Assembly (NCBI GenBank): GCA_043819135.1
Contig: JBDRFG010000107.1
Location: 31,002-95,001, forward strand
Length of the DNA stretch: 64,000 bases
Direction: 5' to 3'
Source of the DNA: Candidatus Eiseniibacteriota bacterium
GTDB taxonomy: Bacteria; Joyebacterota; Joyebacteria; Joyebacterales; Joyebacteraceae
Below, one piece after another: positions 1 to 64,000 of the stretch. The position numbers and the translations under genes were made by a program. Positions within the stretch are counted from its first letter, which is position 1; each line of letters begins with the position of its first letter. A model generated the notes under the pieces. The model was given only the letters and a program-made list of their open reading frames with translations. It did not search any database and had not been told where the DNA came from.

Positions 1-386
1 TCCTGTGGATGGCGGCGGGGCTCCTGCTCTCTCTCCGACGCGGCAGCGCCGAGGGAGCCGGCCCGGAACGAATGCACGGCGCCTCCCCCTTCATGGCCGG
101 CGTGCTCATGACCGGAGGGAATCCCTACTTCATCATATGGTGGGCAACTGTAGGAGCCACGCTCGTGTTCAGAGCCTGGAGCTACGGTGTGTGGCAGTTC
201 GCCGTGTTCGCCGTGATCCACTGGTCGCTCGACCTCATCTGGTACTTCTTCCTGTCCTCGGCAGCGTTCAAGGGGACAAAACTCCTTGGAGACCGCTTCC
301 TCAAGGGCATCAGCCTGCTCGCCGGCCTCATGCTGCTCTACTTCGGAGTGCGGTTCCTGAGCGATGCGCTCGTGAACCTGCTCTGA
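1..386 (+). CDS. LysE/RhtB family translocator, 5' end truncated by window edge
   Basis: Hydrophobic ORF with GVLMTGGNPYFIIWWAT motif typical of LysE family. Confidence 0.8.
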   Translation, partial: LWMAAGLLLSLRRGSAEGAGPERMHGASPFMAGVLMTGGNPYFIIWWATVGATLVFRAWSYGVWQFAVFAVIHWSLDLIWYFFLSSAAFKGTKLLGDRFLKGISLLAGLMLLYFGVRFLSDALVNLL

Positions 387-525
387 CGGACCTCTCGGGA
401 TTCCCTCAGACCAAACCGGCCCACCCGGCGCCGACCGATTCCCCTATCTTCGCGTCTCTTGCTATGTTACAATAATAATGATTAACAAGAACAGCTGGGA
501 AACGGGCAAGCGGAGGTCTGTGTCG

Positions 526-3189
526 ATGAGGCGACGCTCATTTGGACGTACATCGGTGATGGCCGCGGCACTCTCGGCAGTGCTGCTTCTCCTGGTACCG
601 ACCGCGGGACTGCAGGCGAAGTCCCTGGCGGAGGAACTCGAGGGGGACGACTTCCTGCCCATCGGCATGACGGCGGAAGAGCTCCTGATGCTCGACCGGA
701 TCGGCGAACGCCACCGCGCCACGCCTCCGGCGACCGGCCCCGTGAGGAACCCAGGCGAGTTCGAGCCGATGACGGGCGTCATCGTGCGCTACCCGTGGGG
801 CAACCCGACCAGCCTCCTCGCCGAGTACGCCGAGGACGTGACGCTCTGGGTCATCGTCGAGGACGCGGGTGACCAGTCGGCCGCCACGAGCGACCTCACG
901 AGCGCCGGAGCCAACATGGCCCACGTCGACTGGATCTTCGCGCCGACCAACAGCATCTGGACACGCGACTACGGCCCGTGGTTCCTCATCGACGGGAATG
1001 GTGAGCAGGGCATAAACGACCACATCTACAATCGACCGAGACCGCAGGACGACCTCATCCCGAGCGTCATCGGTACTGACTGGGGCATTCCGGTGTACGG
1101 AATGGACCTGGAAGCGACGGGCGGCAACTACATGACCGACGGGCGCGGCGTCTCCATGTCGACTCGCCTCACGCTCGACGAGAACACAGGGTTCACGACC
1201 GCGGAGATCGATTCGATCATGAACGCGTATCTGGGCATCGAGCAGTTCCACTGGCTCCCCTACATCGAATCCGGCGGCATCCACCATATCGATTGCTGGG
1301 CGAAGTTCCTTGGCCCGGAGAAGATCCTGCTGAGGGAGGTCCCGTCGGGACACTCGGCCTACGCCGCGATCGAGAGCAACTGTGCCTACCTGTCATCGAT
1401 CACGAGCAGCTACGGCCGTCCCTACGAGATCGTGCGCGTCTACACGCCGAACAACGAACCCTACACGAACTCCATAATCATCAATGACAAGGTGTTCGTG
1501 CCGCAGTACGGCACGACGTGGGACGACGACGCGCTCCAGACCTATGGCGATGCGATGCCGGGCTATGAGGTACTGGGCTACACGGGCTCATGGCTCTCGG
1601 ACGACGCCATCCACTGTCGTGCGATGGGCGTGACCGACCGCTACATGCTCTACATCGACCACGTGCCGCTCCCCGACAGCCCGAGCACGATTGACGACTA
1701 CCGGGTCGAGGCCGACATCATCGACGGGAGCGAGACCGGACTCATCGCCGACTCGCTCGTCGTCTACTGGGAGACGGACAGCGCTCCCGGCTTCGCGCCC
1801 ATCGTGATGACCGTGGACTCGCGGGCCGGCAGCTACTACGCCGAGATACCGGCGCAGAGCCTTGGCACGGTGGTCTCCTACTACATCCACGCCGCGGACC
1901 AGTCGGGGCGCAGCGAGTCCCACCCGTACATCGGGCGCGCGGACGCGCACTCGTTCGAGATAGTAGTGGACACCGAGTCCCCGTCCGTCGTCCACACACC
2001 CCTGACGGACATCACGGCTGGCCAGTGGCCGCCGACGACCTCGGCCGAGGTCATCGACAACACCGTTGTCAGCACGGTGACACTCCAGTCGTGGATCAAC
2101 GGCGCGCCTCAGACAGACGTCGCGATGACACGCGTGGGAACGAGCGGAACTTTCGAGGGCTCGTTCACGGGCACGGCCGTTGCCGGTGACGCGGTGACGT
2201 ACAGGATCGTGGCTGAAGACGGCGCAAACCCGCCTAACATCGCATACGAGCCTCCGGCCGGCACTCACGCATTCGACGTGCTCGACGCCATAGCCTGCGT
2301 CATCTGGGAGCCGGACCCGTCGCCTTCGTCCGGTGCGGCGATCGCGACCATCCTCGATGCGAAGGACATCAGCTACGACTACACGACCGACATGCCCGAC
2401 TTCGGCCAGTACTCGGCGGCCTTCATCTGCCTCGGCGTCTACTCCCAGAACGTTTCGCTTTCTGCCGCGCAGGCCAACGCTCTTGTCGCGTATCTGGACG
2501 CGGGTGGCAACGCCTACATGGAGGGTGGAGAATGCTGGGCCTACGACTCGACCAAGAGCATCTACAACCCCTACTTCGGTATCAACGGGACCCTGGACGG
2601 GAGCGGCGACCTCTACACGGTCCTGGGCGTGGACGGCACGATGTGCGAGGGCATGAGCCTCGCGTATTCCGGACCCAACAGCTCCATAGACCATGTCGAG
2701 CCATTGACCGGCGCGACGAAAATACTCAAGAACTCCGGCGACCAGGCGGGCTGCGGCGTCTCTCACGACAGCGGCGCGTACAAGACTGTCGGGTTCTCGT
2801 TCGAGTTCGGGGGTCTGACGGACGGAGCGTCGCCGTCGACGAAGGACGACCTTCTCACTGAGATCCTGGTCTTCTTCGGGCTGACCCAGACCGGCGTCGA
2901 CGACGGCGTCTTCGCCTTCAGACTCGAGCAGAACCGGCCGAATCCGTTCAACCCCGTGACCACGCTGGCCTTCGAGCTTCCGGCTTCTGGGCGCGTTGAG
3001 CTCCGTGTCTACAACGCGGCCGGCAAGCGCGTGGCCACGCTCATCGACGGACGCGCGGAGGCAGGCAGGCGGAGCGTCTCGTGGCGCGGCCTCGACGACG
3101 GCGGCAGGCCCGTCGCCAGCGGCGTCTACTTCTTCCGGCTGACGCATGACGGCGAGACGGTCTCGCGGAAGGGCGTGCTCCTCAAGTAG
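526..3189 (+). CDS. Secreted agmatine/peptidylarginine deiminase family protein with Ig-like domains and FlgD-type (T9SS-like) C-terminal domain
   Basis: Signal peptide; WTRDYGP, GGN, HHID, IHC motifs; C-terminal QNRPNPFNP...ASGVYFFRL; GGAGG RBS at 512-516. Confidence 0.85.
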   Translation: MRRRSFGRTSVMAAALSAVLLLLVPTAGLQAKSLAEELEGDDFLPIGMTAEELLMLDRIGERHRATPPATGPVRNPGEFEPMTGVIVRYPWGNPTSLLAEYAEDVTLWVIVEDAGDQSAATSDLTSAGANMAHVDWIFAPTNSIWTRDYGPWFLIDGNGEQGINDHIYNRPRPQDDLIPSVIGTDWGIPVYGMDLEATGGNYMTDGRGVSMSTRLTLDENTGFTTAEIDSIMNAYLGIEQFHWLPYIESGGIHHIDCWAKFLGPEKILLREVPSGHSAYAAIESNCAYLSSITSSYGRPYEIVRVYTPNNEPYTNSIIINDKVFVPQYGTTWDDDALQTYGDAMPGYEVLGYTGSWLSDDAIHCRAMGVTDRYMLYIDHVPLPDSPSTIDDYRVEADIIDGSETGLIADSLVVYWETDSAPGFAPIVMTVDSRAGSYYAEIPAQSLGTVVSYYIHAADQSGRSESHPYIGRADAHSFEIVVDTESPSVVHTPLTDITAGQWPPTTSAEVIDNTVVSTVTLQSWINGAPQTDVAMTRVGTSGTFEGSFTGTAVAGDAVTYRIVAEDGANPPNIAYEPPAGTHAFDVLDAIACVIWEPDPSPSSGAAIATILDAKDISYDYTTDMPDFGQYSAAFICLGVYSQNVSLSAAQANALVAYLDAGGNAYMEGGECWAYDSTKSIYNPYFGINGTLDGSGDLYTVLGVDGTMCEGMSLAYSGPNSSIDHVEPLTGATKILKNSGDQAGCGVSHDSGAYKTVGFSFEFGGLTDGASPSTKDDLLTEILVFFGLTQTGVDDGVFAFRLEQNRPNPFNPVTTLAFELPASGRVELRVYNAAGKRVATLIDGRAEAGRRSVSWRGLDDGGRPVASGVYFFRLTHDGETVSRKGVLLK

Positions 3190-3253
3190 CACAGCGGGCG
3201 GCGGAGGGCCATCGATTCGCCGAGCCGGCCACCCGCCCGAAGCCAGAGCAAGC

Positions 3254-3297
3254 AGTGAGAGCGAGCGCGGCAGGGCAATGCCGCGCTCGCTCTCACT
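3254..3297. repeat. Perfect 19-bp inverted repeat (hairpin) in intergenic region
   Basis: agtgagagcgagcgcggca-gggcaa-tgccgcgctcgctctcact. Confidence 0.8.
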
Positions 3298-3583
3298 CGT
3301 GGGACCCGAACCGAGCGTCAACTACGTTGACGGAGCCGACGCGCCGCCGTGGCGTCTTCGCCGACAGCCGGGCCGTTCCGCATCCGGCACGGTCTTTCCA
3401 CCTTGGCGGCCGACCGCGGGAGCGGGCGAACCCCCGCCGCGCGCGGGAGATGTATTGAGGCGCCCGAATGTGAGACGATGGACGCTGGTCCGCCGCCATG
3501 GCCAGCCGAGCGGTCACCTGCGGCCCAGACGCTGGCGGAGCACCAGATGTATCCCGAGACTCCCCCGGAACGGAGATGACACG

Positions 3584-5755
3584 ATGACAGTGCGAGGCGC
3601 GTTGCTTTCCTGCACGGCCGCCGCTGTGCTCCTGTGCCCGCAGCCGGCCCTCCCAGACGACGGCGCCCGGTACGACAACACGTTCATGAAAGACTTCATC
3701 ATGGACGCGCCGTGGAGGGTAACCGACGCGGCCACGGCCATCCCCCTAACCATCGTCCTCAAGGACTGCGACGCGGACGACATCCGCGAGCTGCACTGGA
3801 TACGTTGCTGGGACGTGACGTCGGGAGAGACCATCCTCTGGGATCACGACTTCGGCGACGAGACTATCGGCAACGACGAGTACGAGTCGAACTTCTGGAC
3901 CTACATCACGACGGTAACGGAGGGACATCCTTCGCTTGCGAACGGCACGCTCCTGACGCCGGCGAACCTGGGATACGGACCGGGGGACGACATAGATCTC
4001 AAGGTCAGCATCTACTACAAGGACGACTGGTTCAACTACACCGAGACGCGCTACCTGAGAGTTCGGGTCGGCCGCGGCGCCTACCCATGGCCCGAGGGGT
4101 GGTACGGCGGGGACACCCACTACCACACCATGTACACGAACAACATCGCGGAGTTCGGCGCGCCGCTCCCCGCGGTCGCGATGACCGCGGAGGCCATGGG
4201 GCTCCACTGGCTCACGACGACCGACCACTCCTGCGACCTTGACGAAACCGGTGACGGCTCCTTCTCATACGCGACAACGCACTGGGAGTACACTGTCCAG
4301 GACGAATCCGGCAGCCAAGCGGTCTACCGCGACAACACCGCGTTCGGTTCGGCCTGGAACGCGCTGGGCGACGACGTCGCGCAGTTCGACTCACCGAGCG
4401 TCAGGCTCTACCGCGCGGTGGAACTCAACTCCTCGTCCATCGACGCGGGCTCCTACGAGAAGACGCTACACGGCCTCTTCTACAACGACGCCTACATCTC
4501 GTCTCCTCTGAGCGGGGCGATAGGCGAGCGCCCGGTAACGCCGACGCTGCCCTCGGCCCTCTCGCAGCTCTCAGTAGGAGGGTTCGCGTACGCCGCCCAC
4601 CCGGTATCGGACATGGGCGCCGAGTGGGGCGGCATCGACTGGACAGTGAACGGAACGACGTGGGGCGACGAGGACATCGCGACTGCCTTGGGGTACGAGG
4701 TCTTCCGCGGGCTTGAGGCGTTCAACACGCGCGCGACGCGCTACTCGTCCGACCAGAACAACCCCTGGTCTGACTTCGACTCGGGGGTTCTGCCGGACAA
4801 CCCTTACCCCGACGAACTGCTGCAGGGTGTAGCACTCTGGGACGACTGCCTCCGGGCCAACCTGAGTCCCGTTCGAAAGGTGTTCTTCGCGGGCGGTAGC
4901 GACGCGCACGGCGACTTCAACTACGGCGCCTTCCTGAGCCTGGACAACTACGCCACCGATAACGCCATCGGCAAGGTACAGACCGTCGTCTTCGTGCCGG
5001 GCCCATACGGTCCGGGCAACCTCCCGCCGATGTCCGAGATCCTGGCCGCGTACCGGGCCGGCCGCTCCGTGGTGACCGACGGGCCGTTCGTGGAGATCGG
5101 AGTGGACGGTAACTGCGACGGGGACTTCAGCGACCCTGACGACCTGATGGTGGGTGACGACGTGAGCGGACCGTCGGCCGCCGCTCTGCCCATGACCCTT
5201 CGCTGGGCGTCGAGCGCGGACTTCGGACCGGTGACGTCCGTCGAGATCCTCATCGGCAGTGCGGCCGGCACGACGACTCTCCTCTCCCTGAGCCCAAGCG
5301 CGTTCGGAGAGGGCTTCTCCGGTGAGCGAGTAGTGGACCTCGGAACCTACGGGCTCGCGGGACCTCGCTACTTCCGCGCTGAGTGTCTGACCGACCGCGG
5401 CGACGACGTGTTCCGCGCATACTCGAACCCGATCTGGGTCACGTTCGACGGCACGTCGGTCGCTGAAAGTGGCGCCGAGACCACCCTCAGTGTCTCTCTG
5501 GCGCGGAACCCATCCTGGGGAGAGATGTCTTTCGATCTCGTCCTTCCCACCCCCGGCCGGGCGCTCCTGAGCATCCACGACGTTTCGGGGCGTCTGGTCA
5601 AGAGCCTCGGCACGGATTGGGTCCCCGCCGGCTCCCTGAGTGTGACGTGGGACGGAACCGACAGCAGCGGAAGGCCCGTCGCATCCGGAGTCTACCTGGC
5701 GCGCCTGGGCGCCTCGGACGGAGCCGCTGTCGCTAAGTGCGTGCTCCTGCGCTAG
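3584..5755 (+). CDS. Secreted PHP-domain (CehA/McbA-like) metallohydrolase with FlgD-type C-terminal domain
   Basis: GDTHYHT, TTTDH, AAHP, GGSDAH motifs; C-terminal WDGTDSSGRPVASGVYL; signal peptide from ATG 3584. Confidence 0.75.
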   Translation: MTVRGALLSCTAAAVLLCPQPALPDDGARYDNTFMKDFIMDAPWRVTDAATAIPLTIVLKDCDADDIRELHWIRCWDVTSGETILWDHDFGDETIGNDEYESNFWTYITTVTEGHPSLANGTLLTPANLGYGPGDDIDLKVSIYYKDDWFNYTETRYLRVRVGRGAYPWPEGWYGGDTHYHTMYTNNIAEFGAPLPAVAMTAEAMGLHWLTTTDHSCDLDETGDGSFSYATTHWEYTVQDESGSQAVYRDNTAFGSAWNALGDDVAQFDSPSVRLYRAVELNSSSIDAGSYEKTLHGLFYNDAYISSPLSGAIGERPVTPTLPSALSQLSVGGFAYAAHPVSDMGAEWGGIDWTVNGTTWGDEDIATALGYEVFRGLEAFNTRATRYSSDQNNPWSDFDSGVLPDNPYPDELLQGVALWDDCLRANLSPVRKVFFAGGSDAHGDFNYGAFLSLDNYATDNAIGKVQTVVFVPGPYGPGNLPPMSEILAAYRAGRSVVTDGPFVEIGVDGNCDGDFSDPDDLMVGDDVSGPSAAALPMTLRWASSADFGPVTSVEILIGSAAGTTTLLSLSPSAFGEGFSGERVVDLGTYGLAGPRYFRAECLTDRGDDVFRAYSNPIWVTFDGTSVAESGAETTLSVSLARNPSWGEMSFDLVLPTPGRALLSIHDVSGRLVKSLGTDWVPAGSLSVTWDGTDSSGRPVASGVYLARLGASDGAAVAKCVLLR

Positions 5756-6032
5756 CGGGAAGCCACAAATCAGCCCTTGTCACGCGAAGCCCTCGCTTGT
5801 TACCATCATAACACATATCCGTCCGACACCGCTGTGTCATGGCCGGCAACAGCCAGCAATGAGCCGATATCGTATCTCATTGGCGCGAACCTGAGGCAGT
5901 TCGCCGGAATGGCGTAGTGGAAGTTCGCCAGATTCTGGCGAGTGGGAAACGGGCTCATCCTCGCTGGGGGGGCGGGCCTAGATGGGTCGCATCGGTGGCG
6001 GCACGGCGCCACGCGGACGGAGGCAGCCACGC

Positions 6033-6755
6033 ATGACTCTCGACGTGATCATTCCGATCTACAACGAGGAGGACACCCTCGCGGAGCTGCTCGAGAAGGT
6101 GCTCGCGAGCCCCCTCCGTCCCACTGTCATAGCTGTGAACGACGGGTCGTCCGACAGCACGCCCGAGATCCTCAGGCACTACGGCAACAGAGAGAGGATC
6201 CGCTTCGCGTCGCACGAGCGGAACCTCGGGAAGGGGGCGGCCGTCAGAACCGGGATCGGCATGGCCACCGGAGACGTCGTCCTCGTGCAGGATGCCGACC
6301 TCGAGTACGACCCGGACGACTTCAGCAGCATCCTCGAGCCGTTCGAGGACCCCGACGTCATGGTCGTCTACGGTTCCAGGAGACTGAACCCCACCAACAA
6401 GCGCTGCTCCCGGATGTTCCTTCTCGGGGGCGCGTCGCTCACCTGGCTGACGAACCTGCTCTACGGCACGGGAATCACGGACGAGCCGACGTGCTACAAG
6501 GCATTCCGCAGGGAGCTGCTGCAATCGCTTCCCCTTCGCTGCATGGGGTTCGAGTTTTGCCCTGAGGTCACGGCCCTCGTGGCCAGAAGAGGAATACGCA
6601 TTCGGGAGGTGCCGATCAGGTACAATCCAAGGTCGCGAGCAGAGGGGAAGAAGATCGGGCTGAGCGATTGGTTCCGGGCGGTCCTCACATTGCTGCGGTA
6701 CCGCCTCCTCCCGGAGAGCTCCATCGCGGCGAGGCCGGCCGGGCAGAGAGGCTAG
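6033..6755 (+). CDS. Glycosyltransferase family 2 (DPM1-like)
   Basis: IIPIYNEE, VNDGSSD, NLGKGAA, QDADLEYDP motifs. Confidence 0.9.
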   Translation: MTLDVIIPIYNEEDTLAELLEKVLASPLRPTVIAVNDGSSDSTPEILRHYGNRERIRFASHERNLGKGAAVRTGIGMATGDVVLVQDADLEYDPDDFSSILEPFEDPDVMVVYGSRRLNPTNKRCSRMFLLGGASLTWLTNLLYGTGITDEPTCYKAFRRELLQSLPLRCMGFEFCPEVTALVARRGIRIREVPIRYNPRSRAEGKKIGLSDWFRAVLTLLRYRLLPESSIAARPAGQRG

Positions 6756-7960
6756 CCGTCCGCCATCTCGACGAGCCGCGCGGCAACGGACTTACCCAAT
6801 TCCCGGCACTCGTTCAGGTCCTTCTCGTCAGGGACGAACTGCACGCGCAGTCCCTCGGACACGAGTTCGACCTTCATCTTCTCGAAGATGGCGTTGATCT
6901 GCGCGACTCCCTCTCCGCTCCATCCGTACGATCCGAAGGCCGCCCCGACGAGATTCCTCGGGCGCAGCCCCTGGAGGTAGAGGAAGACGTCACCGAGACT
7001 GGGAAACATGTTGTTGTTGATGGTCGGCGTCCCCACCAGGAGCGCGCCCGCCTCGAGAAGCTCCGCCGCAACGTCGCTGCGATGACTCACCTTAAGAGGA
7101 ACGAGGCTGGGTCGCGCGCCACCGGCAGCGAGCCCGTCAGCGATCGCCCGCGCCATCTTCGCCGTGCTGCCCCACATCGTGTCGTAGACGACCACGGCCT
7201 TGAGCGTCGGCTTCTGCTCGGACCACTTCTCGTAGTTCTCGACGGCCATATTGAACTTGCTTCTCCAGATCGGCCCGTGGTCCGGTGCGACCAGCTTGAA
7301 CGGGAGATTCAGTTCCTTGACGCGAGCCAGCAGCTTCTTCACCATCGGCGAGTACGGCATGAGAATGTTGGCGTAGTACTTCGCGGCCTCGTCGTAGAGC
7401 ACGCCCTCGTCGACTCCATCGTCGAAGCGCTCCGTCGAGGCCAGGTGCATCCCGAACGCGTCCTGCGAGAACAGCACCTCGTCCGCCGTAAGGTAGGTGA
7501 ACATGCTGTCCGGCCAGTGAAGCATGCGGGTCTCGAGAAACTGGAGTTCGACATCGCCGAGGCTCAACGTGCCTCCATCCTCGACGGGCGTGACATCGAA
7601 ACGTCCGTGGAAGTGGCTTTGCAGGGCCTTGACCCCCATCTTTGACGCGAACACATGCTCCGGCTGAATCAGATCCACGACCTCGGGCAAACAGCCCGAG
7701 TGATCCATCTCCGCGTGGTTCGACACGATGATACTGATGTCTGAGGGATCGACGACAGACGCGATACGCGCAAGAAGTTCGTCCCTGAACGGGGCCTTGA
7801 CGGTGTCGATCAGCGTGACCTTGTCCGCGAGAATCAGATAGGCGTTGTAGGTGGTCCCGCGGTCGGTCGCGTACCCGTGGAAGTCACGGATCTCCCAATC
7901 GACCGCTCCGACCCAGTAGACGTGCTCGCTGATCTTCACCGCGCCGAACGACGTCAGCAT
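6752..7960 (-). CDS. fprA: Flavodiiron protein (FprA / rubredoxin:oxygen oxidoreductase)
   Basis: GTTYNAYL, NHAEMDHSG, LHWPDSM, APDHG and flavodoxin motifs YDTMWGST, FGSYGWSG. Confidence 0.92.
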   Translation of the reverse strand: MLTSFGAVKISEHVYWVGAVDWEIRDFHGYATDRGTTYNAYLILADKVTLIDTVKAPFRDELLARIASVVDPSDISIIVSNHAEMDHSGCLPEVVDLIQPEHVFASKMGVKALQSHFHGRFDVTPVEDGGTLSLGDVELQFLETRMLHWPDSMFTYLTADEVLFSQDAFGMHLASTERFDDGVDEGVLYDEAAKYYANILMPYSPMVKKLLARVKELNLPFKLVAPDHGPIWRSKFNMAVENYEKWSEQKPTLKAVVVYDTMWGSTAKMARAIADGLAAGGARPSLVPLKVSHRSDVAAELLEAGALLVGTPTINNNMFPSLGDVFLYLQGLRPRNLVGAAFGSYGWSGEGVAQINAIFEKMKVELVSEGLRVQFVPDEKDLNECRELGKSVAARLVEMADG

Positions 7961-8045
7961 CTGTTGCTCCTCCCCCTTGGAGTCCTGGCCCTCGTCCGAG
8001 TTCGCCGGCGGCGTGTAGACGCGCCCGCCCAGCTCTCTATATGTA

Positions 8046-8855
8046 TCACGATGCCTTCCGGCCGACCCGGTCGAAAAGCAGTGCGTCGGCGCTCAGGTCG
8101 TCACGGATCCCCAGACGAGTCAGGGCGAAGTCGTACTTCACCGGATCGTCCGGGCTGAGCGTTCTGAACGCGCTGGTTACCTCCAGAGCGGTGCGACCAT
8201 TTGCCTGCTTGCGATCGGTCAGCCCCAACAGGAACGAGAGTTTGTGCATGTGGGTGTCGAGGGGAACGATGAGCTTCGACGCCGGCACGCTGTCCCAGCC
8301 GCCGGGGTCGACATCGTCGCTCCTCACCATCCATCGCAGGAAGAGGTGCAGGCGCTTGCAGGCGCTCCCTCTCTCCGGGTCGGGCAAGGGGCAGGTGCCT
8401 TCTTCGCCGGTCGTCGCGCACGGCGCGTCCGCTATGACGCCGACGAAGGACGTCAGTGCCGGAAGCACGGTCTCGTCCTCGGGTGACAGCAGAGTAGCGA
8501 AGAACTCGCCGAGCGAGCCGTGCCCGGCGGTCACCACCCGCACACCGTCGAGCATCCGGCAGAGGTCCTCTCCCGTCGTGAAGCGGTGCTTGAATCCCTC
8601 GAACGCGGTGCGTAACGAGTCCGGGGACGAATCGCCCACGAAAGCTGCCGGGTGCGGCCCCATGCGTCCGAGCGCATTCGTGACGCTCTTCAGTATCTGC
8701 TTGACCCTGCCGTAGGCAAGCGTCGATGCGATGAGCCCGACGATCTCCCTGTCCTCCGGATCGTCGTAGTGATAGAGAAATTCGAGTGGGTCCGGGTGAA
8801 CGAATTCCCACCGGTTCAGTTTCCGGTAGAGGTCCTCGAGAATGTCCCTGTCCAC
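8046..8855 (-). CDS. TIGR02757/DUF2400 family protein (HhH-related); start uncertain
   Basis: DPLEF, LAYGRV, SACKRLHLFLRWMVR, PLDTH, DPVKYDFAL. Confidence 0.85.
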   Translation of the reverse strand: MDRDILEDLYRKLNRWEFVHPDPLEFLYHYDDPEDREIVGLIASTLAYGRVKQILKSVTNALGRMGPHPAAFVGDSSPDSLRTAFEGFKHRFTTGEDLCRMLDGVRVVTAGHGSLGEFFATLLSPEDETVLPALTSFVGVIADAPCATTGEEGTCPLPDPERGSACKRLHLFLRWMVRSDDVDPGGWDSVPASKLIVPLDTHMHKLSFLLGLTDRKQANGRTALEVTSAFRTLSPDDPVKYDFALTRLGIRDDLSADALLFDRVGRKAS

Positions 8856-8898
8856 GCGTGGCTCAACGCGGGAGACCGAGAGCCCCCCCCACTCACCG

Positions 8899-9405
8899 CT
8901 ATCCTTCAAGAGTGAACTCCCGCACGTCGAACCAGTAGCCCGAGCCTGTCGCCTGATCGATCTGAGCCTGCACAAGAGCGAGGTGCCCCTCCTCTATCTC
9001 AAGGAAGCGCTGGAACAAGGCTCTCGCCTCGGCCGGGAGCTCGTCGACCATGCGCTGGTAGAAGCCGCTCGTCTCGCGCTCAACCCCGTGGGCCTTGCTG
9101 AGGAACTGCAGTTCCACGGTTCCGGGCTTGCCGCCAACCTTCTCCCGCAGCTTGCCGACACCCTGTTCGATGACCTCGCTCGACGGGACCGCCGTTGTCA
9201 GGCCGTCCGCCGTGACCGTCCCGTCGCTGCTCCACTGGTCCAGCTTCGTTTCGAGGTAGTCGACGTGACACTGCTCCTCGTCCATCATCAGTTGAAAAAG
9301 CCTCTTGCCCTCGGGGTTCTGCGCCTTACTCACGGCCTCTGCGTAGACGTCGCGAACCCGCGTCTCGTACTCTATGGATGTCTTGATGGCTTCCTCTACC
9401 GTCAC
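8899..9405 (-). CDS. Rubrerythrin-like ferritin-family protein
   Basis: Two ExxH diiron motifs (EEQCH, EEGH); GTG start after GGGAGG. Confidence 0.8.
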   Translation of the reverse strand: MTVEEAIKTSIEYETRVRDVYAEAVSKAQNPEGKRLFQLMMDEEQCHVDYLETKLDQWSSDGTVTADGLTTAVPSSEVIEQGVGKLREKVGGKPGTVELQFLSKAHGVERETSGFYQRMVDELPAEARALFQRFLEIEEGHLALVQAQIDQATGSGYWFDVREFTLEG

Positions 9406-9522
9406 GACGCCTCCCGCGTTGCGTGCCCGGGCGAATTCAGAAGAGCGGCAGCGCGGTGCGACCTGACGGCCGCCACCGCGCCACATCTCAGAAACCCCTC
9501 GCGACCCCGGAGATTCGCGGCC

Positions 9523-9897
9523 CTAGGACTTCCAGAGCCCGTGCTTGTTGCAGTACTCCCGAACCATGTCGATGCTGCCGTCGACGCAGAACGTTGCCTC
9601 GGGGGCGCCGCCCGGCTCCAGAAACTCTCTGTAGGCCTTGCCGCCGGCGATGACCTCGATCCACTCGATGAAGTGGTCGGATTCCATTGGATGAGCGACG
9701 CTGCCGACGGTCACCTTGACGCCGTGGTCGGTGTCTTCCTTGACCGGCACGTGTTTCTCCTGTGCTGCGTCCGTGGTGTTCTCCTTCAGCTGCACCATCT
9801 CCTCGCCGCAGCAGACGAGCGTTCCGGCGCCACCGTGAAGCACCTCGACGATGTTCCCGCACACTTCGCACTTGTAGACTTCGAGCTTCGCTGCCAT
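9523..9897 (-). CDS. dfx: Desulfoferrodoxin (superoxide reductase)
   Basis: YKCEVCGN...CCG, EKHVP, HPM, HFIEWI, CNKHGLW. Confidence 0.95.
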
Positions 9898-9952
9898 GCC
9901 AGTTCTCCCGCGTTGGCGCGCCGTCCTACTGCGCGCGTAGTGTGATCGTCTT

Positions 9953-10468
9953 CTAGAGCAGCTCCTTCGCCGCGTTCAGTGCGGCCTCGTAGTCCGGCTC
10001 GTCCCCAACCTCGCTGAGCACCTCCACGTACCTGATGTCGCCCTTGCGGTCGACGACAAATACCGCGCGCGCCAGAAGCCTGATCTCCTTCATCAGAACA
10101 CCCCACGCCTCGCCGAAGGCAGCCGACCTGTGGTCCGAGAACGTCTTCACCGTCTCCACGCCCGCGGCGCCGCACCAGCGCTTCTGCGTGAACGGCAGGT
10201 CCATGCTGACGGTCAGCACGGCGACGTCATCGCCGAGCTTCCCGGCTTCCAGGTTGAAGCGCCTGGTCTCTACGTCGCAGGTGCTGGTCTCAAGTGACGC
10301 AACGGACGTCACTATGGCGACCTTGCCCTTGTACGTCGAGAGCATGACGGGCTGCAGGTCGTTGTCGACCACCTCGACATCGGGCGCGTCGTCCCCCACC
10401 TTGAGCTCGGGGCCAACGAGCGTCATGGGGTTGCCCCCGAACGTAACCAGGCCTGTTCGCTCGATCAT
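9953..10468 (-). CDS. tpx: Thiol peroxidase
   Basis: [33 protein letters not shown]. Confidence 0.92.
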
Positions 10469-10550
10469 GTGTTCCCTCCAGAATCAGTGTTCGCGCCGCG
10501 CACTCAGACAACCGGCTCCGGCCCGATCCGCCGCCCCCACACCACCCCGT

Positions 10551-11123
10551 TTACCAGTTCTCCCCCAGAAGCTCGAAGTGAGAGCGGGGATGCGCGCAGG
10601 CCGGGCACTTGTCGGGCGCCTCGGGGCCCTCGTGCAGATAGCCGCAGTTCCGGCAGCGCCAGACGACCGTGCCGTCACGCTTGAAGACGCGTCCGGCCTC
10701 GATGTTTGCCCGGAGATCGTTGTAGCGCTTCTCGTGCTGCTCTTCCGCGACCGATATCGCCTCGAAGACGTCCGCGACCTCATCGAGCCCCTCCTCGCGC
10801 GCCGTCCTGGCGAAGCCCGGGTACATCTCGGTCCATTCGTAGTTCTCGCCTCCGGCCGCCGCCTTCAGGTTCTCCGAGGTCGTCCCGATGACACCAGCGG
10901 GGAACGCAGCCTGAACGTCCACGTCGCCACCCTCCAGGAACTTGAAGAAGCGCTTGGCGTGCTCCTTCTCCTGATTGGCCGTCTCCTCGAAGATGCTCTG
11001 GATCTGGACGTAGCCATCCTTCAGCGCCTTGCTGGCGAAGTACGTGTACCTGTTCCTCGCCTGAGATTCACCGGCGAACGCCGCCAGGAGGTTCTTCTCC
11101 GTCTGAGTTCCCTTGAGACCCAT
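10551..11123 (-). CDS. rbr: Rubrerythrin
   Basis: NLLAAFAGESQARNRY, EKEHA, WRCRNCGY...CPACAH; ATG overlaps the perR stop. Confidence 0.95.
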   Translation of the reverse strand: MGLKGTQTEKNLLAAFAGESQARNRYTYFASKALKDGYVQIQSIFEETANQEKEHAKRFFKFLEGGDVDVQAAFPAGVIGTTSENLKAAAGGENYEWTEMYPGFARTAREEGLDEVADVFEAISVAEEQHEKRYNDLRANIEAGRVFKRDGTVVWRCRNCGYLHEGPEAPDKCPACAHPRSHFELLGENW

Positions 11124-11554
11124 TACTCTTCCCCCTTTCCCTTCTCCTCGTGGTCCTTCCCGTTGCCAGCGCACTCGCCGCATACACCCATGAAACGTAG
11201 CGTGTATCCACGCACCTCATAGCCTCCGCGATCCACCAGCAGTTCCTCGAGCGGCTCGCTGCAGGAGAGTTCGACGTCGTCCACCCTGCCGCAGACCTCG
11301 CATGTGATGTGGTGGTGTTCGTCCAGCGTCCCGTCGTACCGGCGTGGCTCGCCGGCCGCGGTCAGTGTTCGGATGAGCCCCTGATTCGTCAGCAGGTCCA
11401 GATTGCGGTAGACCGTCCCCAGACTGACCTTCGGCAGCTCCTCGCGCACCGTCAGATAGACCTCATCAGCCGTGGGGTGCACCCCGGCCGTGCATAGAGC
11501 GGACAGGATCGCCTTCCGGCTCTCCGTCATCCGGACTGTCCCGTGGTCTCTCAT
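11123..11554 (-). CDS. perR: Fur-family peroxide regulator PerR
   Basis: HPTADEVY, SLGTVYRNL, HHHITCEVCG, CxxC; heads the rbr-tpx-dfx operon. Confidence 0.8.
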   Translation of the reverse strand: MRDHGTVRMTESRKAILSALCTAGVHPTADEVYLTVREELPKVSLGTVYRNLDLLTNQGLIRTLTAAGEPRRYDGTLDEHHHITCEVCGRVDDVELSCSEPLEELLVDRGGYEVRGYTLRFMGVCGECAGNGKDHEEKGKGEE

Positions 11555-11572
11555 GACCAGTCTCCGTTGTTA

Positions 11573-11619
11573 GGAATAAGAACTATTCCCAATGTGACCT
11601 ACGCTCAGTGTGCTGTCAA
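11573..11619 (-). promoter_or_regulatory. perR operon promoter with overlapping palindromic operator
   Basis: Minus strand TTGACA (11619-11614)-17 bp-CACATT, then GGAATA-N5-TATTCC palindrome at 11573-11589. Confidence 0.65.
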
Positions 11620-11697
11620 GTTCCTTCTTCCGTTCTCTCAGATGCAGGGTTGCCTGCTCCGTCGCGGGCGAAGCCAGTCGACGCACCGAGGCGGCAC

Positions 11698-11730
11698 TTG
11701 ACCGGGAACGGTACTACGTGGTAATACCAC
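11698..11730 (+). promoter_or_regulatory. Putative promoter/operator of RHH-znuABC operon
   Basis: TTGACC at 11698; palindrome GTGGTA-A-TACCAC 11718-11730 over the -10 region. Confidence 0.5.
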
Positions 11731-11768
11731 GCTTGGATGCGCTGCCCATCGTACTGGAGGGATCTGAC

Positions 11769-12035
11769 ATGCCCCGAGCAAAATCAGAGGTCATCTCGTT
11801 CAAGGCGGATGAAACCCTTCTCAGAGCGATGCGGGGCGTCAGCAATCGCTCGGAGTTCATTCGCTCGGCGATACTCGCGGCGCTCGACAGCACGTGCCCC
11901 CTCTGCGGCGGCGCGGGAACGCTCTCACCTAACCAGATGCAACACTGGAACGACCTCGCGTCCGATCACTCTGTCGAGGAGTGCGCGAACTGCCAGGAGG
12001 TGCGGCTGGTGTGCTCGAACAGGAGCGCGGAGTGA
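11769..12035 (+). CDS. CopG-like ribbon-helix-helix regulator with C-terminal Cys/His metal-binding domain
   Basis: VISFKAD...NRSEFIRSAI followed by CPLC...H...CANC; stop overlaps znuA start. Confidence 0.75.
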   Translation: MPRAKSEVISFKADETLLRAMRGVSNRSEFIRSAILAALDSTCPLCGGAGTLSPNQMQHWNDLASDHSVEECANCQEVRLVCSNRSAE

Positions 12036-12997
12036 ACGCGTCCGCACCGCTACGAGGCTCGGCGTGGAGGAGCGTCTGCGCGGCGACCCTCGCCGGCGTC
12101 CTGCTCCTCGTGCCGGCCGCAGGTGGAGCGCGGAGCCATGAGGTGGAACCCACCCGCCTCGCGCCAGGTCATGCCGCGCCGATCGTGGCCTTCTGCAGCA
12201 TCGCGCCGCAACGTTATCTTGTTGAGGGCGTGGGTGGTGACCTCGTCTCGGTGAAGGTACTGGTCGGACCGGGCCAATCGCCGCACACGTTCGAACCCAC
12301 TCCTCAGCAGATGGCCGACCTTGCCGGCGCAAGCGTCTACTTCGCGATCGGCCTGCCGTTCGAGGACAGAATCCTGGATGGAGTGCGGATACTCAACGCC
12401 GACCTCGTGGTGGTGGACACGGCGCACCGCGTGCCGCGACGGCAGGTGAAGGAGGCGCACCGTCACACCGAGACCGCCGAGGAGCACGACGACAGCGCCG
12501 GAGGCCTCCCCGACCCTCACGTCTGGCTGAATCCGCGCTTCGCGGGGCTTATGGCCCAGGCCGTCTGTGATGCACTTGAGAGACTTGTTCCGGACAACGC
12601 CGAGGTATTCCACGAGAACCTCTCGTCGCTCCTGCGCGACCTCGACGAGCTGGACGCGGAACTGGCCGAGGCATTGTCCCCTTTGTCGGGTGAGAGCATC
12701 TACGTTTTTCATCCCGCGTTCGGCTACTTCACGGACGCGTACGGCCTGAGACAGATCCCCGTTGAGATCGGCGGCATGGAGCCTGGCGCGCGCGAGTTGG
12801 TTGGACTGATCGAGCAGGCGACCGCGGAGGGGGTGCGCGTCATCTTCGTCCAACCGCAGTTCTCGTCACGAAGCGCAAAAGCGATCGCTGCTGAGATCGG
12901 AGGAGTGGTGGTTCCCATGGATCCTCTGTCGGGCGACTACCTGGAGAACCTCAGGAGCATCGCGCGCGAGGTGCAGAAAGCATTGAGCGACGAGTGA
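12032..12997 (+). CDS. znuA: Zinc ABC transporter substrate-binding protein
   Basis: SPHTFEPTP, His-rich loop, DPHVWL, FHPAFGYF. Confidence 0.9.
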   Translation: MNASAPLRGSAWRSVCAATLAGVLLLVPAAGGARSHEVEPTRLAPGHAAPIVAFCSIAPQRYLVEGVGGDLVSVKVLVGPGQSPHTFEPTPQQMADLAGASVYFAIGLPFEDRILDGVRILNADLVVVDTAHRVPRRQVKEAHRHTETAEEHDDSAGGLPDPHVWLNPRFAGLMAQAVCDALERLVPDNAEVFHENLSSLLRDLDELDAELAEALSPLSGESIYVFHPAFGYFTDAYGLRQIPVEIGGMEPGARELVGLIEQATAEGVRVIFVQPQFSSRSAKAIAAEIGGVVVPMDPLSGDYLENLRSIAREVQKALSDE

Positions 12998-13791
12998 CAG
13001 CACGGTCACACGAAGGAACGGAGAAGCAGGGAGCGACCGGGATGAACGCAGGACCCGCGATAGAGATCCGCAATGTGTCGTTCTCCTACGACGGCACGTT
13101 CGTGTTACGGAACGCGAACTTGACCGTCAACCACGGTGAGTTCGTAACGGTCGTGGGACCGAACGGCGGCGGGAAGTCAACACTCCTCAGACTGGTGCTC
13201 GGTCTTCTTCAGCCCGACAGCGGGAGCATCAGGGTCTTCGGGCGTCGGCCGGAGGAATCGAGGCCGCGCATGGGATACGTCCCGCAGCGCTCGGACACTG
13301 ACCCCAGCTTCCCGGCGACTGTGCTGGATGTGGTGCTCATGGGGCGCCTGGGACGCACCCGGTTGTTCGGGATGTACACCAGAGAGGATGCTGACTCGGC
13401 GGTCGCCGCGCTCGCGGATGTTGAGCTGTCCGCGCTCTCGCACCGGCCGTTCTCGAGGTTGTCGGGGGGACAGAGGCAGCGCACGCTTATCGCCCGCGCG
13501 CTGGTCTCGGAGCCGGACGTCCTGCTTCTTGATGAGCCGACAGCAAACCTCGACGTGGCGATGGAGAAGGAGCTCTACGAGATCCTCTTTCGCCTCAGAG
13601 AGCGCCTGACGGTGCTCCTGGTCTCTCACGACCTGGCGTTCGTGTCGGGCTTCACGGACACGGTCGCGTGCGTCAACAGAACGCTGGCGGTCCATTCGAC
13701 CAGCGAGGTGACGCCCGAGCTCATCAACGAGCTGTACGGACGGGACGTCCGCTTCGTCCGTCACGACCACCTGACGGGGGAAACCCGATGA
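12994..13791 (+). CDS. znuC: Zinc ABC transporter ATPase
   Basis: GPNGGGKST, LSGGQRQR, LLDEPT, VSHDL. Confidence 0.9.
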   Translation: MTARSHEGTEKQGATGMNAGPAIEIRNVSFSYDGTFVLRNANLTVNHGEFVTVVGPNGGGKSTLLRLVLGLLQPDSGSIRVFGRRPEESRPRMGYVPQRSDTDPSFPATVLDVVLMGRLGRTRLFGMYTREDADSAVAALADVELSALSHRPFSRLSGGQRQRTLIARALVSEPDVLLLDEPTANLDVAMEKELYEILFRLRERLTVLLVSHDLAFVSGFTDTVACVNRTLAVHSTSEVTPELINELYGRDVRFVRHDHLTGETR

Positions 13792-14642
13792 GCGAGTTCA
13801 TGGAAGCCGTCGCCAGCCACGCGTTCATGCGAAACGCCCTTCTGACGGGCGTCCTCGCAAGCGTCGCCTGCGGGGTGATGGGTTCGTTCGTCGTGGTCAA
13901 AAGGATCAGCTACATCGCCGGCGGGATCGCCCACTGTGTGCTCGGAGGCATCGGTGCCGCGCTCTACCTTGAGCGCGCGCACGGCTGGGAGGCGCTCGAC
14001 CCCATACACGGAGCTCTCGTGGCGGCTCTCGCCGCGGCCGTAGTCATCGGACTGGTCAGCCTGAAAGCGAAACAGAGAGTGGACACCGTCATCGGCGCCG
14101 TGTGGGCCATCGGCATGGCCACCGGCGTTCTCTTCCTCTCAAGAACACCCGGTTACGGAGAGGACCTGATGAGCTACCTCTTCGGGAACATCCTGATGGT
14201 GACCGGAGGCGACCTGTGGCTGATGGCGGCGCTGGACGCCGTTGTCATCGTTGCTGTGCTGCTGCTCTTCAAGCAGCTCCAGAGCGTCTGTTTCGATGAG
14301 GAGTTTTCGAAGGTCAGAGGCATCAATGTCGACCTGCACTTCGTGTTCCTGCTCGTGCTGACCGCACTCACGATCGTGCTGCTCGTCATGGTGGTGGGCA
14401 TAGTGATGGTGATAGCGCTCCTGACCATCCCCGCGGCCGTGGCCGGCCACTTCACGAACAGGCTCTCTCACATGATGGGCGCGGCCGTGGTCGTCAGCAT
14501 CCTGTTCACGACAGGCGGCCTTGCCCTGAGCTACGAACCCGACCTGCCGGCCGGAGCGACCATCATCGTGCTGGCGGGCGCGACCTACCTGGCCGTCGCT
14601 GCGGCGTCCGCGTTTCAACGAAAACGAAAGGCCGGGCCATAG
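13788..14642 (+). CDS. znuB: Zinc ABC transporter permease
   Basis: IAHCVLGG, SYLFGNIL, multiple TM segments. Confidence 0.9.
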   Translation: MSEFMEAVASHAFMRNALLTGVLASVACGVMGSFVVVKRISYIAGGIAHCVLGGIGAALYLERAHGWEALDPIHGALVAALAAAVVIGLVSLKAKQRVDTVIGAVWAIGMATGVLFLSRTPGYGEDLMSYLFGNILMVTGGDLWLMAALDAVVIVAVLLLFKQLQSVCFDEEFSKVRGINVDLHFVFLLVLTALTIVLLVMVVGIVMVIALLTIPAAVAGHFTNRLSHMMGAAVVVSILFTTGGLALSYEPDLPAGATIIVLAGATYLAVAAASAFQRKRKAGP

Positions 14643-14660
14643 AACTCACGCAGACGGAAG

Positions 14661-14692
14661 CGCCCCCGGCGAACCCGCCGGGGGCGTTCGTT
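14661..14692. terminator. Hairpin between convergent genes
   Basis: cgcccccggcg-aacc-cgccgggggcg. Confidence 0.7.
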
Positions 14693-14722
14693 ATTGGTAC
14701 TCCCTGCCGATTTGCTCCCAGA

Positions 14723-15760
14723 CTACCGATAGAGAACCTTGATGGTGGTCCAGGTCGCGTCCTCGACAGGCGACGGTCCCACGTAGCCGTCTATCTCGAC
14801 AATGTACTCGAGTCCGCACGGCTGGCACGCGAACACCGACGGTCCCACCCACAGCCAGTAGAGGCCGGGTCCGACCGTCTCGGTGAGCGTCGCCGGCTCA
14901 CACGGGGAAGCAGTCGCGCTACTGATCACAAGACCCGGGTCGTCGCACTCCAACGGAAGATCCGCATCCAGGAAGAAGATGAGCACCGGGAACTCAGCGG
15001 TCGCGGAGAACGTGATCGTGTTCGAAACCGAGACGTAGATCTGATACCAGTCGGTGTCCCGGCTGAAGTCGTCGAACGTGCCGCTCGTTCCGAATATCGT
15101 GATGGTATTGCTGCTCGGCATCACGGGCTGGAACACGGGCGGGTCGGCGTTGCATCCGCCGTTGAACGCGTCGATGTAGCCGGCGCCACACACGGCCTCG
15201 CCTTCGATGATCGCGCCCGGCGGCGGGGTGAGGTCGCACGCGTTCATCACGTCGATCTCGAGCACGTAGTCTCCGCAGTCTTCGTTGTAGCCGTCCACCA
15301 CGAAGTAGTATGTGTTGCCGGCGTAGAGAAAGACGTTCTCCATGAACGACTGGTAGCCCGGGACGCCGCAGTCCGCGTCGTCGTTACAGCAGACGACGTT
15401 CCCCTCGACATTCTCGAAGATGTAGACCTTGGTATCGTAGCTTGACGCGCAGAGGTCGACGTTCACAACGAGGTCTGTGGCTGCGGTGTAGGCATAGACC
15501 ACGTCCGGCGCCGTCGACTCGGGGTACGGACACGTGACGTCGTAGTCGTTGAGATACGCACACGTGTTGCCGGTGACGCTGAGAGGAAGGTCCGCGATCA
15601 CGATCGGACTCGCGATGTTGTCCCCGACTTCGCGTCCTTCGAACGTCGGCTCGCCACCCACGGCGGCGTCCTTCTCGGCGACGACCAGATGATCCGTGGT
15701 CGCGCCGCAGACGACGGCTGCTGCCGCAATCAGAAGAACCACAAGGCTAGCAACTCTCAT
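14723..15760 (-). CDS. Secreted Cys-rich protein with PPC-like repeats and C-terminal PVEDATWTTIKVLYR motif
   Basis: Signal peptide; APDVVY, YDTKVY, GNTYYFVVDGY, DTDWY motifs. Confidence 0.7.
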   Translation of the reverse strand: MRVASLVVLLIAAAAVVCGATTDHLVVAEKDAAVGGEPTFEGREVGDNIASPIVIADLPLSVTGNTCAYLNDYDVTCPYPESTAPDVVYAYTAATDLVVNVDLCASSYDTKVYIFENVEGNVVCCNDDADCGVPGYQSFMENVFLYAGNTYYFVVDGYNEDCGDYVLEIDVMNACDLTPPPGAIIEGEAVCGAGYIDAFNGGCNADPPVFQPVMPSSNTITIFGTSGTFDDFSRDTDWYQIYVSVSNTITFSATAEFPVLIFFLDADLPLECDDPGLVISSATASPCEPATLTETVGPGLYWLWVGPSVFACQPCGLEYIVEIDGYVGPSPVEDATWTTIKVLYR

Positions 15761-16085
15761 CTCAACACCTCCCAGAGAGTGACACTCCCTCAGTAACGCA
15801 AACGGATAGACTGAACGCGACGCACGGCCGCGCGCTCAACGAGCCGCGGGCAGTGCGACAGGGCATCCTCGACCCCTCTCCCGGCGGGTCGCTCTGCAAC
15901 TGGAACAGGGTCAGTCTATCACACATTTCCTCACAGTGTCAAGAATAGAGTCGCCCGCCCTCCCCGCGCCTGGAGGGCGAACGACGGGGCCGCGCCGCCG
16001 GTGCATGTCCGGCCCGGCCTGTGCTAGCATTGGGGCTCCGGAGCCGCAGCCGTGCGGCCGCCCCCTGAATCCCTGTGAGGCACTG

Positions 16086-16703
16086 ATGACCGCCCCGTCG
16101 AGGTACCCCATACCGGCGGCGACATGCAGGTCGGAAGAGACCATCCTCCGGAGTCGCTTCATAACGACGGTGGCCCACGCGGACACCGTCGAGGGAGCAA
16201 AGGCGTTCATCTCGGAGATCTCCGAGGAGTTTCGCGACGCGAACCACAACTGCTGCGCCTACGTGATCGGGCCTCCCGGCGACACCAGCCGCGTGGGTAT
16301 GAGCGACGCAGGCGAGCCCCACGGTACGGCCGGCCGCCCGATGCTGAACGTCCTTCTCGGCAGTGGGGTCGGTGACGTTGTCGCGGTGGTGACGCGTTAC
16401 TTCGGGGGCACGAAGCTCGGCAAGGGCGGGCTCGTACGAGCCTACAGCGGCGGCGTCAAGGCCGCGCTCGAGGGACTCGCTCTCACGGAACTCGTCGAGA
16501 CGACGACGCTTCGGGTGACCATGGCCTACTCGGACCTGTCCTCTCTCAAACACTCGCTGCCGCAGTTCGAAGCCCAAGTGACCAACGAGGACTACGGGAC
16601 GGACGTCAAGCTGGTCGTCGTTCTACCCGAGGAACACGAGGAGAGTTTCAAGGAGGCGCTGGCCTGGATGACCAACGGGAAGGCCGCCGTCGAGCGCGAG
16701 TAG
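16086..16703 (+). CDS. yigZ: YigZ/IMPACT family protein
   Basis: SRFI, ANHNCCAY, SDAGEPHGTAGRPML, VTRYFGGTKLGKGGLVRAY. Confidence 0.92.
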   Translation: MTAPSRYPIPAATCRSEETILRSRFITTVAHADTVEGAKAFISEISEEFRDANHNCCAYVIGPPGDTSRVGMSDAGEPHGTAGRPMLNVLLGSGVGDVVAVVTRYFGGTKLGKGGLVRAYSGGVKAALEGLALTELVETTTLRVTMAYSDLSSLKHSLPQFEAQVTNEDYGTDVKLVVVLPEEHEESFKEALAWMTNGKAAVERE

Positions 16704-16825
16704 TGCGCCGAGCGCTTGCCACGAAGGTCCCGATGACGTAAGCTCATCTATGGGATGCGCCGAGCCGCTCGTGAGCCCGGCGCTCGAGTGTCGCTGCCCT
16801 GTCCCATGTCGCGGGAGCCGATGGA

Positions 16826-17305
16826 ATGACCGAGAAGCAGAAGCCCGTCGAGATCAACTTCGAATTCCGTGAGAGGCTCAGCGAGGTCCTCGGCGGCAAC
16901 CACCACAACTACTGCTACCAGTGCGGGGCCTGCGTCGCGCAATGCCCGGCAGCGAAGTACAGCGGGCGCTTCAATCCAAGGTCGATCATGCTCGACGCGC
17001 TTCTGGGCCGCGAAGACATGCTCCTCGGGACGGATTCTCCCATCTGGTTGTGCACGAACTGCTACAGCTGCTACGAGCGATGCCCTCAGGACGTGAGACC
17101 CATCGAGGTCATCATCGCGCTCAAGAACATGGCGAACGAACGCGGCGCCGCGCCGGTGCAAATATCGTCTTTCACCGAGAACATCACGAAGACGGGCTTG
17201 TCCGGAATGGTCACGCCCGCCGTTCAGAGAATCCGCGAGAGCCTCGGCCTGCCGAAGATCACCGAGGTGCCTGTCGACGAGATGCTGAAGATCCTGGAAG
17301 ACTGA
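16826..17305 (+). CDS. hdrC: Heterodisulfide reductase subunit C-like 4Fe-4S dicluster protein
   Basis: CYQCGACVAQCP and WLCTNCYSCYERCP. Confidence 0.85.
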   Translation: MTEKQKPVEINFEFRERLSEVLGGNHHNYCYQCGACVAQCPAAKYSGRFNPRSIMLDALLGREDMLLGTDSPIWLCTNCYSCYERCPQDVRPIEVIIALKNMANERGAAPVQISSFTENITKTGLSGMVTPAVQRIRESLGLPKITEVPVDEMLKILED

Positions 17306-17316
17306 GGAAGAACCCG

Positions 17317-18192
17317 ATGCGAGTCACGCCTTTCTACGGCTGCATGATCCCCATCAAGTACCCTCAGATGGAGGCGGCGTTCAAGCGCACGATGCCCGGT
17401 CTCGGTGTCGACCTGGTCGACCTCGAGGGATTCACGTGCTGCCCCGACCCCATCTTCTACAAGGCGAAGGACGTGCTCGGGTGGCTGACCATCGCCGCCA
17501 GGAACCTCTGCATCGCCGAGGAGGCGGGCACCGTCATCGTCACGCTCTGCAGCGGCTGCACGGCGACGCTCAAGGAGGCGGTGTTCCTGCTCGCGGAAGA
17601 CGAAGAACTCAAAGAGAAGGTCAATCGCAGACTGGCGAAGATCGGCAAGGAATACAAGGGAACCACGAAGGTCGAACACGCCGTGGTGCTCATCAGGGAC
17701 GAGCTCGGGATCGAGAGGGTCAAGGAATCCGTCGTCCGGCCGCTGGACGGCATCAAGGTGGCCATCCATTACGGCTGCCACCTCCTCAAGCCCAGTCAGA
17801 TAATGCACGTCGATGACGCCGACTATCCATCGATCCTCGAGAACCTCATCCGCGCGACCGGTGCCACTCCCCTGTCGCACAATGAAGAGCTCCTGTGCTG
17901 CGGGAAGGGCTGCATCGACGATGACATGCCGGTCGACATGGTCTACGACATCTTCACGTCGATCAGGGACTCGGGCGCGGACTGCATGGGGCTCATCTGC
18001 CCGACGTGCTTCTCGTCGTTCGACCTCGGGCAGATCGTCGTCGGCAGGAAGAAGGACACCAAGTTCGACATCCCCGTTATCTACTACTTCCAGCTCCTGG
18101 GTCTCGCGCAGGGGCTCTCGCCTGAAGAGATCGGCCTCAACCTGCACAAGGTCAAGGCCGACCGCGTGCTTGAACTCGTGGGCGCGGCGTAG
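17317..18192 (+). CDS. hdrB: Heterodisulfide reductase subunit B (CCG domains)
   Basis: FYGC, TCCP, CSGC, HYGCH, CCG, CPTC motifs. Confidence 0.88.
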   Translation: MRVTPFYGCMIPIKYPQMEAAFKRTMPGLGVDLVDLEGFTCCPDPIFYKAKDVLGWLTIAARNLCIAEEAGTVIVTLCSGCTATLKEAVFLLAEDEELKEKVNRRLAKIGKEYKGTTKVEHAVVLIRDELGIERVKESVVRPLDGIKVAIHYGCHLLKPSQIMHVDDADYPSILENLIRATGATPLSHNEELLCCGKGCIDDDMPVDMVYDIFTSIRDSGADCMGLICPTCFSSFDLGQIVVGRKKDTKFDIPVIYYFQLLGLAQGLSPEEIGLNLHKVKADRVLELVGAA

Positions 18193-18231
18193 GCGCCCCC
18201 TGGCCGCGCTGTGGCCTGTACCACTCTGTTC

Positions 18232-18260
18232 TTGCCGCGCGGTCACTTCTGTGCTATAAT
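18232..18260 (+). promoter_or_regulatory. Sigma70-type promoter
   Basis: TTGCCG-17 bp-TATAAT with extended -10 TG. Confidence 0.7.
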
Positions 18261-18380
18261 AGAACCACGTGAGAAGACATGCATCGAACAGGTCGTGTCC
18301 CGACCGTCGGGCATGTTTGCCACTTCGGGTAGCGGGGAACTGAACAGCCGCGCCCGTTTGTTTCTTTGGAGATCGCATCT

Positions 18381-19205
18381 ATGCGCGCCGTCGCACTTGT
18401 CACTACAGCACTGACGCTGGCAATCCTGACCATCGCCGCGCCTGCCATGGCGGTCGTCACGTTCTTCGATGTCATCTCTGACTCGGTGGCGGTCGCGGGG
18501 CCTCCTTACCCGACCTCATGCCACCGAACCGACGTTGCCCACGAGGCGTCGGGCGTGTTCGAGCGCGACGGACAGCTGGCACTCGGCGTCAGAAGCGCGA
18601 CGGACGGCGCGGGCAGCCCTCTAAGCATCGAGCTACGGGCGGGCGAAGCCCATGTACCGGGGTGTAACTTCGAGGAAGACACGCACTTCGATGTCATCTA
18701 CTGCTCCGATCCCGATGGCGCCGCCCTTCCCTCCGAGAGCGTCGTCGCTGTCTTCATCGAGTTGACATCGTTCGGCGGGCGGCGTGGCAAGCTGGTTACG
18801 CTGCACCCGGAGCTTCCGATAACCGACCCCGGACGTTTTTTCGACACGCACTCGGGCGCTTCCTCATTGGAGATCGTCTGCCGTGTGGAGTTCGACCGGG
18901 GCGTCCAGCATGAACTCACACTTCGCGGCGAACTGCCTGAGGGACTGAGTCTGACGAGCACTGCCATTGTCATCCGGGAGCAGAGTCTGGAAAGTGGCGG
19001 GCGGGCAGATCCAACCGTCGTGGACAGCTACTTCACCGCGAACCCGGACGGCTTCTTCGACATCCGGCTCCGCCTCGAAGGCGCAGCCTGCCTCGACGAC
19101 CTTTCGACGGTCCTGTCGCTGACGTTCAGCGGCCGCTTCCTGGGAGGGACATCCCCGGTCGAAGCAACGACCTGGGGCGCAATCAAGGCTCTCTACGACA
19201 ACTAG
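18381..19205 (+). CDS. Secreted hypothetical protein with C-terminal PVEATTWGAIKALY motif
   Basis: Signal peptide, RBS, conserved C-terminal motif, downstream terminator. Confidence 0.7.
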   Translation: MRAVALVTTALTLAILTIAAPAMAVVTFFDVISDSVAVAGPPYPTSCHRTDVAHEASGVFERDGQLALGVRSATDGAGSPLSIELRAGEAHVPGCNFEEDTHFDVIYCSDPDGAALPSESVVAVFIELTSFGGRRGKLVTLHPELPITDPGRFFDTHSGASSLEIVCRVEFDRGVQHELTLRGELPEGLSLTSTAIVIREQSLESGGRADPTVVDSYFTANPDGFFDIRLRLEGAACLDDLSTVLSLTFSGRFLGGTSPVEATTWGAIKALYDN

Positions 19206-19247
19206 AAGCGAGCGCTTCACAACGCGATCGTCCTCAAAGCGCACACA

Positions 19248-19284
19248 GCGGCCCCTGCCCAACGGCGGGGGCCGCGTTCTCTTT
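19248..19284 (+). terminator. Intrinsic terminator
   Basis: gcggcccctgcc-caac-ggcgggggccgc followed by ttctcttt. Confidence 0.7.
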
Positions 19285-19406
19285 CAGCTGGATGTCGCGT
19301 TGAAGGAGCGGCGTCAGCAGGCGCCACTGGATTTCTTCCCGCAATCATAGGATGATGTATCCACTGACTGCCGACGCACGGGGAAGTCCAGGGAGAGCAA
19401 CGTGTG

Positions 19407-20120
19407 ATGAGTCAGATCTTAAGCATTCCGCTCGCGTCCGTCGCGCCCACGGAGGACGCCGTCCTTCGGGCGATGGGCGTCCCCGTGGACCATGACCAGG
19501 GGCCGCGAGTCGCCCAGTTGGTCGCACAGGCTCTCGACGCGCTTCGCGCCGAGGCCGAACCACGAGGGATCGTCGCGGAAGTCGACACGGGCGAGTTCGC
19601 CGTCATCTATGAGGGCGCCGGCGACAACGACGACCCTTCCCCACTCCGCGAGATATTCCCTCGCGCTGAGAGCTTGACGCTCTTCGCCATCACCCTGGGC
19701 TCCTCGCTCAGCGACCGTGTCCCGGCGCTCTTCGACGGCGGGGAGCTCGCGCTCGCGGCCACGCTGGACGCAGCGGCCTCCGAGGGAACGGAGCTGGCGG
19801 GAGTCCACCTGGACGGCGTCGTGCTGGCGGGCGCGCGGGCGTCAGGGCGAGCGAGCGACGCCGCGAGGATCCTCCGATACAGCCCTGGCTACTGCGGCTG
19901 GAACCTCACGGGACAGCGCGCGCTCTTCTCCGCGCTCGGACCGGAGGCGATCGGCATCCGGCTGACGGAGAGCTGCCTGATGAAACCCGTCAAGTCTATC
20001 TCCGGCGTCATGGTCGCGGGGCCTCCCGAGATCCACGATTTCGAAGACAACTACGACTTCTGCTCATCCTGCCGGACGCACGACTGCCGGCGGCGGATCG
20101 AAGAGCTAACATCGAGGTAA
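19407..20120 (+). CDS. Stand-alone B12-dependent methionine synthase activation-domain protein
   Basis: FAITLG, RYSPGYCGW, GIRLTESCLMKPVKSISG, C-terminal CxxCxxxxC. Confidence 0.8.
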   Translation: MSQILSIPLASVAPTEDAVLRAMGVPVDHDQGPRVAQLVAQALDALRAEAEPRGIVAEVDTGEFAVIYEGAGDNDDPSPLREIFPRAESLTLFAITLGSSLSDRVPALFDGGELALAATLDAAASEGTELAGVHLDGVVLAGARASGRASDAARILRYSPGYCGWNLTGQRALFSALGPEAIGIRLTESCLMKPVKSISGVMVAGPPEIHDFEDNYDFCSSCRTHDCRRRIEELTSR

Positions 20121-20200
20121 CCCCAAGGAAACACGCGTGAAGCGAATGGTTCAACCGCTCCGTGGGCCGCGCTGACCAAGAGACCCCACCCTGAACGTGG

Positions 20201-20235
20201 CAGGGCCGCCCCCGTAAGGGGCGGCCCTGTGTCTT
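20201..20235. terminator. Terminator hairpin between convergent genes
   Basis: cagggccgcccc-cgtaa-ggggcggccctg. Confidence 0.7.
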
Positions 20236-20261
20236 TATGCCAATCCGTGGCTATGCAGCGG

Positions 20262-20477
20262 CTAGGCTTCGATCCTCGTGACGTTCTCCGCCGCCGGACC
20301 CTTCTCGCCCTGGACGACGTCGAACTGCACGCGCTCGCCCTCACCCAGAGTCTTGAACTCGTCGCCACCCTGGATCGCCGAATGGTGAACGAAGAGGTCC
20401 TTCGAGCCATCCTCCGGCGTTATGAAACCAAAGCCCTTGCTGTCGTTGAACCACTTCACGGTTCCTGTCGTACTCAC
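20262..20477 (-). CDS. csp: Cold shock protein
   Basis: [31 protein letters not shown]. Confidence 0.95.
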
Positions 20478-20749
20478 TGTGTTCTACCTCTCATGTTCTC
20501 GTCGGGAGGGACTGCCCCTCAGCCGACGATTGTCCTGTCGGGGCCGGATCATCCGAGCCACCGATTTCCTTTTCACGGGGCCTGTCCGCCCCTGCAGGTA
20601 GCGCCACACCGATCGTCGATACCGTTCCACACTCTCGGGCACCTCATGGTGCCCCCGGAAAACAAAAAAGGACCGGCGTGTGCGCCTGGTCCCTCCTTCG
20701 AGTTTCCGGATATGTTGCCATACCAACGTGGTCGCATCTGCTGAAGGAC

Positions 20750-20778
20750 AGTATAGTCACAGGGGCAACCGAAGTCAA
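20750..20778 (-). promoter_or_regulatory. csp promoter implying a ~265-nt 5' leader
   Basis: Minus strand TTGACT-17 bp-TATACT. Confidence 0.75.
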
Positions 20779-20810
20779 GCCCGGGTGGAGGATTCTACCC
20801 CAAAGTCGAG

Positions 20811-21278
20811 CTACGGCCCTCCGGAAGCCTGCAGCATCGCATCCAGCGTCTGCAGGAACTGCGATCGGTCCCGTTTGTCGAACGGCCTGGACCCTCCGGT
20901 CTGGATCCCCAGGTCTCGAAGCTCGGAAGCGAGTTCGCGACCCGCCATCGCCTCCCCGATCGAATCCTCCATGAACTCTCGCCCGCGCAGTCCTAGCGCC
21001 CGCGCGCCCAGTTTGAGACAACGGTCGGCAAGAGGGATGTCTCCGGTGACCACGATGTCGCTCGCGTTCACGTGCTCGACGATCCAGTTGTCCGCGGCGT
21101 CGAAATCGCCCTTCACGACAACGAGTTCAAACCCGTCCTCCTCGGGAACGCGCATCCACGAGTCTGCCACGAGCGTCACGCGAACACCGTAGCGTCGCGC
21201 CACGCGGTAGACCTCCTGCTTGACGGGACACGCGTCGCCGTCGACGAAGATGGTGAGCACGTCGATGTCACTCCTCAT
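20811..21278 (-). CDS. YaiI/YqxD family (PIN-like) protein
   Basis: IFVDGDACPVK, DAADNWI, DIVVTGDIPLA. Confidence 0.9.
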   Translation of the reverse strand: MRSDIDVLTIFVDGDACPVKQEVYRVARRYGVRVTLVADSWMRVPEEDGFELVVVKGDFDAADNWIVEHVNASDIVVTGDIPLADRCLKLGARALGLRGREFMEDSIGEAMAGRELASELRDLGIQTGGSRPFDKRDRSQFLQTLDAMLQASGGP

Positions 21279-21327
21279 GGTGCCTGCCGTGATTCACGAG
21301 TGCTGCCACATGCGAGACGAGCCCCGC

Positions 21328-22674
21328 CTAGATCACTTTCCGGAGCTTCCTGATCGCGGCGCCCGGCCGGCGCACGGCCTTCCGTATGACTCGGGGATTG
21401 AACGCGTTCGCGAAGAGCAAGTAATGATTGATCTTGTTCCTGTAGCGCGTGATGTCGGCCTGAGTGACGTGGCGGAGCGTCATCGGCGCCCGACCCCTGA
21501 GGCTGTTCTCGGCGTTGTCGAACCCGTCGTAGTCCTCGATGGACAGGAGGCCCCGCTCCTTGGCAAACCGGTGCATGTGAGTCCCAGGGAGCGGCGTCGC
21601 GGTGTAGACAACCCAGCTCCGAGGCTTGATGCGCTTTACGAGGTCGTAGGTCATCTTGAGATCTTCCAGCGTCTCGTCTGGCGCCCCGAGCATCAGAAAA
21701 GCGTGCGGCAGTATCCCGAGCTCGTGGCACCACCGGAAGGCCTGCTCGGTCTCCGCTGGGTCCGTGCGCTTGTTGTAGAACTTGAGTACATCGGGCGACC
21801 CGCTCTCCACTCCGAAGCCTATTTGCACGCAGCCGGATTCGCGCATCATCCTGAGCTTATCGTACGTCACCGTGTCGACGCGGGAGTTCGCCTGCCATCG
21901 GATCTCGACACCGCGGCGCTGAAGCTCATCCCGGAGTTGTACGAACCACTCCACGTCGAACAGCGTCAGCGTATCATCCTTGAAGTAGACGTCTTTGTCG
22001 CCTGCTATCGAGAGCGCGTGCTCGATCTCGTCCACAATGCTCTCGGGCGAGCGCTTCCTGACACGCGGGCCGAAGAGCCGCTCCACCGTCGGCTGGCAGT
22101 AGATGCAGTTGAAGGAACAGCCTCGGCTGGCCATGATGCCGATGGTAGGGTAATCGGAATAGTCGATGAGGTCCCTGGCGGGAAAGGGAACCGCGTCGAG
22201 ATCCGAGATAAAGCCCTCGCGGCCGTTGGCTCGCACACGTCCATCCTCCATCCAAGCGAGCCCAGGACACTCGCGGGCGCGCTCCCGGCCGAGGAGCTCC
22301 GTGAACTCCAGAACGGTACTCTCGGCCTCACCGAGGAACGCGTAGTCGAAACCCGCCCCGAGGGCGTCTTCCGTAGCTACGGTCGCGTGGGGTCCACCAA
22401 TCACGGTGGGCGTCCCAGGCGCAAGCCTCTTGGCGTAGCCCAGCACGCCCACGGCCTTCCCGAACATCGCTGAACTTGACGATGTGCCGATCCAGTCGGC
22501 GCCGTCGAGAGCGCCATCCAGAACGTCAAGGCTTTTCGCGAAGGTCAGGTCAACGAAGCGAACGTCGTGGCCGGCCCCGCGCAGAACGGAGGCCACGTAA
22601 AGGACCCCGAGGGGCTCCTCGAGCCCTCCGGCGAGCATGGTTCTGAAGCGGGGGTAGACCAGGGCAACCTTCAT
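21328..22674 (-). CDS. B12-binding radical SAM protein
   Basis: PLGVLYVAS, IGGPHAT, SRGCSFNCIYC, GVESGS. Confidence 0.92.
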   Translation of the reverse strand: MKVALVYPRFRTMLAGGLEEPLGVLYVASVLRGAGHDVRFVDLTFAKSLDVLDGALDGADWIGTSSSSAMFGKAVGVLGYAKRLAPGTPTVIGGPHATVATEDALGAGFDYAFLGEAESTVLEFTELLGRERARECPGLAWMEDGRVRANGREGFISDLDAVPFPARDLIDYSDYPTIGIMASRGCSFNCIYCQPTVERLFGPRVRKRSPESIVDEIEHALSIAGDKDVYFKDDTLTLFDVEWFVQLRDELQRRGVEIRWQANSRVDTVTYDKLRMMRESGCVQIGFGVESGSPDVLKFYNKRTDPAETEQAFRWCHELGILPHAFLMLGAPDETLEDLKMTYDLVKRIKPRSWVVYTATPLPGTHMHRFAKERGLLSIEDYDGFDNAENSLRGRAPMTLRHVTQADITRYRNKINHYLLFANAFNPRVIRKAVRRPGAAIRKLRKVI

Positions 22675-22803
22675 TGCGCTTCCAGGTTCAGGGCGGGCTC
22701 GATCCATCCCGACCGACGCTCACGATGTTCCCACGAATCGCTCTCCATCGCAAGGGAGCGTTCGAGAGAGCGGCCCTCACCTGCTCAGGTAAGGACCGCT
22801 GGA

Positions 22804-22836
22804 GCTGGCTCCCCACGGTGGACGTGTTTCGAACTC
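22804..22836. repeat. att-like site 1 (33-bp direct repeat, tRNA 3'-end-like core), preceded by hairpin 22770-22799
   Basis: gctggctccccacggtggacgtgtttcgaactc, identical to 25306-25338. Confidence 0.85.
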
Positions 22837-22930
22837 CTCTGTACCGCACACGGTTTCTTGGACACAATCCCACTCTGTTCAGGTCCTCTCGGGCGTTTGT
22901 GGGTCCGGCATGGAGTCGACCGACTCGACG

Positions 22931-22939
22931 TGCTATAAT
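22931..22939 (+). promoter_or_regulatory. Extended -10 promoter for amylase gene
   Basis: TGCTATAAT ~57 nt upstream of ATG 22996. Confidence 0.55.
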
Positions 22940-22995
22940 AGTACAGGATCTTTTCGCATATCCAGACGTCCCCTTGCAGAAAGCGAAGACCCGCC

Positions 22996-25239
22996 ATGAA
23001 CGGCAGCATGCTGAGAGCACTCACCCTCGTGGTACTCGTCACGGCGCTCGTCACCGCTACCAACGCCCAGGCCGTGGAGGTCACCTTCCGGGTCCGCATG
23101 GCCTACCAGGTCGAGCTGGGCAACTTCGACCCCTTGAACGACTTCGTGGACCTCGCCGGCACGTTCAACGACTGGGGCAGTAGCCCGCTCACGCCCCTGG
23201 CCGATGCCGACGGCGACACCATCTACGAGGTCACCCTTGGCGCCTTCACACCGTCTGAGTATATCGAATTCAAGTTCCGCATCAACGGCCAGTGGGACGG
23301 CAGCGAGGAGTTCCCGGGCCCCGGCAACAACCGCGTCTACACTGTGCCGGCAAGCGACGACACCATCCTCGTCTGGTACAACGACTACGTGTCGAACGGC
23401 GGTATCGGCGAGCTGCACTGGTGGAACGACACGGTCTTCTACGAGATCCTTGTGCGCAGTTTCTACGACAGCGACGGCGATGGGATCGGTGACTTCCAGG
23501 GCCTGACGAACAAGCTCGACTACCTCAACGATGGTAACCCGGCCACCGACGACGATCTCGGAATCACGGGCATCTGGCTCATGCCCATCAACGATAGCCC
23601 TAGCTACCACGGCTACGACGCCGTCGACTACCGCTCCATCAACCCTGATTACGGAACCATGGCCGATTTCGAGGCGTTCCTCGCAGCCGCACACGCGCGC
23701 GGCATCAAGGTCATCATCGATTACGTCATGAACCACTGCTCCGACCAGCACCCCTGGTTCGTGGAATCCGCCCAGAACAACCCGGCCTACCGCGATTACT
23801 TCCGCTGGTCGCCAAGCGATCCCGGCGGGTCCGGACCCTGGGGTCAGGACGTCTGGCACTGGTATTCTTCGGGGTGGTACTACGGCCTCTTCACCGGCAG
23901 CATGCCGGACCTCAACTATGAGACGCAGGCCGTTAAGGACTCGATGTTCGACACGGCCACCTACTGGCTCGACACGATCGGCGTCGACGGCTTTCGTCTC
24001 GACGCCGTGCTCTACATCATCGAGGAGGGCAATCAGCTCCAGAACACGGCGTCGACGCTGCAGTTCTGGGCTGACTACAACGCGCACGTCAAGTCGGTGA
24101 ACCCCGACGTCCTGTCCGTTGGTGAAGCGTGGACCTCCACGAGCATCGTGCTTCAGTACGTCACGCAGGACCGGCTGGACCTCTGCTTCGAGTTCGATCT
24201 GTCCTACGCCACCCTCAACGCGGTCAACTGGGGCGATGCCGGGTCACTGAGTGGCAAGGCCGACCAGGTCTACAATCTCTACCCGCACCTTCAGTTCGGC
24301 ACCTTCCTCACCAACCACGACCAGAACCGCACGTTCACGGTGGTCGGTGAGGATGAGGGGAAGGCGAAAGTCGCCGCGGGCATCCACATGACCCTGCCGG
24401 GCGTACCGTTTGTCTACTACGGCGAGGAGATCGGCATGGTCGGCAGCGGGGATCACCTGAACATCCGCACGCCGATGCAGTGGACCGACGGGACCAACGC
24501 CGGCTTCACTACGGGCTCGCCCTGGCAGACGATCAACAGCAACTACCAGCAGTACAACGTGGCCGTGGAGGAATCGGACACGGGGTCGTTGCTCAACTGG
24601 TACAAGCGTCTGATAGACGTGCGCAACCAGACGCCGGCCCTGCGGCGCGGAACGCACGATCCGTTGGCGGGCTCCGAGTCACCGGTCCTGGCCTTTGTGC
24701 GACGCCACGAGGAGCAGACCGTGCTAGTCATGGCCAACACCGCGTCCAACGCTCTCGGCAACATCACGTTGGCCGGATCCTCGAACAGCCTCGTGCCCGG
24801 CGACTACACACTTGTAAACCTGCTCGATCCCGGCGATACCCTCGACGTCACGGTCAGCCCGGCGTACGAGATCACCGGTCTGAGCCTGGCGGGACACGAG
24901 GTGGCAGCCTACGAGTTCGCCGGCGAGAACGGCGTGGAAACACCCGACGACCTGCCGGGAACTGGCCTCCGACTCGAGCGGAACTATCCCAATCCATTCA
25001 GTCCCTCGACGACCATCCGTTACTCGTTGCCGACTCGGTCCCATGTCCGACTTGGCGTCTACGACGTCGCCGGTCGTGAGGTGGGCGTGCTCCAGGACGG
25101 GGTGCAGGCGGAGGGACCGCACGAGGCGCGGTGGGAGGGTGCAGATCGCAGCGGGCAGCCCCTGAGCGCGGGGATGTACTTCGTGCGTCTGGCCGCCGGG
25201 GGTGAGTCGAGGATGTCCAAGATGATGCTCATGAAGTGA
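22996..25239 (+). CDS. Secreted GH13 alpha-amylase (SusG-like) with N-terminal CBM-like and FlgD-type C-terminal domains
   Basis: DSDGDGIGD, SYHGYD, DYVMNH, DGFRLDA, VGEAW, FLTNHD; NYPNPF...AGMYFVRL. Confidence 0.92.
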   Translation: MNGSMLRALTLVVLVTALVTATNAQAVEVTFRVRMAYQVELGNFDPLNDFVDLAGTFNDWGSSPLTPLADADGDTIYEVTLGAFTPSEYIEFKFRINGQWDGSEEFPGPGNNRVYTVPASDDTILVWYNDYVSNGGIGELHWWNDTVFYEILVRSFYDSDGDGIGDFQGLTNKLDYLNDGNPATDDDLGITGIWLMPINDSPSYHGYDAVDYRSINPDYGTMADFEAFLAAAHARGIKVIIDYVMNHCSDQHPWFVESAQNNPAYRDYFRWSPSDPGGSGPWGQDVWHWYSSGWYYGLFTGSMPDLNYETQAVKDSMFDTATYWLDTIGVDGFRLDAVLYIIEEGNQLQNTASTLQFWADYNAHVKSVNPDVLSVGEAWTSTSIVLQYVTQDRLDLCFEFDLSYATLNAVNWGDAGSLSGKADQVYNLYPHLQFGTFLTNHDQNRTFTVVGEDEGKAKVAAGIHMTLPGVPFVYYGEEIGMVGSGDHLNIRTPMQWTDGTNAGFTTGSPWQTINSNYQQYNVAVEESDTGSLLNWYKRLIDVRNQTPALRRGTHDPLAGSESPVLAFVRRHEEQTVLVMANTASNALGNITLAGSSNSLVPGDYTLVNLLDPGDTLDVTVSPAYEITGLSLAGHEVAAYEFAGENGVETPDDLPGTGLRLERNYPNPFSPSTTIRYSLPTRSHVRLGVYDVAGREVGVLQDGVQAEGPHEARWEGADRSGQPLSAGMYFVRLAAGGESRMSKMMLMK

Positions 25240-25305
25240 TCGGTCGCGGGAACCGCACTCCGTAATGAAAGAGGCCCCGATCTTAGCAGACCGGGGCCTC
25301 CGCTT

Positions 25306-25338
25306 GCTGGCTCCCCACGGTGGACGTGTTTCGAACTC
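25306..25338. repeat. att-like site 2 (33-bp direct repeat), preceded by hairpin 25271-25300
   Basis: Exact copy of 22804-22836. Confidence 0.85.
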
Positions 25339-25415
25339 TTGACTGGAGCGCGGAGGCCTTGGCGGCGGGCACATGCAGCCTGGCGCAATGAGCTTGCGAG
25401 GCTGCTCGGCGGGCA

Positions 25416-26972
25416 CTATCTCCCGGGGCTCGGTGAGTGCACGCGACTTCGTCCAGCGCGAGCCGGCCTCGCGCCCCTCCCGCTCTGCGCGCTGTCGGAT
25501 GGTGCCTTTTCAGCAATGGCGTAGAAGTACACTTCCTCCGGATCCGGATCGCGGAAGCTCGCGTACACGTCGTACGCGGCGATCAGCTCGAGTCCGTGCA
25601 TTGCCGTGATGAGGCCCGTGATCTTCCCACCGCGCCCGAGCTTCACGTAGTAGCTCGGCTGGTACTCCGCGAGCTTCCACTCCAAATCGCGAGTGCCGTG
25701 CATGTCGTTTATCGACCGGACACCCGTCGCCAGGCTGATCGAGTTGGCGAAGTTCCCGAGCAGGTACGGAGACTCCCCCGGGCGCGAGCTCATGTGGGTC
25801 GCAACGTCTCGGGCCATACTGACGAACGTGTAGCTCGGAGATCGCACGTATCGAACCATCCTGCCTGCATCGGCGAAGACTAGGAGTCCGACTGCCAGCA
25901 CGATGAGAAGCGGCTTGACTCGCTCAGGCTTCCGAGCCAATACCCCGGCCATGACGCCCAGTACCATGGCCGCAGGGATCACTGCCGACACCAGGTAGCG
26001 AGGCGGCTGATACGTGCTCGCGCTGACCATCAGGACGTGTCCGACGAGCCAGACGAGCGAAATCGCCGCCGCCCTGTTGCGGCGGAACCGACGCGACGCC
26101 GCGAAGAACACCGGGACGAGCGCAAGGGCCAACGGGGACATGATCCTGTCGACTCGCGCCCAGAGGCGCACGGTCGGCCAGAGGTTCCTCAGAGCGTACA
26201 GAGGGTGCGGCTCGAAGCGCTGCGCTCTGTGGAAGGTCGCGAAGTATCGGACATCCGGAGCGTAGAGCCACCGAGCCGCACAGAAATACATCGACACAAC
26301 GCCTGCGGCGACCGCTGCGGCGGTCGCGCACCCCGCGGCACGCTGCCGGCTGGATTCGCCCGAAGTCCAGGCGGCGTACAGGAGCGCCGGGAGGCCTGCC
26401 AGCACGGTCGTCTTCGTGAGGATGGCCACGCCGAATACGAGCCCGGACAGGCCGCTCGTGACAAGGCCGAACCTCCGGCCCGGATGCGCCGCGAGGACGA
26501 GGCTCAGAAGCACCAGGGACGCCGCGGGGAGGTCGGCGATGGCCAGCCTGCTGTACGCGAAGACGATGAAGCTGCCCGATAGGAGAGCGACCGCGACAAG
26601 CCCTCCCAGCGTGTTCGTGTGGCGACTCACCAGGAGGTACGCCAGCGGGAGCATCGCGACGAAGAAGCAGACGATCGTGGCTCTGGCCGAGCCGAGACTC
26701 ATGCCGGCGACATTGAAGACCGCACCCTGTACGAGGTGGAGGACCGGCATCCCCACCATGACGTTGAGATCGCCCTCAACGTGCCAGCGGCCGGTCGTCG
26801 CCCGCGCGACCGCCCCGCCCGAGTACCATCCCTCATCCGTGTACAAGACCCGAGACCAGGTGACCCCCCTCGGGAAATCCGCTTCGAGATGTAGGAAGTG
26901 GGCACCCACAGCCACCAGAATGAAACATAGCAGGACGCCGGTGGCCAGGCGCGTGGGGCTACAGGCACGCAT
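25416..26972 (-). CDS. ArnT/PMT-like GT-C membrane glycosyltransferase
   Basis: YTDEGWY after first TM, many TMs, LTKTT, PPRYL. Confidence 0.75.
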   Translation of the reverse strand: MRACSPTRLATGVLLCFILVAVGAHFLHLEADFPRGVTWSRVLYTDEGWYSGGAVARATTGRWHVEGDLNVMVGMPVLHLVQGAVFNVAGMSLGSARATIVCFFVAMLPLAYLLVSRHTNTLGGLVAVALLSGSFIVFAYSRLAIADLPAASLVLLSLVLAAHPGRRFGLVTSGLSGLVFGVAILTKTTVLAGLPALLYAAWTSGESSRQRAAGCATAAAVAAGVVSMYFCAARWLYAPDVRYFATFHRAQRFEPHPLYALRNLWPTVRLWARVDRIMSPLALALVPVFFAASRRFRRNRAAAISLVWLVGHVLMVSASTYQPPRYLVSAVIPAAMVLGVMAGVLARKPERVKPLLIVLAVGLLVFADAGRMVRYVRSPSYTFVSMARDVATHMSSRPGESPYLLGNFANSISLATGVRSINDMHGTRDLEWKLAEYQPSYYVKLGRGGKITGLITAMHGLELIAAYDVYASFRDPDPEEVYFYAIAEKAPSDSAQSGRGARPARAGRSRVHSPSPGR

Positions 26973-27144
26973 TCCGAACTGCCTCCCGGTGAAGACAGGG
27001 ATGGTGCTGGCACCAACTGTCGACCAGCATAGACGACTGTCGCCTACGAATCAACGGACGAGACATCTTCGCTGACTGACCGCATGATAACCCAGGAAGC
27101 GCGTGAGCGGAGAGCCAGACCCCGCCAGGCCGGGCTCTCGCGTG

Positions 27145-27711
27145 CTGGCTCCCCGAGTGGGTCGGACTACTAACCGACGCAACGTCGCAGAGCCTCAGGT
27201 ATGGTTTCGGATTGTCCACGTCGCGGCACATGGTCACCACAACACACTTGGCGACGGCATGCGCGAACAGGCGGTCGAGGTTGCCTTGGGGCCGAAGGGG
27301 GCGTTCAAGAACGGCAACGCGGGTGCCGTGACGCGCCAGGTAACGGCGGATCGGGTCGTCAGTGCTCTACCGGAGCCCCGGGCCAAACCGAAACCGCCCA
27401 AGAAGCCTAGGACGCCTCGCGTGGTTGAGCTCCTACGGACGGCGATGGAATGGCAACGCCAGCTTGAAGCTGGTGAAGCGGACACGCAAATCGAGATAGC
27501 CCGACGGGAGAGAATCACTCGGGCTCGCGTGACCCAGATTATGGGGATGCTCCGCCTCGCGCCGGAGATTCAGGAGCACATCCTGTCCATGCCCGATATG
27601 GTCCGTCGGCCTGCGATTAGCGAGCGGGCGTTGCGACCCATCGCCCAGATCGAGGATCCGAGGCGGCAGCTTGCGGAGTTCCGAGATCTGTCTCCAGCAA
27701 GGACCTCATGA
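27145..27711 (+). CDS. HTH-containing domain of the kind associated with large serine recombinases; in frame with the att core (possible internal ATG 27259)
   Basis: AMEWQRQLEAGEADTQIEIARRERITRARVTQIMGMLRLAPEIQEHIL; frame open from the att core. Confidence 0.7.
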   Translation: MAPRVGRTTNRRNVAEPQVWFRIVHVAAHGHHNTLGDGMREQAVEVALGPKGAFKNGNAGAVTRQVTADRVVSALPEPRAKPKPPKKPRTPRVVELLRTAMEWQRQLEAGEADTQIEIARRERITRARVTQIMGMLRLAPEIQEHILSMPDMVRRPAISERALRPIAQIEDPRRQLAEFRDLSPARTS

Positions 27712-27816
27712 CTCCGTTGCCCCCACCATCAGCTGCAGGGTCTGCATCGTGTCGTCCGCGAGGCAAGTCCGGTCCTTCCGGCCTCCCCCGTTGCGCGCGG
27801 CGGTGGCATCTGCTAG

Positions 27817-28578
27817 TTAGCCACGTTCGTCATCTGCGCTCTCTTGCACCTGCCTCATCAGTTCTTTGAAGAACTCCCCGTGCTTCTCATCCACCACAAG
27901 TGGGTCCAGCCCGAACACGTCCGCCAACGTTTCGTGCGCCTTGAGGAGTGAGAGGGACGAGAGCGCGATTGTGCCCGCGGCGTCTCGACCGCGGAAAGTA
28001 GCGAACCGGAATCCTTGGAGCTCCTCCTCTTCATCGAGATCAAGATACTCGTGCAGCTCGCTTATCGACGAGTGTACCGCGGTACTCAGGAGCGTGTATT
28101 CTATGAGATACCAGTCGTGAAGACCCGCTTTGTGCGCTAGGGCTTCGGCGCTGAGGGGCGGTTTCAACTCATGCTCAGCGATGTTCTCCTGGATTTCCTT
28201 AACAATTTCCTCGATTCGCTGATCGCCCAACTCCGCCAGCGGTTTGCGCTCGCTCCCCTGCGATTTGCCGATGATCTTCAGCTTCCTGTGTTCGTCGGCT
28301 CCCACGTAGCGACGAAGCGTCTCCTCGTCTGCAGCAACGGCGCGAATCGTGAAGAGCGCCTCCATGAGAACGCGTGTGACTACCTGTGCCGGTGGGAGAA
28401 GCCCAACGTCCAACAAGAACGGGACGCCATGGTAGAGCTCGAGAATTCTCGCGTACAATGTAGACACGACAAGCTGACGAACGTCCTCTCCGGCAACGGT
28501 GAGACCCGAGAGAGCGGAGAAGCAATCGCGGCCGAGCTCCTTCGAGCGTGCCACTAACTCCTTAGTATCCCATCCCAT
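27817..28578 (-). CDS. DUF5677-like (HEPN-related) protein in a cassette-like unit
   Basis: VVTRVLMEA and YTLLSTAVHS motifs; RBS AAGGGAG upstream of ATG 28578. Confidence 0.65.
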   Translation of the reverse strand: MGWDTKELVARSKELGRDCFSALSGLTVAGEDVRQLVVSTLYARILELYHGVPFLLDVGLLPPAQVVTRVLMEALFTIRAVAADEETLRRYVGADEHRKLKIIGKSQGSERKPLAELGDQRIEEIVKEIQENIAEHELKPPLSAEALAHKAGLHDWYLIEYTLLSTAVHSSISELHEYLDLDEEEELQGFRFATFRGRDAAGTIALSSLSLLKAHETLADVFGLDPLVVDEKHGEFFKELMRQVQESADDERG

Positions 28579-28608
28579 CGGAACAGTAGCTCCCTTCGTA
28601 ACGAAGAC

Positions 28609-28675
28609 GGCTAACGAACCGTGTGTCACCTGCGCCTCGGGCGGCGCTCCGAGCTGGCACGCCACTAAGCCGGGA
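28609..28675 (-). other. Degenerate attC-like site
   Basis: Minus strand ...gcgcaggtgacacacggttc-GTTAGCC; GTTAGCC is the exact complement of GGCTAAC (27822-27816) overlapping the stop of the downstream gene. Confidence 0.6.
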
Positions 28676-28682
28676 GGTAGCT

Positions 28683-29399
28683 TCAGTATCCCCACTCCTC
28701 TCGCCGAACTGGCAGGCGGTTGAGCACCTCACGATGGAATTGCCACTTGGGCATGAACCGGTCCATCAGCGCAACGAAGCGGGCGTTGTGGGTCGGCTCC
28801 AGCAAGTGAGTCAGTTCGTGAACAACGACGTACTCGAGGCACTCCGGAGGCTTCTTGGCCAGCTCGGTGTTGAGGCGAATCGTGCGTGCCTTGCAGTTGC
28901 AGCTCCCCCACTTGGTCTTCATTCGCTGGACGAAGAGCCGCTCTGTCCTCACACCCATCAGCGGCTCCCATTTGGCGAGCAGCGGGAGCATGGCACTCTT
29001 AATCTGCGTGCGATACCATTCTTCCATGAGGGCTTTTCTCTTCTGGCCACCTGTTCGCGGACGCACCCTCAGAAGAATGCGGCTGTGCTTCAGCTCGACT
29101 GAGGGCGGCTCCTCGCTTTCGGAGACTCTTAGCAGGTAGCGCTTGCCCCACACGTGGTGGCTCTCCCGGTCCACGTACTCCCGACGTGTCTCGCGCTCTT
29201 GTTCTCGTAGTTTCGCCTGCTGCCGCTTAATCCAATCCAACTTGGAGACGGCGAAAGCGCGGATGGTGTCGAGGCTCATGCGCTTCGGGGCCGAGATGCG
29301 CACGCGGCCCGCCGGCGGGTAGACGCTGAGATGGATGTTCTTGATGTCTTTCAAGACGACGTCCACCACAATGTCACCCAGCTTGATCTGCGACACCAT
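28683..29399 (-). CDS. M48/YgjP (SprT-like) metallopeptidase associated with type I RM
   Basis: MKTKWGSC, YVVVHELTHLLEPTHNARF; coupled to hsdR. Confidence 0.9.
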   Translation of the reverse strand: MVSQIKLGDIVVDVVLKDIKNIHLSVYPPAGRVRISAPKRMSLDTIRAFAVSKLDWIKRQQAKLREQERETRREYVDRESHHVWGKRYLLRVSESEEPPSVELKHSRILLRVRPRTGGQKRKALMEEWYRTQIKSAMLPLLAKWEPLMGVRTERLFVQRMKTKWGSCNCKARTIRLNTELAKKPPECLEYVVVHELTHLLEPTHNARFVALMDRFMPKWQFHREVLNRLPVRREEWGY

Positions 29400-32300
29400 C
29401 AGTATTCCCTCTGGGCCTTGACTATGAGGAAGATGCGCTCGACTTCATCTTCACTCCGTAGAACATCGTAGAGTGCTCTCTTGATGACCTGCTCACGGGC
29501 TTGAACACCGCGCCATCCGTCCGGTTTCGACTTCCTGACCGCTTCGTCAATCCGCAGAGCCAGCTCCAGCACCTCGTCGTCGTTCCCCGCGCCGTAATTC
29601 TCAGGGGGTTCGCGGACTCCCCCAGTGTCACCGGACAATCTCCCTCTTCGCAGGTTGTTGTAGATCGCCCTCTTCCCGGGTGTGTCTAGTCTCTCGGGGG
29701 TGCCCTCCCCTATTCCGGCACTCACCTTCTCGGCTAGTTCCGAGATGTGCTTCAGATACTCCTCATACTCAATGGCTTTGGCCTTCCGTAGCTCGATGAC
29801 TTCCTGCAACTGTGTTGACATCTTCTCGAAGAAGGCCGGGTCGCTAAGGTGCTCCCTGATGATCGTCCTGCGGACATTGTTCTCAATGGTCTCAGCGATG
29901 GCATTCTCATTACCCTTCAAGTCGCCAAGCCGAGACGTGATGGCATCGGCAATACCGGTCTTCACAATCAGCTCCAGTAGACCCATGTCGTCGAAGGGTG
30001 AGATCTTCCTAGGCTCGTCCGCCTCAATGTAGGTGTCGATAAGGTGCCGCATGTCGGCCTCGTAAGCCTTGAGGTCCAGGCTCTCGCCGCTCGCTTTGCG
30101 GATGATCTCGCGAACGTCAAGGTAGTGGTCAACCTGTCGTCTGATTCGGCTGACATCGCCACCGCCATACCCGGCGGGCTCCAATTCGTCAGCGATGTTG
30201 GCAAAGGCGCGCATAAGGGCCACGGTCGCCTTGTAGAGCGCTGCCCGCTGCGGCTCTCGTTCCTGAAGGTCCGCCGGAATCTCCGTGTTGCCGCAGAAGT
30301 AGTGGATGTGCTCCAGCTCGCCCTTGGGTGGCTCCACCGATTCGCACATCAGAGCGAGGACTTCCAGAGCGTTATCGAGCCGCTCCTTCCCCTTCTTGAG
30401 GCGGTCCTGCAGCAGCACCTCGGGATCGGCACCGCCCGCGCTGTGGTCCAGCTCGGAGGTGTAGACAGCGATAGCATTCTCGACCTTCTTGAAGAGATCC
30501 TTGTAGTCCACGATGTGGCCGAAGTCCTTGTCCTCCCCGTCCAAGCGGTTGACGCGGCAGATGGCCTGGAACAGGCCGTGATCCTGCATGGACTTGTCAA
30601 TGTACAGATAGGTGCAGGGGGGGGCGTCGAAGCCGGTAAGCAGCTTGTCCACCACGATGAGCAGCTTCATGTTCGCCGGCTCCTTGGTGAACAGCGCTTT
30701 GGCCCACTCTTCATAGGTCTCGGTCTTGGTCATGCCTGGCTTGGCCTCGACGTCCTGCAGCAGCTCGGAGTAGGTATTATAGATGAACTGCTTGCCTGTC
30801 TCGGTGTTGGTCCCGGTCTCTTCCAGCGTCACGTCCCTGGCTTGCGGATTGTAGGAGGTCACGACAGCGCACTGACCCTTGAGCGGGGTCTTCTGGAACA
30901 AGTCGAAGTACTTGCACGCCTCGTAGATACTGGAGGCCACCAGGATTGCGTTGCCGCGCCCGCTGGACAGACGAGGCTTCACGCCGAAATCAAAGAAGAT
31001 GTCGTTCACCACGCGGTCCATGCGCGATCGGGAACTGAGCACGTTCTGCATTGTGCCCCACCGTCTCTTAAGCTCAGCCTTCTGCCAGTCGTTCAGCCCT
31101 CTCGTCTTGGCATCAAACCAAGCGTCGATCTTCTCTTCGGAACCGAGCCGCTGGTCGATGTCCCGCGCCTCATAGACTAGATCCAGTACGACCCCATCCT
31201 GCACGCCTTCGCTGAATTTGTAGGTGTGGATGTAGTTACCGAACACTTCCAAGCTGCTCTGTGCGTCCTTCTTCAGCAGCGGGGTGCCGGTGAAGCCGAT
31301 GAACACTGCGTTGGGCATCAGGGCCTTCATAGCCCGGTGCAGCTTACCACCCTGCGTGCGGTGGCACTCGTCCACGAAGACGAAGATCTCGCCCACGGTC
31401 TGGCTGTGCTGGGCCTCCAGTTCCTTGATGAAGGCGTCGAAGTCGTCAACGTCCCTGCGTCCGAACTTGTGTACCAGCGAGCAGAGAAGGCGCGGCTTGG
31501 CCTGGCCGAGCTGGCTCATGAGGTCGCGGCCGCTTCGGGTGCGCTTAATCGCCTCGCCCACCTCGGTGAAGACACCCTCAATCTGTTTGTCCAACTCGTC
31601 GCGGTCAGTGATGATGGCGACCCGGGCGTTGGGGTTACTCTCCAAGATCCACTTAGCGAGCAGCACCATCACGATGCTCTTGCCGCTGCCCTGCGTGTGC
31701 CAGATGATGCCGCCTTTCTTCTCACGCGCATGCGCCTGCGCGGCCTTGACGCCGAAGTACTGATGCACGCGCGGCAGCTTCTTCACACCGCCGTCGAAAA
31801 GCACGAAGTCGTACATCAGTTCGATGAGTCGGTCCTTTCCGCACATCCTCAAGAGGTACTTGTCCAGTTTGAACCGGCTATCGTCCGCTTCGTCTTCCTT
31901 CCACTTCATGAAGTACTTCTCCGGCGTCCCGATGGCGCCGTACCGCAGACCTTCAGAGTCATTCCCCGCGAAGATGAACTGCACTGTGCTGAAGAACCAG
32001 GCGTTGAACTCCGATTGCTGGTTCGAGAGGCTCTGGCGGATGCCTTCGCATATGCTCACGCGGCTGTTCTTCAGCTCGAGCACCCCAACGGCGATGCCAT
32101 TCACATACAGGACGATGTCGGGTCGCCGCTCATGATCCCCCTTGAGCGTCACCTCCTCGGCGATGGCGAAGTCGTTCTTATCCGGCTCCCGCCAATTGAC
32201 GATGTGGACGGTCTCAGTCAGCTTGCCAGCCTCGATCTTCACGGGAACGCCGTAGCGCAGCAAGTTGTAGACGGCCTGGTTGTTGCCGTAGAGCGTACGA

Positions 32301-32521
32301 CTGTGGTTGTCCGCCTCCGCACGAAGCCTATAGAGAGCAGCGGCTATCTGCGCGGGCGTGTAGCCGCTCTTGGTCAGCCACTCCGATATCAGACCCTCCT
32401 CGATGTTGCTGTTGCCGTCTCGGTAGGTCCAGTCGCCGAGGTAGCGGTAGCCCAGTTCGTCGCTGAGGAGAGCTACAACCCTGTCCTGCGTAGCGCGTTC
32501 GGGTCGGCCGAGGGTGCTCAT
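29399..32521 (-). CDS. hsdR: Type I restriction endonuclease subunit R
   Basis: RPDIVLYVNGI-ELK, WHTQGSGKS, DECHR, FTGTP, LLTGFDAP, QAICRVNR. Confidence 0.97.
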   Translation of the reverse strand: MSTLGRPERATQDRVVALLSDELGYRYLGDWTYRDGNSNIEEGLISEWLTKSGYTPAQIAAALYRLRAEADNHSRTLYGNNQAVYNLLRYGVPVKIEAGKLTETVHIVNWREPDKNDFAIAEEVTLKGDHERRPDIVLYVNGIAVGVLELKNSRVSICEGIRQSLSNQQSEFNAWFFSTVQFIFAGNDSEGLRYGAIGTPEKYFMKWKEDEADDSRFKLDKYLLRMCGKDRLIELMYDFVLFDGGVKKLPRVHQYFGVKAAQAHAREKKGGIIWHTQGSGKSIVMVLLAKWILESNPNARVAIITDRDELDKQIEGVFTEVGEAIKRTRSGRDLMSQLGQAKPRLLCSLVHKFGRRDVDDFDAFIKELEAQHSQTVGEIFVFVDECHRTQGGKLHRAMKALMPNAVFIGFTGTPLLKKDAQSSLEVFGNYIHTYKFSEGVQDGVVLDLVYEARDIDQRLGSEEKIDAWFDAKTRGLNDWQKAELKRRWGTMQNVLSSRSRMDRVVNDIFFDFGVKPRLSSGRGNAILVASSIYEACKYFDLFQKTPLKGQCAVVTSYNPQARDVTLEETGTNTETGKQFIYNTYSELLQDVEAKPGMTKTETYEEWAKALFTKEPANMKLLIVVDKLLTGFDAPPCTYLYIDKSMQDHGLFQAICRVNRLDGEDKDFGHIVDYKDLFKKVENAIAVYTSELDHSAGGADPEVLLQDRLKKGKERLDNALEVLALMCESVEPPKGELEHIHYFCGNTEIPADLQEREPQRAALYKATVALMRAFANIADELEPAGYGGGDVSRIRRQVDHYLDVREIIRKASGESLDLKAYEADMRHLIDTYIEADEPRKISPFDDMGLLELIVKTGIADAITSRLGDLKGNENAIAETIENNVRRTIIREHLSDPAFFEKMSTQLQEVIELRKAKAIEYEEYLKHISELAEKVSAGIGEGTPERLDTPGKRAIYNNLRRGRLSGDTGGVREPPENYGAGNDDEVLELALRIDEAVRKSKPDGWRGVQAREQVIKRALYDVLRSEDEVERIFLIVKAQREY

Positions 32522-33714
32522 ACGAGACGAATCCTCCCCGTGAGCAGTTCCTGCATCATGCCCTGCTTGAGGTTGCGCGCCTTCGTGAGCTTCGCTTCCA
32601 GTGCAGCGATACCGTCGTCCATGTCGGAAAGGACGGCAGCTATGGCGGTCTGTTCGTCTTCGCTCCGAGGCATCTCGATGCCAAACCCCTTCACATCCGT
32701 TGAGTTGACGGAATCAAACGTCGAACCCCTAGAGAGCCTCGCCCAAGCAGGCTCTTTGGCGATTAGGGCGTGGTAGAGGAAGTCGTTTGCGTGGCGGATG
32801 GCACACACGCCTCGACCGAGGCAGACATCGAACAAGGCGCGCGAGATGCCTCCCACTGGAGCACGAACAGACATAAGGATGTCGCCACACCGACCTCTCT
32901 TGGTGATCTCGGCTGTAAACACTCGTTTGATGGTCCTGCGGTTTCTGATGTCCGCGTTTCCCTGAATCAAAGGCAGTCCTTCACCCCTGTTGTTGTAGTG
33001 TCTTGAGCTTGGCGACTGACCCATTACGATTTCGGCCACTTCCCCCAGCGGCTTCGACACCCACTCCCCGCCGAAACCCAACAGGCGCTTCTTGCCGGTG
33101 AGTAGCTCCTGCATCGCGCCGTACTTGATATGACGCTTCTTGGTGAGTAGCTGCTCCAAGGACTCAATCAGGGTATCCGCATCGCTCAGCGCCTCAGTGA
33201 TGGCTTCTTGCTCGGCTTTCGTGGGAGGGAGTGGAATGGGGACTGTCTCGAGCTTGTCTTTGGGAAGATGAGCAATGCTTGTTTGCGTGACGAAGCTTAG
33301 CAGAGACCCATTTGACGCGAGCCGCAGGAGAACATAGTGCATCAGCGTGACGCTGTATTCGCGTCTCGGTCTTAGACGATGCAACGCCTTCTGGTAGTAG
33401 CACTCCTCAATAGGCTCACGCCAAACCGCACAACGCCCAACCTCTCCTCCCTCGCAGACAAGTAGATCACCGGCACGAAGCCTGAAACGCAGAAGATCGG
33501 ATGGTGTCAGCTTGACAACACCAAGATCAACTACGTCAATCCGCCCCCATTGAACAGCACGGTTGCCCAAGAAGGGCTTCGGTACGCCAACGTTCTTCTG
33601 AGAATCGAGCATCTTGCCCAGCTGGATGGAGAACTCGGCGCCAACCTCCGTGACCTCCCAATCCTCCGGGATCAGCCCTACCTCTGTCCGCTTGAATCCG
33701 GCTATCACTTCCAT
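32518..33714 (-). CDS. hsdS: Type I RM specificity subunit
   Basis: IPEDW, EQEAITEALSD / EQTAIAAVLSD, two MQELLTG repeats. Confidence 0.95.
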   Translation of the reverse strand: MEVIAGFKRTEVGLIPEDWEVTEVGAEFSIQLGKMLDSQKNVGVPKPFLGNRAVQWGRIDVVDLGVVKLTPSDLLRFRLRAGDLLVCEGGEVGRCAVWREPIEECYYQKALHRLRPRREYSVTLMHYVLLRLASNGSLLSFVTQTSIAHLPKDKLETVPIPLPPTKAEQEAITEALSDADTLIESLEQLLTKKRHIKYGAMQELLTGKKRLLGFGGEWVSKPLGEVAEIVMGQSPSSRHYNNRGEGLPLIQGNADIRNRRTIKRVFTAEITKRGRCGDILMSVRAPVGGISRALFDVCLGRGVCAIRHANDFLYHALIAKEPAWARLSRGSTFDSVNSTDVKGFGIEMPRSEDEQTAIAAVLSDMDDGIAALEAKLTKARNLKQGMMQELLTGRIRLV

Positions 33715-36410
33715 GAGAAGCCCATCTTCTCGAGGTGACGGTTCACCTTGGCCTCCAGGTCGGCCACGCGGCTCACCATCTGCGGCAACGGGTCTTCGTA
33801 GCGTTCGGCCAGTTCCCTAACGCGGAGGGCAAGTTGCCGGCTGACGCGATTCATCTCACCCCGTACGGCGACATCGAGTGCAGTGAGCCACTTGTCGTCC
33901 GCAACCAGCATCTTTGTCTGAGACTCGGTGAGCTCCGGATACCTAGCGTAGACCCGAGCGTCTAGGTCGGCCCTGGCCTCCTTGATGCGCTTCCTGAGAT
34001 CGGCCTCGTCGGCATTGAGCTTCAGCAACTCGCTGAGCACCTTGAGTTCGACAAGTTCCTCGTTGTCTGGATCCCGCTGAAGGAGGAGAGCGATCTCTTT
34101 CTGCGCACTCTCAAACAGCCGTTTCGTTTCCACCTTTGAATCCCGTGCGGCTTCGGCGGCGTCAAGATACTCGCTCAGAGTGCTTCTCTCAGCCGAGTTC
34201 TGCGTTGACTTCGCCCTCTTGCTGACCGCCGCCTTGGTGATATTGCCCCTGCTATTCCTCAACGCCTGCAGGCGGGAGTCATCCTTCAGCTCTGCGACTC
34301 GAAGCGCGTTCGCCTCTCGCAGTTCGGTGGCTTTGCGGAACGCATCATACTCACCAGGGTTGAATCTGCTCCAGGCAGACTCCAGTGCCTCGTTCCACGC
34401 CGCTTGGGCATCGGTCTTGTTGGCAACCGTACAGAGAATGCCCTCATCCCCACCGTGCTCTTCCTCCAGCTCAGTGATCTTCGCGGTGATGTCCTCCAAA
34501 TCGGCCGCGAGTTGATCGATGTCTTCCTGCTCGCTGGCAAAGTAGCGGGCGACAATGAGAGCCTTGGGAATGAGGTCACAAGTCCAACCCTTGTCCCTCT
34601 CCTTGCCCTTCTTGTCCGTGACAAGGACACGCGTGGTTTCGGCCTGCCATCCGTCGGCGGCGACGAGGTAGCAGTCATCCTGCATGGTCTCGTCCCAGTA
34701 GTCCATCAGGCACTGATAGATGTCGTAGGGATCGACGAGTGACTTGCCAGCATAGTGGGCAAGCAGGCCCTCGGACAGTGCAGTGATGACCTCCTTGGGA
34801 TGGCAGTCGACCGTCAACGCCTTGAGCGGCGCGGCGTTCGTCCGCCGCCACGCGGCGAAGTGAGCGTTCATGTCAGCGGCGAACGAGGTGAATTCGGGGT
34901 GCTCATAGATGGCGGACTCGATGTCCGGCTTCTCCAAGCAGAGATTGACGTAGCCGGGGCGGCTTTCTTCGAATAGGGTGTGCCGGAGCTGCGGGCAGAC
35001 GGCCCAGTAGTGCTGCAGCGCGTCGATTTCGGCTGCGGGGATGCCGCCCTGTAGGTGGCCTGCGATGTCCTGCAGGTCCTCGGGAGTCTGGCTGTCGATG
35101 TAGCGCGGCAGGTTGAGGTTGAACTCGTTTTGCTCGATCTCCGTGAAGGGGACCATGCGCGAGTACTTCGGGACGTCGAGTCGTTTGTTGAAGACATCCA
35201 CAATCTTGTGTATGTCCCGGGAGCGCAGACGGTTCTTCGGACCTTCCTTCATGAAGCCGCCGCTGGCATCAATCATGAAGATGCCCTTGCTGGCCTGGGC
35301 GTCCTTCTTGTCTATGACCACGATGCAGGCGGGAATACCGGTGCCGTAGAAGAGGTTGACGGGCAGGCCGATGATGCCCCTGATGTAGCCCTTGCGCACG
35401 AGAGCGCGGCGGATGTCGGCTTCGGCGTTGCCGCGAAACAGCACACCGTGAGGCAGGATGCACGCACCCTTGCCGGTGCTCTTCAGGGAGCGGACGATGT
35501 GCAACAGGTAGGCGTAGTCACCCTGTCTAGTGGGCGGCACGCCAAAGGACTTGAAGCGCTCGAAGGGGTCACTCCGAGGATCGAGGCCGTTGCTCCAGCG
35601 CTTGTCGGAGAAGGGCGGATTAGCGACGACGTAGTCGAAGGTCTTGAGAGTGTCGCCGTCCTTGAACTTGGGATTGGCCAGCGTGTTGCCCTGCGCGATC
35701 AACGCGGTCGGGTTGTTGTGCAGGATCATGTTCATCCGTGCGAGGCCGCTGGTGGCTTCGTCTTTCTCCTGCCCGTAGAGCGTGACGGCAGTGCCAGCCT
35801 CGTCGCCAACCTTCAGAAGCAGCGAACCTGAACCGCAGGTGGGGTCGTACACGGTGGTGGAGGCGCTGGTCTCCGCGTCTCGGATGCCGCTGATCTGCGC
35901 CATGATGCGGCTGACCTCGGCGGGAGTGTAGAACTGCCCCTTGCTCTTGCCGCTTTCGGTGGCGAAGTGGCGCATCAGATACTCGTAGGCGTCACCCAAG
36001 ATGTCATCGTCGTCAGCTCGGTTCTTGGAGAAATCGAGCGCGGGGTTCTCGAAGATGGCGACGAGGTTTGTGAGCCTGTCCACCTTCTCCTTGCCGCTGC
36101 CGAGCTTGGCGGCGTCATTGAAGTCCGGGAAACCGGAGAGCTTGTTGACATTGGCCAGTGGGGCGATGATCTTCTTGTTGATCTGGTCGCCGATGTCGCT
36201 CTTGCCCTTCAGGGCGACCATGTCCGCGAAGCTGGCGCCGGGCGGGATTGTGATAGGCGCGTATCGCTGACCGGCGTACTTGTCACTGACGTACTTGATG
36301 AAGAGCAGAACGAGGACGTAGTCCTTGTACTGGCTCGCATCCATGCCGCCGCGGAGCTCGTCGCAGCTCTGCCACAGAGAGCTATAGAGCTCGGATTTCT
36401 TCAGGGCCAT
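33705..36410 (-). CDS. hsdM: Type I RM methyltransferase subunit, long form
   Basis: GQFYTP, YDPTCGSGSLL, VANPPF, LPHGVLFRG. Confidence 0.97.
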   Translation of the reverse strand: MALKKSELYSSLWQSCDELRGGMDASQYKDYVLVLLFIKYVSDKYAGQRYAPITIPPGASFADMVALKGKSDIGDQINKKIIAPLANVNKLSGFPDFNDAAKLGSGKEKVDRLTNLVAIFENPALDFSKNRADDDDILGDAYEYLMRHFATESGKSKGQFYTPAEVSRIMAQISGIRDAETSASTTVYDPTCGSGSLLLKVGDEAGTAVTLYGQEKDEATSGLARMNMILHNNPTALIAQGNTLANPKFKDGDTLKTFDYVVANPPFSDKRWSNGLDPRSDPFERFKSFGVPPTRQGDYAYLLHIVRSLKSTGKGACILPHGVLFRGNAEADIRRALVRKGYIRGIIGLPVNLFYGTGIPACIVVIDKKDAQASKGIFMIDASGGFMKEGPKNRLRSRDIHKIVDVFNKRLDVPKYSRMVPFTEIEQNEFNLNLPRYIDSQTPEDLQDIAGHLQGGIPAAEIDALQHYWAVCPQLRHTLFEESRPGYVNLCLEKPDIESAIYEHPEFTSFAADMNAHFAAWRRTNAAPLKALTVDCHPKEVITALSEGLLAHYAGKSLVDPYDIYQCLMDYWDETMQDDCYLVAADGWQAETTRVLVTDKKGKERDKGWTCDLIPKALIVARYFASEQEDIDQLAADLEDITAKITELEEEHGGDEGILCTVANKTDAQAAWNEALESAWSRFNPGEYDAFRKATELREANALRVAELKDDSRLQALRNSRGNITKAAVSKRAKSTQNSAERSTLSEYLDAAEAARDSKVETKRLFESAQKEIALLLQRDPDNEELVELKVLSELLKLNADEADLRKRIKEARADLDARVYARYPELTESQTKMLVADDKWLTALDVAVRGEMNRVSRQLALRVRELAERYEDPLPQMVSRVADLEAKVNRHLEKMGFSWK

Positions 36411-36718
36411 GTGCGATTCGCTCCTAGGACGGCGGGTCCTTGTGTCGTGTCCCTAGATTCGACGGCGTCTGACCTGTTGAGGAGCTTCAGATCTTGTCCG
36501 CATCTCGGCGACTTCCTATCGGAAACGATACCAGCCGCTGATGCTCTGCTTCAATCTGACTGCTTCACAAGTCGAGTTCAGCTCCCATAGCGGCTGTTGT
36601 TAGCGCTCGGCTCTCATCTTGCGCAAGCCAGAGCCCTGGATGACCTGTCTCCCGATTATATGCCCCCCACCTTCTGGTTGTCGAGTCTGTCCGGAGGTGC
36701 TACCACCCGCACGTCGCT

Positions 36719-37576
36719 TCAGGATTCTCCGAGCAACCTGCTGATCCAGAGCAGGGACTCAGGGTAGTCCTCGGCATCCAGCACAAACTCCTGTCCTCTT
36801 CCGACCGTACGCAGCCTCACCCATTCGCCAAGCTCCTCCCAGCGGCCGCGAGACGCATGATAGCTCAGCACCGAGTTCCGCCCACGTGGGCTGAACCACG
36901 CCGGCAGCTTCCACACGCTCCGCGTCTGCCCGGGTTCCGTCAGCTGCAGCCTCGGGCTGTAGTCCCCAAGGATCCCTGCCCCGTGGACACCTACGTCGCG
37001 ACCGTCGACTGTGGCTTGGGCAGCCGAAACGTAGACCACGTCCTTCGAAGGGTGCGTCTTGCGACTCGCGTGAGGATGGTACCTCGCCCAGGCCGGCATT
37101 ACGCCTGTGTCCGCAGCGCTCACGACTCTGTCAACCTGGAGCCACCCAAACAGCATGTGAATATCGGGAGACCCGGAAGCGTATCTGAGTTCCCCTTTGA
37201 AGAGCTCTGTCTGTCTGAACCATCCGTAGAACAGGAACAGATCTCCGGCGCCCACTCCCATTCCCTCCAGATGGCTTTGGGCGGAGCCCGATTGCCCGAA
37301 CAGAGGGCGCCAGCCAACTTCTCTCTCCAGGCTGTTGCTGTCGAGGTCAGGATCCAAGTGCGCCAGGCTGTCTGCTGGGACTCTGCCTCGAGAGAGTCTC
37401 TCGACGACCGCACCTAGGTCAAATCCGTCACACGAGATGGAGCTAAAGGGTACCGAGCCCGAGTCCTCTGACCGGTCTGGAATCGGAAGTGAGCACAGTC
37501 GTCCGGATGGCAGAATGGGACTTGGAATCCCGCCGGAAGATGAGTCGAATCCCTTCCTGCTGAGGATGATCTTCAT
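36719..37576 (-). CDS. Nucleotide modification-associated domain 3 (Nmad3) protein
   Basis: MKIILSRKGFDS...PSPI...LPIP, HLDPDL, GDLFLFYGWF, RGQEFV. Confidence 0.8.
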   Translation of the reverse strand: MKIILSRKGFDSSSGGIPSPILPSGRLCSLPIPDRSEDSGSVPFSSISCDGFDLGAVVERLSRGRVPADSLAHLDPDLDSNSLEREVGWRPLFGQSGSAQSHLEGMGVGAGDLFLFYGWFRQTELFKGELRYASGSPDIHMLFGWLQVDRVVSAADTGVMPAWARYHPHASRKTHPSKDVVYVSAAQATVDGRDVGVHGAGILGDYSPRLQLTEPGQTRSVWKLPAWFSPRGRNSVLSYHASRGRWEELGEWVRLRTVGRGQEFVLDAEDYPESLLWISRLLGES

Positions 37577-38136
37577 CCGCTGCAACGCCTCTTCCTATGG
37601 ACTTGAAGTGACGACTCCAGACCGTCCCCGCAGGGTGCTCCGTGCTGACCGATCTCCCAACTAGACTCAAGCCAGCCGGCGAAGTCGCGTATGAACTCCT
37701 CTGTGAAGTCGCTGCGATGTCCTGGCCCGCGTTTCTCGAAGGGATGACGGAGGTTCCCTGCAGGCAAGCCACTCAGGTCGGGTGCGTTGCGGCCGAAGTA
37801 GTAGAAGAAGGAGGAGATTAGCGCGTAGCGCTCATGCAAATGTGCGTCTCTCGCCTCGTTGTCTCTCCGTCCTCTGAACCTAGCGTCTTGGTGGTACTCT
37901 CTGAGTGTTGGCTTCTCCTCGACGCGCATCGCGTATATGAGCTTGCCATGTCCCGCACTTACTCGTAAGTCTGCTCCACTAGTTCCCGCGACCCAATCGC
38001 CGACTTCTGCAAGCTCTATGATGTTCTTCCGGCCTCGGCGGCCACACTTGCACTTCGCGAGCGTGCAGAATCCTCCCGCAGGGTTTGGGGCATATCCGAA
38101 GTCGTGCTGAACGACATATGAGAAGAGCTTCGACAC
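37573..38136 (-). CDS. Nucleotide modification-associated domain 2 (Nmad2) protein
   Basis: FSYVVQHDFGYAPNP..CTLAKCK, GDWVAG, LIYAMRV, FYYFG; ATGA overlap with Nmad3. Confidence 0.8.
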   Translation of the reverse strand: MSKLFSYVVQHDFGYAPNPAGGFCTLAKCKCGRRGRKNIIELAEVGDWVAGTSGADLRVSAGHGKLIYAMRVEEKPTLREYHQDARFRGRRDNEARDAHLHERYALISSFFYYFGRNAPDLSGLPAGNLRHPFEKRGPGHRSDFTEEFIRDFAGWLESSWEIGQHGAPCGDGLESSLQVHRKRRCSG

Positions 38137-38940
38137 CGCGCTTTCCGTTGTCAGGATTCGGTCCAGCCTACTCGTCTTCTTCGGGAAGCAGAGTCCTCTC
38201 TTTGCTGCCCTGCTCTCCCATCCGCTCAGCCCACAGCGCCCTAGCGCACAGGCGCGCAAACAAGCGCTCTGCTGCTAGCAGGTCCGCTGGTTCGTCCACG
38301 TGTATGCACTTCAAGCGTCGCCGGATAGAGAATCTGTCCGATGCGCTAGACACTCCTGTCCCCCCTCCGTCCGAGGGTGAGTTCGGCTGCCGCCACAGGT
38401 CCGAGCAACGCTCCACTTGGCAGAAGACCCAATCGTCCCATTAGCTGCGCAGCCAATCCGTGGTGAAGTCACACTGCGGAATCAGCGGCGGCAAGCGGAG
38501 CACGATCAATACACGAACAGCTTGGCCAGTGTCGGCCGTATTGGAGTCACCGGTTCCGACACCCCCACGATTACGGCGGTGCGGGTGAGAAAGCGACCAG
38601 CTCGTGGGATCGCCAGTCCGGCTCCTCGCGGCTGGGGAAGAAGCTGGTCCAGCATGTTCAGCTCTGAGATGAGGTTGCTCTGGGAACCGCGCTCCACAAG
38701 GCACTGGGACTCGAAGAGACACATCGAACGCGCGGCTGCCTAGTGGAGTCCTTCACAATCGTGGGGGAGCGAGTCTCAGCCGGAGAAGCCGCTTCCGTAG
38801 CGTCATGGGCAAGAGCGAGCACAATCCCTCATGTGGCACAGAACTCAAGCATCGACAAAGCCGCTCCTGTTGCTGCACTGACAGGTACCCTCTGCACCTC
38901 TTCATCTTTCGGCTCAATCCTAGTGAGTCCCTTCTCCCAT

Positions 38941-40437
38941 CTAATCAGCGGCATCGTTTGCGAGGCGGATGCCCTCACTCTGACACCAGTCAGCCAGCAC
39001 TGCCTCCTGGTCGGATGCCTCACTCAGTCGATCTACCCAAACACCGATTAGGCTCTCCCTGTCCGGTGGGGCGGGGTCGAAGAAGCGTGACGCCGCCGCA
39101 TGTCCTCGGAAGCCGGAAACGCTCTTCCTAGGATACGTGTAGAATCGGTGCATGAATGCCGCGTCCATGGCTATGGTGAACGCTGACTCGATAGCGCTTG
39201 AGTGTACCGTCTCCGGCTGTATTCGCGTGCCGCCAAGGTGTCTGTAGTTCGTGATCGGCATGACTACGCATCCGACCCTATCGGCGGGGCGCCCGTCGAG
39301 AGCCATCTTCACGCGCAGATCCTCGGCGTGCAGCAGAATGCTGGCCTCGCACAGGCCACCCAGAAAAACACCTGCTTGCCCAAGCTCCCATGGCCTCGTC
39401 AATCGGAGGCTCTTCCGCCCCAGGAAGTGCCTTTTCGCACCGAGCGCTGCCTGGCACAGTAGCCGTCCTCCCGATAGCTCATAGACTGACAGCTGGTCTT
39501 CCAGACGCACTGCAGCGCTTCTCCCCTCGAATCTAGACCAGGCCAGCGCGTTGGTTCTGTCACTGTTCTCGAACGCGTCGGCGCTCTCGGATAATCGGAA
39601 GCGTCGCCACTCGCCGAGACCACAGACCCACGCCCTTTTCGAATCGGTGCAGTCCAAGACCAACCACAGGACGTCTTCGTGGGCACCCACAACGTCTTCG
39701 CAGTTCTGCACTAGGTTCAGCGCTCCGCGGAATCCGGCTTCCTCACCGAATGTGTAGACCACTGACATGTTGATGGGATAACCACCCATAGCAGCCTCGG
39801 TGAGACACGCCGTGGCAACCGACACTCCAGCTGCGTTGTCTATGCCCCACGAGACTACATCTCCATTGTCCAGCGAACGTACGTCCTCGCCTGGGAAAAA
39901 CTCGTGATGAGCTGTGATCGGCCCTGCAGGGTCATCCAGGAACCTCTGACTGTCAGCATCAACTTCGATGAGCACCCACGACGGGCGGCTTTCCCCTGAA
40001 AGAGTCTTGTTGATTTCGAGGATCCTGCCCGTTGCTCTCTCACACCGGTAATCGCTTCCGATTGAGACGACCACTCGTGTGCCCTTGCGCTCGGACTCGA
40101 TCTTCTGTCCATTCAGGTTTTGACCTTCTATGATGACCGAATCCTCACACGACTCGACTCGATCAAGAAGATAGCCCTCTCTGTCCGTGTGCGCTACCAG
40201 CACAGTCCTGCGACCCGAGCCGGCATCCCCTGTCCAGCTCACTGCGAGCTGGCAGTTCCCCACGAATGCGATCCGTAGCTGTCCCGGGCTGACTCCGCCA
40301 CTGACAACCCTTGCCCAGTGCTCTCTGAGGAGCCAGTCGTACAGCCGCATCTCCGCGCCTGTGACCGAAGGCACACCGCAGACCTCTCGCAGGAGCGGAA
40401 TCGCTCCCGAGTCGGTTTCCCTACTCCAGCTTATCAT
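38941..40437 (-). CDS. M42/M28-like zinc metallopeptidase
   Basis: PSVTGAE, LVAHTDREG, IDNAAG, GEEAGFRGA, LVLDC, YRH ligand pattern. Confidence 0.7.
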   Translation of the reverse strand: MISWSRETDSGAIPLLREVCGVPSVTGAEMRLYDWLLREHWARVVSGGVSPGQLRIAFVGNCQLAVSWTGDAGSGRRTVLVAHTDREGYLLDRVESCEDSVIIEGQNLNGQKIESERKGTRVVVSIGSDYRCERATGRILEINKTLSGESRPSWVLIEVDADSQRFLDDPAGPITAHHEFFPGEDVRSLDNGDVVSWGIDNAAGVSVATACLTEAAMGGYPINMSVVYTFGEEAGFRGALNLVQNCEDVVGAHEDVLWLVLDCTDSKRAWVCGLGEWRRFRLSESADAFENSDRTNALAWSRFEGRSAAVRLEDQLSVYELSGGRLLCQAALGAKRHFLGRKSLRLTRPWELGQAGVFLGGLCEASILLHAEDLRVKMALDGRPADRVGCVVMPITNYRHLGGTRIQPETVHSSAIESAFTIAMDAAFMHRFYTYPRKSVSGFRGHAAASRFFDPAPPDRESLIGVWVDRLSEASDQEAVLADWCQSEGIRLANDAAD

Positions 40438-42803
40438 AGGTCCTCGAGCAATTGATTGGTCCTACCGCGACTCACGACCTCATCTAGCAGTGCCTGGTGT
40501 GCCGAAACGAGTCCCTTGGTGCGATCAGAAATACGCGCCGTTCTCAATGCCGCGTCGAACCGCTCTCTTGTGACAGAGATGTACCGTGACCGGTTCGCAG
40601 CAGAAATGCGTGGGTCGGTGGCCCTCTTCAGGTAGTAGTAGCCCAGCGTGTCTTCCTCGTCTGCAGTCTTGTTGCTGTAACCCCTGAGTCTCTTGGCGTA
40701 TATCTGGCACATCCGGTCACTCATGCATGTGCGCGACTTCGTGTCTCGGCTCGCAGTTGAGAGGCCAGGTATCGGAGTGAGCCTTGCACGCGCATACAGG
40801 CAGTTGTTCGTCAGTGCTCTTCTGAGCCACCGCGGCACTTCAACGGCGTCGTGCCACGCATCCTCGGCCTCGCGCACGATGCTCGTCAACTCAGCCTCCT
40901 CAGAACCTTCCGCCAGCGGGAACTCGCCGAGAATCTCACCATGGTCCTCGATCCAGTCCAAGTGCAGAAGCAGCCATGCTCGAAGCAACTCCAACTTCAG
41001 AATCCTCTTCGTCACTGAGGAATCAGATGCCTTCGCCTCACCCCAAGCCCGACGGAAGACACCGTTGGCCGTGGCGCGAGCATGCTCAGCGAGCGCTACG
41101 TCCGCGCGCATCAGCCTCATCATCAACCACTCAGGAGTAAGCACGGCCTGATGGTCGTCGTCCTCAGCGGCATCCAGGAAGTAGGACAAGCGGTCAAACG
41201 CCCCGCACGCATAGAGCACTGAACGCATTACCCTGTCATAGGAGACTGGGGAGGCTAGCTTAGGAGCGCGTTCGCGGGCCCTGCTCAGCATGCTCTCCTG
41301 CTCGCTCTGCGATGGTGCCTGTCCAGTCCGCAGCTTGCGATAGAGGAGACCAAGTTCCCGCCTCGCTCCCGAGTCCTCCTCGTCAGAGAGCAGGATCTTG
41401 TCGGGCAGGTCTCGCACAGCGCTCCGGGCCAGTCCAAGTCGGCTGTGCCATGCGGCGTCCGCGAACTTCGCTGGATACCGAAGGCTGAGGTTCTGGATCA
41501 ACTCACCTATGCTCTCCAGGACGCGCCGCCGAATCCCCTCGCGCTCTTGCGTGAACTGCGTAGCATCTGTCACGTACGATACGAAGAACTTGATCGCGAG
41601 CTCCGAGGCGTCGCGTCTCTTTGGGGGCAGCCAAGTCTGTTCAGCTGCTACCAGTGTCCTCAGGTTGACGATTTCATGTGAGACGCCCTCCGTAATCTCA
41701 TCAAGCAGTTTCCGCGAAGGAGTCTTCGAGGCTCGCAGTGCCTCCAGATTCGCGGCAACGTGCTCCCGACGGTCCTTCATGCGCGCCTGCGTGGCTTCCT
41801 CATTCGACCGGTTCCATACCAGACCAAGCTCGAAGAAGTACTGCCACGATCGCAGGATGGTCGGCACATGCCGCGATGTATGCCGATCCTGATAGACGTC
41901 ACTCACACAGATGAACTCGGGGGCGCTCTCCGCGATCACGCGAGCCATGTCCCGGCTCCGCGTGACGAACAGGAGCTGGCATCCGCGGTCATGGAGTGCT
42001 GGATTCAGAGTTGCAAGATACTGAAGAGCCTCGCCGTCTCGCGAGCGTGCGGCGGCGCTCTTCCCTGGAAGAGCCTCCTTCAGGGCCTCAGTCCAGTGCT
42101 CCTGCCCTCTGTAGTCGAAACCTGTCGTGTCAATGAGACCCGGGGCCACATCGTGCGCGTTCGCAAGGCGCGGGCCTGTCTCCTGCTTCCCTTGCCGCAG
42201 CAGGTGGTTGATGCCGTCGAGCGCCTTGTTCTCGTTCATCCTGGCGATCAAGAAGAAGCTCCCGAAGTGCTCTTTGATCCAATCCTCGATCCTCGCGCGA
42301 TCGATCCTCCGTAGCTCCTTCGCGAAACTCTCGGCATTCAGAGCATTCTCGCCTTTAAGTCTCTGGGCAATCGGGAGAATAGCAGCCAACGCTGGCGACT
42401 CAGAGAGACTCTCCAGTGTAAGTGCCTTGCGTGGATGGTCGATGTTCACGGCGAGTACGTTCGATAGCAGAAGTCGCACGAAGTGTGACATCTCCTCTTC
42501 ATAGGGAGGAAGAAGAAGCAGCTGAGGAAACGGGCTGCGGTCAAACAACACGGTCAGCGCGGCCTGGTGCGCAGCCGCCACCAAGTCCTCATCGAGAATG
42601 GCCCGTTCCATCGCGCCGACCACCGGAAGGACCCCTGTGGCGTAGGCATAGACCTCGGACCAGTCGACCGCGACAGTGATTCGCTCCGCGCTGTCCTGAG
42701 AGAACGGTGCAAGTTGCAGGTCGCGCCGCAGGAGGTAGAGACACCTCTGCTCCTCCTCCAAGTACTCCTGCAACCGCCGGTGCCGCTCAGCTAGCCCGCC
42801 CAC
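40434..42803 (-). CDS. Large hypothetical protein: putative PIN-like N-terminal domain and helical/TPR-like C-terminus (start uncertain, ORF open to 42911)
   Basis: VAVDWSE...LLPPYEEE...RDGEAL...LFVTRS acidic pattern; C-terminal DTLGYYYL...FDAAL. Confidence 0.5.
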   Translation of the reverse strand: MGGLAERHRRLQEYLEEEQRCLYLLRRDLQLAPFSQDSAERITVAVDWSEVYAYATGVLPVVGAMERAILDEDLVAAAHQAALTVLFDRSPFPQLLLLPPYEEEMSHFVRLLLSNVLAVNIDHPRKALTLESLSESPALAAILPIAQRLKGENALNAESFAKELRRIDRARIEDWIKEHFGSFFLIARMNENKALDGINHLLRQGKQETGPRLANAHDVAPGLIDTTGFDYRGQEHWTEALKEALPGKSAAARSRDGEALQYLATLNPALHDRGCQLLFVTRSRDMARVIAESAPEFICVSDVYQDRHTSRHVPTILRSWQYFFELGLVWNRSNEEATQARMKDRREHVAANLEALRASKTPSRKLLDEITEGVSHEIVNLRTLVAAEQTWLPPKRRDASELAIKFFVSYVTDATQFTQEREGIRRRVLESIGELIQNLSLRYPAKFADAAWHSRLGLARSAVRDLPDKILLSDEEDSGARRELGLLYRKLRTGQAPSQSEQESMLSRARERAPKLASPVSYDRVMRSVLYACGAFDRLSYFLDAAEDDDHQAVLTPEWLMMRLMRADVALAEHARATANGVFRRAWGEAKASDSSVTKRILKLELLRAWLLLHLDWIEDHGEILGEFPLAEGSEEAELTSIVREAEDAWHDAVEVPRWLRRALTNNCLYARARLTPIPGLSTASRDTKSRTCMSDRMCQIYAKRLRGYSNKTADEEDTLGYYYLKRATDPRISAANRSRYISVTRERFDAALRTARISDRTKGLVSAHQALLDEVVSRGRTNQLLEDL

Positions 42804-44050
42804 TGGAGTACCTCCGCCCGGTGAGACTTGACCTTCTTCACGACGTTCTTCACTACGTTCTGAAGCCCTTGGCTTTGATGACGTGTACGACTTATCATCT
42901 GCGTCACGCACTCCATCACAGAGTCCGGTATTTCGAAGAAGTAGCTCGGAGTTGATGAGTCGAGCAGATCCTCGGCAATGACATGACTGATAGCAGACTT
43001 GGTCATCCCTTCGGCGCGTAGCTCAGGCACAACACTGAATTGAACGATGCCTCGTCTTGCGGCTTCCTCCGTGAGATATCTGCACAGCGCCGTTCCCGCT
43101 TCCGGCTCTCGGAGAACGGCCTGCACTACTCGAGCAAGGTAGGTCGCCCGGTCATCCGGTAGATGCTCGAGGAGAGTCTCACCGATTATCGCCACCTGCT
43201 CAGCATCACCAGCTGCACGCCGAGCTGCGCTGATGAGGAGTTCATCCTTGAGTGGCGCGTGCCATGCGACTAGGCCGGCGTAGGTCTCCCCGGCAGCAGT
43301 TGAATCATGTAGCCACTTCTCAGCAGCCCCTGGATCCTCGCAGCTCGTGACAGCAGCAAACAGCCTTGTCATCAGAGCGCGACACGAGCCAAACAACGGC
43401 TGCAGGGCCTCAGCTTCCCTGAGCAACATCGCCCGTGTGAGCGCTCGGGCGCGATTGGCGCGTCCGGCCACCACAGCTACCAGCTCCCTGCGCACTCCTG
43501 ATGTGGTGGCAGCGGCGGCAAGGCGCACCCACTCACTCCCGAAACCCGCTCCTAGGCATTCTCCCTCAAGAGACGAAAACGCCTCATCGACGATTGCGAT
43601 TCTCGGCTGGTCGTCGAATAGACAGCGGAAGTAGTCTCTTGTCTCCCTGTGTTCAAGAAGTTCGGCAGGCGGACTATCGACGTCCGCAGGAAGCGCGTGT
43701 GAGTACATCAGATCCGCAAGGCGCTCGCGGATTCGAGCATCAACCAGCAGTTCCCGTAGGTCAGCGGCCGCCTCTGTCCGGACATCCGCTGCGGTTTCTC
43801 TATCTAGAACAATCAAGGCGAGTTGAAGACCCCCTGCGGCTTCCGTGGCCACGTGCAGTTCCTCTCGAACAGCACTGGCAGTTGTGTCATCCAGGAACAC
43901 AAGGTCGTGCGCATCGCGAAAGAGAACCTGCAGCTCACCAGCCCTTCTCAGGACCAGTTCGCCAGGAAGGTGTGCATGCAGGGAGAAGAGGGACTCCCCG
44001 TCAAGTATCACAGCAACACCAGCGACACCCGAGACTATGCCTTCCATCAT
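42791..44050 (-). CDS. Hypothetical alpha-helical protein
   Basis: Long ORF translationally coupled to both neighbours. Confidence 0.6.
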   Translation of the reverse strand: MMEGIVSGVAGVAVILDGESLFSLHAHLPGELVLRRAGELQVLFRDAHDLVFLDDTTASAVREELHVATEAAGGLQLALIVLDRETAADVRTEAAADLRELLVDARIRERLADLMYSHALPADVDSPPAELLEHRETRDYFRCLFDDQPRIAIVDEAFSSLEGECLGAGFGSEWVRLAAAATTSGVRRELVAVVAGRANRARALTRAMLLREAEALQPLFGSCRALMTRLFAAVTSCEDPGAAEKWLHDSTAAGETYAGLVAWHAPLKDELLISAARRAAGDAEQVAIIGETLLEHLPDDRATYLARVVQAVLREPEAGTALCRYLTEEAARRGIVQFSVVPELRAEGMTKSAISHVIAEDLLDSSTPSYFFEIPDSVMECVTQMISRTRHQSQGLQNVVKNVVKKVKSHRAEVLQWAG

Positions 44051-44904
44051 CCCACCTCTAGCGACACATCGAACCTGTCCAGATAGGCTCGCAGGTCTTT
44101 GATCCTCGACATCTGCGGTCGGTTCTTGAATCTACGGATGTGGACGGCCTGAACACTACGAATCGTAATCCGTCCCCAAACGTGAACCTCCACGAACACA
44201 TCGTCTTCAGGGATCTTCCCTTGCACCACCATTACATCAGGGAATCTATCCTCATGGCTTCCGGCCTCGATCTGGTCTGCGTGCTTCGCGACCGCGAGAC
44301 GCTTGCGGAGCCCCCAAGGAGCCCGGAAGCCGTGGGGCGGGTCAGCTGCCTCCTTTACAGTCAGCCGCAGCATCCACAGCACGTTGTTTTCGTGGAAGAC
44401 CGATGTTCTGTGGGCGATGAACTCGTCCCTCAATGTGACGAAGCAGTTGCCATAGCTGGCTACCCCAACTCCGCCCAAGGAGAGCGCTGCGAAAGATATG
44501 TCCTCTTTCCCGTACGGAAAAGTGGCTGATTCGGATATGTCTCGATATCTACCCCACTTGGATTCATCAGCTTGCCGCAGACCTGCACCCTGCAGCTTGT
44601 AGTAGTTCGGCTTGGCATCACGATCAGACTTCGCGATGAACTCGAACTGCTCGAAGCTCATCGCAATCACAGCCACGGAATCCGATTCCACGAGCGTTTC
44701 GAACCGCTTGACCTTGTCCTCAGCGCCTCGGGACTTGGCCCTTAACAGGGCGTCCTGATAGCGCGTCTCCAGAGCCTCCCGTTCATCCTTGGAATCGGCC
44801 ACCTCAACGTTGGGGTAAAGGCAAGGTCTCTCGCAGTGAGGGCACCTCAGCTCGGAAACGTGGAAGTCGTGTCCGCAGTACTTGCATGTTCTCTTGGTCA
44901 ACAT
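44047..44904 (-). CDS. Zinc-ribbon plus DUF3626-like (putative ADP-ribosyltransferase fold) protein
   Basis: CKYC...CPHC; FAALS..G..SYGNCFVTLR...RTSVF; FVEVHVWG. Confidence 0.55.
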   Translation of the reverse strand: MLTKRTCKYCGHDFHVSELRCPHCERPCLYPNVEVADSKDEREALETRYQDALLRAKSRGAEDKVKRFETLVESDSVAVIAMSFEQFEFIAKSDRDAKPNYYKLQGAGLRQADESKWGRYRDISESATFPYGKEDISFAALSLGGVGVASYGNCFVTLRDEFIAHRTSVFHENNVLWMLRLTVKEAADPPHGFRAPWGLRKRLAVAKHADQIEAGSHEDRFPDVMVVQGKIPEDDVFVEVHVWGRITIRSVQAVHIRRFKNRPQMSRIKDLRAYLDRFDVSLEVG

Positions 44905-45441
44905 CCGGACATACCCTCTTCTCGCCAGCATCGTGAGTCGAAGGGCTTCCGTGCTCCCAAGAGACTCAAACTCTGACGCGCTCAAGGGCACCATGAAACC
45001 GTCCAGACTCCACATAGTGAGGTTGATTCTACAATAGTGAGGTCTTGGCGTCAACTGATTCGCGCTTCCACCACATCACACTGGCTCTCAGGAGGACTCT
45101 CCGGGGGACTGTAGTGGTGGCAGCGGAGCCGGGTGAGCGGGAGCCGTGTGCAGGTTCGCCTCCTGGCCTGTCCCCCTCTCAGCATCCACACCCCCTTTCT
45201 AGAACGGAGGTTAGAGCCTCTCGGCCCAAGCGATCCGGCGCTACGGCTGAGAGACTTGTCGCGCCCGCCCTCCAGTTCGGTGCCAAGATGTTCAAAGATC
45301 CCGGAACTGGCTTCGCCTCAAGAAGCGACTCGAATGCAGTGAGGCGGCTTCGGTTCGGCTGCCCGAGCGAGCTTGCATGGTTCCTTCCTGGCGAGTGCAA
45401 GCGGGTACCGGCGACCGCAACCTTCAAGACGTGGGAGGCCC

Positions 45442-46992
45442 ATGAAACAAGCTGCCACCCGTGCCACCCGTGCCAAACGTTCCGAGAGCAGCAAGGGCTC
45501 CGGCGGTGCCAGCAAGAAGGCCCGCAAGATGGCGACGAAGGCCCACCCCAAGCCCGCCGAGAACGGCACTCAGGCGAGGCAAGAGGGAAGCTCGGCCCCC
45601 GACTTCCCGGTCCGTCTGCCCGGCAAGCTCGAGCACTGGCCCATCGACAAGCTCCGCCCCTACGAGCGGAACCCGAGGACTCACAGTCCAGATCAGGTCA
45701 CGAAGATCGCGGCCAGTCTACTGGAGTTCGGTTGGACTAATCCCATCCTCGTCGATGGCGAGGCCGGGATCATCGCTGGTCACGGCCGGGTTCTCGCGGC
45801 CCGCGAGCTCGGGATGACCATGGTCCCGGTCATCGAGCTGTCACACCTCAGCGAGGCCCAGAAGCGGGCGTATGTCATCGCCGACAATCGCCTAGCTCTC
45901 GACGCGGGGTGGGACGAGGACCTCTTGGCTGAGGAACTCAAGGCACTGGACGGCCTCGACTTCGATCTTCACCTGATGGGATTCGAGCTGGATGAGCTGC
46001 AAGTTCTTCTCGATGATGAGGTAGCCGAGGAGGTCGCTCCTCCCGAGCCTCCAGAGGAGCCCGTGACTCGGATCGGAGATCTCTGGATCTTGGGTGACCA
46101 TCGACTCCTGTGTGGGGACTCATCCGACGCAGCGGCCGTTGATCGCCTTCTTGATGGTGCGAAGGTACACCTAGTCAACACCGACCCTCCCTACAACGTG
46201 AAGGTCGAGCCACGTTCGAACAACGCAATCGCCGCGGGCCTTTCCAGCTTCCCTGCCGTGAAGAGCCCTGTCGAGGCGTCTGACGCCCAAGGTATGCACC
46301 ATCAGGGATTCGACCTGGCTCGCCACAAGACGAAGTCTAGGCCGACTGGGAAGATGCGCCCGAAGGACCGACCTCTCGTGAACGACTTCGTCACCGACGA
46401 GGCATTCGAGGAGATGCTCGGAGCCTGGTTCGGCAACATCGCCAGAGTGCTCCTACCCGGGCGGGCCTTCTACATCTGGGGCGGCTACGCGAACTGTGCC
46501 AACTACCCACCAGTTCTCAAGGCCAGTGGTCTCTACTTCAGCCAGGCGATCATCTGGGTGAAGGAGCACCCCGTTCTCACTCGGAAGGACTTCATGGGCA
46601 ACCATGAGTGGTGCTTCTACGGCTGGCGCGAGGGAGCAGCCCATCAGTTCTTCGGACCAACCAACGCAGTCGATGTGTGGGCGGTCAAGAAGGTGAACCC
46701 TCAGAGCATGATTCATCTCACCCAGAAGCCTGTCGAATTGGCAACTCGAGCGATCCGGTACTCATCCAAGCCAGGTGAGAGTGTACTCGACCTGTTCGGG
46801 GGCAGTGGAAGCACTCTTGTAGCTGCTGAGGAGAGCGGGCGCACATGCTTCTTGATGGAACTTGACCCGGCCTACTGCGATGTGATCGTGGAGCGCTGGC
46901 AAACGGTCACTGGAGACAAGGCCGTGCTCGAGGGAGAAGACCTGACCTCTGATGCCGTTGCCGCGCTTCGCAGACCCAAGCAGGACGAGTAG
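45442..46992 (+). CDS. ParB-domain DNA N6/N4 methyltransferase (phage type)
   Basis: PYERNPRTH, IIAGHGR, ADNRL, TDPPYN, QKPVEL, LDLFGGSGST. Confidence 0.92.
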   Translation: MKQAATRATRAKRSESSKGSGGASKKARKMATKAHPKPAENGTQARQEGSSAPDFPVRLPGKLEHWPIDKLRPYERNPRTHSPDQVTKIAASLLEFGWTNPILVDGEAGIIAGHGRVLAARELGMTMVPVIELSHLSEAQKRAYVIADNRLALDAGWDEDLLAEELKALDGLDFDLHLMGFELDELQVLLDDEVAEEVAPPEPPEEPVTRIGDLWILGDHRLLCGDSSDAAAVDRLLDGAKVHLVNTDPPYNVKVEPRSNNAIAAGLSSFPAVKSPVEASDAQGMHHQGFDLARHKTKSRPTGKMRPKDRPLVNDFVTDEAFEEMLGAWFGNIARVLLPGRAFYIWGGYANCANYPPVLKASGLYFSQAIIWVKEHPVLTRKDFMGNHEWCFYGWREGAAHQFFGPTNAVDVWAVKKVNPQSMIHLTQKPVELATRAIRYSSKPGESVLDLFGGSGSTLVAAEESGRTCFLMELDPAYCDVIVERWQTVTGDKAVLEGEDLTSDAVAALRRPKQDE

Positions 46993-46995
46993 GTC

Positions 46996-47559
46996 TTGGG
47001 CAAGAGCCGAAGTAAGACGCTGATCTCCCAGCGCGAGTACGCTCGTCGGCGTGGCATCTCCCACACGTCAGTCCAGCGCGCGGTCAAGGCCGGGCGAATC
47101 TCAATGGTGGATGGGAAGATCGACCCCAGACAGGCCGATCGCGAGTGGCAGCAGAACACGGACCAGAGCAAACCGAGAAACCGAGTCACCGGCAAGCCGA
47201 AGCGCACTCGCATCCAGGACGAGCCGTCAGAACCGATGGACTTCGCTGGGATGGATGGGGGCCGCGGAGGAGGAGGCGGTGCGTCCAACTACGCGAAGGC
47301 ACGTGCCGCCCGAGAGCTCTATCAGGCCCAGCTAACCAAGCTCCACCTCGACCGTGAGCGTGCCAAGCTGGTGCGCGCCGACCAGGTGAGAATCGCGGCC
47401 TTCAACGCGGCGAGAAGCGCGCGTGACAAGCTGATGGGGATACCCAATCGCGTGTCCGCTGTTCTGGCTGCAACAGATGACACTGAGGAGGTCCGGCGCA
47501 TTCTGGATGAGGAAATCGAGAGAATCTGTGTGGAGCTCTCAGAAGCTCCCTGGCACTGA
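46996..47559 (+). CDS. Terminase small subunit-like (Nu1-type HTH) protein
   Basis: SQREYARRRGISHTSVQRAVKAGRI; YAKARA...RDKLMGIPNR; follows ParB-MTase as in lambda-like packaging modules. Confidence 0.7.
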   Translation: MGKSRSKTLISQREYARRRGISHTSVQRAVKAGRISMVDGKIDPRQADREWQQNTDQSKPRNRVTGKPKRTRIQDEPSEPMDFAGMDGGRGGGGGASNYAKARAARELYQAQLTKLHLDRERAKLVRADQVRIAAFNAARSARDKLMGIPNRVSAVLAATDDTEEVRRILDEEIERICVELSEAPWH

Positions 47560-47647
47560 GGTGGGCCGGTTGGGTTAGAGAATGAGCAGACTGCCACAAA
47601 CAGGCTCGCAGGCTCCATGCGCTAATCAGGCTGCGGCACGCCCCGCT

Positions 47648-48571
47648 TCAATCCTCGGGACTCCGGTCAGAGGCGGCACGTTCGTTGAAGAAGCTTGGAG
47701 TGATCTTGGGCTGATCAGCCCACATACCCTCACGAATGTCGAAATCGTCCGGATTGAGAGCGTAGAGAAAGCGGTCGGCGTGAAAGGCCAGGACGCTGTT
47801 GTACCAGAGCAGATTCTCACGCGTGAGGTTCACTACTTCTCCTTCTGAAACTTCATACACTCCGCTGTCGATGATGGCCAACACCACGCGAGTGGAGAGC
47901 GCGAGCTGTAGAACGAGCCCTCTACACAGAAGCCCGAGATTCCCGTAGGGCCCCGCATCGACCTGATTGAACCTGATTGCCGGGCTATCCGAAGAGCAGA
48001 ATCTACTCCTGTCAGGGACTACGTGAAGTCGCCATGTGCGCTCGGCGAGCACGGGCCAGAACTCGGAGATTCGTGCCATGATGCGCAGGTGCATGTGCGC
48101 TCCATCCTCCCCTGCCGTTGACATCTGGTCACGCAACGACTGAGCGATTGGGCCAGACTCCTCAAGCTTCTTCCTAACGAGGTCTGGCATCGCCTCGACG
48201 GACCTCCTCGTCGCGGGGCTCCTGACACCTTGGACAACGACGAAGAGCGAGATGGCAGAGCGCTCCTCGGGAGTAAGAGACCGAGTGTCCTGGCTCTTGA
48301 GCAGCCTCGCGATGGCGGGGGCGGCCATACTCTCAAGTTGCGCGAGCCCAGGATCGATCGTGAGAACCATGTCCTCTCCGACGGCGGCCTCGTAGAACCT
48401 GTTCGAACACGCTACATCGTTCACGCTGGCCTCGAAGAGTCGGTCTTCGCGCAGGTCGAGAACTGCAAGCCTGTCCGACGTCAGCCCGTTCTTGGTTACC
48501 TCCCTGCTGAAGCGGCGCAGCAGGAACTGCGGGACATAGTGCTGTCGTGTTGCCAGTCCTTCACCGCTCAT
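47648..48571 (-). CDS. DUF4238 domain protein
   Basis: RQHYVPQFLLRRF, FCSSDSP motifs. Confidence 0.8.
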   Translation of the reverse strand: MSGEGLATRQHYVPQFLLRRFSREVTKNGLTSDRLAVLDLREDRLFEASVNDVACSNRFYEAAVGEDMVLTIDPGLAQLESMAAPAIARLLKSQDTRSLTPEERSAISLFVVVQGVRSPATRRSVEAMPDLVRKKLEESGPIAQSLRDQMSTAGEDGAHMHLRIMARISEFWPVLAERTWRLHVVPDRSRFCSSDSPAIRFNQVDAGPYGNLGLLCRGLVLQLALSTRVVLAIIDSGVYEVSEGEVVNLTRENLLWYNSVLAFHADRFLYALNPDDFDIREGMWADQPKITPSFFNERAASDRSPED

Positions 48572-48700
48572 GCTCGAACTCCGTCACCATGTGAGGATGC
48601 TCACGCTTTAGTCTAGTAGCCGCCCAGCCAAGAGCACTAGGTCGGCGCGACACCTGGCGCTCGTGTAGACCGGTGGCTGGACAGGCCGCTACGCTCGGCC

Positions 48701-49900
48701 CTAGAGCTGCCCCAGCTGTCCCTGGGCCGCGCGCCAGGACAGCGCGATGGAGATCAAGGCGAACCCCATCACCCGACGAAGTGCGGCCCGGTCACTCATC
48801 AGGTCTAGCTGTTCCTCAACCACGTGCATCATAGAGTTGCGGAGTCTGTAGGTGACATAGAGCGCAGATGCAGATGCGTCCACGCGCCGGGTTGCGCTGC
48901 CGAATCGTGCCAACTCTGTCTTCACCAGGTAGTTGAGTGTGCTCGCCTGATCCCATTTGCTGCCAGAGTACTGCTTCTCAATCGAGTTGAACGCGCTTGC
49001 GAGAGCCTTGTTCAACTGAATCATCTTGTTCAACTTCGGTCTTAGAGTACCGCCGCCCCCACCCTGCCAGTGAGTCAGGTTGCTCTCGAAGGAAACCAGC
49101 AGATCTGCGAGCGCTCGGACACGCTGAAGCTTGGCAGCATGAGAGTCAGGCCCGAGCTCGAGCGAGCGCGCTCTCCAGAATCCGAACAGCATCAGAATCG
49201 CGTCAGAGGCGCGCTGCGACAGGTGCTCCACCAAACCCACGAACTCCGCGTCAGTCAGCTGGGCGCCGAGCGCTGCACGATAGTCGCTCCCGTTCTCGCG
49301 CTGCAGGATCGGAAGCAGGTCATCCATTAGGAGTCTCTTTGCGATTCCCTGCCCCGTGATCAGCGCGCGCCCGGGAGTCCTGCCTGATAGCTCATCTTCA
49401 TCACCTGCAGCGTCGATGTACTGGGCGGCTTGGACGAGGTCTCCTACTTTGAAGTGGCAGAGCCCCACGTTGTAGAGGGGAGCACCCTTGTGTATGCGCC
49501 GGCCAATCCTCTGCTCTGACTCGGCTGTCAGCTGATGGAGACACTCAGTCCAGATCATGATCGGCAGAGTTAGGAACTCATGGTGGTCAATCGCGACGTC
49601 CACCAGTGCAGTGTGCGGAGCGAAGAGTGAGTCATCGTTGTTGCGCCATCTCTTCGCCTCGAGCTGCTTGAGGTTGCATGCAACCAAGCCACAAAGCTCC
49701 ATACCAAGCCGCTGCATTCTTCTCTCAGCCCCAACCAGGTGGGCTTCGAGCATAGGCACCGGATCAAGCCCTCGGCGTGTCCGTCGTGTGACGATTGCGA
49801 TAAGCCGACGAAACCGGACGTACTTCCGGAGACCGATTGTCTCAGCGAGAATCCGTGTTCCCAATCCTACATCTAGCTTCATCGGCCTGTAGGTGGTCAA
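48701..49900 (-). CDS. Hypothetical protein with TPR-like segment and C-terminal HEPN-like RxxxxH motif
   Basis: LYNVGLCHFKVGD; YRLRNSMMH; GGAGG RBS before TTG 49900. Confidence 0.55.
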   Translation of the reverse strand: MTTYRPMKLDVGLGTRILAETIGLRKYVRFRRLIAIVTRRTRRGLDPVPMLEAHLVGAERRMQRLGMELCGLVACNLKQLEAKRWRNNDDSLFAPHTALVDVAIDHHEFLTLPIMIWTECLHQLTAESEQRIGRRIHKGAPLYNVGLCHFKVGDLVQAAQYIDAAGDEDELSGRTPGRALITGQGIAKRLLMDDLLPILQRENGSDYRAALGAQLTDAEFVGLVEHLSQRASDAILMLFGFWRARSLELGPDSHAAKLQRVRALADLLVSFESNLTHWQGGGGGTLRPKLNKMIQLNKALASAFNSIEKQYSGSKWDQASTLNYLVKTELARFGSATRRVDASASALYVTYRLRNSMMHVVEEQLDLMSDRAALRRVMGFALISIALSWRAAQGQLGQL

Positions 49901-50038
49901 CTACTCCTCCCTTGACGGCGCAGCCCAACAGGTCGTTGAGCACCCACGGGGGTCAGAGCCAACGGGGAGTGTGAGGACGATCCCACCCACCCCGTCCATT
50001 CACAGGCGACGACTTCCCGAGGCCCTTGTTTCTGCGGA

Positions 50039-50863
50039 CTACGTACGCGCGTAGCTGTCTCCTCGCGGTGCTTCGTCGTCAATCGCAACAGGATCGCCAA
50101 TCCACTCGTGTTCCACTGACCATCGTTCGGGACGGTCCGGTCCTATGCGAAGCACTAGGAGAAACGGACACCGTCCCCCGTACCGATCGTACATGCGCTG
50201 CCATCTTGTTGCCAGGTAGTACCCGGCGCCGACCGTGGCTAGCTCTGTAAGACCCGCTGCCTGGAAGACGAAGCGCTTTCGTGGCACATCGTACACACGC
50301 TGAATGTACGCGTAGTGATCTCCCGAGACGTCATCCTCCCCTTCAATTACGATTCTCGCCTTCCCATCACTCTGGAAGCCGGCGCGCGATGGCAGGTCGG
50401 CCTCCACGTAGCGAGACGCCCAGCTGTACCACCAACTCCCCAGGGCGATGAACGGGTCCCTGGAATCCAGCATCTTCTGTGTTGGAGGAGCAGCAGTGAC
50501 ATCGACCTTCACGTCTGCGACCAGTAGCTTGCTTAGTATCCCGGGGCGATCAACCTGCCGAGGCAGTGGATAGCGGAACTGCTCACGAATCCGATCTGCG
50601 ACGGATGCTTCGCTAAGAGCGACTGCGGTACCTGAGTACATGCCTGCACTACCCTCAATCGTCAAGGAGCCACCCTGGGCAACCTGAATGTTGGAGAGGT
50701 AGACTACGAGTCTTCTGCTTCCCTTGATTCCGAAGAAGGGGATTATCGAGCGACGTCGCCAGTGAACCAGCAACGTCCACGCAATCGCCAAGAAACCGGC
50801 CCAGAAGACAGCGTTCCCAACAACGCCGGCCAGGACGCTCAGTCCGAACATGAGGACCCCCAA
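50039..50863 (-). CDS. Hypothetical membrane-anchored protein
   Basis: N-terminal hydrophobic segment, AGGAG RBS. Confidence 0.55.
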   Translation of the reverse strand: MGVLMFGLSVLAGVVGNAVFWAGFLAIAWTLLVHWRRRSIIPFFGIKGSRRLVVYLSNIQVAQGGSLTIEGSAGMYSGTAVALSEASVADRIREQFRYPLPRQVDRPGILSKLLVADVKVDVTAAPPTQKMLDSRDPFIALGSWWYSWASRYVEADLPSRAGFQSDGKARIVIEGEDDVSGDHYAYIQRVYDVPRKRFVFQAAGLTELATVGAGYYLATRWQRMYDRYGGRCPFLLVLRIGPDRPERWSVEHEWIGDPVAIDDEAPRGDSYART

Positions 50864-50967
50864 TCATCTCCTATGCGCATACGCAGCAATCCCCAGCACA
50901 TGCGATCAGTTGGAGCGTGTGTGAACCCATCTAGAGCTGCCACACGGACTCGAGAGGGCATCGCCGC

Positions 50968-52668
50968 TCAGCTTGTCCGGGATTTCTTGGTGAACTCGTA
51001 CCCAAGCCTGTCGAGTGAGAACTCAGGCTTCACCCAGTCAAACGGCTGAGAGGTTAGAGCGACAATGAGGCTCGGCTGGTAGCGCCCGGTGTATCCGATC
51101 TCCTTGAGAATCGATCGCACTGCTAGGTCTCTCAGGTGATTGGTGGTGTGATATGCGATTTCGACCTCACGGGAGTCCTTGGCCTCTAGCAGCGCTCCAT
51201 GCATTGCCTTTCCCCTGAAAGCACTCAGCAGCCGCTCCCAGGTCTTGAAGTCGGGATGCCAGGGAGATCTCTCATAGGCGGAGCAAACAATATCAGCATC
51301 GGGAAACTGCTCGTGGCGGATGAGAGCGGTGACAGTCTCCCCAAAACTGGCGCGTGGCCCCCTGAACGTGCTAATCTGACCTGCGACGAGTTCGAACGCG
51401 TCTGCGCGCTCGGAGGCACCGTCCTTCCTCGCTTTGGCCGCCAGCTTTTCAATCGACTCTTGCGCCCCGTCGATGATCTTGAACAGCGCTCTTTTTCCGC
51501 CCTTGCTGCCCATCGATGGCACCTTCCTGACGTGAAGGCTCTCGCACAGCATCTCGATTGCCACTGCGGCGTGCCGCAGTCCATCGTCTAGCGTTCTGGC
51601 CCCATAGTGGCCGCTAAGGACGATGTTCCTGGCTGCCGCATGCAGGGGATCACGTTTCAAGTGGGTCGCCTGCAACCACCTGGTTAGCAACTGCCCGGTG
51701 CCCCGATGCACTCCTTCATCAATGAAGCGGTAGCCCTTCGAGTAGCATGGAAATCCACCGGTGTGGTAGCGAGCGGAGATCTGCCCCTCAGCATCGCGCA
51801 GCTCGATCCAGGCAGGCCGCACTTCTACTCCCGTGGCAAGCGAAAGCGCCAGCGTCAGACCAAGCGGTACCCAGGAGTACACATCCTCGACATCCTCAAG
51901 TCCCTCAGGTACGCGACCAACCATGACGGCCGTGACAAGCCCGCGTGCGGTGCCGCCGAGTAGCCGCGACTTCCGATCTGCGTAGTCTGAGAGCGGTTCG
52001 ATGAATGCAAGCTCACCGGAGTACTCGAAGCCAATCAAGCGGTTCTGGAGCGCAGAACGAACCCACTCAGGATCCCGTTCCCCTCCCTCTGGGCCAATTG
52101 GGGTCTCATGAGTCTGGTTGATGCGAAGGACGTGACTACCGACACCAGGTTCGTGTGGCCTGAACTCAGAGACGAAGTTCACCAGTGGAATGACCCAGTA
52201 AGCTGGTCGGCCAGCAGAATCAGCCGTGAACCTCGAACGAAGTGGTTGGAAGCGAAGCCGCGTCCCATCACCGAATGTGGGGGCGTAGTCGAAACCTGAG
52301 GTGATCTCGAATACCCCGTCTGGTGTGTCGATCTTCACGGCGGTGCCACTGCGAGGACTCGCCTTCAAGGGCATGCGCGTGCCACGCTTGATAGCCTTTG
52401 GCTCTCCTCCGATGAGGACGGCCAAGATGTCGTGTCTGCAATCCTCGCTCGATTGCGAGGGATCGACTTCGAGAGTCAGCGATAGGATTCCGAACTCGTC
52501 GAGCGAGGCGGTAGCCTCGCCCCGGACACTGCAGCTTGGATCTCCGAGGACGACAGTACCAATACCGCTGTACGTCGGCCAGGCATCGAACCAGCACTCT
52601 GACATACTCCGTGTCCTCGTGCCAAGCCGGCGTCTGCACCAGGTCAAGATGTCAATAAGACGGCACAT
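50968..52668 (-). CDS. Hypothetical protein resembling ApeA-like beta-rich N-terminus plus HEPN domain
   Basis: LSLATG, VAIEML, C-terminal FRGKAMHG (RxxxxH). Confidence 0.55.
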   Translation of the reverse strand: MCRLIDILTWCRRRLGTRTRSMSECWFDAWPTYSGIGTVVLGDPSCSVRGEATASLDEFGILSLTLEVDPSQSSEDCRHDILAVLIGGEPKAIKRGTRMPLKASPRSGTAVKIDTPDGVFEITSGFDYAPTFGDGTRLRFQPLRSRFTADSAGRPAYWVIPLVNFVSEFRPHEPGVGSHVLRINQTHETPIGPEGGERDPEWVRSALQNRLIGFEYSGELAFIEPLSDYADRKSRLLGGTARGLVTAVMVGRVPEGLEDVEDVYSWVPLGLTLALSLATGVEVRPAWIELRDAEGQISARYHTGGFPCYSKGYRFIDEGVHRGTGQLLTRWLQATHLKRDPLHAAARNIVLSGHYGARTLDDGLRHAAVAIEMLCESLHVRKVPSMGSKGGKRALFKIIDGAQESIEKLAAKARKDGASERADAFELVAGQISTFRGPRASFGETVTALIRHEQFPDADIVCSAYERSPWHPDFKTWERLLSAFRGKAMHGALLEAKDSREVEIAYHTTNHLRDLAVRSILKEIGYTGRYQPSLIVALTSQPFDWVKPEFSLDRLGYEFTKKSRTS

Positions 52669-52697
52669 GCTCTCTTGCCCCAGCTGAAGCTTCGGCC

Positions 52698-52823
52698 ACC
52701 CAACGGACCAAGCGTCATCCGCGAGCGTCGAGGGTGGCGAAGGGTGTTCTGGCTGACGCGGAGCGGCAGCCCCCTGCAGATCCAGTTGCAGCCAAGCTCG
52801 TCAGGTGCATACGCTAGTCAGGT
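52698..52823 (-). other. attC-like site (126 bp)
   Basis: Minus strand ACCTGAC-tagcgtatgcacctgacgagc...gctcgcggatgacgcttggtcc-GTTGGGT, overlapping the stop of the upstream gene. Confidence 0.65.
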
Positions 52824-53701
52824 GTCGCTGGACGCACCCGCTCAACCCAAGAGAACTCGAAATCCCTGCCCACCGAGACCACCCAGATCTCGGTCATTGC
52901 CCGAATGCGAGCGGCAATCTCATTGTCGAGATCGCTATGCTTCTGCTCGAGGCTTCCAAGCAGCGAGCGCATGCCATCCGTCTGATCTCGCCTGGCAAGC
53001 TCCGGATGCCTCCAGTCGGCTAGCCCTAGCTGCCGGGCGCCCTTGAACACGTCGAGTGCGTCAGCGGAGAGCGCAAGACACGCGACCCGCCGCCCGCCAG
53101 CTCCTTCCAGTTGCTTGGCTGCCTCGAACACCCTGACGGTCAAGTAGTCAGCAGAATCATACATGCCGCGCCAGACGGTTCGCGGTCCCTCCCCTGACAG
53201 CTGCGCGAGAATCGCCTCGAAGATGGCGTTTTCCATGCCCATGTACTTGACCTCAACCGAGCACTCACGATGAAGGCTGTCCCTGAACACAAGATCGTAG
53301 GCAGCCCCTCCCGCTGCGAGGCCGGTTATCTCCGCATCCTGCCTGTCCAGCCAAGCCGCAAGCTGCAACTCAGTCAGGAACCCCCGGAAGATGTCGGCCT
53401 CGTGCTTCCGCTTCTCGGCCGTCGGAGCCAGCACCCATGACTCACGTAGGACCTTCCTATAGTGCGGCGTTACATCCGCTCTCACGCTGCCATTCTCGAT
53501 GAGGAATCGCTCGATTGGCTCAGTGATTCCATCCAGGCAGCCGCACTCAAGCGCCCCCAGGAGAATGGAGTGGTGAAACGAAGGAGCTCCATGGACACAA
53601 CGCTCTTTGAAGGAATCCCAGATGTCGTCCGGCAGCAGAATCAACTTGAGTGCGGCAGACTCCTCCCGAAGTCGTGCCAGCTGATGTGTGTCGTTCCTCA
53701 T
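52814..53701 (-). CDS. Putative PD-(D/E)xK nuclease-like protein
   Basis: TELQLA...YDLVF...SVEVKY pattern. Confidence 0.5.
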   Translation of the reverse strand: MRNDTHQLARLREESAALKLILLPDDIWDSFKERCVHGAPSFHHSILLGALECGCLDGITEPIERFLIENGSVRADVTPHYRKVLRESWVLAPTAEKRKHEADIFRGFLTELQLAAWLDRQDAEITGLAAGGAAYDLVFRDSLHRECSVEVKYMGMENAIFEAILAQLSGEGPRTVWRGMYDSADYLTVRVFEAAKQLEGAGGRRVACLALSADALDVFKGARQLGLADWRHPELARRDQTDGMRSLLGSLEQKHSDLDNEIAARIRAMTEIWVVSVGRDFEFSWVERVRPATPD

Positions 53702-54140
53702 CCAGCTCCAATCCAAGTTGCCACAGACTAATGGTCCGGCGACACCCAACTGCGTCTAGGACGCCTAGCATGATGATGGTCATCGTGCGGGAGCCAAGCA
53801 CGACGGGACCGGCGGGTTGTGCTTCCCCATGATCGCGAGCCTGTCAAACCGCCTGAGGGACTTCTCGGTTCCGGGTGGCCCTTGGCCCATCGCGCCCCTG
53901 ACGATGCGAGAGGAATGCGGGGCGTTGCACACAGCACCCCACAACTGCACCTTGGACCACGCGGAGATTCCCTTCTTCTGCTCCTATTACCCGGCGGATG
54001 TCCAGTTTAGCATCCTTACGACGATGCCGCTAGCGGCAAGTCCGAGGACATGACAGACCCACGGCTGTGGTGGCACGAGGCTCCCACGTGGACTTGGCGG
54101 TGCTGCGTCCGTCGCGGAGCTCTCGAGGCCAGCTTCGGCC

Positions 54141-54406
54141 CTTCACCCCTTCACCCACGCTCACACGCACGCATGACCGAGGGCAGAGGTGAAGGGTCGG
54201 AGAGGCAAATCGTGGGCGGGGGTGAACTGGTGAAAGGGTGAATGGAGAAGAGAAGTAGTAGTACTTCATGTACCTACGTACACCGCTCTTCACCCTGTTT
54301 CACTTGGAGATAGTCTCCTGCGCGACAGGGGGTGAAAGGGTGAAAGGGCGGTCTGATCGTACGTCTGGCGGGGAGTTACGCGGATTCATCGGGCGGACAT
54401 TTCACC
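54141..54406. repeat. Iteron cluster, probable replication origin of the element
   Basis: About eleven GGTGAA/TTCACC-type repeats in both orientations around an AT-richer spacer, just downstream of the primase gene. Confidence 0.7.
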
Positions 54407-54468
54407 TGTCGCCCGTCCTCCCCTCTCTCTTGCGGATTGTTAGGCGCCACTGGCTGCTGTGGGCGAAT

Positions 54469-56577
54469 CTACTCACTGGTGCCACTCACCAGACGGTAGA
54501 ATCGACCCGCTCTAGGCCGATTGCCATCGGCCCGGGTCACGATGTCCCCGCGCTGCTCGACCGTGTCGATGATGCTCGCGAAGGTCTTGGCATCTGTCTT
54601 CATCCGCTTCAGAAGTTTGCTGTGCGATAGCTCCATGTTGGGAGCCCCTCGCAGCTTCTTCAGAAACTTGAGACAGAGCGCATCGAACGGGCTGTCTGCA
54701 ACGTGGGATTGAGCCATGAAGAGCATCCTCCTGGCCTGGTGGACAACGAACCTGCTGGCCCACTCCGCCCCCGCCCTTCCGATCTCCGGACAGTCGCGGC
54801 ACTCGCTCACAGCGTAGATTAGCGCTAGCTTCCGGGCATGTTCGCCTACGCGGCCCCAAACTGCCGCCCCGGCCTCATCACTTGAGCCCACGGCCGCGTC
54901 GTATTCCATCTCGGCCTCCTTCCTGATCTCAACCAGGGTGCGCGAAGCGTCGAGGGTCTGTGGAACAACCAAGGGGTCGGGGCGCCAGTCCTTCAGGTTT
55001 CCATCCCCGGGCCTGAACTCCGCCCACCACCTCGCGTGTGCGACCACGCGCTCGGGCAGCGGCCTAAGCAGTGGCTCCTGGCCGGAACCGCGGCGTCCAC
55101 AGTCCAGGACGATCATGCGAGCGAAGAACCCGTTGGTGAGCATCCGCTCCGAGAGCGCCCCGTAGTAGTGGCTGGGGATGGCCGTCCCGAAGAGTACGAG
55201 GCTCGGCTGGTCAATCGCCCCCGGGGCGGACTTGCCGGCCTTTCGTCTCATGGGGAAGACCGAGTTCGCTGCAGAGTAGACCGTGAGCAGAGTGCTCATG
55301 ATGCTCTCGTACCTGGCATCCTTCGCCTTGTTGATCGACTGGAGCATTCCATCAATCTCATCGGTCTGGAACAGCATGGATGGATGGGCGAAGAGCGCGT
55401 CCTGAATCCCCTCGCCGGAGGCGAACTGCCCGCCGAAATGATCCGCGAGCCCGATGGCATGCAGAATCTCGTTGTTGACCTTACGTGGGTGCTCCTTCCC
55501 CGCCGATGAGTGCGCGAGGCCAAGGAGGTACAGATTCGTGCGGACGTCGGCAGAATCCCGAACCTTGCGTCCGGCCAGGGTGGCCTGAAGAGCGAGGGCG
55601 CCAGCGAATGCCATGGTCACATTCGGGTAGGGAGCTGTCTCGAGGCTGTGGTCCATGACCTCAGAGATGAAGCCCGGGACCCTCAGGAGTTCGAACGGAA
55701 GCGGGCCCGGGTCCGCAACCTCGTGTGGAGTAACACCAAGGCGTTCGATGTCGCGGCTGTGCGTGATCACATGGTGTCTAGCTGCCCCCGCAGCCATCTG
55801 GTCGGGGGCATACCGGCAGATGCTGGCCGCCACCCTCTCGACCTCGGACTCCAGCAGCGGCGGCTGGCAGCGGTCCTGGTTCGCCTGAGCCAAGGCGACG
55901 AGAATCTCCTTCTGGGGAGACCCTACACGGCGCATCGCGCCCGCGAGTCGCGCCAGGGTGTCGTTTCTCTGGCCGGTCGGAATGGTGTTGCCATTCGGCA
56001 CGGGATCGTCGCACTGTGGCGACCTGCGCGCGCCCTCGGGCGTCCCGGGCGCGGACCCGTTGCCGCCCAGCCGATCCAGCAGAGCCGTGAGCCAGCCGGG
56101 AGGCTCAGTCAGCTCGTCCGGTGACGGGAGGGTCGAGACTTCGGACCACCGGTACTGCTTCCCCTCAACGACCGAGGGCGGGACAACGATATACCCGCCG
56201 TTGCAGCGCGTATCGACCTTCGGGGCGATTCCGCCCGCCGTATTGCCCCAGCTTTTGCCAGACGGCTGTCGGAAGATGAAGTGCTGTCCTCCTCGAGGTG
56301 TGTTCGAGATGGCCCCTCTAGATAGGTCCGCCCGTCTCTCGGGCGCATCAGGCCACGGGTTGTCCGCGCCGTCCACATCTACGACGAGAAGACCGCGTGT
56401 CGGGGTGGCGATGTTGGCTAGCGGGTGCTTCCTCCACCACGTGTCTATCTGCTCGATGTCTGTCGTGGCATCATGGAAGCCGTGCTGTGTGAGCGGGGCT
56501 TTCTCACCAGGCACGCAGGGGAAGATCGGGTAGCCCATCTCGGCGTAGCGGATGGCGTCCTCTCGCAGGGCACTCAA
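54469..56577 (-). CDS. Bifunctional primase-polymerase (Prim-Pol) + PriCT + DUF3987 helicase-like protein
   Basis: YPIFPC, VVDVD, TPRGGQH, GGYIVVPPS, GQRNDTL, SSAGKE, QTDEID; TTG start after GGAG. Confidence 0.88.
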   Translation of the reverse strand: MSALREDAIRYAEMGYPIFPCVPGEKAPLTQHGFHDATTDIEQIDTWWRKHPLANIATPTRGLLVVDVDGADNPWPDAPERRADLSRGAISNTPRGGQHFIFRQPSGKSWGNTAGGIAPKVDTRCNGGYIVVPPSVVEGKQYRWSEVSTLPSPDELTEPPGWLTALLDRLGGNGSAPGTPEGARRSPQCDDPVPNGNTIPTGQRNDTLARLAGAMRRVGSPQKEILVALAQANQDRCQPPLLESEVERVAASICRYAPDQMAAGAARHHVITHSRDIERLGVTPHEVADPGPLPFELLRVPGFISEVMDHSLETAPYPNVTMAFAGALALQATLAGRKVRDSADVRTNLYLLGLAHSSAGKEHPRKVNNEILHAIGLADHFGGQFASGEGIQDALFAHPSMLFQTDEIDGMLQSINKAKDARYESIMSTLLTVYSAANSVFPMRRKAGKSAPGAIDQPSLVLFGTAIPSHYYGALSERMLTNGFFARMIVLDCGRRGSGQEPLLRPLPERVVAHARWWAEFRPGDGNLKDWRPDPLVVPQTLDASRTLVEIRKEAEMEYDAAVGSSDEAGAAVWGRVGEHARKLALIYAVSECRDCPEIGRAGAEWASRFVVHQARRMLFMAQSHVADSPFDALCLKFLKKLRGAPNMELSHSKLLKRMKTDAKTFASIIDTVEQRGDIVTRADGNRPRAGRFYRLVSGTSE

Positions 56578-56627
56578 AACCGCGGTTCTCCATTTCGGTG
56601 GTCTGCTCGGTGTCTTGTTGACCTGGG

Positions 56628-57086
56628 CTACCGACGCGCCCAGGGCGGAGTGTCTGCTTCCTCTTCCTGGGGCAGGCCACCATCCGGACCGTCTGCTTTC
56701 GCGTAGCCTCGGACCTCGTTCACCAGGTCTCCGTTGTCCTTTCGTCTCCTTTGCCCGACGATGATCACAAGCGGCACGTCGTGCAGCTCGCTTGAGTCCA
56801 TCGGCTGCATATGGCCTACGGCACGGCACACCGCTGAGAGCTCGGCCTGTGCAATCTCAACGGCCTGGGCGCTCGGGTTGACGAGATTCAGCCGCGACCA
56901 GAGCAGACGGCCCTTGAAAGGATCCTCTATGACCTGGAAGGTGAACTCGAGGTAGTGACCGTTTCCGCTCTTCGTCGGCTTCATCACCGAGTCCGTGATG
57001 ATGGCAACGTACCTCCCATCGGGGATCAATTCGAAGTCGGTGGTCGGGTCAATGTTGCTGGCGTTGAAACCGTCCAGACTAACCAT
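56628..57086 (-). CDS. DUF669 phage ssDNA-binding-like protein
   Basis: IPDGRYVAII...TKSGNGHYLEFTFQVI...LWSRLNL; C-terminal PPW. Confidence 0.85.
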   Translation of the reverse strand: MVSLDGFNASNIDPTTDFELIPDGRYVAIITDSVMKPTKSGNGHYLEFTFQVIEDPFKGRLLWSRLNLVNPSAQAVEIAQAELSAVCRAVGHMQPMDSSELHDVPLVIIVGQRRRKDNGDLVNEVRGYAKADGPDGGLPQEEEADTPPWARR

Positions 57087-57088
57087 GC

Positions 57089-57874
57089 TCACTTCCCTCC
57101 TTTGCCCTTGCCGGGCTGTGACGTGATGGCTGATCTGTCTGTCAGGTACTGAGCGTAGGTACTCCATTCCAGAGGCATCTCTTCAGGAAGGCTCAGGCGG
57201 TTCTTGGCCACGTGGGCCGGCCGTTCGACCGTCCGGAGAATCCGCTCCCCGGTCCCTATTCCTCTGTTGCGCGTGCGGTCGAACCCCTCGTCCGACTGCC
57301 GTGTGAGCACCTTGAAGCTCGCGAAGAAGACCTCATCGCACCACTCCTGAACCATCTGAGAGGCCAGGCGATGGAGCCTCGGCACATAGCGATCGTAGGA
57401 CTCCGTCTCGGGGTTCTCGAAACGCTCTATCCGGGCATGCGCGATCAGGACGATCATCATGCCCCTGTCGTTGCGGAGCGCACTCAATCCCTCAAGAAAC
57501 TCCCGCCATTGGGTGAGAGCGAAGACGTAGCCCTTTGAGTAGCCGATGTCCTCGACGCTCTCTACGTTCCGCGCGTGGCAAACGTCGGCCCAGATCAGGC
57601 GTTCGAGCCAGTCCAGCGAGTCCACAACGACTGTGCAGAACTCGTGCTTCTCGGTGTAGAGCTCCGCCATAGCCTGCATGGCCTGACCGAACGTGGTGGA
57701 AAGCGGTAACTTGTCGCACTCGATCTCACCCAATCCATCCTCTGTCTGGATGAAGATAGGCTCTGGAGCACACGAGGCGAAGGTGCTCTTCCCGACGCCG
57801 TGCGTCCCGTAGAGCATCAACCGCCGGGGCGCTACGCTTCGGCCATTCGTGATCTGGTCAAGCAGCTTAGCCAC
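57089..57874 (-). CDS. AAA_24 / Sak4-like phage ATPase
   Basis: LYGTHGVGKSTFA, VVDSLDWLE, LIAH, AKNR. Confidence 0.88.
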   Translation of the reverse strand: MAKLLDQITNGRSVAPRRLMLYGTHGVGKSTFASCAPEPIFIQTEDGLGEIECDKLPLSTTFGQAMQAMAELYTEKHEFCTVVVDSLDWLERLIWADVCHARNVESVEDIGYSKGYVFALTQWREFLEGLSALRNDRGMMIVLIAHARIERFENPETESYDRYVPRLHRLASQMVQEWCDEVFFASFKVLTRQSDEGFDRTRNRGIGTGERILRTVERPAHVAKNRLSLPEEMPLEWSTYAQYLTDRSAITSQPGKGKGGK

Positions 57875-57880
57875 TATCGA

Positions 57881-58048
57881 CTACCTCCTTCCGTCTGGTC
57901 TAAGTGCCTTGTGGATGCCCGGTCGGGGACTCGGACACCCGCTCTTCTTCTCGAGGTAGGTCACGATGAAATCCGCAAGAATCTTGATCACTTCATCGGT
58001 GTCACTCTCGGAAAGCTCATTCCGGTGGCGCTTCAGATCGAGCTCCAT
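57881..58048 (-). CDS. Small hypothetical protein (55 aa, not in ORF track)
   Basis: MELDLKRHRNELSESDTDEVIKILADFIVTYLEKK...; fills the operon gap. Confidence 0.45.
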   Translation of the reverse strand: MELDLKRHRNELSESDTDEVIKILADFIVTYLEKKSGCPSPRPGIHKALRPDGRR

Positions 58049-58063
58049 GCGCGACGTCAATGG

Positions 58064-58330
58064 CTAGTCCCTTCTTAGTGAGCGGAGGAACTCCGATACG
58101 GCCGGATGTGACCTCGCCTTCGGGCGTTGCTCCTGCGGCTCCATCTCATCGAGCGAGAGCTCATCGTCAAGGCGGCGCAGCACCCTACCCCGAATCGCAC
58201 TGAGGCTCCTGACCAGTCGCCACACCAGATCATCGTCCAGATCGTGGATTGCCACGAGCCCACCTATCACGAGGACCTCCTCCTCGAAGAGGTCATCTAT
58301 CAGCGAACGCGCCTCGGCCTTGCTTATCAT
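58064..58330 (-). CDS. Hypothetical protein
   Basis: AAGGAG RBS, co-directional in operon. Confidence 0.6.
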   Translation of the reverse strand: MISKAEARSLIDDLFEEEVLVIGGLVAIHDLDDDLVWRLVRSLSAIRGRVLRRLDDELSLDEMEPQEQRPKARSHPAVSEFLRSLRRD

Positions 58331-58417
58331 GGTCTCTCTCCTTGAGTTTGATTGGCTACCCGTCTCCAGCTACCAAGGGGGGAGCGGGTGTGTGCGTGGG
58401 GACAAGCTCCCGAGCCG

Positions 58418-59191
58418 TCACCGCACCATCTCCTCGAATCGTCGAATCGCAGTCTCCGCCCGTTGACGTCGCTTCTTGGCCACCTCGTAGTTGAGACCGG
58501 CGTCCCGTGCGTACTCCGCGAGAGATAGGCCATTCACGCGTGTTGCCAAGAGCAGGAGGAAATCGGCGTCGGTGATTCGCCCGGCATCGCGATGCTCCCG
58601 CAGTCTCTTGAACTGCTGCTCGAGTTCTTCCCTGCGGTACAGAACCTCGAGTCCGATTCCATCGACGCCCCCGCACAGCCAGTCGAACTCATCTTCATCG
58701 AGGCCAAGCTCACGATTCGTGCGCTTCCAGCGACGCTTGTACAGCTGGTAGAGATGGTGATTGGTGTCGTTCATGATCTTCTGGACCAGCCTTGCTGGCC
58801 GCCGCGCCAAGTCGATTCGGCAGACCACTTGCAGGAACGTCAAGGCTATGTTCTGCCAGAGCTCTTCAGGGCCGTACTCCGGATCGTCTTCCCAGTAGCG
58901 CTTCCTGTACGCCATCGAGCTGAGACCGGGCCAGAAGATCTCCAGCAGGACGACCTGCCAGCGCGGGTCCAAGTCTTGCCCATGAGCCTGGAGGATGGGA
59001 CGAAGGACCTCGTCCTTGCGGGGATCAGTGGATGTGCCAGCTCGCATGAATGCGATGGCATCCGCCCAGGTCGCGAACTGACGCAGAAAGCAGGAGGTCC
59101 GCTGGAGGTACTGCAATAGCCCTTGATACTCAACGGTCTGGAGCTCCCGCTTGAGCCACTCTCGGTCTCGATCTCTTGAAGCGCTTGCCAT
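58418..59191 (-). CDS. Sigma-factor-like DNA-binding protein
   Basis: EELWQ...FL region-2-like segment; C-terminal HTH GLSLAEYARDAGLNYEVAKKRRQRA. Confidence 0.6.
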   Translation of the reverse strand: MASASRDRDREWLKRELQTVEYQGLLQYLQRTSCFLRQFATWADAIAFMRAGTSTDPRKDEVLRPILQAHGQDLDPRWQVVLLEIFWPGLSSMAYRKRYWEDDPEYGPEELWQNIALTFLQVVCRIDLARRPARLVQKIMNDTNHHLYQLYKRRWKRTNRELGLDEDEFDWLCGGVDGIGLEVLYRREELEQQFKRLREHRDAGRITDADFLLLLATRVNGLSLAEYARDAGLNYEVAKKRRQRAETAIRRFEEMVR

Positions 59192-59302
59192 GACGCCCGA
59201 CCTTTCCGGCCGGGCGTCTGGCACCTCCTACTGGCCAATCGGGCGTCTAGCACCTCTGACTTCACTGAGCTGACTCGGCTACTCTCCCATACCGATCGAC
59301 TG

Positions 59303-59482
59303 CTACTGCTTTTTGCCGCCGCTCCTTTCGTTGATGGTCGAGCAACTCCGGCAAACGGCGATGACGTTGTAGTCACCGCCGTCCACGACGTACTGCGCCC
59401 CCTTGTGGCGAAGGTTTAGATGAGCCCCGCGCTCCACGCCAAGAAGAGCGCTGCATTCCCTGCACCGCCATTCCCCTTCCAT
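59303..59482 (-). CDS. Small zinc-finger protein (Mu Com-like)
   Basis: WRCRECSALLG...CRSCSTIN. Confidence 0.6.
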   Translation of the reverse strand: MEGEWRCRECSALLGVERGAHLNLRHKGAQYVVDGGDYNVIAVCRSCSTINERSGGKKQ

Positions 59483-59604
59483 GTGGGAACCCCTTTCCAC
59501 TAGCCAAGAGGTGCAGTTGCCCAACGGCCGCTGACCTCAATGGTGCGGAACCCGGAGATAGAGTGGAGGTATAAGGCAGGTACTAGGGAGGTACGCTCGA
59601 GATA

Positions 59605-60750
59605 CTAAGCCGACTGGTCGTCGTCAGGGATGATCACGCAGAATCTAAGATCGTCAGGAGGTGCGAATTCGAAGGTCTTCAACTGGGGATCTCTTGCGTT
59701 CTTGTGTGTGCGGAAGGCTCGGTATTCGTGCCGTCTCAACTTCACATCGGCCTTGGCACGGGCTCTCTCGAACATGTGATTCGCAGTTGCCTTGGAGGGA
59801 CGATTCTCCCACGCTTCTGTGTCACACGCTCTAATCGGCTTGCGTGCGACTATGACGGCGAACAAGACGGTCTGTTGCATGGTAGTGAGCTTCTTCAACC
59901 TCGGCTTGCTCTTCCCATCCCTTGTGATCGCCTCGTGGGACATCCCATCAATGAACATGTCGTATTCGCTTCGGTGCTCCAGTAGCTCGGTGTACTCGTC
60001 CCGGTTCATGGTGCAGGTTCCCTCGTGAGTGATCACCCTGCAGTACGTGACTGACTGCACGTCTTCGGGGTGCGAATGACGGACCGCGCTCTTAGTATCG
60101 AGAATCTGGTCCCAAGGGAGCCTCCACCCCGACTTCGGGTGACGCTCCGTGAGCGCGATGGCAGACACGCCAAGGCCCTTAAGGACAAGTAGATGTTCCA
60201 CGGACAGCCGAACTTGACCGGCCCCGAGCATCACGACTCGTCGAGGGCTCGAGGCATAAGCCTTGCGGCAGTCGGACACGAAACGTGCCTCGTCATCTTC
60301 TCCCCCGAAGAAGAGGTAGACATCTGCGTGCTCGCGCGTCGGGCGGCGGCATTCGCCAAGGAATGCGAGCCGCCAACCGATCTCTATCGTCGCTCCCTCG
60401 AGTCTGTTCTTCCGTCGAATGAGGGCGGCAAGCTCCGTGACGGGCATCCCGAACAGGGTTGCCTCCTCGCCACGCGGCAGAGCCTCTGCCCTGCGATCGG
60501 GGATTCCCGCCGCCACGCTTGCTCTAATGACTTCGGCCACGCAGCTCATAGATCCGCGGGCAGTGGCCGATGCGCTCCCGTATATGATCCGTCCTCTCCG
60601 GGGGGGCGACGGGACTACCTGCTTGCCAGCGTCCTTGCGCCTCGAATCGCCCACCGGAAATCCCCCCAGTCCGCAAGTACAGAGACGGCTCTTCGGCTCC
60701 AATGCCCAGTGGAACAGCCAGCCCAGGAGTGGTTTGTCAGAAGTCCCCAC
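59605..60750 (-). CDS. Hypothetical protein, possible C-terminal winged HTH; start uncertain
   Basis: Long ORF divergent from the recombinase. Confidence 0.45.
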   Translation of the reverse strand: MGTSDKPLLGWLFHWALEPKSRLCTCGLGGFPVGDSRRKDAGKQVVPSPPRRGRIIYGSASATARGSMSCVAEVIRASVAAGIPDRRAEALPRGEEATLFGMPVTELAALIRRKNRLEGATIEIGWRLAFLGECRRPTREHADVYLFFGGEDDEARFVSDCRKAYASSPRRVVMLGAGQVRLSVEHLLVLKGLGVSAIALTERHPKSGWRLPWDQILDTKSAVRHSHPEDVQSVTYCRVITHEGTCTMNRDEYTELLEHRSEYDMFIDGMSHEAITRDGKSKPRLKKLTTMQQTVLFAVIVARKPIRACDTEAWENRPSKATANHMFERARAKADVKLRRHEYRAFRTHKNARDPQLKTFEFAPPDDLRFCVIIPDDDQSA

Positions 60751-60946
60751 AAGTACAACACACCGCTTATGCCCGGCGTCAAGCGCTTTCCTAACGTCCC
60801 CCGTTGGGTCCTGCCCACCCCTTTACGTGTAGGTGACACGGGCCGCCTTCTCCAGGGCCCCGGGAATCCCCTTGATGAGGATGGCCACCAGAGGTAGAGC
60901 TGTACCTGGGACGCGACGTAACTCACATACTCACAGGAGGTTACGG

Positions 60947-62659
60947 TTGAAACAGGCCCCCAGGGGCCGCGGGAGACCCAAGGCGAACGGGCGCACCGAC
61001 CCCACCCGCGTTTCCTTCTACACTCGCATCTCGACCGATGAGGACCACCAGAAGTACTCGCTGGATGCTCAGAGAGACCGGCTCGAAGCCTACTGCAAGG
61101 CCCAGTGGGGCGACGACTGGCGCATCCACAGGATCTACCGCGACTCCGAGAGCGGCACCCACATGAATCGCCCCGGCCTCGAGGAGATGCTCTACGATGC
61201 TGAGTCGGGTGCCTTCGACACTCTTCTCGTGTTCCGTGTGGACCGGCTATCGCGCAAGGTCCGCGAGCTCGCCCTGATGGTGGACGAGCTCACCAAGTAC
61301 GGCGTCGTCCTGAAGTCCATCACCGAGCCCTTCGATACCGCCAACGCCGCAGGGAAGATGATGCTCCAGATGCTCGGCGTCTTCGCGGAGTTCGAGCACG
61401 CGACAATCGTCGAGCGGACCAGGGTAGGAATGGAGAGGAAGGCGAAGAGTGGGAGGTTCGTCGGAGGGACCATACCTTACGGCTATGACCTCAACCCAGA
61501 AGAAGGGCTCACCGTCAGGGAGGACGAGGCCCTCATCGTCAGGAAGATCTTCCAGATGTACGCCCTGGGCCATGAGGGCTCACACACGATTACCCTCAAG
61601 CTGAACGAGACCGGTCACCGGAAGCGGAGCGGCAAGAAGTGGGACAAGCGTGTCGTCCTTCACATGCTCAAGAACCCTCTCTACGTTGGGAAGCTCCGCT
61701 GGCGGAAGGTCGTCTACGAGGGTAACCACGATGGGGTAGTCTCAGAGGCCATCTTCGAGAAGACCCAAGAAATCCTGAAGGAACGTGCTGAGGATCTAGC
61801 CGGCCGCCGCTTCCACAACGGCGACGAACGCCTGCTGGCAGGGATCATCAAGTGCGCCCGATGCAAGAGCCACATGGTGGGCGTGAGTACTCACAAGAAG
61901 GAGAAGAAGTACCCCTACTACCTGTGCAACAAGCGCTGGAGCACAAAGGACTGCGACCAAGACTACGTCCGGGCCGACCTACTGGAGAGCGCAATCATCC
62001 AGGACGTGAAGGGTATGTTCCGCGACGAGCAATTCATGGCCCGACTCTGGGAGGAGGCCAACCGACTGCTCTGCGCCGAGAAGCCGAACCTCGAGCGGGA
62101 GATCGAGAGCGTCGAGGCTCAGATCGCGAAGGCCCGGGCCACCATCGACCGCTATTTCGAGGCCTTCGAGGCAGAGACCATGAAGCCCGAGGTTTGCATG
62201 GAGAAGGTCGATGATCTCAACGCCAAGATGGAGCAACTCGAGAACGAGAGGCGCGACCTGGAGGAGAAGCGCCAGCGACTTGACCTCCCCGCTCTTGACA
62301 AAGAGATGCTCGCGCGGCTTGTGGACAACTTCGAGGAGGTCATGGCGGCGGGGACGAACCCACAAAAGAAGGACCTTCTCCGCCATCTGGTGAAGAAGGT
62401 CCTCGTTCACGACAAGCGCACGATCGAGATCTGGTACGCGTTACCGAACCAGGCCTCTGTTCGCACACCGGGACATCTGGCTCCCCAAGGCGGACTCGAA
62501 CCCGGGGCTATCGCGCTACCGGCGCTATCGCTCCCCCAGCACCAACTCCACGTGCGCGCGCGCCGCGTCGAGGCACGCGCGGGCGGGGTCATCGGTCCAC
62601 ACGGCCGCGGCGACCCGCTCGCCCGCCACCACGGCGCCGCCCGGCCCCTCGATCCCTAG
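60947..62659 (+). CDS. Large serine recombinase (resolvase + recombinase + zinc ribbon/coiled coil) reading through the att site
   Basis: YTRIST, RPGL, RVDRLSR, PYGY, NPLYVG, CARC...YYLC; AGGAGG RBS before TTG 60947. Confidence 0.95.
   Translation: MKQAPRGRGRPKANGRTDPTRVSFYTRISTDEDHQKYSLDAQRDRLEAYCKAQWGDDWRIHRIYRDSESGTHMNRPGLEEMLYDAESGAFDTLLVFRVDRLSRKVRELALMVDELTKYGVVLKSITEPFDTANAAGKMMLQMLGVFAEFEHATIVERTRVGMERKAKSGRFVGGTIPYGYDLNPEEGLTVREDEALIVRKIFQMYALGHEGSHTITLKLNETGHRKRSGKKWDKRVVLHMLKNPLYVGKLRWRKVVYEGNHDGVVSEAIFEKTQEILKERAEDLAGRRFHNGDERLLAGIIKCARCKSHMVGVSTHKKEKKYPYYLCNKRWSTKDCDQDYVRADLLESAIIQDVKGMFRDEQFMARLWEEANRLLCAEKPNLEREIESVEAQIAKARATIDRYFEAFEAETMKPEVCMEKVDDLNAKMEQLENERRDLEEKRQRLDLPALDKEMLARLVDNFEEVMAAGTNPQKKDLLRHLVKKVLVHDKRTIEIWYALPNQASVRTPGHLAPQGGLEPGAIALPALSLPQHQLHVRARRVEARAGGVIGPHGRGDPLARHHGAARPLDP
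62478..62502 (-). other. Isolated tRNA 3' fragment (T-loop, acceptor strand, CCA) forming the B' arm of the right att site
   Basis: Minus strand GGTTCGAGTCCGCCTTGGGGAGCCA; no anticodon or D arm adjacent; Asn- or Gln-type end. Confidence 0.75.
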
Positions 62660-63634
62660 CTCCTTGCGGCGCTCGGGCGAGAGAGGCTCCGAGAACTCCA
62701 GGGCGAAGACCCCCGTCTCCAGCCCGCTCTCGGAGGACTCATAGACGGCTACGTATGCGGCGCGCACCGTCGAGGTCCGCTCCGCCATCAGTTCCTCGAT
62801 GCCCGTCATGACGGCGCCCGGACCCAGTGTCGACGTCTCAGCCTCCCACGCGGCCTCTTCCTCGGGCGTGGGCGGCATCACGAAGACGCTGACGAAACTA
62901 ATGACGCGGTGGTCGGACGTGATCATGGGGTTCGAGTCCACCGGGATCGGCGCCGCGCCCATCGTCCGGTCGACAGGCTTGAGCGCGCAGCCCACGGGCA
63001 GCTGGGAAGCAGAAAGAGTGAGGCGCTCTAGAAGCGGCGAGTCGACGCGCATAAGCTCCGGCACGCCGGCTTTGCCCCCAGGCGACTCACGTTCGCCCGG
63101 CGCGGGCACTCGCCCGGACGCGAACAGCTCGCCGTCCTCGGGCTCGGCAAGCACGAGCAGCAGGTTGAAACTGTCGTTGCCGAGGCCCGTGCGCACGATA
63201 TTCGGGGCGTATGCCGGCGGCTCGACCCAGAGCATCCCGTCTATCACGAACTTGAAGGCCCACAGGTCCTGCTCCCCGAGCCGCTCGAGAGGTCGGCGAG
63301 CTTCGTAGACGCCGGGCCCCACAAGCTCCATCCTCCACGCGTTCGTCGACCAACCGTTGAACTCCCCCGCCACGGCCACTTCGGAGAGCTCATCGAGCGA
63401 GATGTCGGCCATCGACACTCGCTCCCCGCTGTCTCCACGCGTGGCGAACTCATACTGAGAGCGATCAAACGTGAACGCCACCTCTTCGCCCTCGAGCCGG
63501 TAGCCCACAGCTCCCGTGCCGTCCGTCGCAGCCTGGGCGCCAGGCTGGGCCATGGTAGCGAACGGAACGAGAAGAAAGACGATCGCGGCCATCGCAATGC
63601 TCACCCTTCGCTGAAGCGTGGCGATCCTGTTCAT
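62525..63634 (-). CDS. Secreted protein with glycogen-binding (AMPK-beta/CBM48-like) domain
   Basis: Signal peptide; VAVAGEFNGWS...FKFVIDG..W. Confidence 0.65.
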   Translation of the reverse strand: MNRIATLQRRVSIAMAAIVFLLVPFATMAQPGAQAATDGTGAVGYRLEGEEVAFTFDRSQYEFATRGDSGERVSMADISLDELSEVAVAGEFNGWSTNAWRMELVGPGVYEARRPLERLGEQDLWAFKFVIDGMLWVEPPAYAPNIVRTGLGNDSFNLLLVLAEPEDGELFASGRVPAPGERESPGGKAGVPELMRVDSPLLERLTLSASQLPVGCALKPVDRTMGAAPIPVDSNPMITSDHRVISFVSVFVMPPTPEEEAAWEAETSTLGPGAVMTGIEELMAERTSTVRAAYVAVYESSESGLETGVFALEFSEPLSPERRKELGIEGPGGAVVAGERVAAAVWTDDPARACLDAARAHVELVLGER

Positions 63635-64000
63635 ACCTCCCCCCTCTCCAGCGACCGCTCCAGCTCAGCCGAGAGCGTCTTGACCACCTGGGCAACCTTC
63701 CCGGTTAGCTCCGTGTACTCCGCGAGCAGGCGCTCCCCGGAGTCGGGTTCGCTCTTGTAGTCCAGGTTCATCGCTGATGCGACAATGTCGAAGTACTCGG
63801 GTCGAAGCATGTCCTCAGCGCCTACCGAGAGCCTGTACGCGTTTCTCAGGTCCTTCAGGAACTCGAGCGCGCCGCTCAGAAGCGCCATCTCCGGCGCGTG
63901 TGTCGAGTCTCGCCTCGCGATGATCGGAAGGAGCCCCGTGTTGACCGGATGCCTGATCTTGAACGCTGTCTTGTACATCAGGAGGAGCATCAGGATGTCC
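63631..64000 (-). CDS. C-terminal part of GlnE-like nucleotidyltransferase (truncated by window edge)
   Basis: ALEFLKDLRNAYRL helical segment resembling GlnE C-terminus. Confidence 0.4.
   Translation of the reverse strand, partial: DILMLLLMYKTAFKIRHPVNTGLLPIIARRDSTHAPEMALLSGALEFLKDLRNAYRLSVGAEDMLRPEYFDIVASAMNLDYKSEPDSGERLLAEYTELTGKVAQVVKTLSAELERSLERGEV

Follow-up and report, generated by a model that had tools for sequence, protein, structure and literature searches.

The window, by which we mean the whole stretch of 64,000 nucleotides analysed here, contains a secreted alpha-amylase gene and a GT-C glycosyltransferase gene in two neighbouring intervals. The intervals are delimited by short sites that stand next to hairpins, and they are followed by a 35-kb element coding for a large serine recombinase (LSR). 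The features are the following.

21328..22707, minus strand: B12-binding radical SAM gene, left of site 1 (Pfam)
22769..22800, minus strand: hairpin 1, terminator-like in the direction of the tRNA (fold of -31.5 kcal/mol for 22755-22815, z -2.71)
22806..22836, plus strand: site 1, tRNA-Asn 3'-end core and type-A attP arm (outer motif 19 nt from the centre)
22996..25239, plus strand: secreted alpha-amylase (PF00128) with a FlgD/Por-type tail (PF13860), cargo of interval 1 (Pfam)
25270..25301, minus strand: hairpin 2 (z -3.41)
25308..25338, plus strand: site 2, core and type-A arm (identity with site 1 over 33 bp)
25416..26972, minus strand: GT-C glycosyltransferase, PMT_2 (PF13231), cargo of interval 2 (Pfam)
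27110..27139, minus strand: hairpin 3, weak (z -0.90)
27146..27711, plus strand: site 3, core and type-D arm, attR of the 35-kb element (ORF in the LSR frame)
27146..62483, no strand: autonomous LSR element of 35 kb (type I R-M, Nmad3, Prim-Pol, AAA_24, DUF669, ParB-N methylase)
60947..62659, plus strand: LSR (Resolvase, Recombinase and Zn ribbon), reading through site 4
62455..62502, plus strand: site 4, P arm (LSR tail), core at 62478 and tRNA-Asn-like 3' fragment (attB-type half, motif 14 nt from the centre)

Each of the two intervals holds one gene, and Pfam found no recombinase family in either, in agreement with the initial annotation. The common architecture proposed there for three sites holds for sites 1 and 2, which belong to an exact 33-bp repeat (copies at 22804-22836 and 25306-25338, spaced 2502 bp; about 4e-10 such pairs are expected by chance in 64 kb). 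Site 3 shares with them only the core GCTGGCTCCCC (TGG at 27146), with a different arm and a weak hairpin. The exact 29-mer occurs three times in the genome, twice in the window and once on contig C172, always within co-oriented arrays. With three genomic copies it is not a dispersed repeat, and the genome-wide count suggested initially thus argues against a REP-like sequence. There is a fourth core at 62478, inside the full LSR gene; this core and the LSR element at 27146-62483 had been overlooked in the earlier reading.

The stems of the hairpins run into U-tracts. A consensus scan gave no canonical U-tract terminator in 22500-27500, so that 'terminator' is a putative label. A hairpin of -22 kcal/mol or lower is present at 11 of the 30 cores of the genome to which the window belongs (G000), compared with 2.9% of random windows. 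Hairpin 2 represents a family common to 17 array junctions, where it forms the left flank, and resembles the hairpin behind tRNA-Asn in G010.

The 35-kb element also carries phage-like genes, and the GC content, about 0.63-0.66 outside, falls to 0.58-0.61 across most of its length. The LSR frame is open and its domains PF00239, PF07508 and PF13408 all score above their cut-offs; the longest ORF begins at 60833 and the true start is uncertain. The best NCBIfam model is CcrB (207 bits, cut-off 900), followed by CcrC (176, cut-off 900) and CcrA (130, cut-off 700). A Pfam scan of 18 ORFs of the element found no second, small serine recombinase. The LSR frame passes the core at 62478 and enters a 25-nt tRNA-like 3' fragment. 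The ORF of the site 3 arm has the same frame at the core (510 + 188 aa), and proteins in which the LSR is fused to this C-terminal extension exist (P0031, P0043, P0063 and P0112); integration therefore splits the LSR gene, and the site 3 arm ORF is, judging by the reading frames, the extension split off from the LSR. It gave a weak ParB-HTH lead in the Atlas. In G003, the same downstream gene lies behind a site composed of hairpin, core and fragment, with the element absent, and this locus is the equivalent of the empty site of the element.

Members of this LSR family read into tRNA-Asn(GTT) in relatives and in viral contigs; most of the 16 full-length LSR relatives with a visible tail on viral contigs run into tRNA-Asn-type ends. 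Site 4 matches the tRNA-Asn ends of relatives, and the ends of tmRNA are unlike the core. On the P arm and on arms 1-3, a distance of 19 nt separates the motif CGAAC or CTAAC from the central TC; on the tRNA-type arms this distance is 14 nt. In serine integrases the outer binding motif is 5 bp nearer the centre in attB than in attP, according to the accessible part of PMC3783163. We conclude that the core is the 3' end of tRNA-Asn and that the motif spacing of the arms corresponds to the 5-bp attP/attB shift. These data support the sites as LSR attR-type junctions at the 3' end of tRNA-Asn, and the original proposal of tRNA-end sites used by an LSR was correct. None of the tRNAs called in G000 has the array core as its end; the tRNA-Asn of this genome deviates from the core at positions 7-9, and the crossover must accordingly lie no later than the TC; in site 1 it probably lies at the TC of 22810-22811. 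There is no complete tRNA in the window (ARAGORN), and Rfam gave no match on it. The contig of the window (C107) terminates 1.5 kb past site 4, short of the tRNA-Asn, which is on contig C42, so we infer the linkage of the window array to this tRNA.

The two window units possess a P' arm and, where a P arm is expected, a hairpin; the left halves of the hairpin sites are devoid of the outer motif. Both arms are present in units of G008 and of contig C70 of G001. Over 41 sites, conservation of the A arm is 0.88-0.97 across positions +1 to +29 and about 0.4 past +44, values that are partly ascertained because the sites were located by arm patterns. The type-A arm is not palindromic and mirrors the P arm of the LSR. 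LSR tails joined to foreign arms were identified in L100 and P0003 (A arm), in L185 (B arm) and at window site 4, the arm types joined to LSR tails being A, B, D and the fragment. Read in the WLP frame, the B arms (3 of 20 left out as duplicates or by the indel filter) have 82 synonymous and 104 non-synonymous changes, against 33/148 and 13/167; the A arms (18 synonymous and 44 non-synonymous) carry a weak coding signal. An assignment of the B arms as attR sites of a tyrosine integrase was rejected, the coding signal being in the frame of the LSR tail. Translation of the arm from TGG gives WLPTVDVFRT, which had been likened to the C-termini of tRNA-targeting LSRs. This likeness was not found: neither the peptide nor the pattern WLPxVDxFR is the tail of any of 120 LSR homologues. 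The A-arm pattern matched no viral contigs, and no autonomous element with an A arm was detected in the 10 viral records searched.

The A-arm pattern is present in 10 of the 41 genomes searched, all from the family of the window, and the B-arm pattern in 12 of 31. Several arm types are in use, and they are related to each other. The A-arm pattern also matches records titled Actinomycetota, Acidobacteria and Nitrospinaceae; at three Actinomycetota-type loci the sites align with tRNA-Asn and strong hairpins are absent. There are 90 sites on the fetched contigs, and a second run in G000, on C172, has seven sites. Three entries were dropped from the interval list (one duplicate contig and two doubtful Glu-type) and five sites were added by hand, giving 45 between-site intervals from 10 family genomes and one metagenome contig. 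Their median length is 2502 bp, 44 are shorter than 9 kb, and most consist of one or two genes. A full LSR occurs in one of the 45 and short LSR pieces in two. No recombinase family was recognized by Pfam in 47 interval proteins (49 of the 55 interval ORFs of at least 150 aa were covered), and the intervals gave no match to a tyrosine integrase. The cargo includes chiefly secreted proteins with FlgD-type tails, kinase-TPR proteins and sensor kinases.

The neighbour of tRNA-Asn was determined at 19 loci of 17 genomes. It is an LSR tail in nine cases, often reduced to a remnant of 120-140 bp, a hairpin in nine, each of them different, and a contig end in one. This supports the view that a change of the adjoining unit also changes the hairpin behind the tRNA, and agrees with the early suggestion that each cassette brings a fresh hairpin. 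In G008 and G046 the called sites concentrate near the tRNA.

The genes that flank the sites have different histories. The radical SAM gene is patchy (2 of 31 genomes at E<=1e-80) and is siteless in G006. The amylase gene is found in 19 of the 31 family genomes, with mostly different neighbours. Among 21 amylase loci the left site is present in G000 only and the right site in G000 and G002 only, so that homologues mostly lack flanking sites. In G008, G010, G011, G019 and G046 the gene is located distal to called sites or to the tRNA on the same contig and has siteless ends; in G011, 33 kb are free of called sites. The genome G002 is syntenic with the window over 14088 to 21277 and again from 22830. 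Between these two segments, 1.1 kb of other DNA replaces the radical SAM gene, the hairpin, the core and the arm, and site 1 is therefore likely to have arrived with the radical-SAM block. The amylase interval is not supported as a faithfully att-bounded cassette, because G002 is syntenic without site 1 and most homologues are siteless.

The GT-C interval is the best-supported mobile cassette of the window. The gene body was not detected in the 30 relatives searched, and a homologue (P0122) is 97% identical. Contigs about 99% identical to the unit come from three other studies (3 of 4 runs). The matches end at 25305, 25311 and 27155, within 9 nt of the core starts, and continue with 311-591 non-matching letters; because a likeness of 88% was required in setting the breaks, neighbouring DNA that is homologous but diverged would look foreign too. 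The window and G002 have the amylase gene, the hairpin and site 2 in common, after which G002 has a kinase gene. In G015, 310 nt beside tRNA-Asn match internal cassette ends in G000 (C172) and G001 (C70 and C34) at 90-92%, and the match goes no further than the core. Matches of lesser length connect G010 with G016, and G017 with G013, G046 and G003.

In the array zones, 18 of 67 alignment ends fall at sites compared with 1.65 under a uniform null, a contrast that overstates the case, and the other 49 lie away from sites. Site-bearing spacers hold 39 alignment ends, of which 15 are within -15 to +37 of the core, against a share of 10%; homology stops at 9 of 13 shared sites and in 21 of 27 site-less spacers, these counts being taken from non-independent kin, with common arms and hairpin families that can draw alignments to sites and inflate the clustering. 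Taken together, the comparisons support a variation of cassette content and order between relatives, and indicate in part that units change neighbours at cores. The comparison with relatives proposed in the initial annotation therefore gave two answers: G002 is syntenic at the amylase gene without site 1, whereas the flanks of the GT-C gene switch at cores. Its idea of cassettes mobilized in trans fits the swapping of neighbours at cores, as in the GT-C unit, but not the amylase interval. No circles, including those of 2.5 and 1.8 kb that had been suggested, and no back-joints or core-to-core deletions were seen in the four runs examined out of 24, which are of low depth, represented by contigs only and derived from other strains.

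Several explanations of these sites can be weighed. That they are a dispersed REP-like or terminator repeat, resembling a tRNA end by chance, is very improbable. It would agree with the hairpins, related to one another, that follow the amylase gene in several genomes without a core, and with the strong hairpins at 11 of the 30 G000 cores, a few of which have no known arm. However, exact copies number only three, all in co-oriented arrays, and the arm is non-palindromic, mirrors the P arm of the LSR and is joined to LSR genes; reading of the LSR through the same core into tRNA-Asn refutes the idea. It also seems unlikely, although this explanation deserves serious attention, that the sites are inert scars, i.e. 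attR sites of decayed full LSR elements, beside which homologous or illegitimate exchange, with the tRNA and the conserved flank as anchors, placed genes with their hairpins, the LSR moving no recombinase-less unit. Such a history would account for a mosaic that varies gene by gene with sites present or not, for arms that are coding remnants (synonymous to non-synonymous changes in the B arms of 82/104, against 33/148 and 13/167), for the LSR fragment (aa 413-441) found 66 nt upstream of some cores, for the variable distance between arm and gene observed for one gene, and for the lack of circles in the runs examined. It does not readily explain why the conservation of the A arm drops sharply just past the length bound by an LSR, why GT-C identity of about 99% stops 9 nt or less from the core starts, why one segment is adjacent to the tRNA in one genome and internal elsewhere with its junction at the core, or why LSR elements are joined to array-type arms. 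The scars of past integrations envisaged initially are thus recognizable in the arms, as coding remnants of LSR elements, but the units also change neighbours at cores.

At the other extreme, the array could be a dedicated integron-like system, in which an LSR, needing no directionality factor, reversibly inserts and removes cassettes one at a time at the tRNA and captures new genes distal to an attR. The outer motif missing from the left halves of the hairpin sites, the hairpin without LSR tail at 9 of the 19 tRNA-Asn loci, the one or two genes of most intervals and the use of several related arm types are all compatible with such a system. We nevertheless consider it improbable, since no integrase resides at a fixed platform (an LSR tail is the neighbour at only 9 of 19 loci, often as the 120-140 bp remnant), the cassettes have their own promoters and either orientation, and site-independent shuffling is extensive.

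Starting from the att geometry, the target, the split LSR gene, the recombinase-free variable units and the exchange of hairpins behind the tRNA, all established above, we favour as reasonably probable a tandem-accretion array of non-autonomous LSR cassettes downstream of tRNA-Asn, with renewal of the tRNA end and distal decay. A single-LSR family, distant from Ccr, would insert DNA at the TC of the tRNA acceptor end. Because attP is inside the recombinase gene, integration would separate the C-terminal extension, as the reading frames on both sides of the element indicate. Autonomous elements may then decay by deletion to a P' arm with one or two genes, followed, ahead of the next core, by a hairpin or an LSR tail; this unit structure is seen in several cases, and its origin by deletion of autonomous elements is a plausible step. 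Deletion might sometimes fuse the arm and its cargo to a downstream hairpin. Units that retain LSR-binding arms could be moved, singly or as blocks, by the LSR of a neighbouring element, a movement suggested by the breakpoints at cores and the swaps of position. Newcomers would enter at the tRNA end, and their hairpin would become the new downstream hairpin of the tRNA, while older units would lose their sites and be further shuffled by non-site-specific exchange, so that units presumably age away from the tRNA. In the window, the GT-C interval would be a live cassette, the 35-kb element an autonomous member that integrated at one of the array's sites, and the amylase interval an older gene with a left site brought by the radical-SAM block.

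Recombination of attR with attB, or of attR with attR, does not occur with canonical serine integrases, as stated in the accessible part of PMC3783163, and CcrAB excises tandem recombinase-less cassettes, singly or together, according to the part of PMC11470126 that we could consult. As the left halves of the hairpin sites lack the outer motif, recombination of a hairpin-arm site with a hairpin-tRNA site would give products of the same types, and it might be reversible without a recombination directionality factor (RDF); no RDF was identified here. A bolder reading follows from the single specific half of each hairpin site, which would allow cassettes to be gained and lost reversibly without an RDF. 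The array would be the serine-recombinase equivalent of an integron at a tRNA, with one-gene cassettes that each supply the next terminator of the tRNA, an LSR switched by C-terminal fusion in the circular state, and a stack that diversifies secreted and signalling proteins; we find this doubtful.

The tandem-accretion model would offer an uncultured sediment lineage a concrete route, open to testing, for swapping individual genes that code for secreted and signalling proteins. It would extend the relaxed, SCC-like behaviour of LSRs to a widespread family targeting tRNA-Asn. An LSR that recognizes a single half-site, and whose gene receives a new tail when integration occurs, also bears on the control of directionality and on integrase tools.

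SCC and Dehalococcoides already provide examples of the general architecture, and the surprise is accordingly limited. As in SCC and SCCmec, in the accessible parts of PMC11470126 and PMC3780952, a conserved gene has at its 3' end a tandem array made by an LSR, with att-delimited units that have no recombinase of their own; the top NCBIfam model of the window LSR is also CcrB. In those parts, the target is the 3' end of rlmH/orfX, whereas here it is tRNA-Asn(GTT). There is one LSR here, which at 207 bits against the CcrB cut-off of 900 falls outside the Ccr definition, and attP lies inside its gene. The units have a median of 2.5 kb, in contrast to the cassettes of 17-26 kb tested in the part of PMC11470126 consulted, and the mobility demonstrated by experiment in the SCC work available to us is deduced here from sequence comparison.

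The ssrA islands of Dehalococcoides (DsiB) are likewise tandem islands behind a stable-RNA gene, in the accessible part of PMC3146451, and have a CcrB-like LSR whose 3' end overlaps the att site, just as the LSR here crosses the core at 62478. The same part of PMC3146451 counts 15 ssrA islands without an integration module and reads the distal region as fixed old islands. The differences concern the repeat and the module (ssrA and a module of six genes, DsiA and DsiB included, there, as far as that text goes; a tRNA-Asn core and one serine recombinase among the scanned ORFs here), the units, 44 of 45 being module-less here and most ending in a swappable hairpin, and the defined C-terminal domain, which is joined to the LSR at attP.

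The accretion of CIMEs with ICEs and IMEs is similar: there too, elements that have decayed but kept their att sites are joined by newer ones at the 3' end of a tRNA (accessible part of PMC5704250). Integration and transfer genes are absent here, 44 of 45 intervals being without a full LSR, and no conjugation genes were found among the ORFs scanned. However, most units seem to have no true P arm at the end towards the tRNA and would thus not be attL/attR-complete, and the chemistry is that of a serine rather than a tyrosine recombinase.

In integrons, IntI recombines attI with attC and builds an array of one-gene units. The array described here resembles them in its one-gene units, apparently newest at one end and exchanged between strains. 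It differs in that its sites fit the double-stranded LSR att geometry rather than a folded attC, and in that its genes, which have promoters of their own, lie in either orientation; a tyrosine recombinase (PF00589), IntI or other, was not matched on the G000 contigs C107, C172, C50 and C42. No description of small LSR cassette arrays at tRNA-Asn was found in the literature searched, which covered few subscription papers. The array works like SCC composite islands, ssrA islands and CIME accretion and belongs to none of them; it is distinguished by the small, mostly one-gene size of its units, their hairpin ends and the defined extension of the LSR.

The arm types that follow the core at tRNA-Asn sites are also carried by cores formed by the 3' ends of tRNA-Asp and tRNA-Glu, at the following positions (G000 is the genome of the window; L numbers are loci):

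G000, contig C34, 3943: arm on a tRNA-Asp or tRNA-Glu core
G000, contig C149, 11253: the same
G000, contig C172, 6710: the same
G000, contig C91, 3579: the same
L123: the same
L105, 5244: the same
L119, 6871: the same

Some of the tRNA-Asp and tRNA-Glu cores with these arms are found within tRNA-Asn arrays. The gene at 62525-63634 of the window is preceded by an Asn-type fragment in the window and in the relative G003, and by an Asp fragment in the relative G002. Units may move from one tRNA target to another. At L115 (3096-3167; contig C89 of G015), the internal arm behind the LSR tail is a full-length, mutated copy of tRNA-Asn, with an altered anticodon and no ARAGORN call.

Within one genome, sites are located after two different host blocks (G000, C50:20684-23140; G001, L053 and L086), and so may belong either to a pair of array loci or to a single very long region. 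G000 also has two near-identical tmRNA genes, on contigs C26 and C109, with differing downstream hairpins; an array of this kind may also be located at tmRNA, or two strains may be present in the bin.

Two types of secreted protein are frequent as array cargo, one ending in an FlgD-type tail and the other in a C-terminal motif like SPVEATTWGAIKALY (window 14723-19205 and many array loci). The latter tail, which has no match in Pfam, is possibly a sorting signal specific to the lineage. A segment of about 500 bp (window 20200-20780), a putative cold-shock protein gene, is repeated in many arrays with 77-84% identity and forms a separate att-bounded unit in some.

In the 35-kb element, HsdM (33705-36410) is unusually long at 901 aa. 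After it come Nmad3 and a number of ORFs that match no Pfam family (36719-44050); together these genes are a possible defence cargo. The LSR C-terminal extension (27146-27711) has no match in Pfam or NCBIfam and gives only a weak ParB-HTH lead in the Atlas; the extension is a candidate regulator of directionality.

What the first reader, a model, noticed from the sequence alone, without database searches (positions are those of the whole stretch)
27145..62659. Serine integrase gene split by its own att site: excision swaps a 57-aa tail for a 185-aa HTH domain
Seen: the recombinase ORF reads CTG GCT CCC C (LAP) through the right core (62477-62486). The left core (27145-27154) lies in the same frame of an ORF running to 27711 with no convincing start of its own. 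Integrated form: 570 aa, ending in a tail read from antisense tRNA fragment and overlapping the next gene by 135 bp antisense. Circular form: the same first 513 residues plus 185 aa (RVGRTTNRR...WQRQLEAGE...RVTQIMGMLRLAPEI), 698 aa total. Known: attP inside the integrase gene is described for SSV1-type tyrosine integrases, and attP inside the repressor gene for mycobacteriophage BPs. Inference: this LSR exists as two state-specific isoforms, and the HTH domain (fused, or alone from ATG 27259) could set recombination directionality. That would be a self-editing switch.
Basis: partly seen in the sequence, partly recalled or inferred. Interest (0 to 1): 0.9.

Follow-up and report, generated by a model that had tools for sequence, protein, structure and literature searches.

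The report
Serine integrase split by own attP
A 35-kb mobile island carries its recombination site inside its own serine-integrase gene, so the inserted copy encodes a shortened enzyme and only the free circle can encode the full one with an extra DNA-binding module that may help set the direction of recombination.

Summary
CTGGCTCCCC stands at 27145-27154 and 62477-62486. The large serine recombinase (LSR) ORF, 60947-62659, reads through the right copy. An ORF with no convincing start reads through the left copy in the same frame. Joining the two at the core gives an open 698-codon frame.

The 10-mer alone proves little: it occurs five times in the window. Comparison decides it:
- Uninterrupted LSR+module proteins of 650-740 aa exist.
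- A related contig, L085, carries the predicted junction itself.
- Two other islands with both ends on one contig keep the frame.
- At least 64 of 118 close LSR relatives end in antisense-tRNA tails.

The detached 185 aa comprise a linker encoded across attP, a small beta subdomain and a ParB/Noc-like helix-turn-helix. The beta part is predicted to dock on the zinc-ribbon domain near the coiled-coil base, where directionality factors bind. That the module controls direction remains inference. A free domain starting at ATG 27259 is not supported.

Prior art exists: Mx8 and SSV tyrosine integrases, and Dehalococcoides DsiB, noted in 2011. I class this as a new variant of a known kind.

The parts
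27145..27154 (+). left copy of the core (attL), CTGGCTCCCC
   Evidence: Similarity of module homologues starts here.
27155..27192 (+). P' arm of attP and the linker it encodes (RVGRTTNRRNVAE)
   Evidence: It aligns with the L085 junction. Predicted disordered: pLDDT 52-58.
27193..27375 (+). beta subdomain of the detached module (P0001 residues 31-91)
   Evidence: Strands 33-38, 53-62 and 73-81 in the model. All predicted contacts with the LSR lie here.
27415..27711 (+). ParB/Noc-like helix-turn-helix domain (residues ~105-196), the 6-residue C-terminus and the stop codon
   Evidence: pLDDT 95-99. Foldseek's top hits are Noc/ParB DNA-binding domains, E 0.01-0.05. Pfam HTH_ParB scores 19.6 bits, below the 22.6 cut-off. 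phrog_14161 matches at E 1.6e-12.
27712..60946 (.). island cargo and replication genes: DUF5677, YgjP-like, type I R-M (hsdR/S/M), Nmad2/Nmad3, ParB_N-fused methylase, DUF4238, PrimPol/DUF3987, DUF669, AAA_24
   Evidence: Pfam scan; lower G+C
60947..62486 (+). LSR N part (513 codons): catalytic domain, recombinase domain, and zinc ribbon with coiled coil
   Evidence: Residues 74-488 align with residues 69-511 of the 545-aa SPbeta integrase.
62451..62476 (+). P arm of attP inside the LSR 3' end
62477..62486 (+). right copy of the core (attR)
   Evidence: A related LSR contig in run X5 stops matching exactly at 62486.
62487..62659 (+). 57-codon tail of the integrated form plus its stop codon, read from host DNA
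   Evidence: It overlaps ORF 62525-63634(-) by 135 bp.
62478..62502 (-). tRNA-Asn-like 3' fragment (acceptor and T-arm look-alike), the B' arm of the site used
   Evidence: By eye, 21 of 25 positions match the antisense tRNA-Asn 3' end in L005. ARAGORN and Rfam do not call it a tRNA.

Best explanation
Shown by sequence and comparison: the stretch 27145-62486 is an integrated mobile island of about 35.3 kb. Its attachment site attP lies inside its own large serine recombinase gene, between the complete canonical enzyme and a 185-aa C-terminal module. The canonical part comprises the catalytic domain, DBD1, and DBD2 with its coiled coil.

Integration at a site resembling the 3' end of tRNA-Asn has circularly permuted the gene. 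The N part sits at the right end and runs on into host DNA for 57 codons. The C part sits 35 kb upstream at the left end, without start signals of its own. Only a joined form, whether an excised circle or a tandem junction, can encode the 698-aa protein.

The module has three pieces: a linker encoded across attP, a three-stranded beta subdomain, and a ParB/Noc-type helix-turn-helix.

Inferred, about 0.35: the beta subdomain adds onto the last beta hairpin of DBD2 and the helix at the base of the coiled coil. That is where directionality factors act, so the two forms would differ in which att pairs they recombine or in how easily the reaction reverses. The most economical version runs as follows. 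The full-length enzyme made from the circle integrates. Integration then stops its synthesis and leaves a canonical LSR that cannot reverse the reaction unaided. Reversal would need the module, or a full-length enzyme from a sister element, supplied in trans.

Inferred, about 0.15: the left-end fragment is itself expressed.
For: Uninterrupted homologues. A search for longer proteins with the left ORF gave 12 hits among 3062 candidates.
- Four carry all three LSR Pfam domains and then the module: P0004 740 aa, P0005 678 aa, P0007 650 aa, P0011 690 aa.
- P0011's LSR part is 62% identical to the window's.

Natural junction.
- L085 has an LSR 81% identical to the window's.
- It runs ..ggacatCTGGCTCCCCgagtg.. 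straight into the module and then into about 90 bp shared with the window's island interior.

Frame conservation.
- L023 and L031 have both ends on one contig, and joining at the core is in frame in both.
- The own genome's second LSR (C42, at tRNA-Asn) and both further module copies (C172, C50) all use the W-L-P frame.
- Two frame classes of the same DNA core exist, W-L-P and L/M-A-P. In each island above, the N and C parts are of the same class.

The split state is the rule.
- Only 1 of 79 genome loci (L072) keeps the frame upstream of the module open into an LSR.
- 118 of the 120 best LSR relatives are 393-592 aa long (median about 515) and lack the module.
- At least 64 of those 118 end in antisense-tRNA tails, and 18 more stop within 6 aa of the core.
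- ARAGORN calls tRNA-Asn(GTT) at two LSR ends.

attP character. Arm dyad symmetry is 16/20 in L072 (0 of 2000 shuffles reach it), 12/20 in L085 (18 of 2000) and 12/20 for C42+C172 (15 of 2000).

The module is a real coding sequence. dN/dS is 0.23-0.30 in 9 comparisons of split copies.

The N part is a complete LSR.

Predicted docking.
- ipSAE is 0.73 and the best of 3 controls 0.00. That mark was reached by 116 of 157 solved complexes and 2 of 215 mismatched pairs.
- The runs share at least 87% of contacts, and partner pLDDT is at least 74.
- The tightest pairs are LSR 492-498 with module 34-40.

Literature (passages read).
- Directionality factors bind near the base of the coiled coil (PMC11722253).
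- C-terminal beta strands on DBD2 of Ccr-type LSRs may block that site (PMC12286644).
- The window's best NCBIfam matches are CcrB and CcrC, below cut-off.
Against: No circle or empty site could be shown for this island.
- No public run holds the stretch; the best share of sampled words is 0.16.
- Contigs of four runs gave no junction for this element.

The 10-mer occurs five times in the window. The window's own attP arms show only 10/20 dyad matches, and 268 of 2000 shuffles do as well.

The frame is not always kept.
- In L040 the LSR is in the W frame and the module in the L-A-P frame.
- L085 has an in-frame TGA five codons after the core and a 69-codon deletion in the module.
- L080 has a frameshift, and L017, L051 and L056 are remnants.

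Frame agreement within one island is partly inherited and is not independent evidence of selection.

In 68 of 78 viral loci a distant LSR is followed by the module's homologue as a separate small gene in another frame. Fusion is therefore not needed for whatever the module does. A partner always co-expressed with the integrase also fits poorly with a simple directionality-factor role.

The docking is a model built from my own alignments. The ParB likeness is below curated or usual thresholds.
Confidence: 0.8

Rival explanations
1. Partner-uncoupling reading. The module is really a separate accessory protein of LSRs, as in phages, and fusion is incidental. What integration changes is not an isoform but whether the partner is made at all. 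In the circle it is translated with, or as part of, the integrase. In the chromosome it is cut off from promoter and start and falls silent. Its job could be DNA binding at the element, for example autoregulation or tethering of the circle, rather than control of the coiled coil.
For: 68 of 78 viral loci have a distant LSR directly followed on the same strand by a small gene homologous to the module's HTH half. By a first-start rule, 7 of 14 examined show a 4-bp stop/start overlap. The window's module and 4 of 4 viral small proteins tested match phrog_14161. L085 has a stop between the LSR and the module. The fold is that of a ParB/Noc DNA-binding domain. No promoter-like site lies at the left end.
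Against: Proteins fused in frame recur in divergent LSR backgrounds. The predicted contacts are made by the beta subdomain, not the HTH, and lie on DBD2 and the coiled-coil base. This rival overlaps the best explanation more than it excludes it.
Confidence: 0.3
2. Suicidal-integrase reading. The truncated enzyme is inactive, as for the split SSV-type integrases of archaea. The island is then trapped unless a full-length enzyme comes from a sister element.
For: The genome holds a second LSR and three module copies. Decayed remnants are common: L017, L051, L056, L080, and C50 with a TAG. The archaeal model is described in PMC8371274 (passages).
Against: The N part keeps every domain known to be needed in LSRs and aligns with SPbeta integrase over chain residues 69-511 of 545. 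The catalytic domain is not separated from the DNA-binding domains, unlike in the SSV type.
Confidence: 0.2
3. Relic reading. The island is fixed and no longer cycles, and the open joined frame is a leftover.
For: No circle or empty site was found for this copy. It sits at a tRNA-like fragment, not at an intact tRNA. Further copies of the core lie just upstream.
Against: Both halves are intact. The module evolves under constraint, with dN/dS 0.23-0.30. G+C is still distinct from the flanks.
Confidence: 0.15
4. Chance reading. The 10-bp repeat and the shared frame are coincidence, and the left ORF is unrelated to the recombinase.
For: A 10-mer is weak evidence, and this one occurs five times in the window.
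Against:: fused homologues, a natural junction, frame kept in other islands, and predicted docking.
Confidence: 0.02

Closest known systems
DsiB, the CcrB-like serine recombinase of Dehalococcoides ssrA-specific genomic islands (McMurdie et al. 2011, PMC3146451; passages read)
   Same: It is a serine recombinase of about 540 aa at the island edge. Its 3' end always overlaps the att repeat and it reads antisense into a tRNA-like gene (ssrA). [quoted passage not shown] That island's integration module also holds a ParB-domain protein, a methylase and a primase-domain protein, as this island does.
   Different: In the passages I read, no 3' gene fragment was identified for DsiB and no fused form or domain was described. 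Here the missing part is found, is 185 aa long, has a fold assignment, has fused natural homologues and has a predicted docking site. The target here is tRNA-Asn or a look-alike, not ssrA. I did not test whether DsiB islands carry a homologue of this module.
Myxophage Mx8 integrase IntP/IntX (tyrosine recombinase; PMC6070905 and PMC4383910, passages read)
   Same: It is bacterial. attP lies within the integrase coding sequence, and integration gives the gene a new 3' end. This does not inactivate the enzyme but alters its properties.
   Different: It uses tyrosine, not serine, chemistry. The exchanged part there is a C-terminal stretch of the enzyme, not a separate docking-plus-HTH module.
SSV1-type 'suicidal' integrases of archaea (PMC8371274, PMC7253208; passages read)
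   Same: attP lies inside the integrase ORF. int(N) and int(C) end up at opposite ends of the integrated element. Chimeras arise by exchange of the halves.
   Different: They are tyrosine recombinases, and the split separates the catalytic domain, leaving two inactive pseudogenes. Here the whole canonical enzyme stays in one piece. The review states that self-disrupting recombinases are found only in archaea. This family, DsiB and Mx8 all qualify that statement.
Ccr recombinases of SCCmec and other LSRs with C-terminal extensions on DBD2 (PMC12286644; passages read)
   Same: The best NCBIfam matches of the window's LSR are CcrB and CcrC, below cut-off. [quoted passage not shown]
   Different: In Ccr the extension is a fixed part of the protein. 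Here it is removed and restored by the recombination reaction itself.
phrog_14161: small proteins encoded just downstream of LSR genes in phage contigs
   Same: They are homologous to the module's HTH half (E 1.6e-12), always lie next to an LSR, and have an N-terminal beta-strand-like segment (by eye).
   Different: They are separate genes in another frame, and the att site is not between them and the LSR. Their function is undescribed; the PHROG label 'recombinase' is by association.

Membership tests
Large serine recombinase (serine integrase) | N-terminal resolvase-type catalytic domain with the serine nucleophile | tested here: met
   PF00239 at E 1.4e-42, residues 24-170. The Y25-R27-I28-S29-T30 block is at least 90% conserved in 100 sequences. 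Identifying S29 as the nucleophile is from recall.
Large serine recombinase (serine integrase) | Recombinase domain (DBD1) and zinc-ribbon domain (DBD2) with an inserted coiled coil | tested here: met
   PF07508 at 2.2e-19 and PF13408 at 2.8e-15. Coiled-coil-like weak hits fall at 375-464. Residues 74-488 align with SPbeta integrase chain residues 69-511 of 545.
Large serine recombinase (serine integrase) | Short att sites with imperfect dyad symmetry around a central crossover | tested here: inconclusive
   Natural junctions of relatives are symmetric: L072 16/20, L085 12/20, L040 12/20. The window's own arms give 10/20, which 268 of 2000 shuffles match. The crossover dinucleotide was not determined.
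Integrases whose gene spans attP (SSV type, Mx8, DsiB) | att core inside the integrase ORF, with N and C parts at opposite ends in circular-permutation order | tested here: met
Integrases whose gene spans attP (SSV type, Mx8, DsiB) | Uninterrupted gene in the unintegrated or joined form | tested here: met
   Shown for relatives only: P0004, P0005, P0007, P0011, L072, and L085 with a stop and a deletion. Not shown for this island.
SSV-type 'suicidal' integrase | The split separates catalytic from other essential parts; tyrosine recombinase fold | tested here: not met
   The protein is a serine recombinase, and all canonical domains stay in the N part.
ParB/Noc-type helix-turn-helix DNA-binding domain | Sequence and fold match to the ParB HTH | tested here: inconclusive
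   Pfam HTH_ParB scores 19.6 bits against a 22.6 cut-off. The profile against PDB gives ParB at E 0.054-0.25. The Foldseek top 10 are all Noc/ParB, with 87-104 aligned columns, rmsd 1.8-4.8 A (1.8-2.1 A for the six Noc rows of 87 columns) and E 0.01-0.05. None reaches 0.001.
Recombination directionality factor of an LSR | Binds the integrase at DBD2 and the base of the coiled coil and switches the permitted att pairs | not testable with these tools
   Only a model is available. The predicted interface covers LSR 339-378 and 483-499, with ipSAE 0.73 against a best control of 0.00. No activity data exist.
tRNA-gene-targeting genomic island | Intact tRNA gene at one end and its displaced fragment at the other | tested here: not met
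   No tRNA is found in the window; there is only a 25-nt look-alike. Relatives do meet the feature: tRNA-Asn at L005 and L056, and antisense-tRNA tails in at least 64 of 118 LSRs.
phrog_14161 | Profile match | tested here: met
   E 1.6e-12 over residues 88-185, which is the HTH half only.

The most novel reading that the evidence does not exclude
The detached module is a built-in directionality element that the recombination reaction itself connects and disconnects. When covalently attached, or supplied in trans by beta-strand complementation, it occupies the directionality-factor site at the DBD2/coiled-coil junction and changes which att pairs the enzyme will join. The element's physical state (circle or inserted) would then be written directly into the enzyme's specificity. 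This would be a natural counterpart of the engineered integrase-RDF fusions, present in a family with over a thousand members that targets tRNA-Asn.
Probability: 0.3. Interest if true: 0.85.

Novelty: new variant of a known kind. Interest (0 to 1): 0.68.

Why it matters
Serine integrases are valued as genome-engineering tools because they are strictly one-way until a separate directionality factor is added. How elements without a known factor reverse the reaction is an open question; PMC12286644 raises it for LSRs with C-terminal extensions.

This is a large natural family: 1282 LSR relatives at E <= 1e-30 and 3332 module clusters at E <= 1e-3, spread over many phyla. In it, the reaction itself removes and restores a module predicted to sit on the factor-binding site. 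That gives a directly testable natural experiment with three proteins and four att pairs.

The family also qualifies two statements in print. One is that self-disrupting recombinases are exclusive to archaea (PMC8371274). The other is that serine integrases are not known to target tRNA genes (PMC4383910, 2014).

For annotation, hundreds of 'recombinase family proteins' with odd C-termini are integrated-state truncations. The orphan HTH ORFs next to tRNA-gene flanks are their other halves.

Tried and rejected
- **Repeat search.** The repeat finder on 26000-63500 did not list the 10-bp core among its 20 largest families. The repeat is too short to stand out on its own.
- **tRNA at either end.** ARAGORN and Rfam, at gathering threshold and at E <= 10, found none.
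- **tRNA-like minihelix.** Folding the right-flank fragment and its counterparts in two relatives gave z-scores of +0.09 to +1.27. I dropped the idea of a structured minihelix.
- **Empty site in relatives.**
  - The left flank has no usable match in 40 relatives.
  - The right flank is conserved in 11 of them. G003 has the same core and B' arm next to the orthologous gene, with no ORF of at least 100 aa in the ~890 bp to its left.
  - Without left-flank homology this is only suggestive.
  - G002 has a different fragment at the same place.
- **Read evidence.** No run holds the stretch; the best share of words is 0.16. The four runs laid gave only pieces of related LSRs. This says nothing on excision either way.
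- **First locus search.** The first related-loci run failed because alignment A3 was too diverse. A smaller alignment worked.
- **Cargo next to the L085 module.** The L085 ORF after the module is not similar to the window's DUF5677 gene. Only about 90 bp after the module's stop are shared.
- **Rfam on contig C172**, for the repeated core-bearing element: nothing at E <= 0.1.
- **Literature searches for a serine integrase spanning attP**. Only the archaeal and Mx8 cases turned up. DsiB came up only after a lead from an earlier finding.
- **Earlier findings by place and by sequence:** nothing.


Full report
**What is in the sequence**

The 10-mer CTGGCTCCCC stands at 27145-27154 and at 62477-62486, with different bases on each side.

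The right copy lies inside an ORF that starts at TTG 60947, 8 nt after AGGAGG, and ends at 62659, giving 570 aa.
- Pfam finds Resolvase (1.4e-42), Recombinase (2.2e-19) and Zn_ribbon_recom (2.8e-15).
- The best NCBIfam matches are CcrB and CcrC, far below their cut-offs.
- Residues 74-488 align with residues 69-511 of the 545-aa SPbeta integrase.
- The first 513 residues are therefore a complete large serine recombinase (LSR).
- The last 57 residues are read from host DNA and overlap ORF 62525-63634(-) by 135 bp.

The left copy lies in ORF 27103-27711, in the frame ..RVLAPRVGRTTNRR... No promoter-like site was found around it.

A script joined 60947-62486 to 27155-27711. The result is 698 codons plus a stop, with no internal stop. 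The two other frames stop 58 and 5 codons after the junction.

Between the cores, G+C falls to mostly 0.58-0.61, against 0.61-0.68 outside. The genes there are those of a mobile defence island: type I R-M, Nmad2/Nmad3, a ParB_N-fused methylase, PrimPol, DUF669 and AAA_24.

**Is the repeat more than chance?**

On its own, no.
- The repeat finder did not rank it.
- The 10-mer occurs five times in the window, at 1251, 22805, 25307, 27145 and 62477, all on the + strand and against 0.22 expected.
- The 9-mer occurs 30 times in the genome, against about 20 expected.

The case therefore rests on comparison.

**Comparative evidence**

*Other copies in the same genome.* The genome is 174 contigs and 92% complete.
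- It holds two more copies of the left ORF, on C172 (67% identical) and C50 (64%, with one TAG). Their similarity to the window begins at the core.
- It holds a second LSR on C42 (57% identical). That gene ends ..KWLLR*, three codons after TGGCTCCTC, inside the antisense 3' end of a tRNA-Asn(GTT) gene.

*Uninterrupted proteins.* A search for longer proteins with the left ORF returned 12 hits among 3062 candidates.
- Four are full LSRs carrying the module at their C-terminus: P0004 740 aa, P0005 678 aa, P0007 650 aa and P0011 690 aa.
- Seven are truncated versions of the same layout.
- One is a weak hit.
- The LSR parts of P0004, P0005 and P0007 are only 23-24% identical to the window's. Their modules are 54-59% identical to it.

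*A natural junction.* L085 is a 3458-bp contig of another genome, with an LSR 81% identical to the window's.
- It continues collinearly with the window's left end through the module, and for about 90 bp beyond its stop.
- That copy is damaged. It has a TGA five codons after the core and an in-frame 69-codon deletion.

*Frame kept in other islands.* L023 and L031 have module and LSR on one contig in the split order, and joining at the core is in frame in both.

*Two frame classes.* The same DNA core is read in two frames in different lineages.
- One gives W-L-P-(K/E)-C-N-S-I-R. The other gives (L/M)-A-P-(R/Q)-..-T-N-R.
- Both merge into ..EPEVWFRI.H.. after linkers of different length.
- The LSR ends fall into the same two classes..CNKWLP.. 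and ..RTPGHLAP...
- In every island above, the two halves are of the same class.

*Exceptions.*
- L040 is not in frame: it joins a W-class LSR to an L-A-P-class module. I read this as a junction between two different elements, but that is a guess.
- L080 has a frameshift.
- L017, L051 and L056 are remnants.

Frame agreement within an island is partly inherited, so I do not treat these counts as independent trials.

**How widespread, and in what state**

*The module.*
- It has 3332 representative clusters at E <= 1e-3, 486 at <= 1e-10 and 70 at <= 1e-30.
- The best 150 are all 86-365 aa long.
- Among 79 loci from species-representative genomes of many phyla, the frame upstream of the module stays open into an LSR in one, L072.
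- An LSR segment lies directly upstream in six: L017, L040, L051, L072, L080 and L085.

*The LSR.*
- It has 1282 relatives at E <= 1e-30 among the 8000 candidates scored.
- Of the 120 listed, 118 lack the module.
- My regular expressions sort those 118 as follows:

| Class of C-terminus | Count |
|---|---|
| L-A-P frame, antisense-tRNA tail (GLEPAT.., LRLTAGCST..) | 41 |
| W frame, antisense-tRNA tail (..DSNLRP..) | 23 |
| W frame, stop within 6 aa of the core | 18 |
| L-A-P frame, other tail | 8 |
| W frame, other tail | 5 |
| Unclassified | 6 |
| No recognisable LSR end | 12 |
| Runs on into the P' arm or module | 5 |

One of the last five (P0278) looks tRNA-like by eye.

- ARAGORN confirms tRNA-Asn(GTT) at two LSR ends.
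- That the tail motifs as a class come from tRNA-Asn is my reading of the TTAAC-derived residues, not a tool result.

So this is a large family of LSR elements. They integrate at the extreme 3' end of tRNA-Asn or look-alikes, and are nearly always caught in the split state.

*This island's own site.* It sits at a look-alike.
- No tRNA is called.
- Positions 62478-62502 match the antisense tRNA-Asn 3' end at 21 of 25 positions by eye.
- A contig of run X5 carrying a related LSR end matches the window up to 62486 exactly and then diverges. This fits a crossover at the core.

**att-site character**

Arm dyad symmetry around the core:

| Junction | Matches | Shuffles reaching it (of 2000) |
|---|---|---|
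| L072 (natural) | 16/20 | 0 |
| L085 (natural) | 12/20 | 18 |
| L040 (natural) | 12/20 | 8 |
| C42 + C172 arms | 12/20 | 15 |
| Window's own arms | 10/20 | 268 |

**What the detached 185 aa are**

The AlphaFold model, built from 92 sequences, has mean pLDDT 81 and pTM 0.60. It shows:
- a disordered stretch (residues 1-32 of P0001), which is the part encoded across attP;
- three strands at 33-38, 53-62 and 73-81, with pLDDT 56-77;
- a Pro/Lys-rich link;
- a helical domain at 106-196, with pLDDT 95-99.

Foldseek's best hits are all Noc/ParB DNA-binding domains. The ten best give 87-104 aligned columns, rmsd 1.8-4.8 A (1.8-2.1 A for the six Noc rows of 87 columns) and E 0.01-0.05, but none reaches 0.001. 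The sequence evidence is sub-threshold too. I therefore call it ParB/Noc-like, not a ParB family member.

Split copies differ with dN/dS of 0.23-0.30 in nine comparisons. The fragment is kept as a coding sequence.

**Relation to phage genes**

In IMG/VR, 4 of 78 loci are close, split-type copies. In 68 of 78, a distant LSR (25-34% identical) is directly followed on the same strand by a small gene homologous to the HTH half, always in another frame. By a first-start rule, 7 of 14 examined show a 4-bp stop/start overlap.

The window's module (E 1.6e-12) and four of these small proteins (1e-14 to 1e-20) match phrog_14161. That family is labelled 'recombinase' with no known function.

The module thus derives from, or gave rise to, a conserved LSR partner protein. 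In the window's family the two are one ORF with attP in the linker.

**How it may work**

A complex prediction of the 513-aa LSR with module residues 29-202 used my own alignments.
- ipSAE was 0.73, 0.74 and 0.72 in three runs, and the best of three controls scored 0.00. That mark was reached by 116 of 157 solved complexes and 2 of 215 mismatched pairs.
- The runs share at least 87% of their contacts, and partner pLDDT is at least 74.
- The contacts are LSR 339-378, 447, 483 and 487-499 with module 31-41, 58-68, 74-79 and 84-91.
- The tightest pairs are 492-498 with 34-40. That is, strand VWFRIVH pairs with the LSR's last strand TIEIWYA.

This places the beta subdomain on DBD2, next to the helix that leads into the coiled coil.

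The literature points to the same region (passages read).
[quoted passage not shown] - Engineered integrase-RDF fusions switch direction (PMC5737554, abstract only).

From this I infer, with about 0.35 probability, that the full-length and truncated enzymes differ in directionality or reversibility, and that integration locks itself in by cutting the module off. The model supports binding but does not show it, and no activity is known.

Two results argue against a simple directionality-factor role. In phages the partner is co-translated with the integrase. And L085 tolerates a stop between the two parts.

A free domain from ATG 27259 is not supported. The Met is unique to this copy among the 8 aligned, and the product would lack the main contact strand.

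**What is known already**

- Integrase genes spanning attP are known for SSV-type archaeal tyrosine integrases and for myxophage Mx8 (PMC8371274, PMC7253208, PMC6070905, PMC4383910; passages).
- For serine recombinases, McMurdie et al. [quoted passage not shown] - My six literature searches for a serine integrase split by attP found nothing further. The library lacks most subscription journals.
- Earlier notes of this scan report the same layout at other tRNA genes in other genomes. They gave me the DsiB lead, which I checked in the paper, but they are not independent evidence.

**Verdict**

The directionality-switch reading is plausible but untested (about 0.3-0.35).

It is a new variant of a known kind.
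- the identity of the detached part;
- its fused and two-gene relatives;
- the two-frame structure of the junction;
- the tRNA-Asn targeting of a very large family;
- a specific, testable docking site.

Noticed in passing
window 22803-22835 and 25305-25337; also G000 contig C172 (L096): A perfect 33-bp direct repeat (GCTGGCTCCCCACGGTGGACGTGTTTCGAACTC) contains the same 10-mer core and brackets the T9SS-tailed alpha-amylase gene. A 30-bp copy lies on C172. C172 also holds three copies of a second core-bearing repeat (TGGCTCC[CT]C + GGGTTGGTGTC.CAGAGCGTGG..), each after a hairpin and downstream of a large ORF. In run X5 a related LSR 3' end is joined at the core to exactly this second repeat. 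The repeats may be alternative or pseudo attB sites, or scars of earlier insertions. Rfam finds nothing there.
   Followed up: partly
L005 (G000:C42:1-2461), L002/L096 (C172), L003 (C50): The genome holds at least one more element of the family. It has an LSR at a contig edge reading into tRNA-Asn(GTT), plus two further left-end modules. The C50 module has an in-frame TAG and lies next to an IS3-like transposase start (MEKPKRYSPEVRERAVRL, recognised by eye). Which left end belongs to the C42 LSR cannot be told from the contigs.
   Followed up: partly
L097-L172 (viral contigs): A two-gene cassette is widespread in phage-like contigs. It is an LSR of 526-576 aa followed by a 129-156-aa HTH protein (phrog_14161), often with a 4-bp stop/start overlap, in 68 of 78 loci. 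The small protein has no described function.
   Followed up: partly
L040:2860-3060: This is a natural LSR-module junction in which the LSR reads the core as W-L-P and the module as L-A-P, so the two are out of frame. It may be a hybrid junction between two different elements in tandem.
   Followed up: no
L010 (G002) and L011 (G003), next to orthologues of window ORF 62525-63634: The roughly 50 nt between this conserved gene's stop and the next hairpin differ between relatives. G003 has the window's core and tRNA-like arm. G002, whose flank is 93% identical, has TGGCGGGGCCGACGAGACTCGAAC.. instead. The left neighbour differs in all three, so this spot turns over.
   Followed up: partly
proteins P0216, P0224-P0226, P0228, P0232, P0281: Some close LSR relatives carry a different conserved C-terminal extension (..IQRHFGTLSPADVDELVEGVADLVV..) in place of a tRNA-derived tail or this module.
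   Followed up: no
window 29399-38259 and 45373-48571: The island's cargo looks like a defence set: type I R-M (hsdR, hsdS, hsdM), Nmad2 and Nmad3 proteins, a ParB_N-fused DNA methylase and DUF4238. Several large ORFs have no Pfam match: 40434-42911, 42791-44050, 44047-45054, 48701-49900 and 50968-52668.
   Followed up: no
L056:10300-10640: A mini-remnant: a module fragment (residues 53-171) is fused by deletion to the last ~70 codons of an LSR that reads into tRNA-Asn(GTT). The whole interior of an element has been lost between its two ends.
   Followed up: no

Follow-up and report, generated by a model that had tools for sequence, protein, structure and literature searches.

The window analyzed here is a stretch of 64,000 nucleotides from a Candidatus Eiseniibacteriota bacterium, on the minus strand of which four genes, g1 to g4, follow each other closely (Table 1). 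The four open reading frames with overlapping stops and starts that the initial annotation had described are all present: g1 and g2 share an ATGA (4 nt), g2 and g3 overlap by 13 nt, and g3 and g4 again share an ATGA. The start of g3 is the GTG at 42803, which stands behind a GGAGG and is also the start in the database record. A promoter candidate lies ahead of g1; the minus strand between 38200 and 45500 holds two promoter-like sites versus 1.3 expected, so that this site is weak evidence alone, and no terminator-like site was found on the same strand of that interval. Short sequencing pieces (at least 99% identity) cover parts of g1, g3, and g4, with only the g3/g4 junction bridged, and no RNA run containing the locus was found among the sequencing runs listed.

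Table 1. Features of the locus; positions are those of the window.
Feature	Positions	Strand	Description
g1	44904-44047	minus	285 aa; zinc ribbon and predicted SopF/OspC/DUF3626-like ART fold, E239-x-H241; putative effector in the core pair
g2	44050-42791	minus	419 aa
g2 conserved N-domain	43355..44050	minus	~aa 1-232; beta-meander and helical bundle; partner domain of g1
g2 linker and variable tail	42791..43354	minus	~aa 233-419; boundary from alignment
g3	42803-40434	minus	789 aa; PIN-like acidic motifs by eye, helical C-half; local to the window locus
g4	40437-38941	minus	498 aa; M42/M28-clan metallohydrolase-like; local to the window locus
Sigma-70-like promoter candidate	45054-45026	minus	TTGACG-17-TAGAAT, 10/12; consensus match only; ~120 nt upstream of g1
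Prophage-derived island	27103..62659		PHROGs and Pfam; ends approximate

The genes are located in a prophage-derived island bounded by a recombinase (about 27 kb) and a serine integrase (62.7 kb). Besides these two, its phage-type genes (by PHROGs and Pfam) encode Sak4, SSB, Prim-Pol, a terminase small subunit, and a ParB-methylase. The defense setting noticed earlier from the letters is borne out by the cargo, which comprises a type I RM system at 29399-36410, assigned by reading translations, Nmad2 and Nmad3, assigned by Pfam, and DUF4238. The GC content of the island is about 0.59 versus 0.64 for the genome, and g1 was not found in 24 genomes of the same family. It was also correct that the combination is not a named system: PADLOC has no family for g1 to g4 at E 0.1, NCBIfam names none of the four, and neither Pfam nor PHROGs names g1, g2, or g3.

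The product of g1 is predicted to be an ADP-ribosyltransferase (ART) fold protein closest to SopF, OspC, and CopC. Its AlphaFold (AF2) model, with a pLDDT of 96, matches SopF in Foldseek with an E value of 3.5e-6 and in VIA with a Z of 14.7 (rmsd 3.5 over 228 residues). The VIA Z values for OspC3, CopC, DarT, and Tpt1 are 10.8, 10.4, 8.4-9.0, and 8.6, respectively, and ranks 1-10 are occupied by ART-fold proteins throughout. The ART fold suggested in the initial annotation is thus supported by the model. A profile built from 6 homologues retrieved 1426 representatives at 50% clustering. An alignment of 121 members shows no variation at C21, C24, R121, G152, W197, and E239. C21 and C24 confirm the cysteines of the zinc ribbon that had been noticed, while E239 corresponds to the glutamate put forward as catalytic; H241 is kept in 115 of the 121 members. 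In CopC and OspC3, the pairs E325/H327 and E326/H328 are required for catalysis, according to the accessible part of PMC9239266. By motif, E239-x-H241 is a candidate catalytic motif equivalent to E325/H327 of CopC. The DUF3626-like pattern that had been recognized holds as a structural likeness only, with none of the 121 members matching the DUF3626 profile (PF12294) at E 0.01. This impression arose because SopF carries DUF3626 (accessible part of PMC6682159).

The nearest folds, those of SopF, OspC, and CopC, modify proteins. A nucleic-acid target, as in DarT, would nonetheless be allowed for g1, because it has a zinc ribbon and many conserved arginine and lysine residues. Structural relatives of g1 were found on MuF and RHS toxin carriers, and no relatives were found in viral contigs or phage records. 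A sequence search of the PDB with g1 returned only zinc-finger noise, and g1 alone as a query of genome contigs found no locus.

Further loci were collected with a 12-row alignment, which replaced a 121-row alignment that was too diverse and which biases the loci toward that subfamily. It yielded 57 loci from genomes and 80 from metagenomes (confirmation covered the best 80 of 201), to which the genome of a relative and a plasmid of Rhizobium were added. The set of 140 loci was reduced to 128 at 97% identity, and 115 of these have at least 300 nt downstream. A gene with the g2 N-domain directly follows g1 in 114 of these 115 non-redundant loci (the metagenome share being drawn from the best 80 of 201), the start codon of g2 mostly overlapping the stop of g1. 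The reverse search, performed with a profile of the g2 N-domain, found g1 upstream in 21/21 loci. It is clear that g1 and g2 form a conserved unit, a tightly linked pair, and the neighborhood conservation proposed as a check of the operon is therefore found for these two genes. At the sole exception, L120, the ART is fused to a TIR domain and adjoined by two more TIR genes.

The pair is patchy, being present in 3 of 401 genomes of the phylum sample and in 19 of 251 genomes of one family. The named hosts are mostly Acidobacteriota, together with Myxococcota, Planctomycetota, Verrucomicrobiota, and Pseudomonadota. Twenty-four loci occupy a single housekeeping site after prfA; in the Pyrinomonadaceae-like loci the pair is fixed behind prfA and the tails vary. 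At 1e-15, PADLOC matches 10 of 145 neighboring proteins (41 loci), the AbiE pair at L126 being the only clear system. The homologues lie mostly outside defense islands, an observation that we counted against a decoy role, while the ART-TIR fusion, the MuF and RHS carriers of relatives, and the patchy presence were counted for a link to immunity. The literature searched (main texts outside subscription journals, with the accessible parts of PMC8195603 and PMC11598138 included) holds no account of the g1-g2 pair, and in it DUF3626 appears only in Salmonella work (two papers).

The third and fourth genes do not share this conservation. Searches by tblastn gave no match to g3 or g4 in the 140 other g1 loci, which include the best 80 of 201 metagenome loci. 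Seventy g2 loci are complete and have sequence downstream. Nine of them have a closely coupled ORF of at least 150 aa, none of these ORFs recurs between loci, and three of the nine are broken TPR continuations. The proposal that the four genes form a conserved system consequently lacks support outside the window, and so does that of a peptidase controlling or reversing the toxin, with no g4 found beside the pair in these loci; it is unlikely that g4 serves in general to regulate the ART or to erase its modification. For g3, the PIN-like acidic residues seen by eye are D47, E102-104, D256, and T281/D285, and calling it a PIN protein is a guess at the motif level. No homologues of g3 were found by word search, in 401 genomes (0/401), or among plasmids; the word searches for g3 and g4 span 0.55-1.75 times the query length. 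Two unnamed Atlas clusters look like g3, at 0.96 and 0.94, the Atlas model has a pLDDT of 0.54, and the similarity of g3 to PIN-TPR-GreABC in Atlas features is only about 0.76. The protein resembles the TPR-GreAB-C-PIN proteins in its PIN-like motifs and helical half, but no match to Pfam was obtained, PF20698 included. The M42 identity proposed for g4 receives weak confirmation from Pfam PF05343, which passes the cut-off with an E value of 9e-6 but spans only 64 of the 498 residues, and from the ligand set H83, D200, E232/E233, D262, and H400, which is common to a single homologue at 31% identity. By the motifs of the M42 family, these residues are assigned as the two-metal ligands and the catalytic glutamate. 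A PDB sequence search with g4 found nothing, and another search with it gave no hits either. It is likely that g3 and g4 are co-transcribed local additions, and the tail of g2 in the window, g3, and g4 may together represent a captured operon, the first gene of which became joined to g2 in the tail slot. The main finding at this locus is the g1-g2 cassette with its gene-capturing tail and not a four-gene operon.

The true partner of g1 is g2, the gene described as helical in the initial annotation, and a beta-meander has to be added to its helical bundle. The N-domain, of about 230 aa, is modeled by AF2 with a pLDDT of 92 and has no clear structural match: the best VIA Z is 6.1, to unrelated helical proteins, which does not prove the fold to be new. 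None of 100 N-domain members matches NCBIfam, the domain matched neither a macrodomain/NADAR eraser nor a SecB chaperone, and no NTPase family was found in g1 or in the g2 N-domain. Near-invariant residues of the N-domain are D82 (99/100), R90 (97/100), and Q147 (95/100). Some copies of g2 are short or broken.

The region that follows the N-domain differs from locus to locus. De-duplication of the candidates of at least 300 aa, out of 128, gave 91 tails for scanning. Sixty are of the TPR type, 23 carry another domain, seven have no assigned domain, and one is not a g2. The repeated classes among the 23 non-TPR tails are sigma-70 regions (five, and one weak), ribosomal S2, phasin, treble-clef finger, and Fis-type HTH (two each); RecA, Hsp70, a response regulator, a WcaJ-like transferase, NRPS, radical SAM, CHAT, a metallophosphoesterase, and DUF2383 occur once each. 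The E-x-H/Q motif of g1 is intact in all 23 loci with non-TPR tail domains. In a tree of g1 and the g2 N-domain (94 rows, with partial and duplicate loci left out; a quick LG+G4 calculation with long branches), the non-TPR tails are tips among TPR relatives, with S2 appearing twice and sigma-70 in five separate places, and the sister loci L032 and L088 have differing tail junctions. The tail swaps thus recur independently.

When 11 tails were compared with their own genomes, nine had a stand-alone relative in the same genome, four of them at 73% identity or more. The S2 tail is 92% identical to the native rpsB, which remains beside tsf, and the Hsp70, treble-clef finger, and phasin tails are 83%, 83%, and 73% identical to their own-genome copies. 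The remaining five match their relatives at only 33-61%: NRPS at up to 61%, WcaJ at 57%, Fis-HTH at 45%, the L045 tail at 44%, and the metallophosphoesterase at 33%. For two of the 11 no real paralogue was found in the own genome. These five low matches, and the missing paralogues for the two tails and for that of the window, were counted against a decoy, as was the presence of phasin, WcaJ, NRPS, radical SAM, and DUF2383 tails, which are not known phage targets. At the DNA level, the homology of five tail/native pairs begins at or near the native start codon, with an exact end at the stop in two. The dN/dS between tail and native gene is 0.07-0.20 over 100-520 codons, a figure that cannot assign selection to the fused branch. 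Synonymous changes in the tails run toward the lower GC3 of the cassette, which suggests that the changes accrued after capture. Several tails are therefore extra copies of genes of the same genome, under purifying selection. Misassembly was rejected as the source of the fusions, in view of the divergence of the copies from the native genes and their maintained reading frame.

The copies are not entirely faithful. The RecA tail begins at profile position 28 and lacks an N-terminal segment that is present in a native RecA, and the Hsp70 and S2 tails differ from the native copies within signature motifs, stretches that are presumably functional. Such changes look like the wear of a decoy and were counted in its favor. 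For the tail of g2 in the window, no Pfam family over the cut-off, no phage match, and no paralogue in its own 92%-complete genome were found; the missing paralogue would agree with the island having come in from a different host. The possibility that this tail is a worn TPR-type region failed on comparison with a TPR-type region.

The reading that we prefer, to which we assign close to an even chance, is that g1 encodes an ART toxin which the g2 N-domain restrains until an invader protein engages the sensor or decoy tail. The N-domain would bind the g1 ART and hold the enzyme off, and the tail, either a TPR array or the captured copy of a bacterial gene, would act as the sensor or decoy. An invader protein that engages the tail would switch the g1 enzyme on. 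Proteins with which phages or competitors attack S2, RecA, Hsp70, or sigma factors would be the trigger, and growth arrest would be the outcome. In a bolder form, which appears to us plausible but short of an even chance, the cassette would time and again place duplicates of genes of the cell itself (rpsB, recA, hsp70, sigma factors, phasin) in one fixed slot of the adaptor and blunt them. The engagement of such copies by proteins of phages or rivals would be coupled to a SopF-like ART, amounting to a bacterial integrated-decoy immunity that makes its own baits.

The tail could instead be an address label, the N-domain activating the ART and the tail delivering it to a substrate such as the ribosome, RNA polymerase, a RecA filament, or an invader protein to which the TPRs bind. 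The nearest folds require a protein activator (ARF for SopF, calmodulin for CopC), and OspC-family enzymes choose their substrates via C-terminal repeats (accessible part of PMC9239266); many tails are also subunits of large complexes. Nonetheless, enzymes of a single clade, alike in their conserved residues, would then have very unlike targets, the RecA tail lacks its N-terminal segment, and constitutive delivery to essential machines would need an extra switch, for which no third gene is conserved; we regard this explanation as unlikely. It is rather more doubtful that the pair is a selfish cassette of the toxin-antitoxin kind, in which the TPR tail would be dispensable, the swaps accidents of recombination, and intact tails kept since misfolding would destabilize the antitoxin. 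This would fit the recent swaps at the tips of the tree, the short or truncated copies of g2, the arbitrary-looking genes among the tails, and the few defense neighbors. It sits poorly with the capture of entire domains, which often extend from close to the native start as far as the stop, with the low dN/dS over up to 520 codons, and with the recurrence of classes (S2, sigma-70, phasin, treble-clef finger), a plain stop codon being the simpler accident.

Two further explanations seem improbable to us. The ART may modify its own partner on one of two residues of the g2 N-domain, Arg90 or Gln147, to switch the domain fused behind it, in which case the cassette would serve signaling and not defense. 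The near-invariance of R90, D82, and Q147, the action of OspC and CopC on arginine (accessible part of PMC9239266), and the fixed chromosomal site in one family are in line with this; the lack of a conserved eraser gene nearby, the patchy distribution, and the TIR-fused exception at L120 are not. With just as little probability, the window locus would be a four-gene system in which ART and PIN toxins are controlled or reversed by the M42-like hydrolase. The three overlapping junctions behind a single promoter-like site, the metal ligands kept in g4, and the defense-island setting speak for it, while the absence of g3 and g4 from the other g1 loci, the lack of a common third gene in the 70 complete loci, and the basis of the PIN identity of g3 in motifs speak against it.

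Returning to the toxin restrained by a sensor or decoy, several known systems share part of its features. SopF, OspC, and CopC are the nearest folds to g1 and have the E-x-H catalytic motif, but they are type III effectors working in animal cells, whereas g1 comes from environmental bacteria, is 7-14% identical to them, and has an N-terminal zinc ribbon and an obligate partner gene; the C-terminal ankyrin domain of OspC and CopC is also absent from the 285-aa g1. DarTG and, as described in the accessible part of its source, CmdTAC are small operons with an ART-fold toxin, like the g1-g2 pair. They differ from it in the missing PADLOC match of g1 to g4, in the lack of an eraser or SecB match for the g2 N-domain, and in the swappable tail borne by the partner.

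A closer parallel in architecture is found in integrated-decoy receptors. In plant paired NLRs such as RRS1, a constant scaffold is joined to copies of host proteins targeted by invaders, and for the bacterial bNACHT11 mimicry has been hypothesized (both from the accessible part of PMC11702601). The constant g2 scaffold is likewise fused to varied host-protein copies (23/91 tails), but g1-g2 has no NLR/STAND ATPase, and its predicted output is an ART. Its putative baits are actual duplicates, recently made, of genes that the bacterium itself carries, whereas for bNACHT11 mimicry is, in the same accessible part, a hypothesis only. The diversifying conflict systems of Kaur et al. (2020, 2021) combine a constant core with highly variable fused domains, and inactive enzyme copies have been proposed as decoys (accessible part of PMC7159879). 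They occur in taxa similar to those of g1-g2 (Acidobacteriota, Myxococcota, Planctomycetota), but their cores are MoxR-vWA or GTPase with effector-associated domains, and the accessible main text describes neither a pair of an ART and a partner nor S2 or RecA fusions. On the features tested, g1-g2 is outside DarTG, CmdTAC, the NLR/STAND systems, and the MoxR/GTPase ternary systems, and it likely works like an ART toxin-antitoxin defense joined to an integrated decoy.

If this is true, the cassette would be a bacterial counterpart of the plant integrated-decoy receptors, built on another scaffold and with an enzymatic output, and its captures would be recent enough for the donor gene to be traced within the same genome. 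It would be a modular sensor with its specificity set by the fused domain, the catalogue of tails would list host proteins attacked by invaders, including phage targets in barely cultured phyla, and in the g1 family the SopF/OspC effectors would have relatives that act inside their own cell. Whatever the function, this is an obligate two-gene family with more than 1000 ART representatives in which housekeeping genes have become part of the partner time and again. Rhizobium leguminosarum 9B, which has an S2 tail on its plasmid pRL9b4, is a cultured strain in which the system could be tested. The family also explains stray annotations, such as the plasmid-borne 'rpsB' in Rhizobium leguminosarum.

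Among the loci with homologues of the predicted ADP-ribosyltransferase gene g1, complete partner proteins (g2) of the TPR type are about 460-1024 aa long, and the TPR array, whose repeat number differs widely among them, lies between a helical pre-TPR region and a C-terminal cap, both of them conserved (L006-L130). Other tails are found behind the g2 N-domain. On the Rhizobium leguminosarum plasmid pRL9b4 (NZ_CP050098.1, L004:9974-12350), a 510-aa g2 homologue lies behind g1 and the annotated "rpsB" is its in-frame tail, which places the S2-tail form in a cultured strain. At L029/L136, an NRPS at least 2600 aa long is fused to the g2 N-domain in a genome that holds hundreds of NRPS modules. 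For the 403-aa tail at L050:9608-10816, neither a Pfam family nor a paralogue within its own genome was found.

The g2 tails copied from a treble-clef finger gene at the sister loci L032 (9569-9925) and L088 appear to have taken along the donor ribosome-binding site, translated in frame. The apparent presence of this site inside both captures, together with junctions that differ between the two loci, hints at the capture route.

Among the 115 non-redundant loci with at least 300 nt downstream, g2 is absent at L120 alone. There (L120:189-2800), an N-terminal TIR domain is joined to the g1 homologue, and two further TIR genes follow. By eye, P0046 looks like a similar fusion.

In the remnant phage modules of the window, the terminase small subunit is not followed by a large subunit.

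Phage modules and neighbouring genes in the window
Feature	Position	Content or setting
Remnant phage modules	45373-47559 and 54469-62659	ParB-methylase, terminase small subunit, Prim-Pol, Sak4, SSB, serine integrase
Several orphan cargo genes	47648-53749	Bracketed by remnant phage modules; one with DUF4238
Nmad2-Nmad3 pair	36719-38259	Immediately upstream of type I RM genes, same strand

Among BFVD matches, folds resembling g1 also turn up in MuF/minor capsid proteins of phages and in protist-infecting giant viruses, which suggests a wider, unnamed clade of SopF-like ADP-ribosyltransferases.
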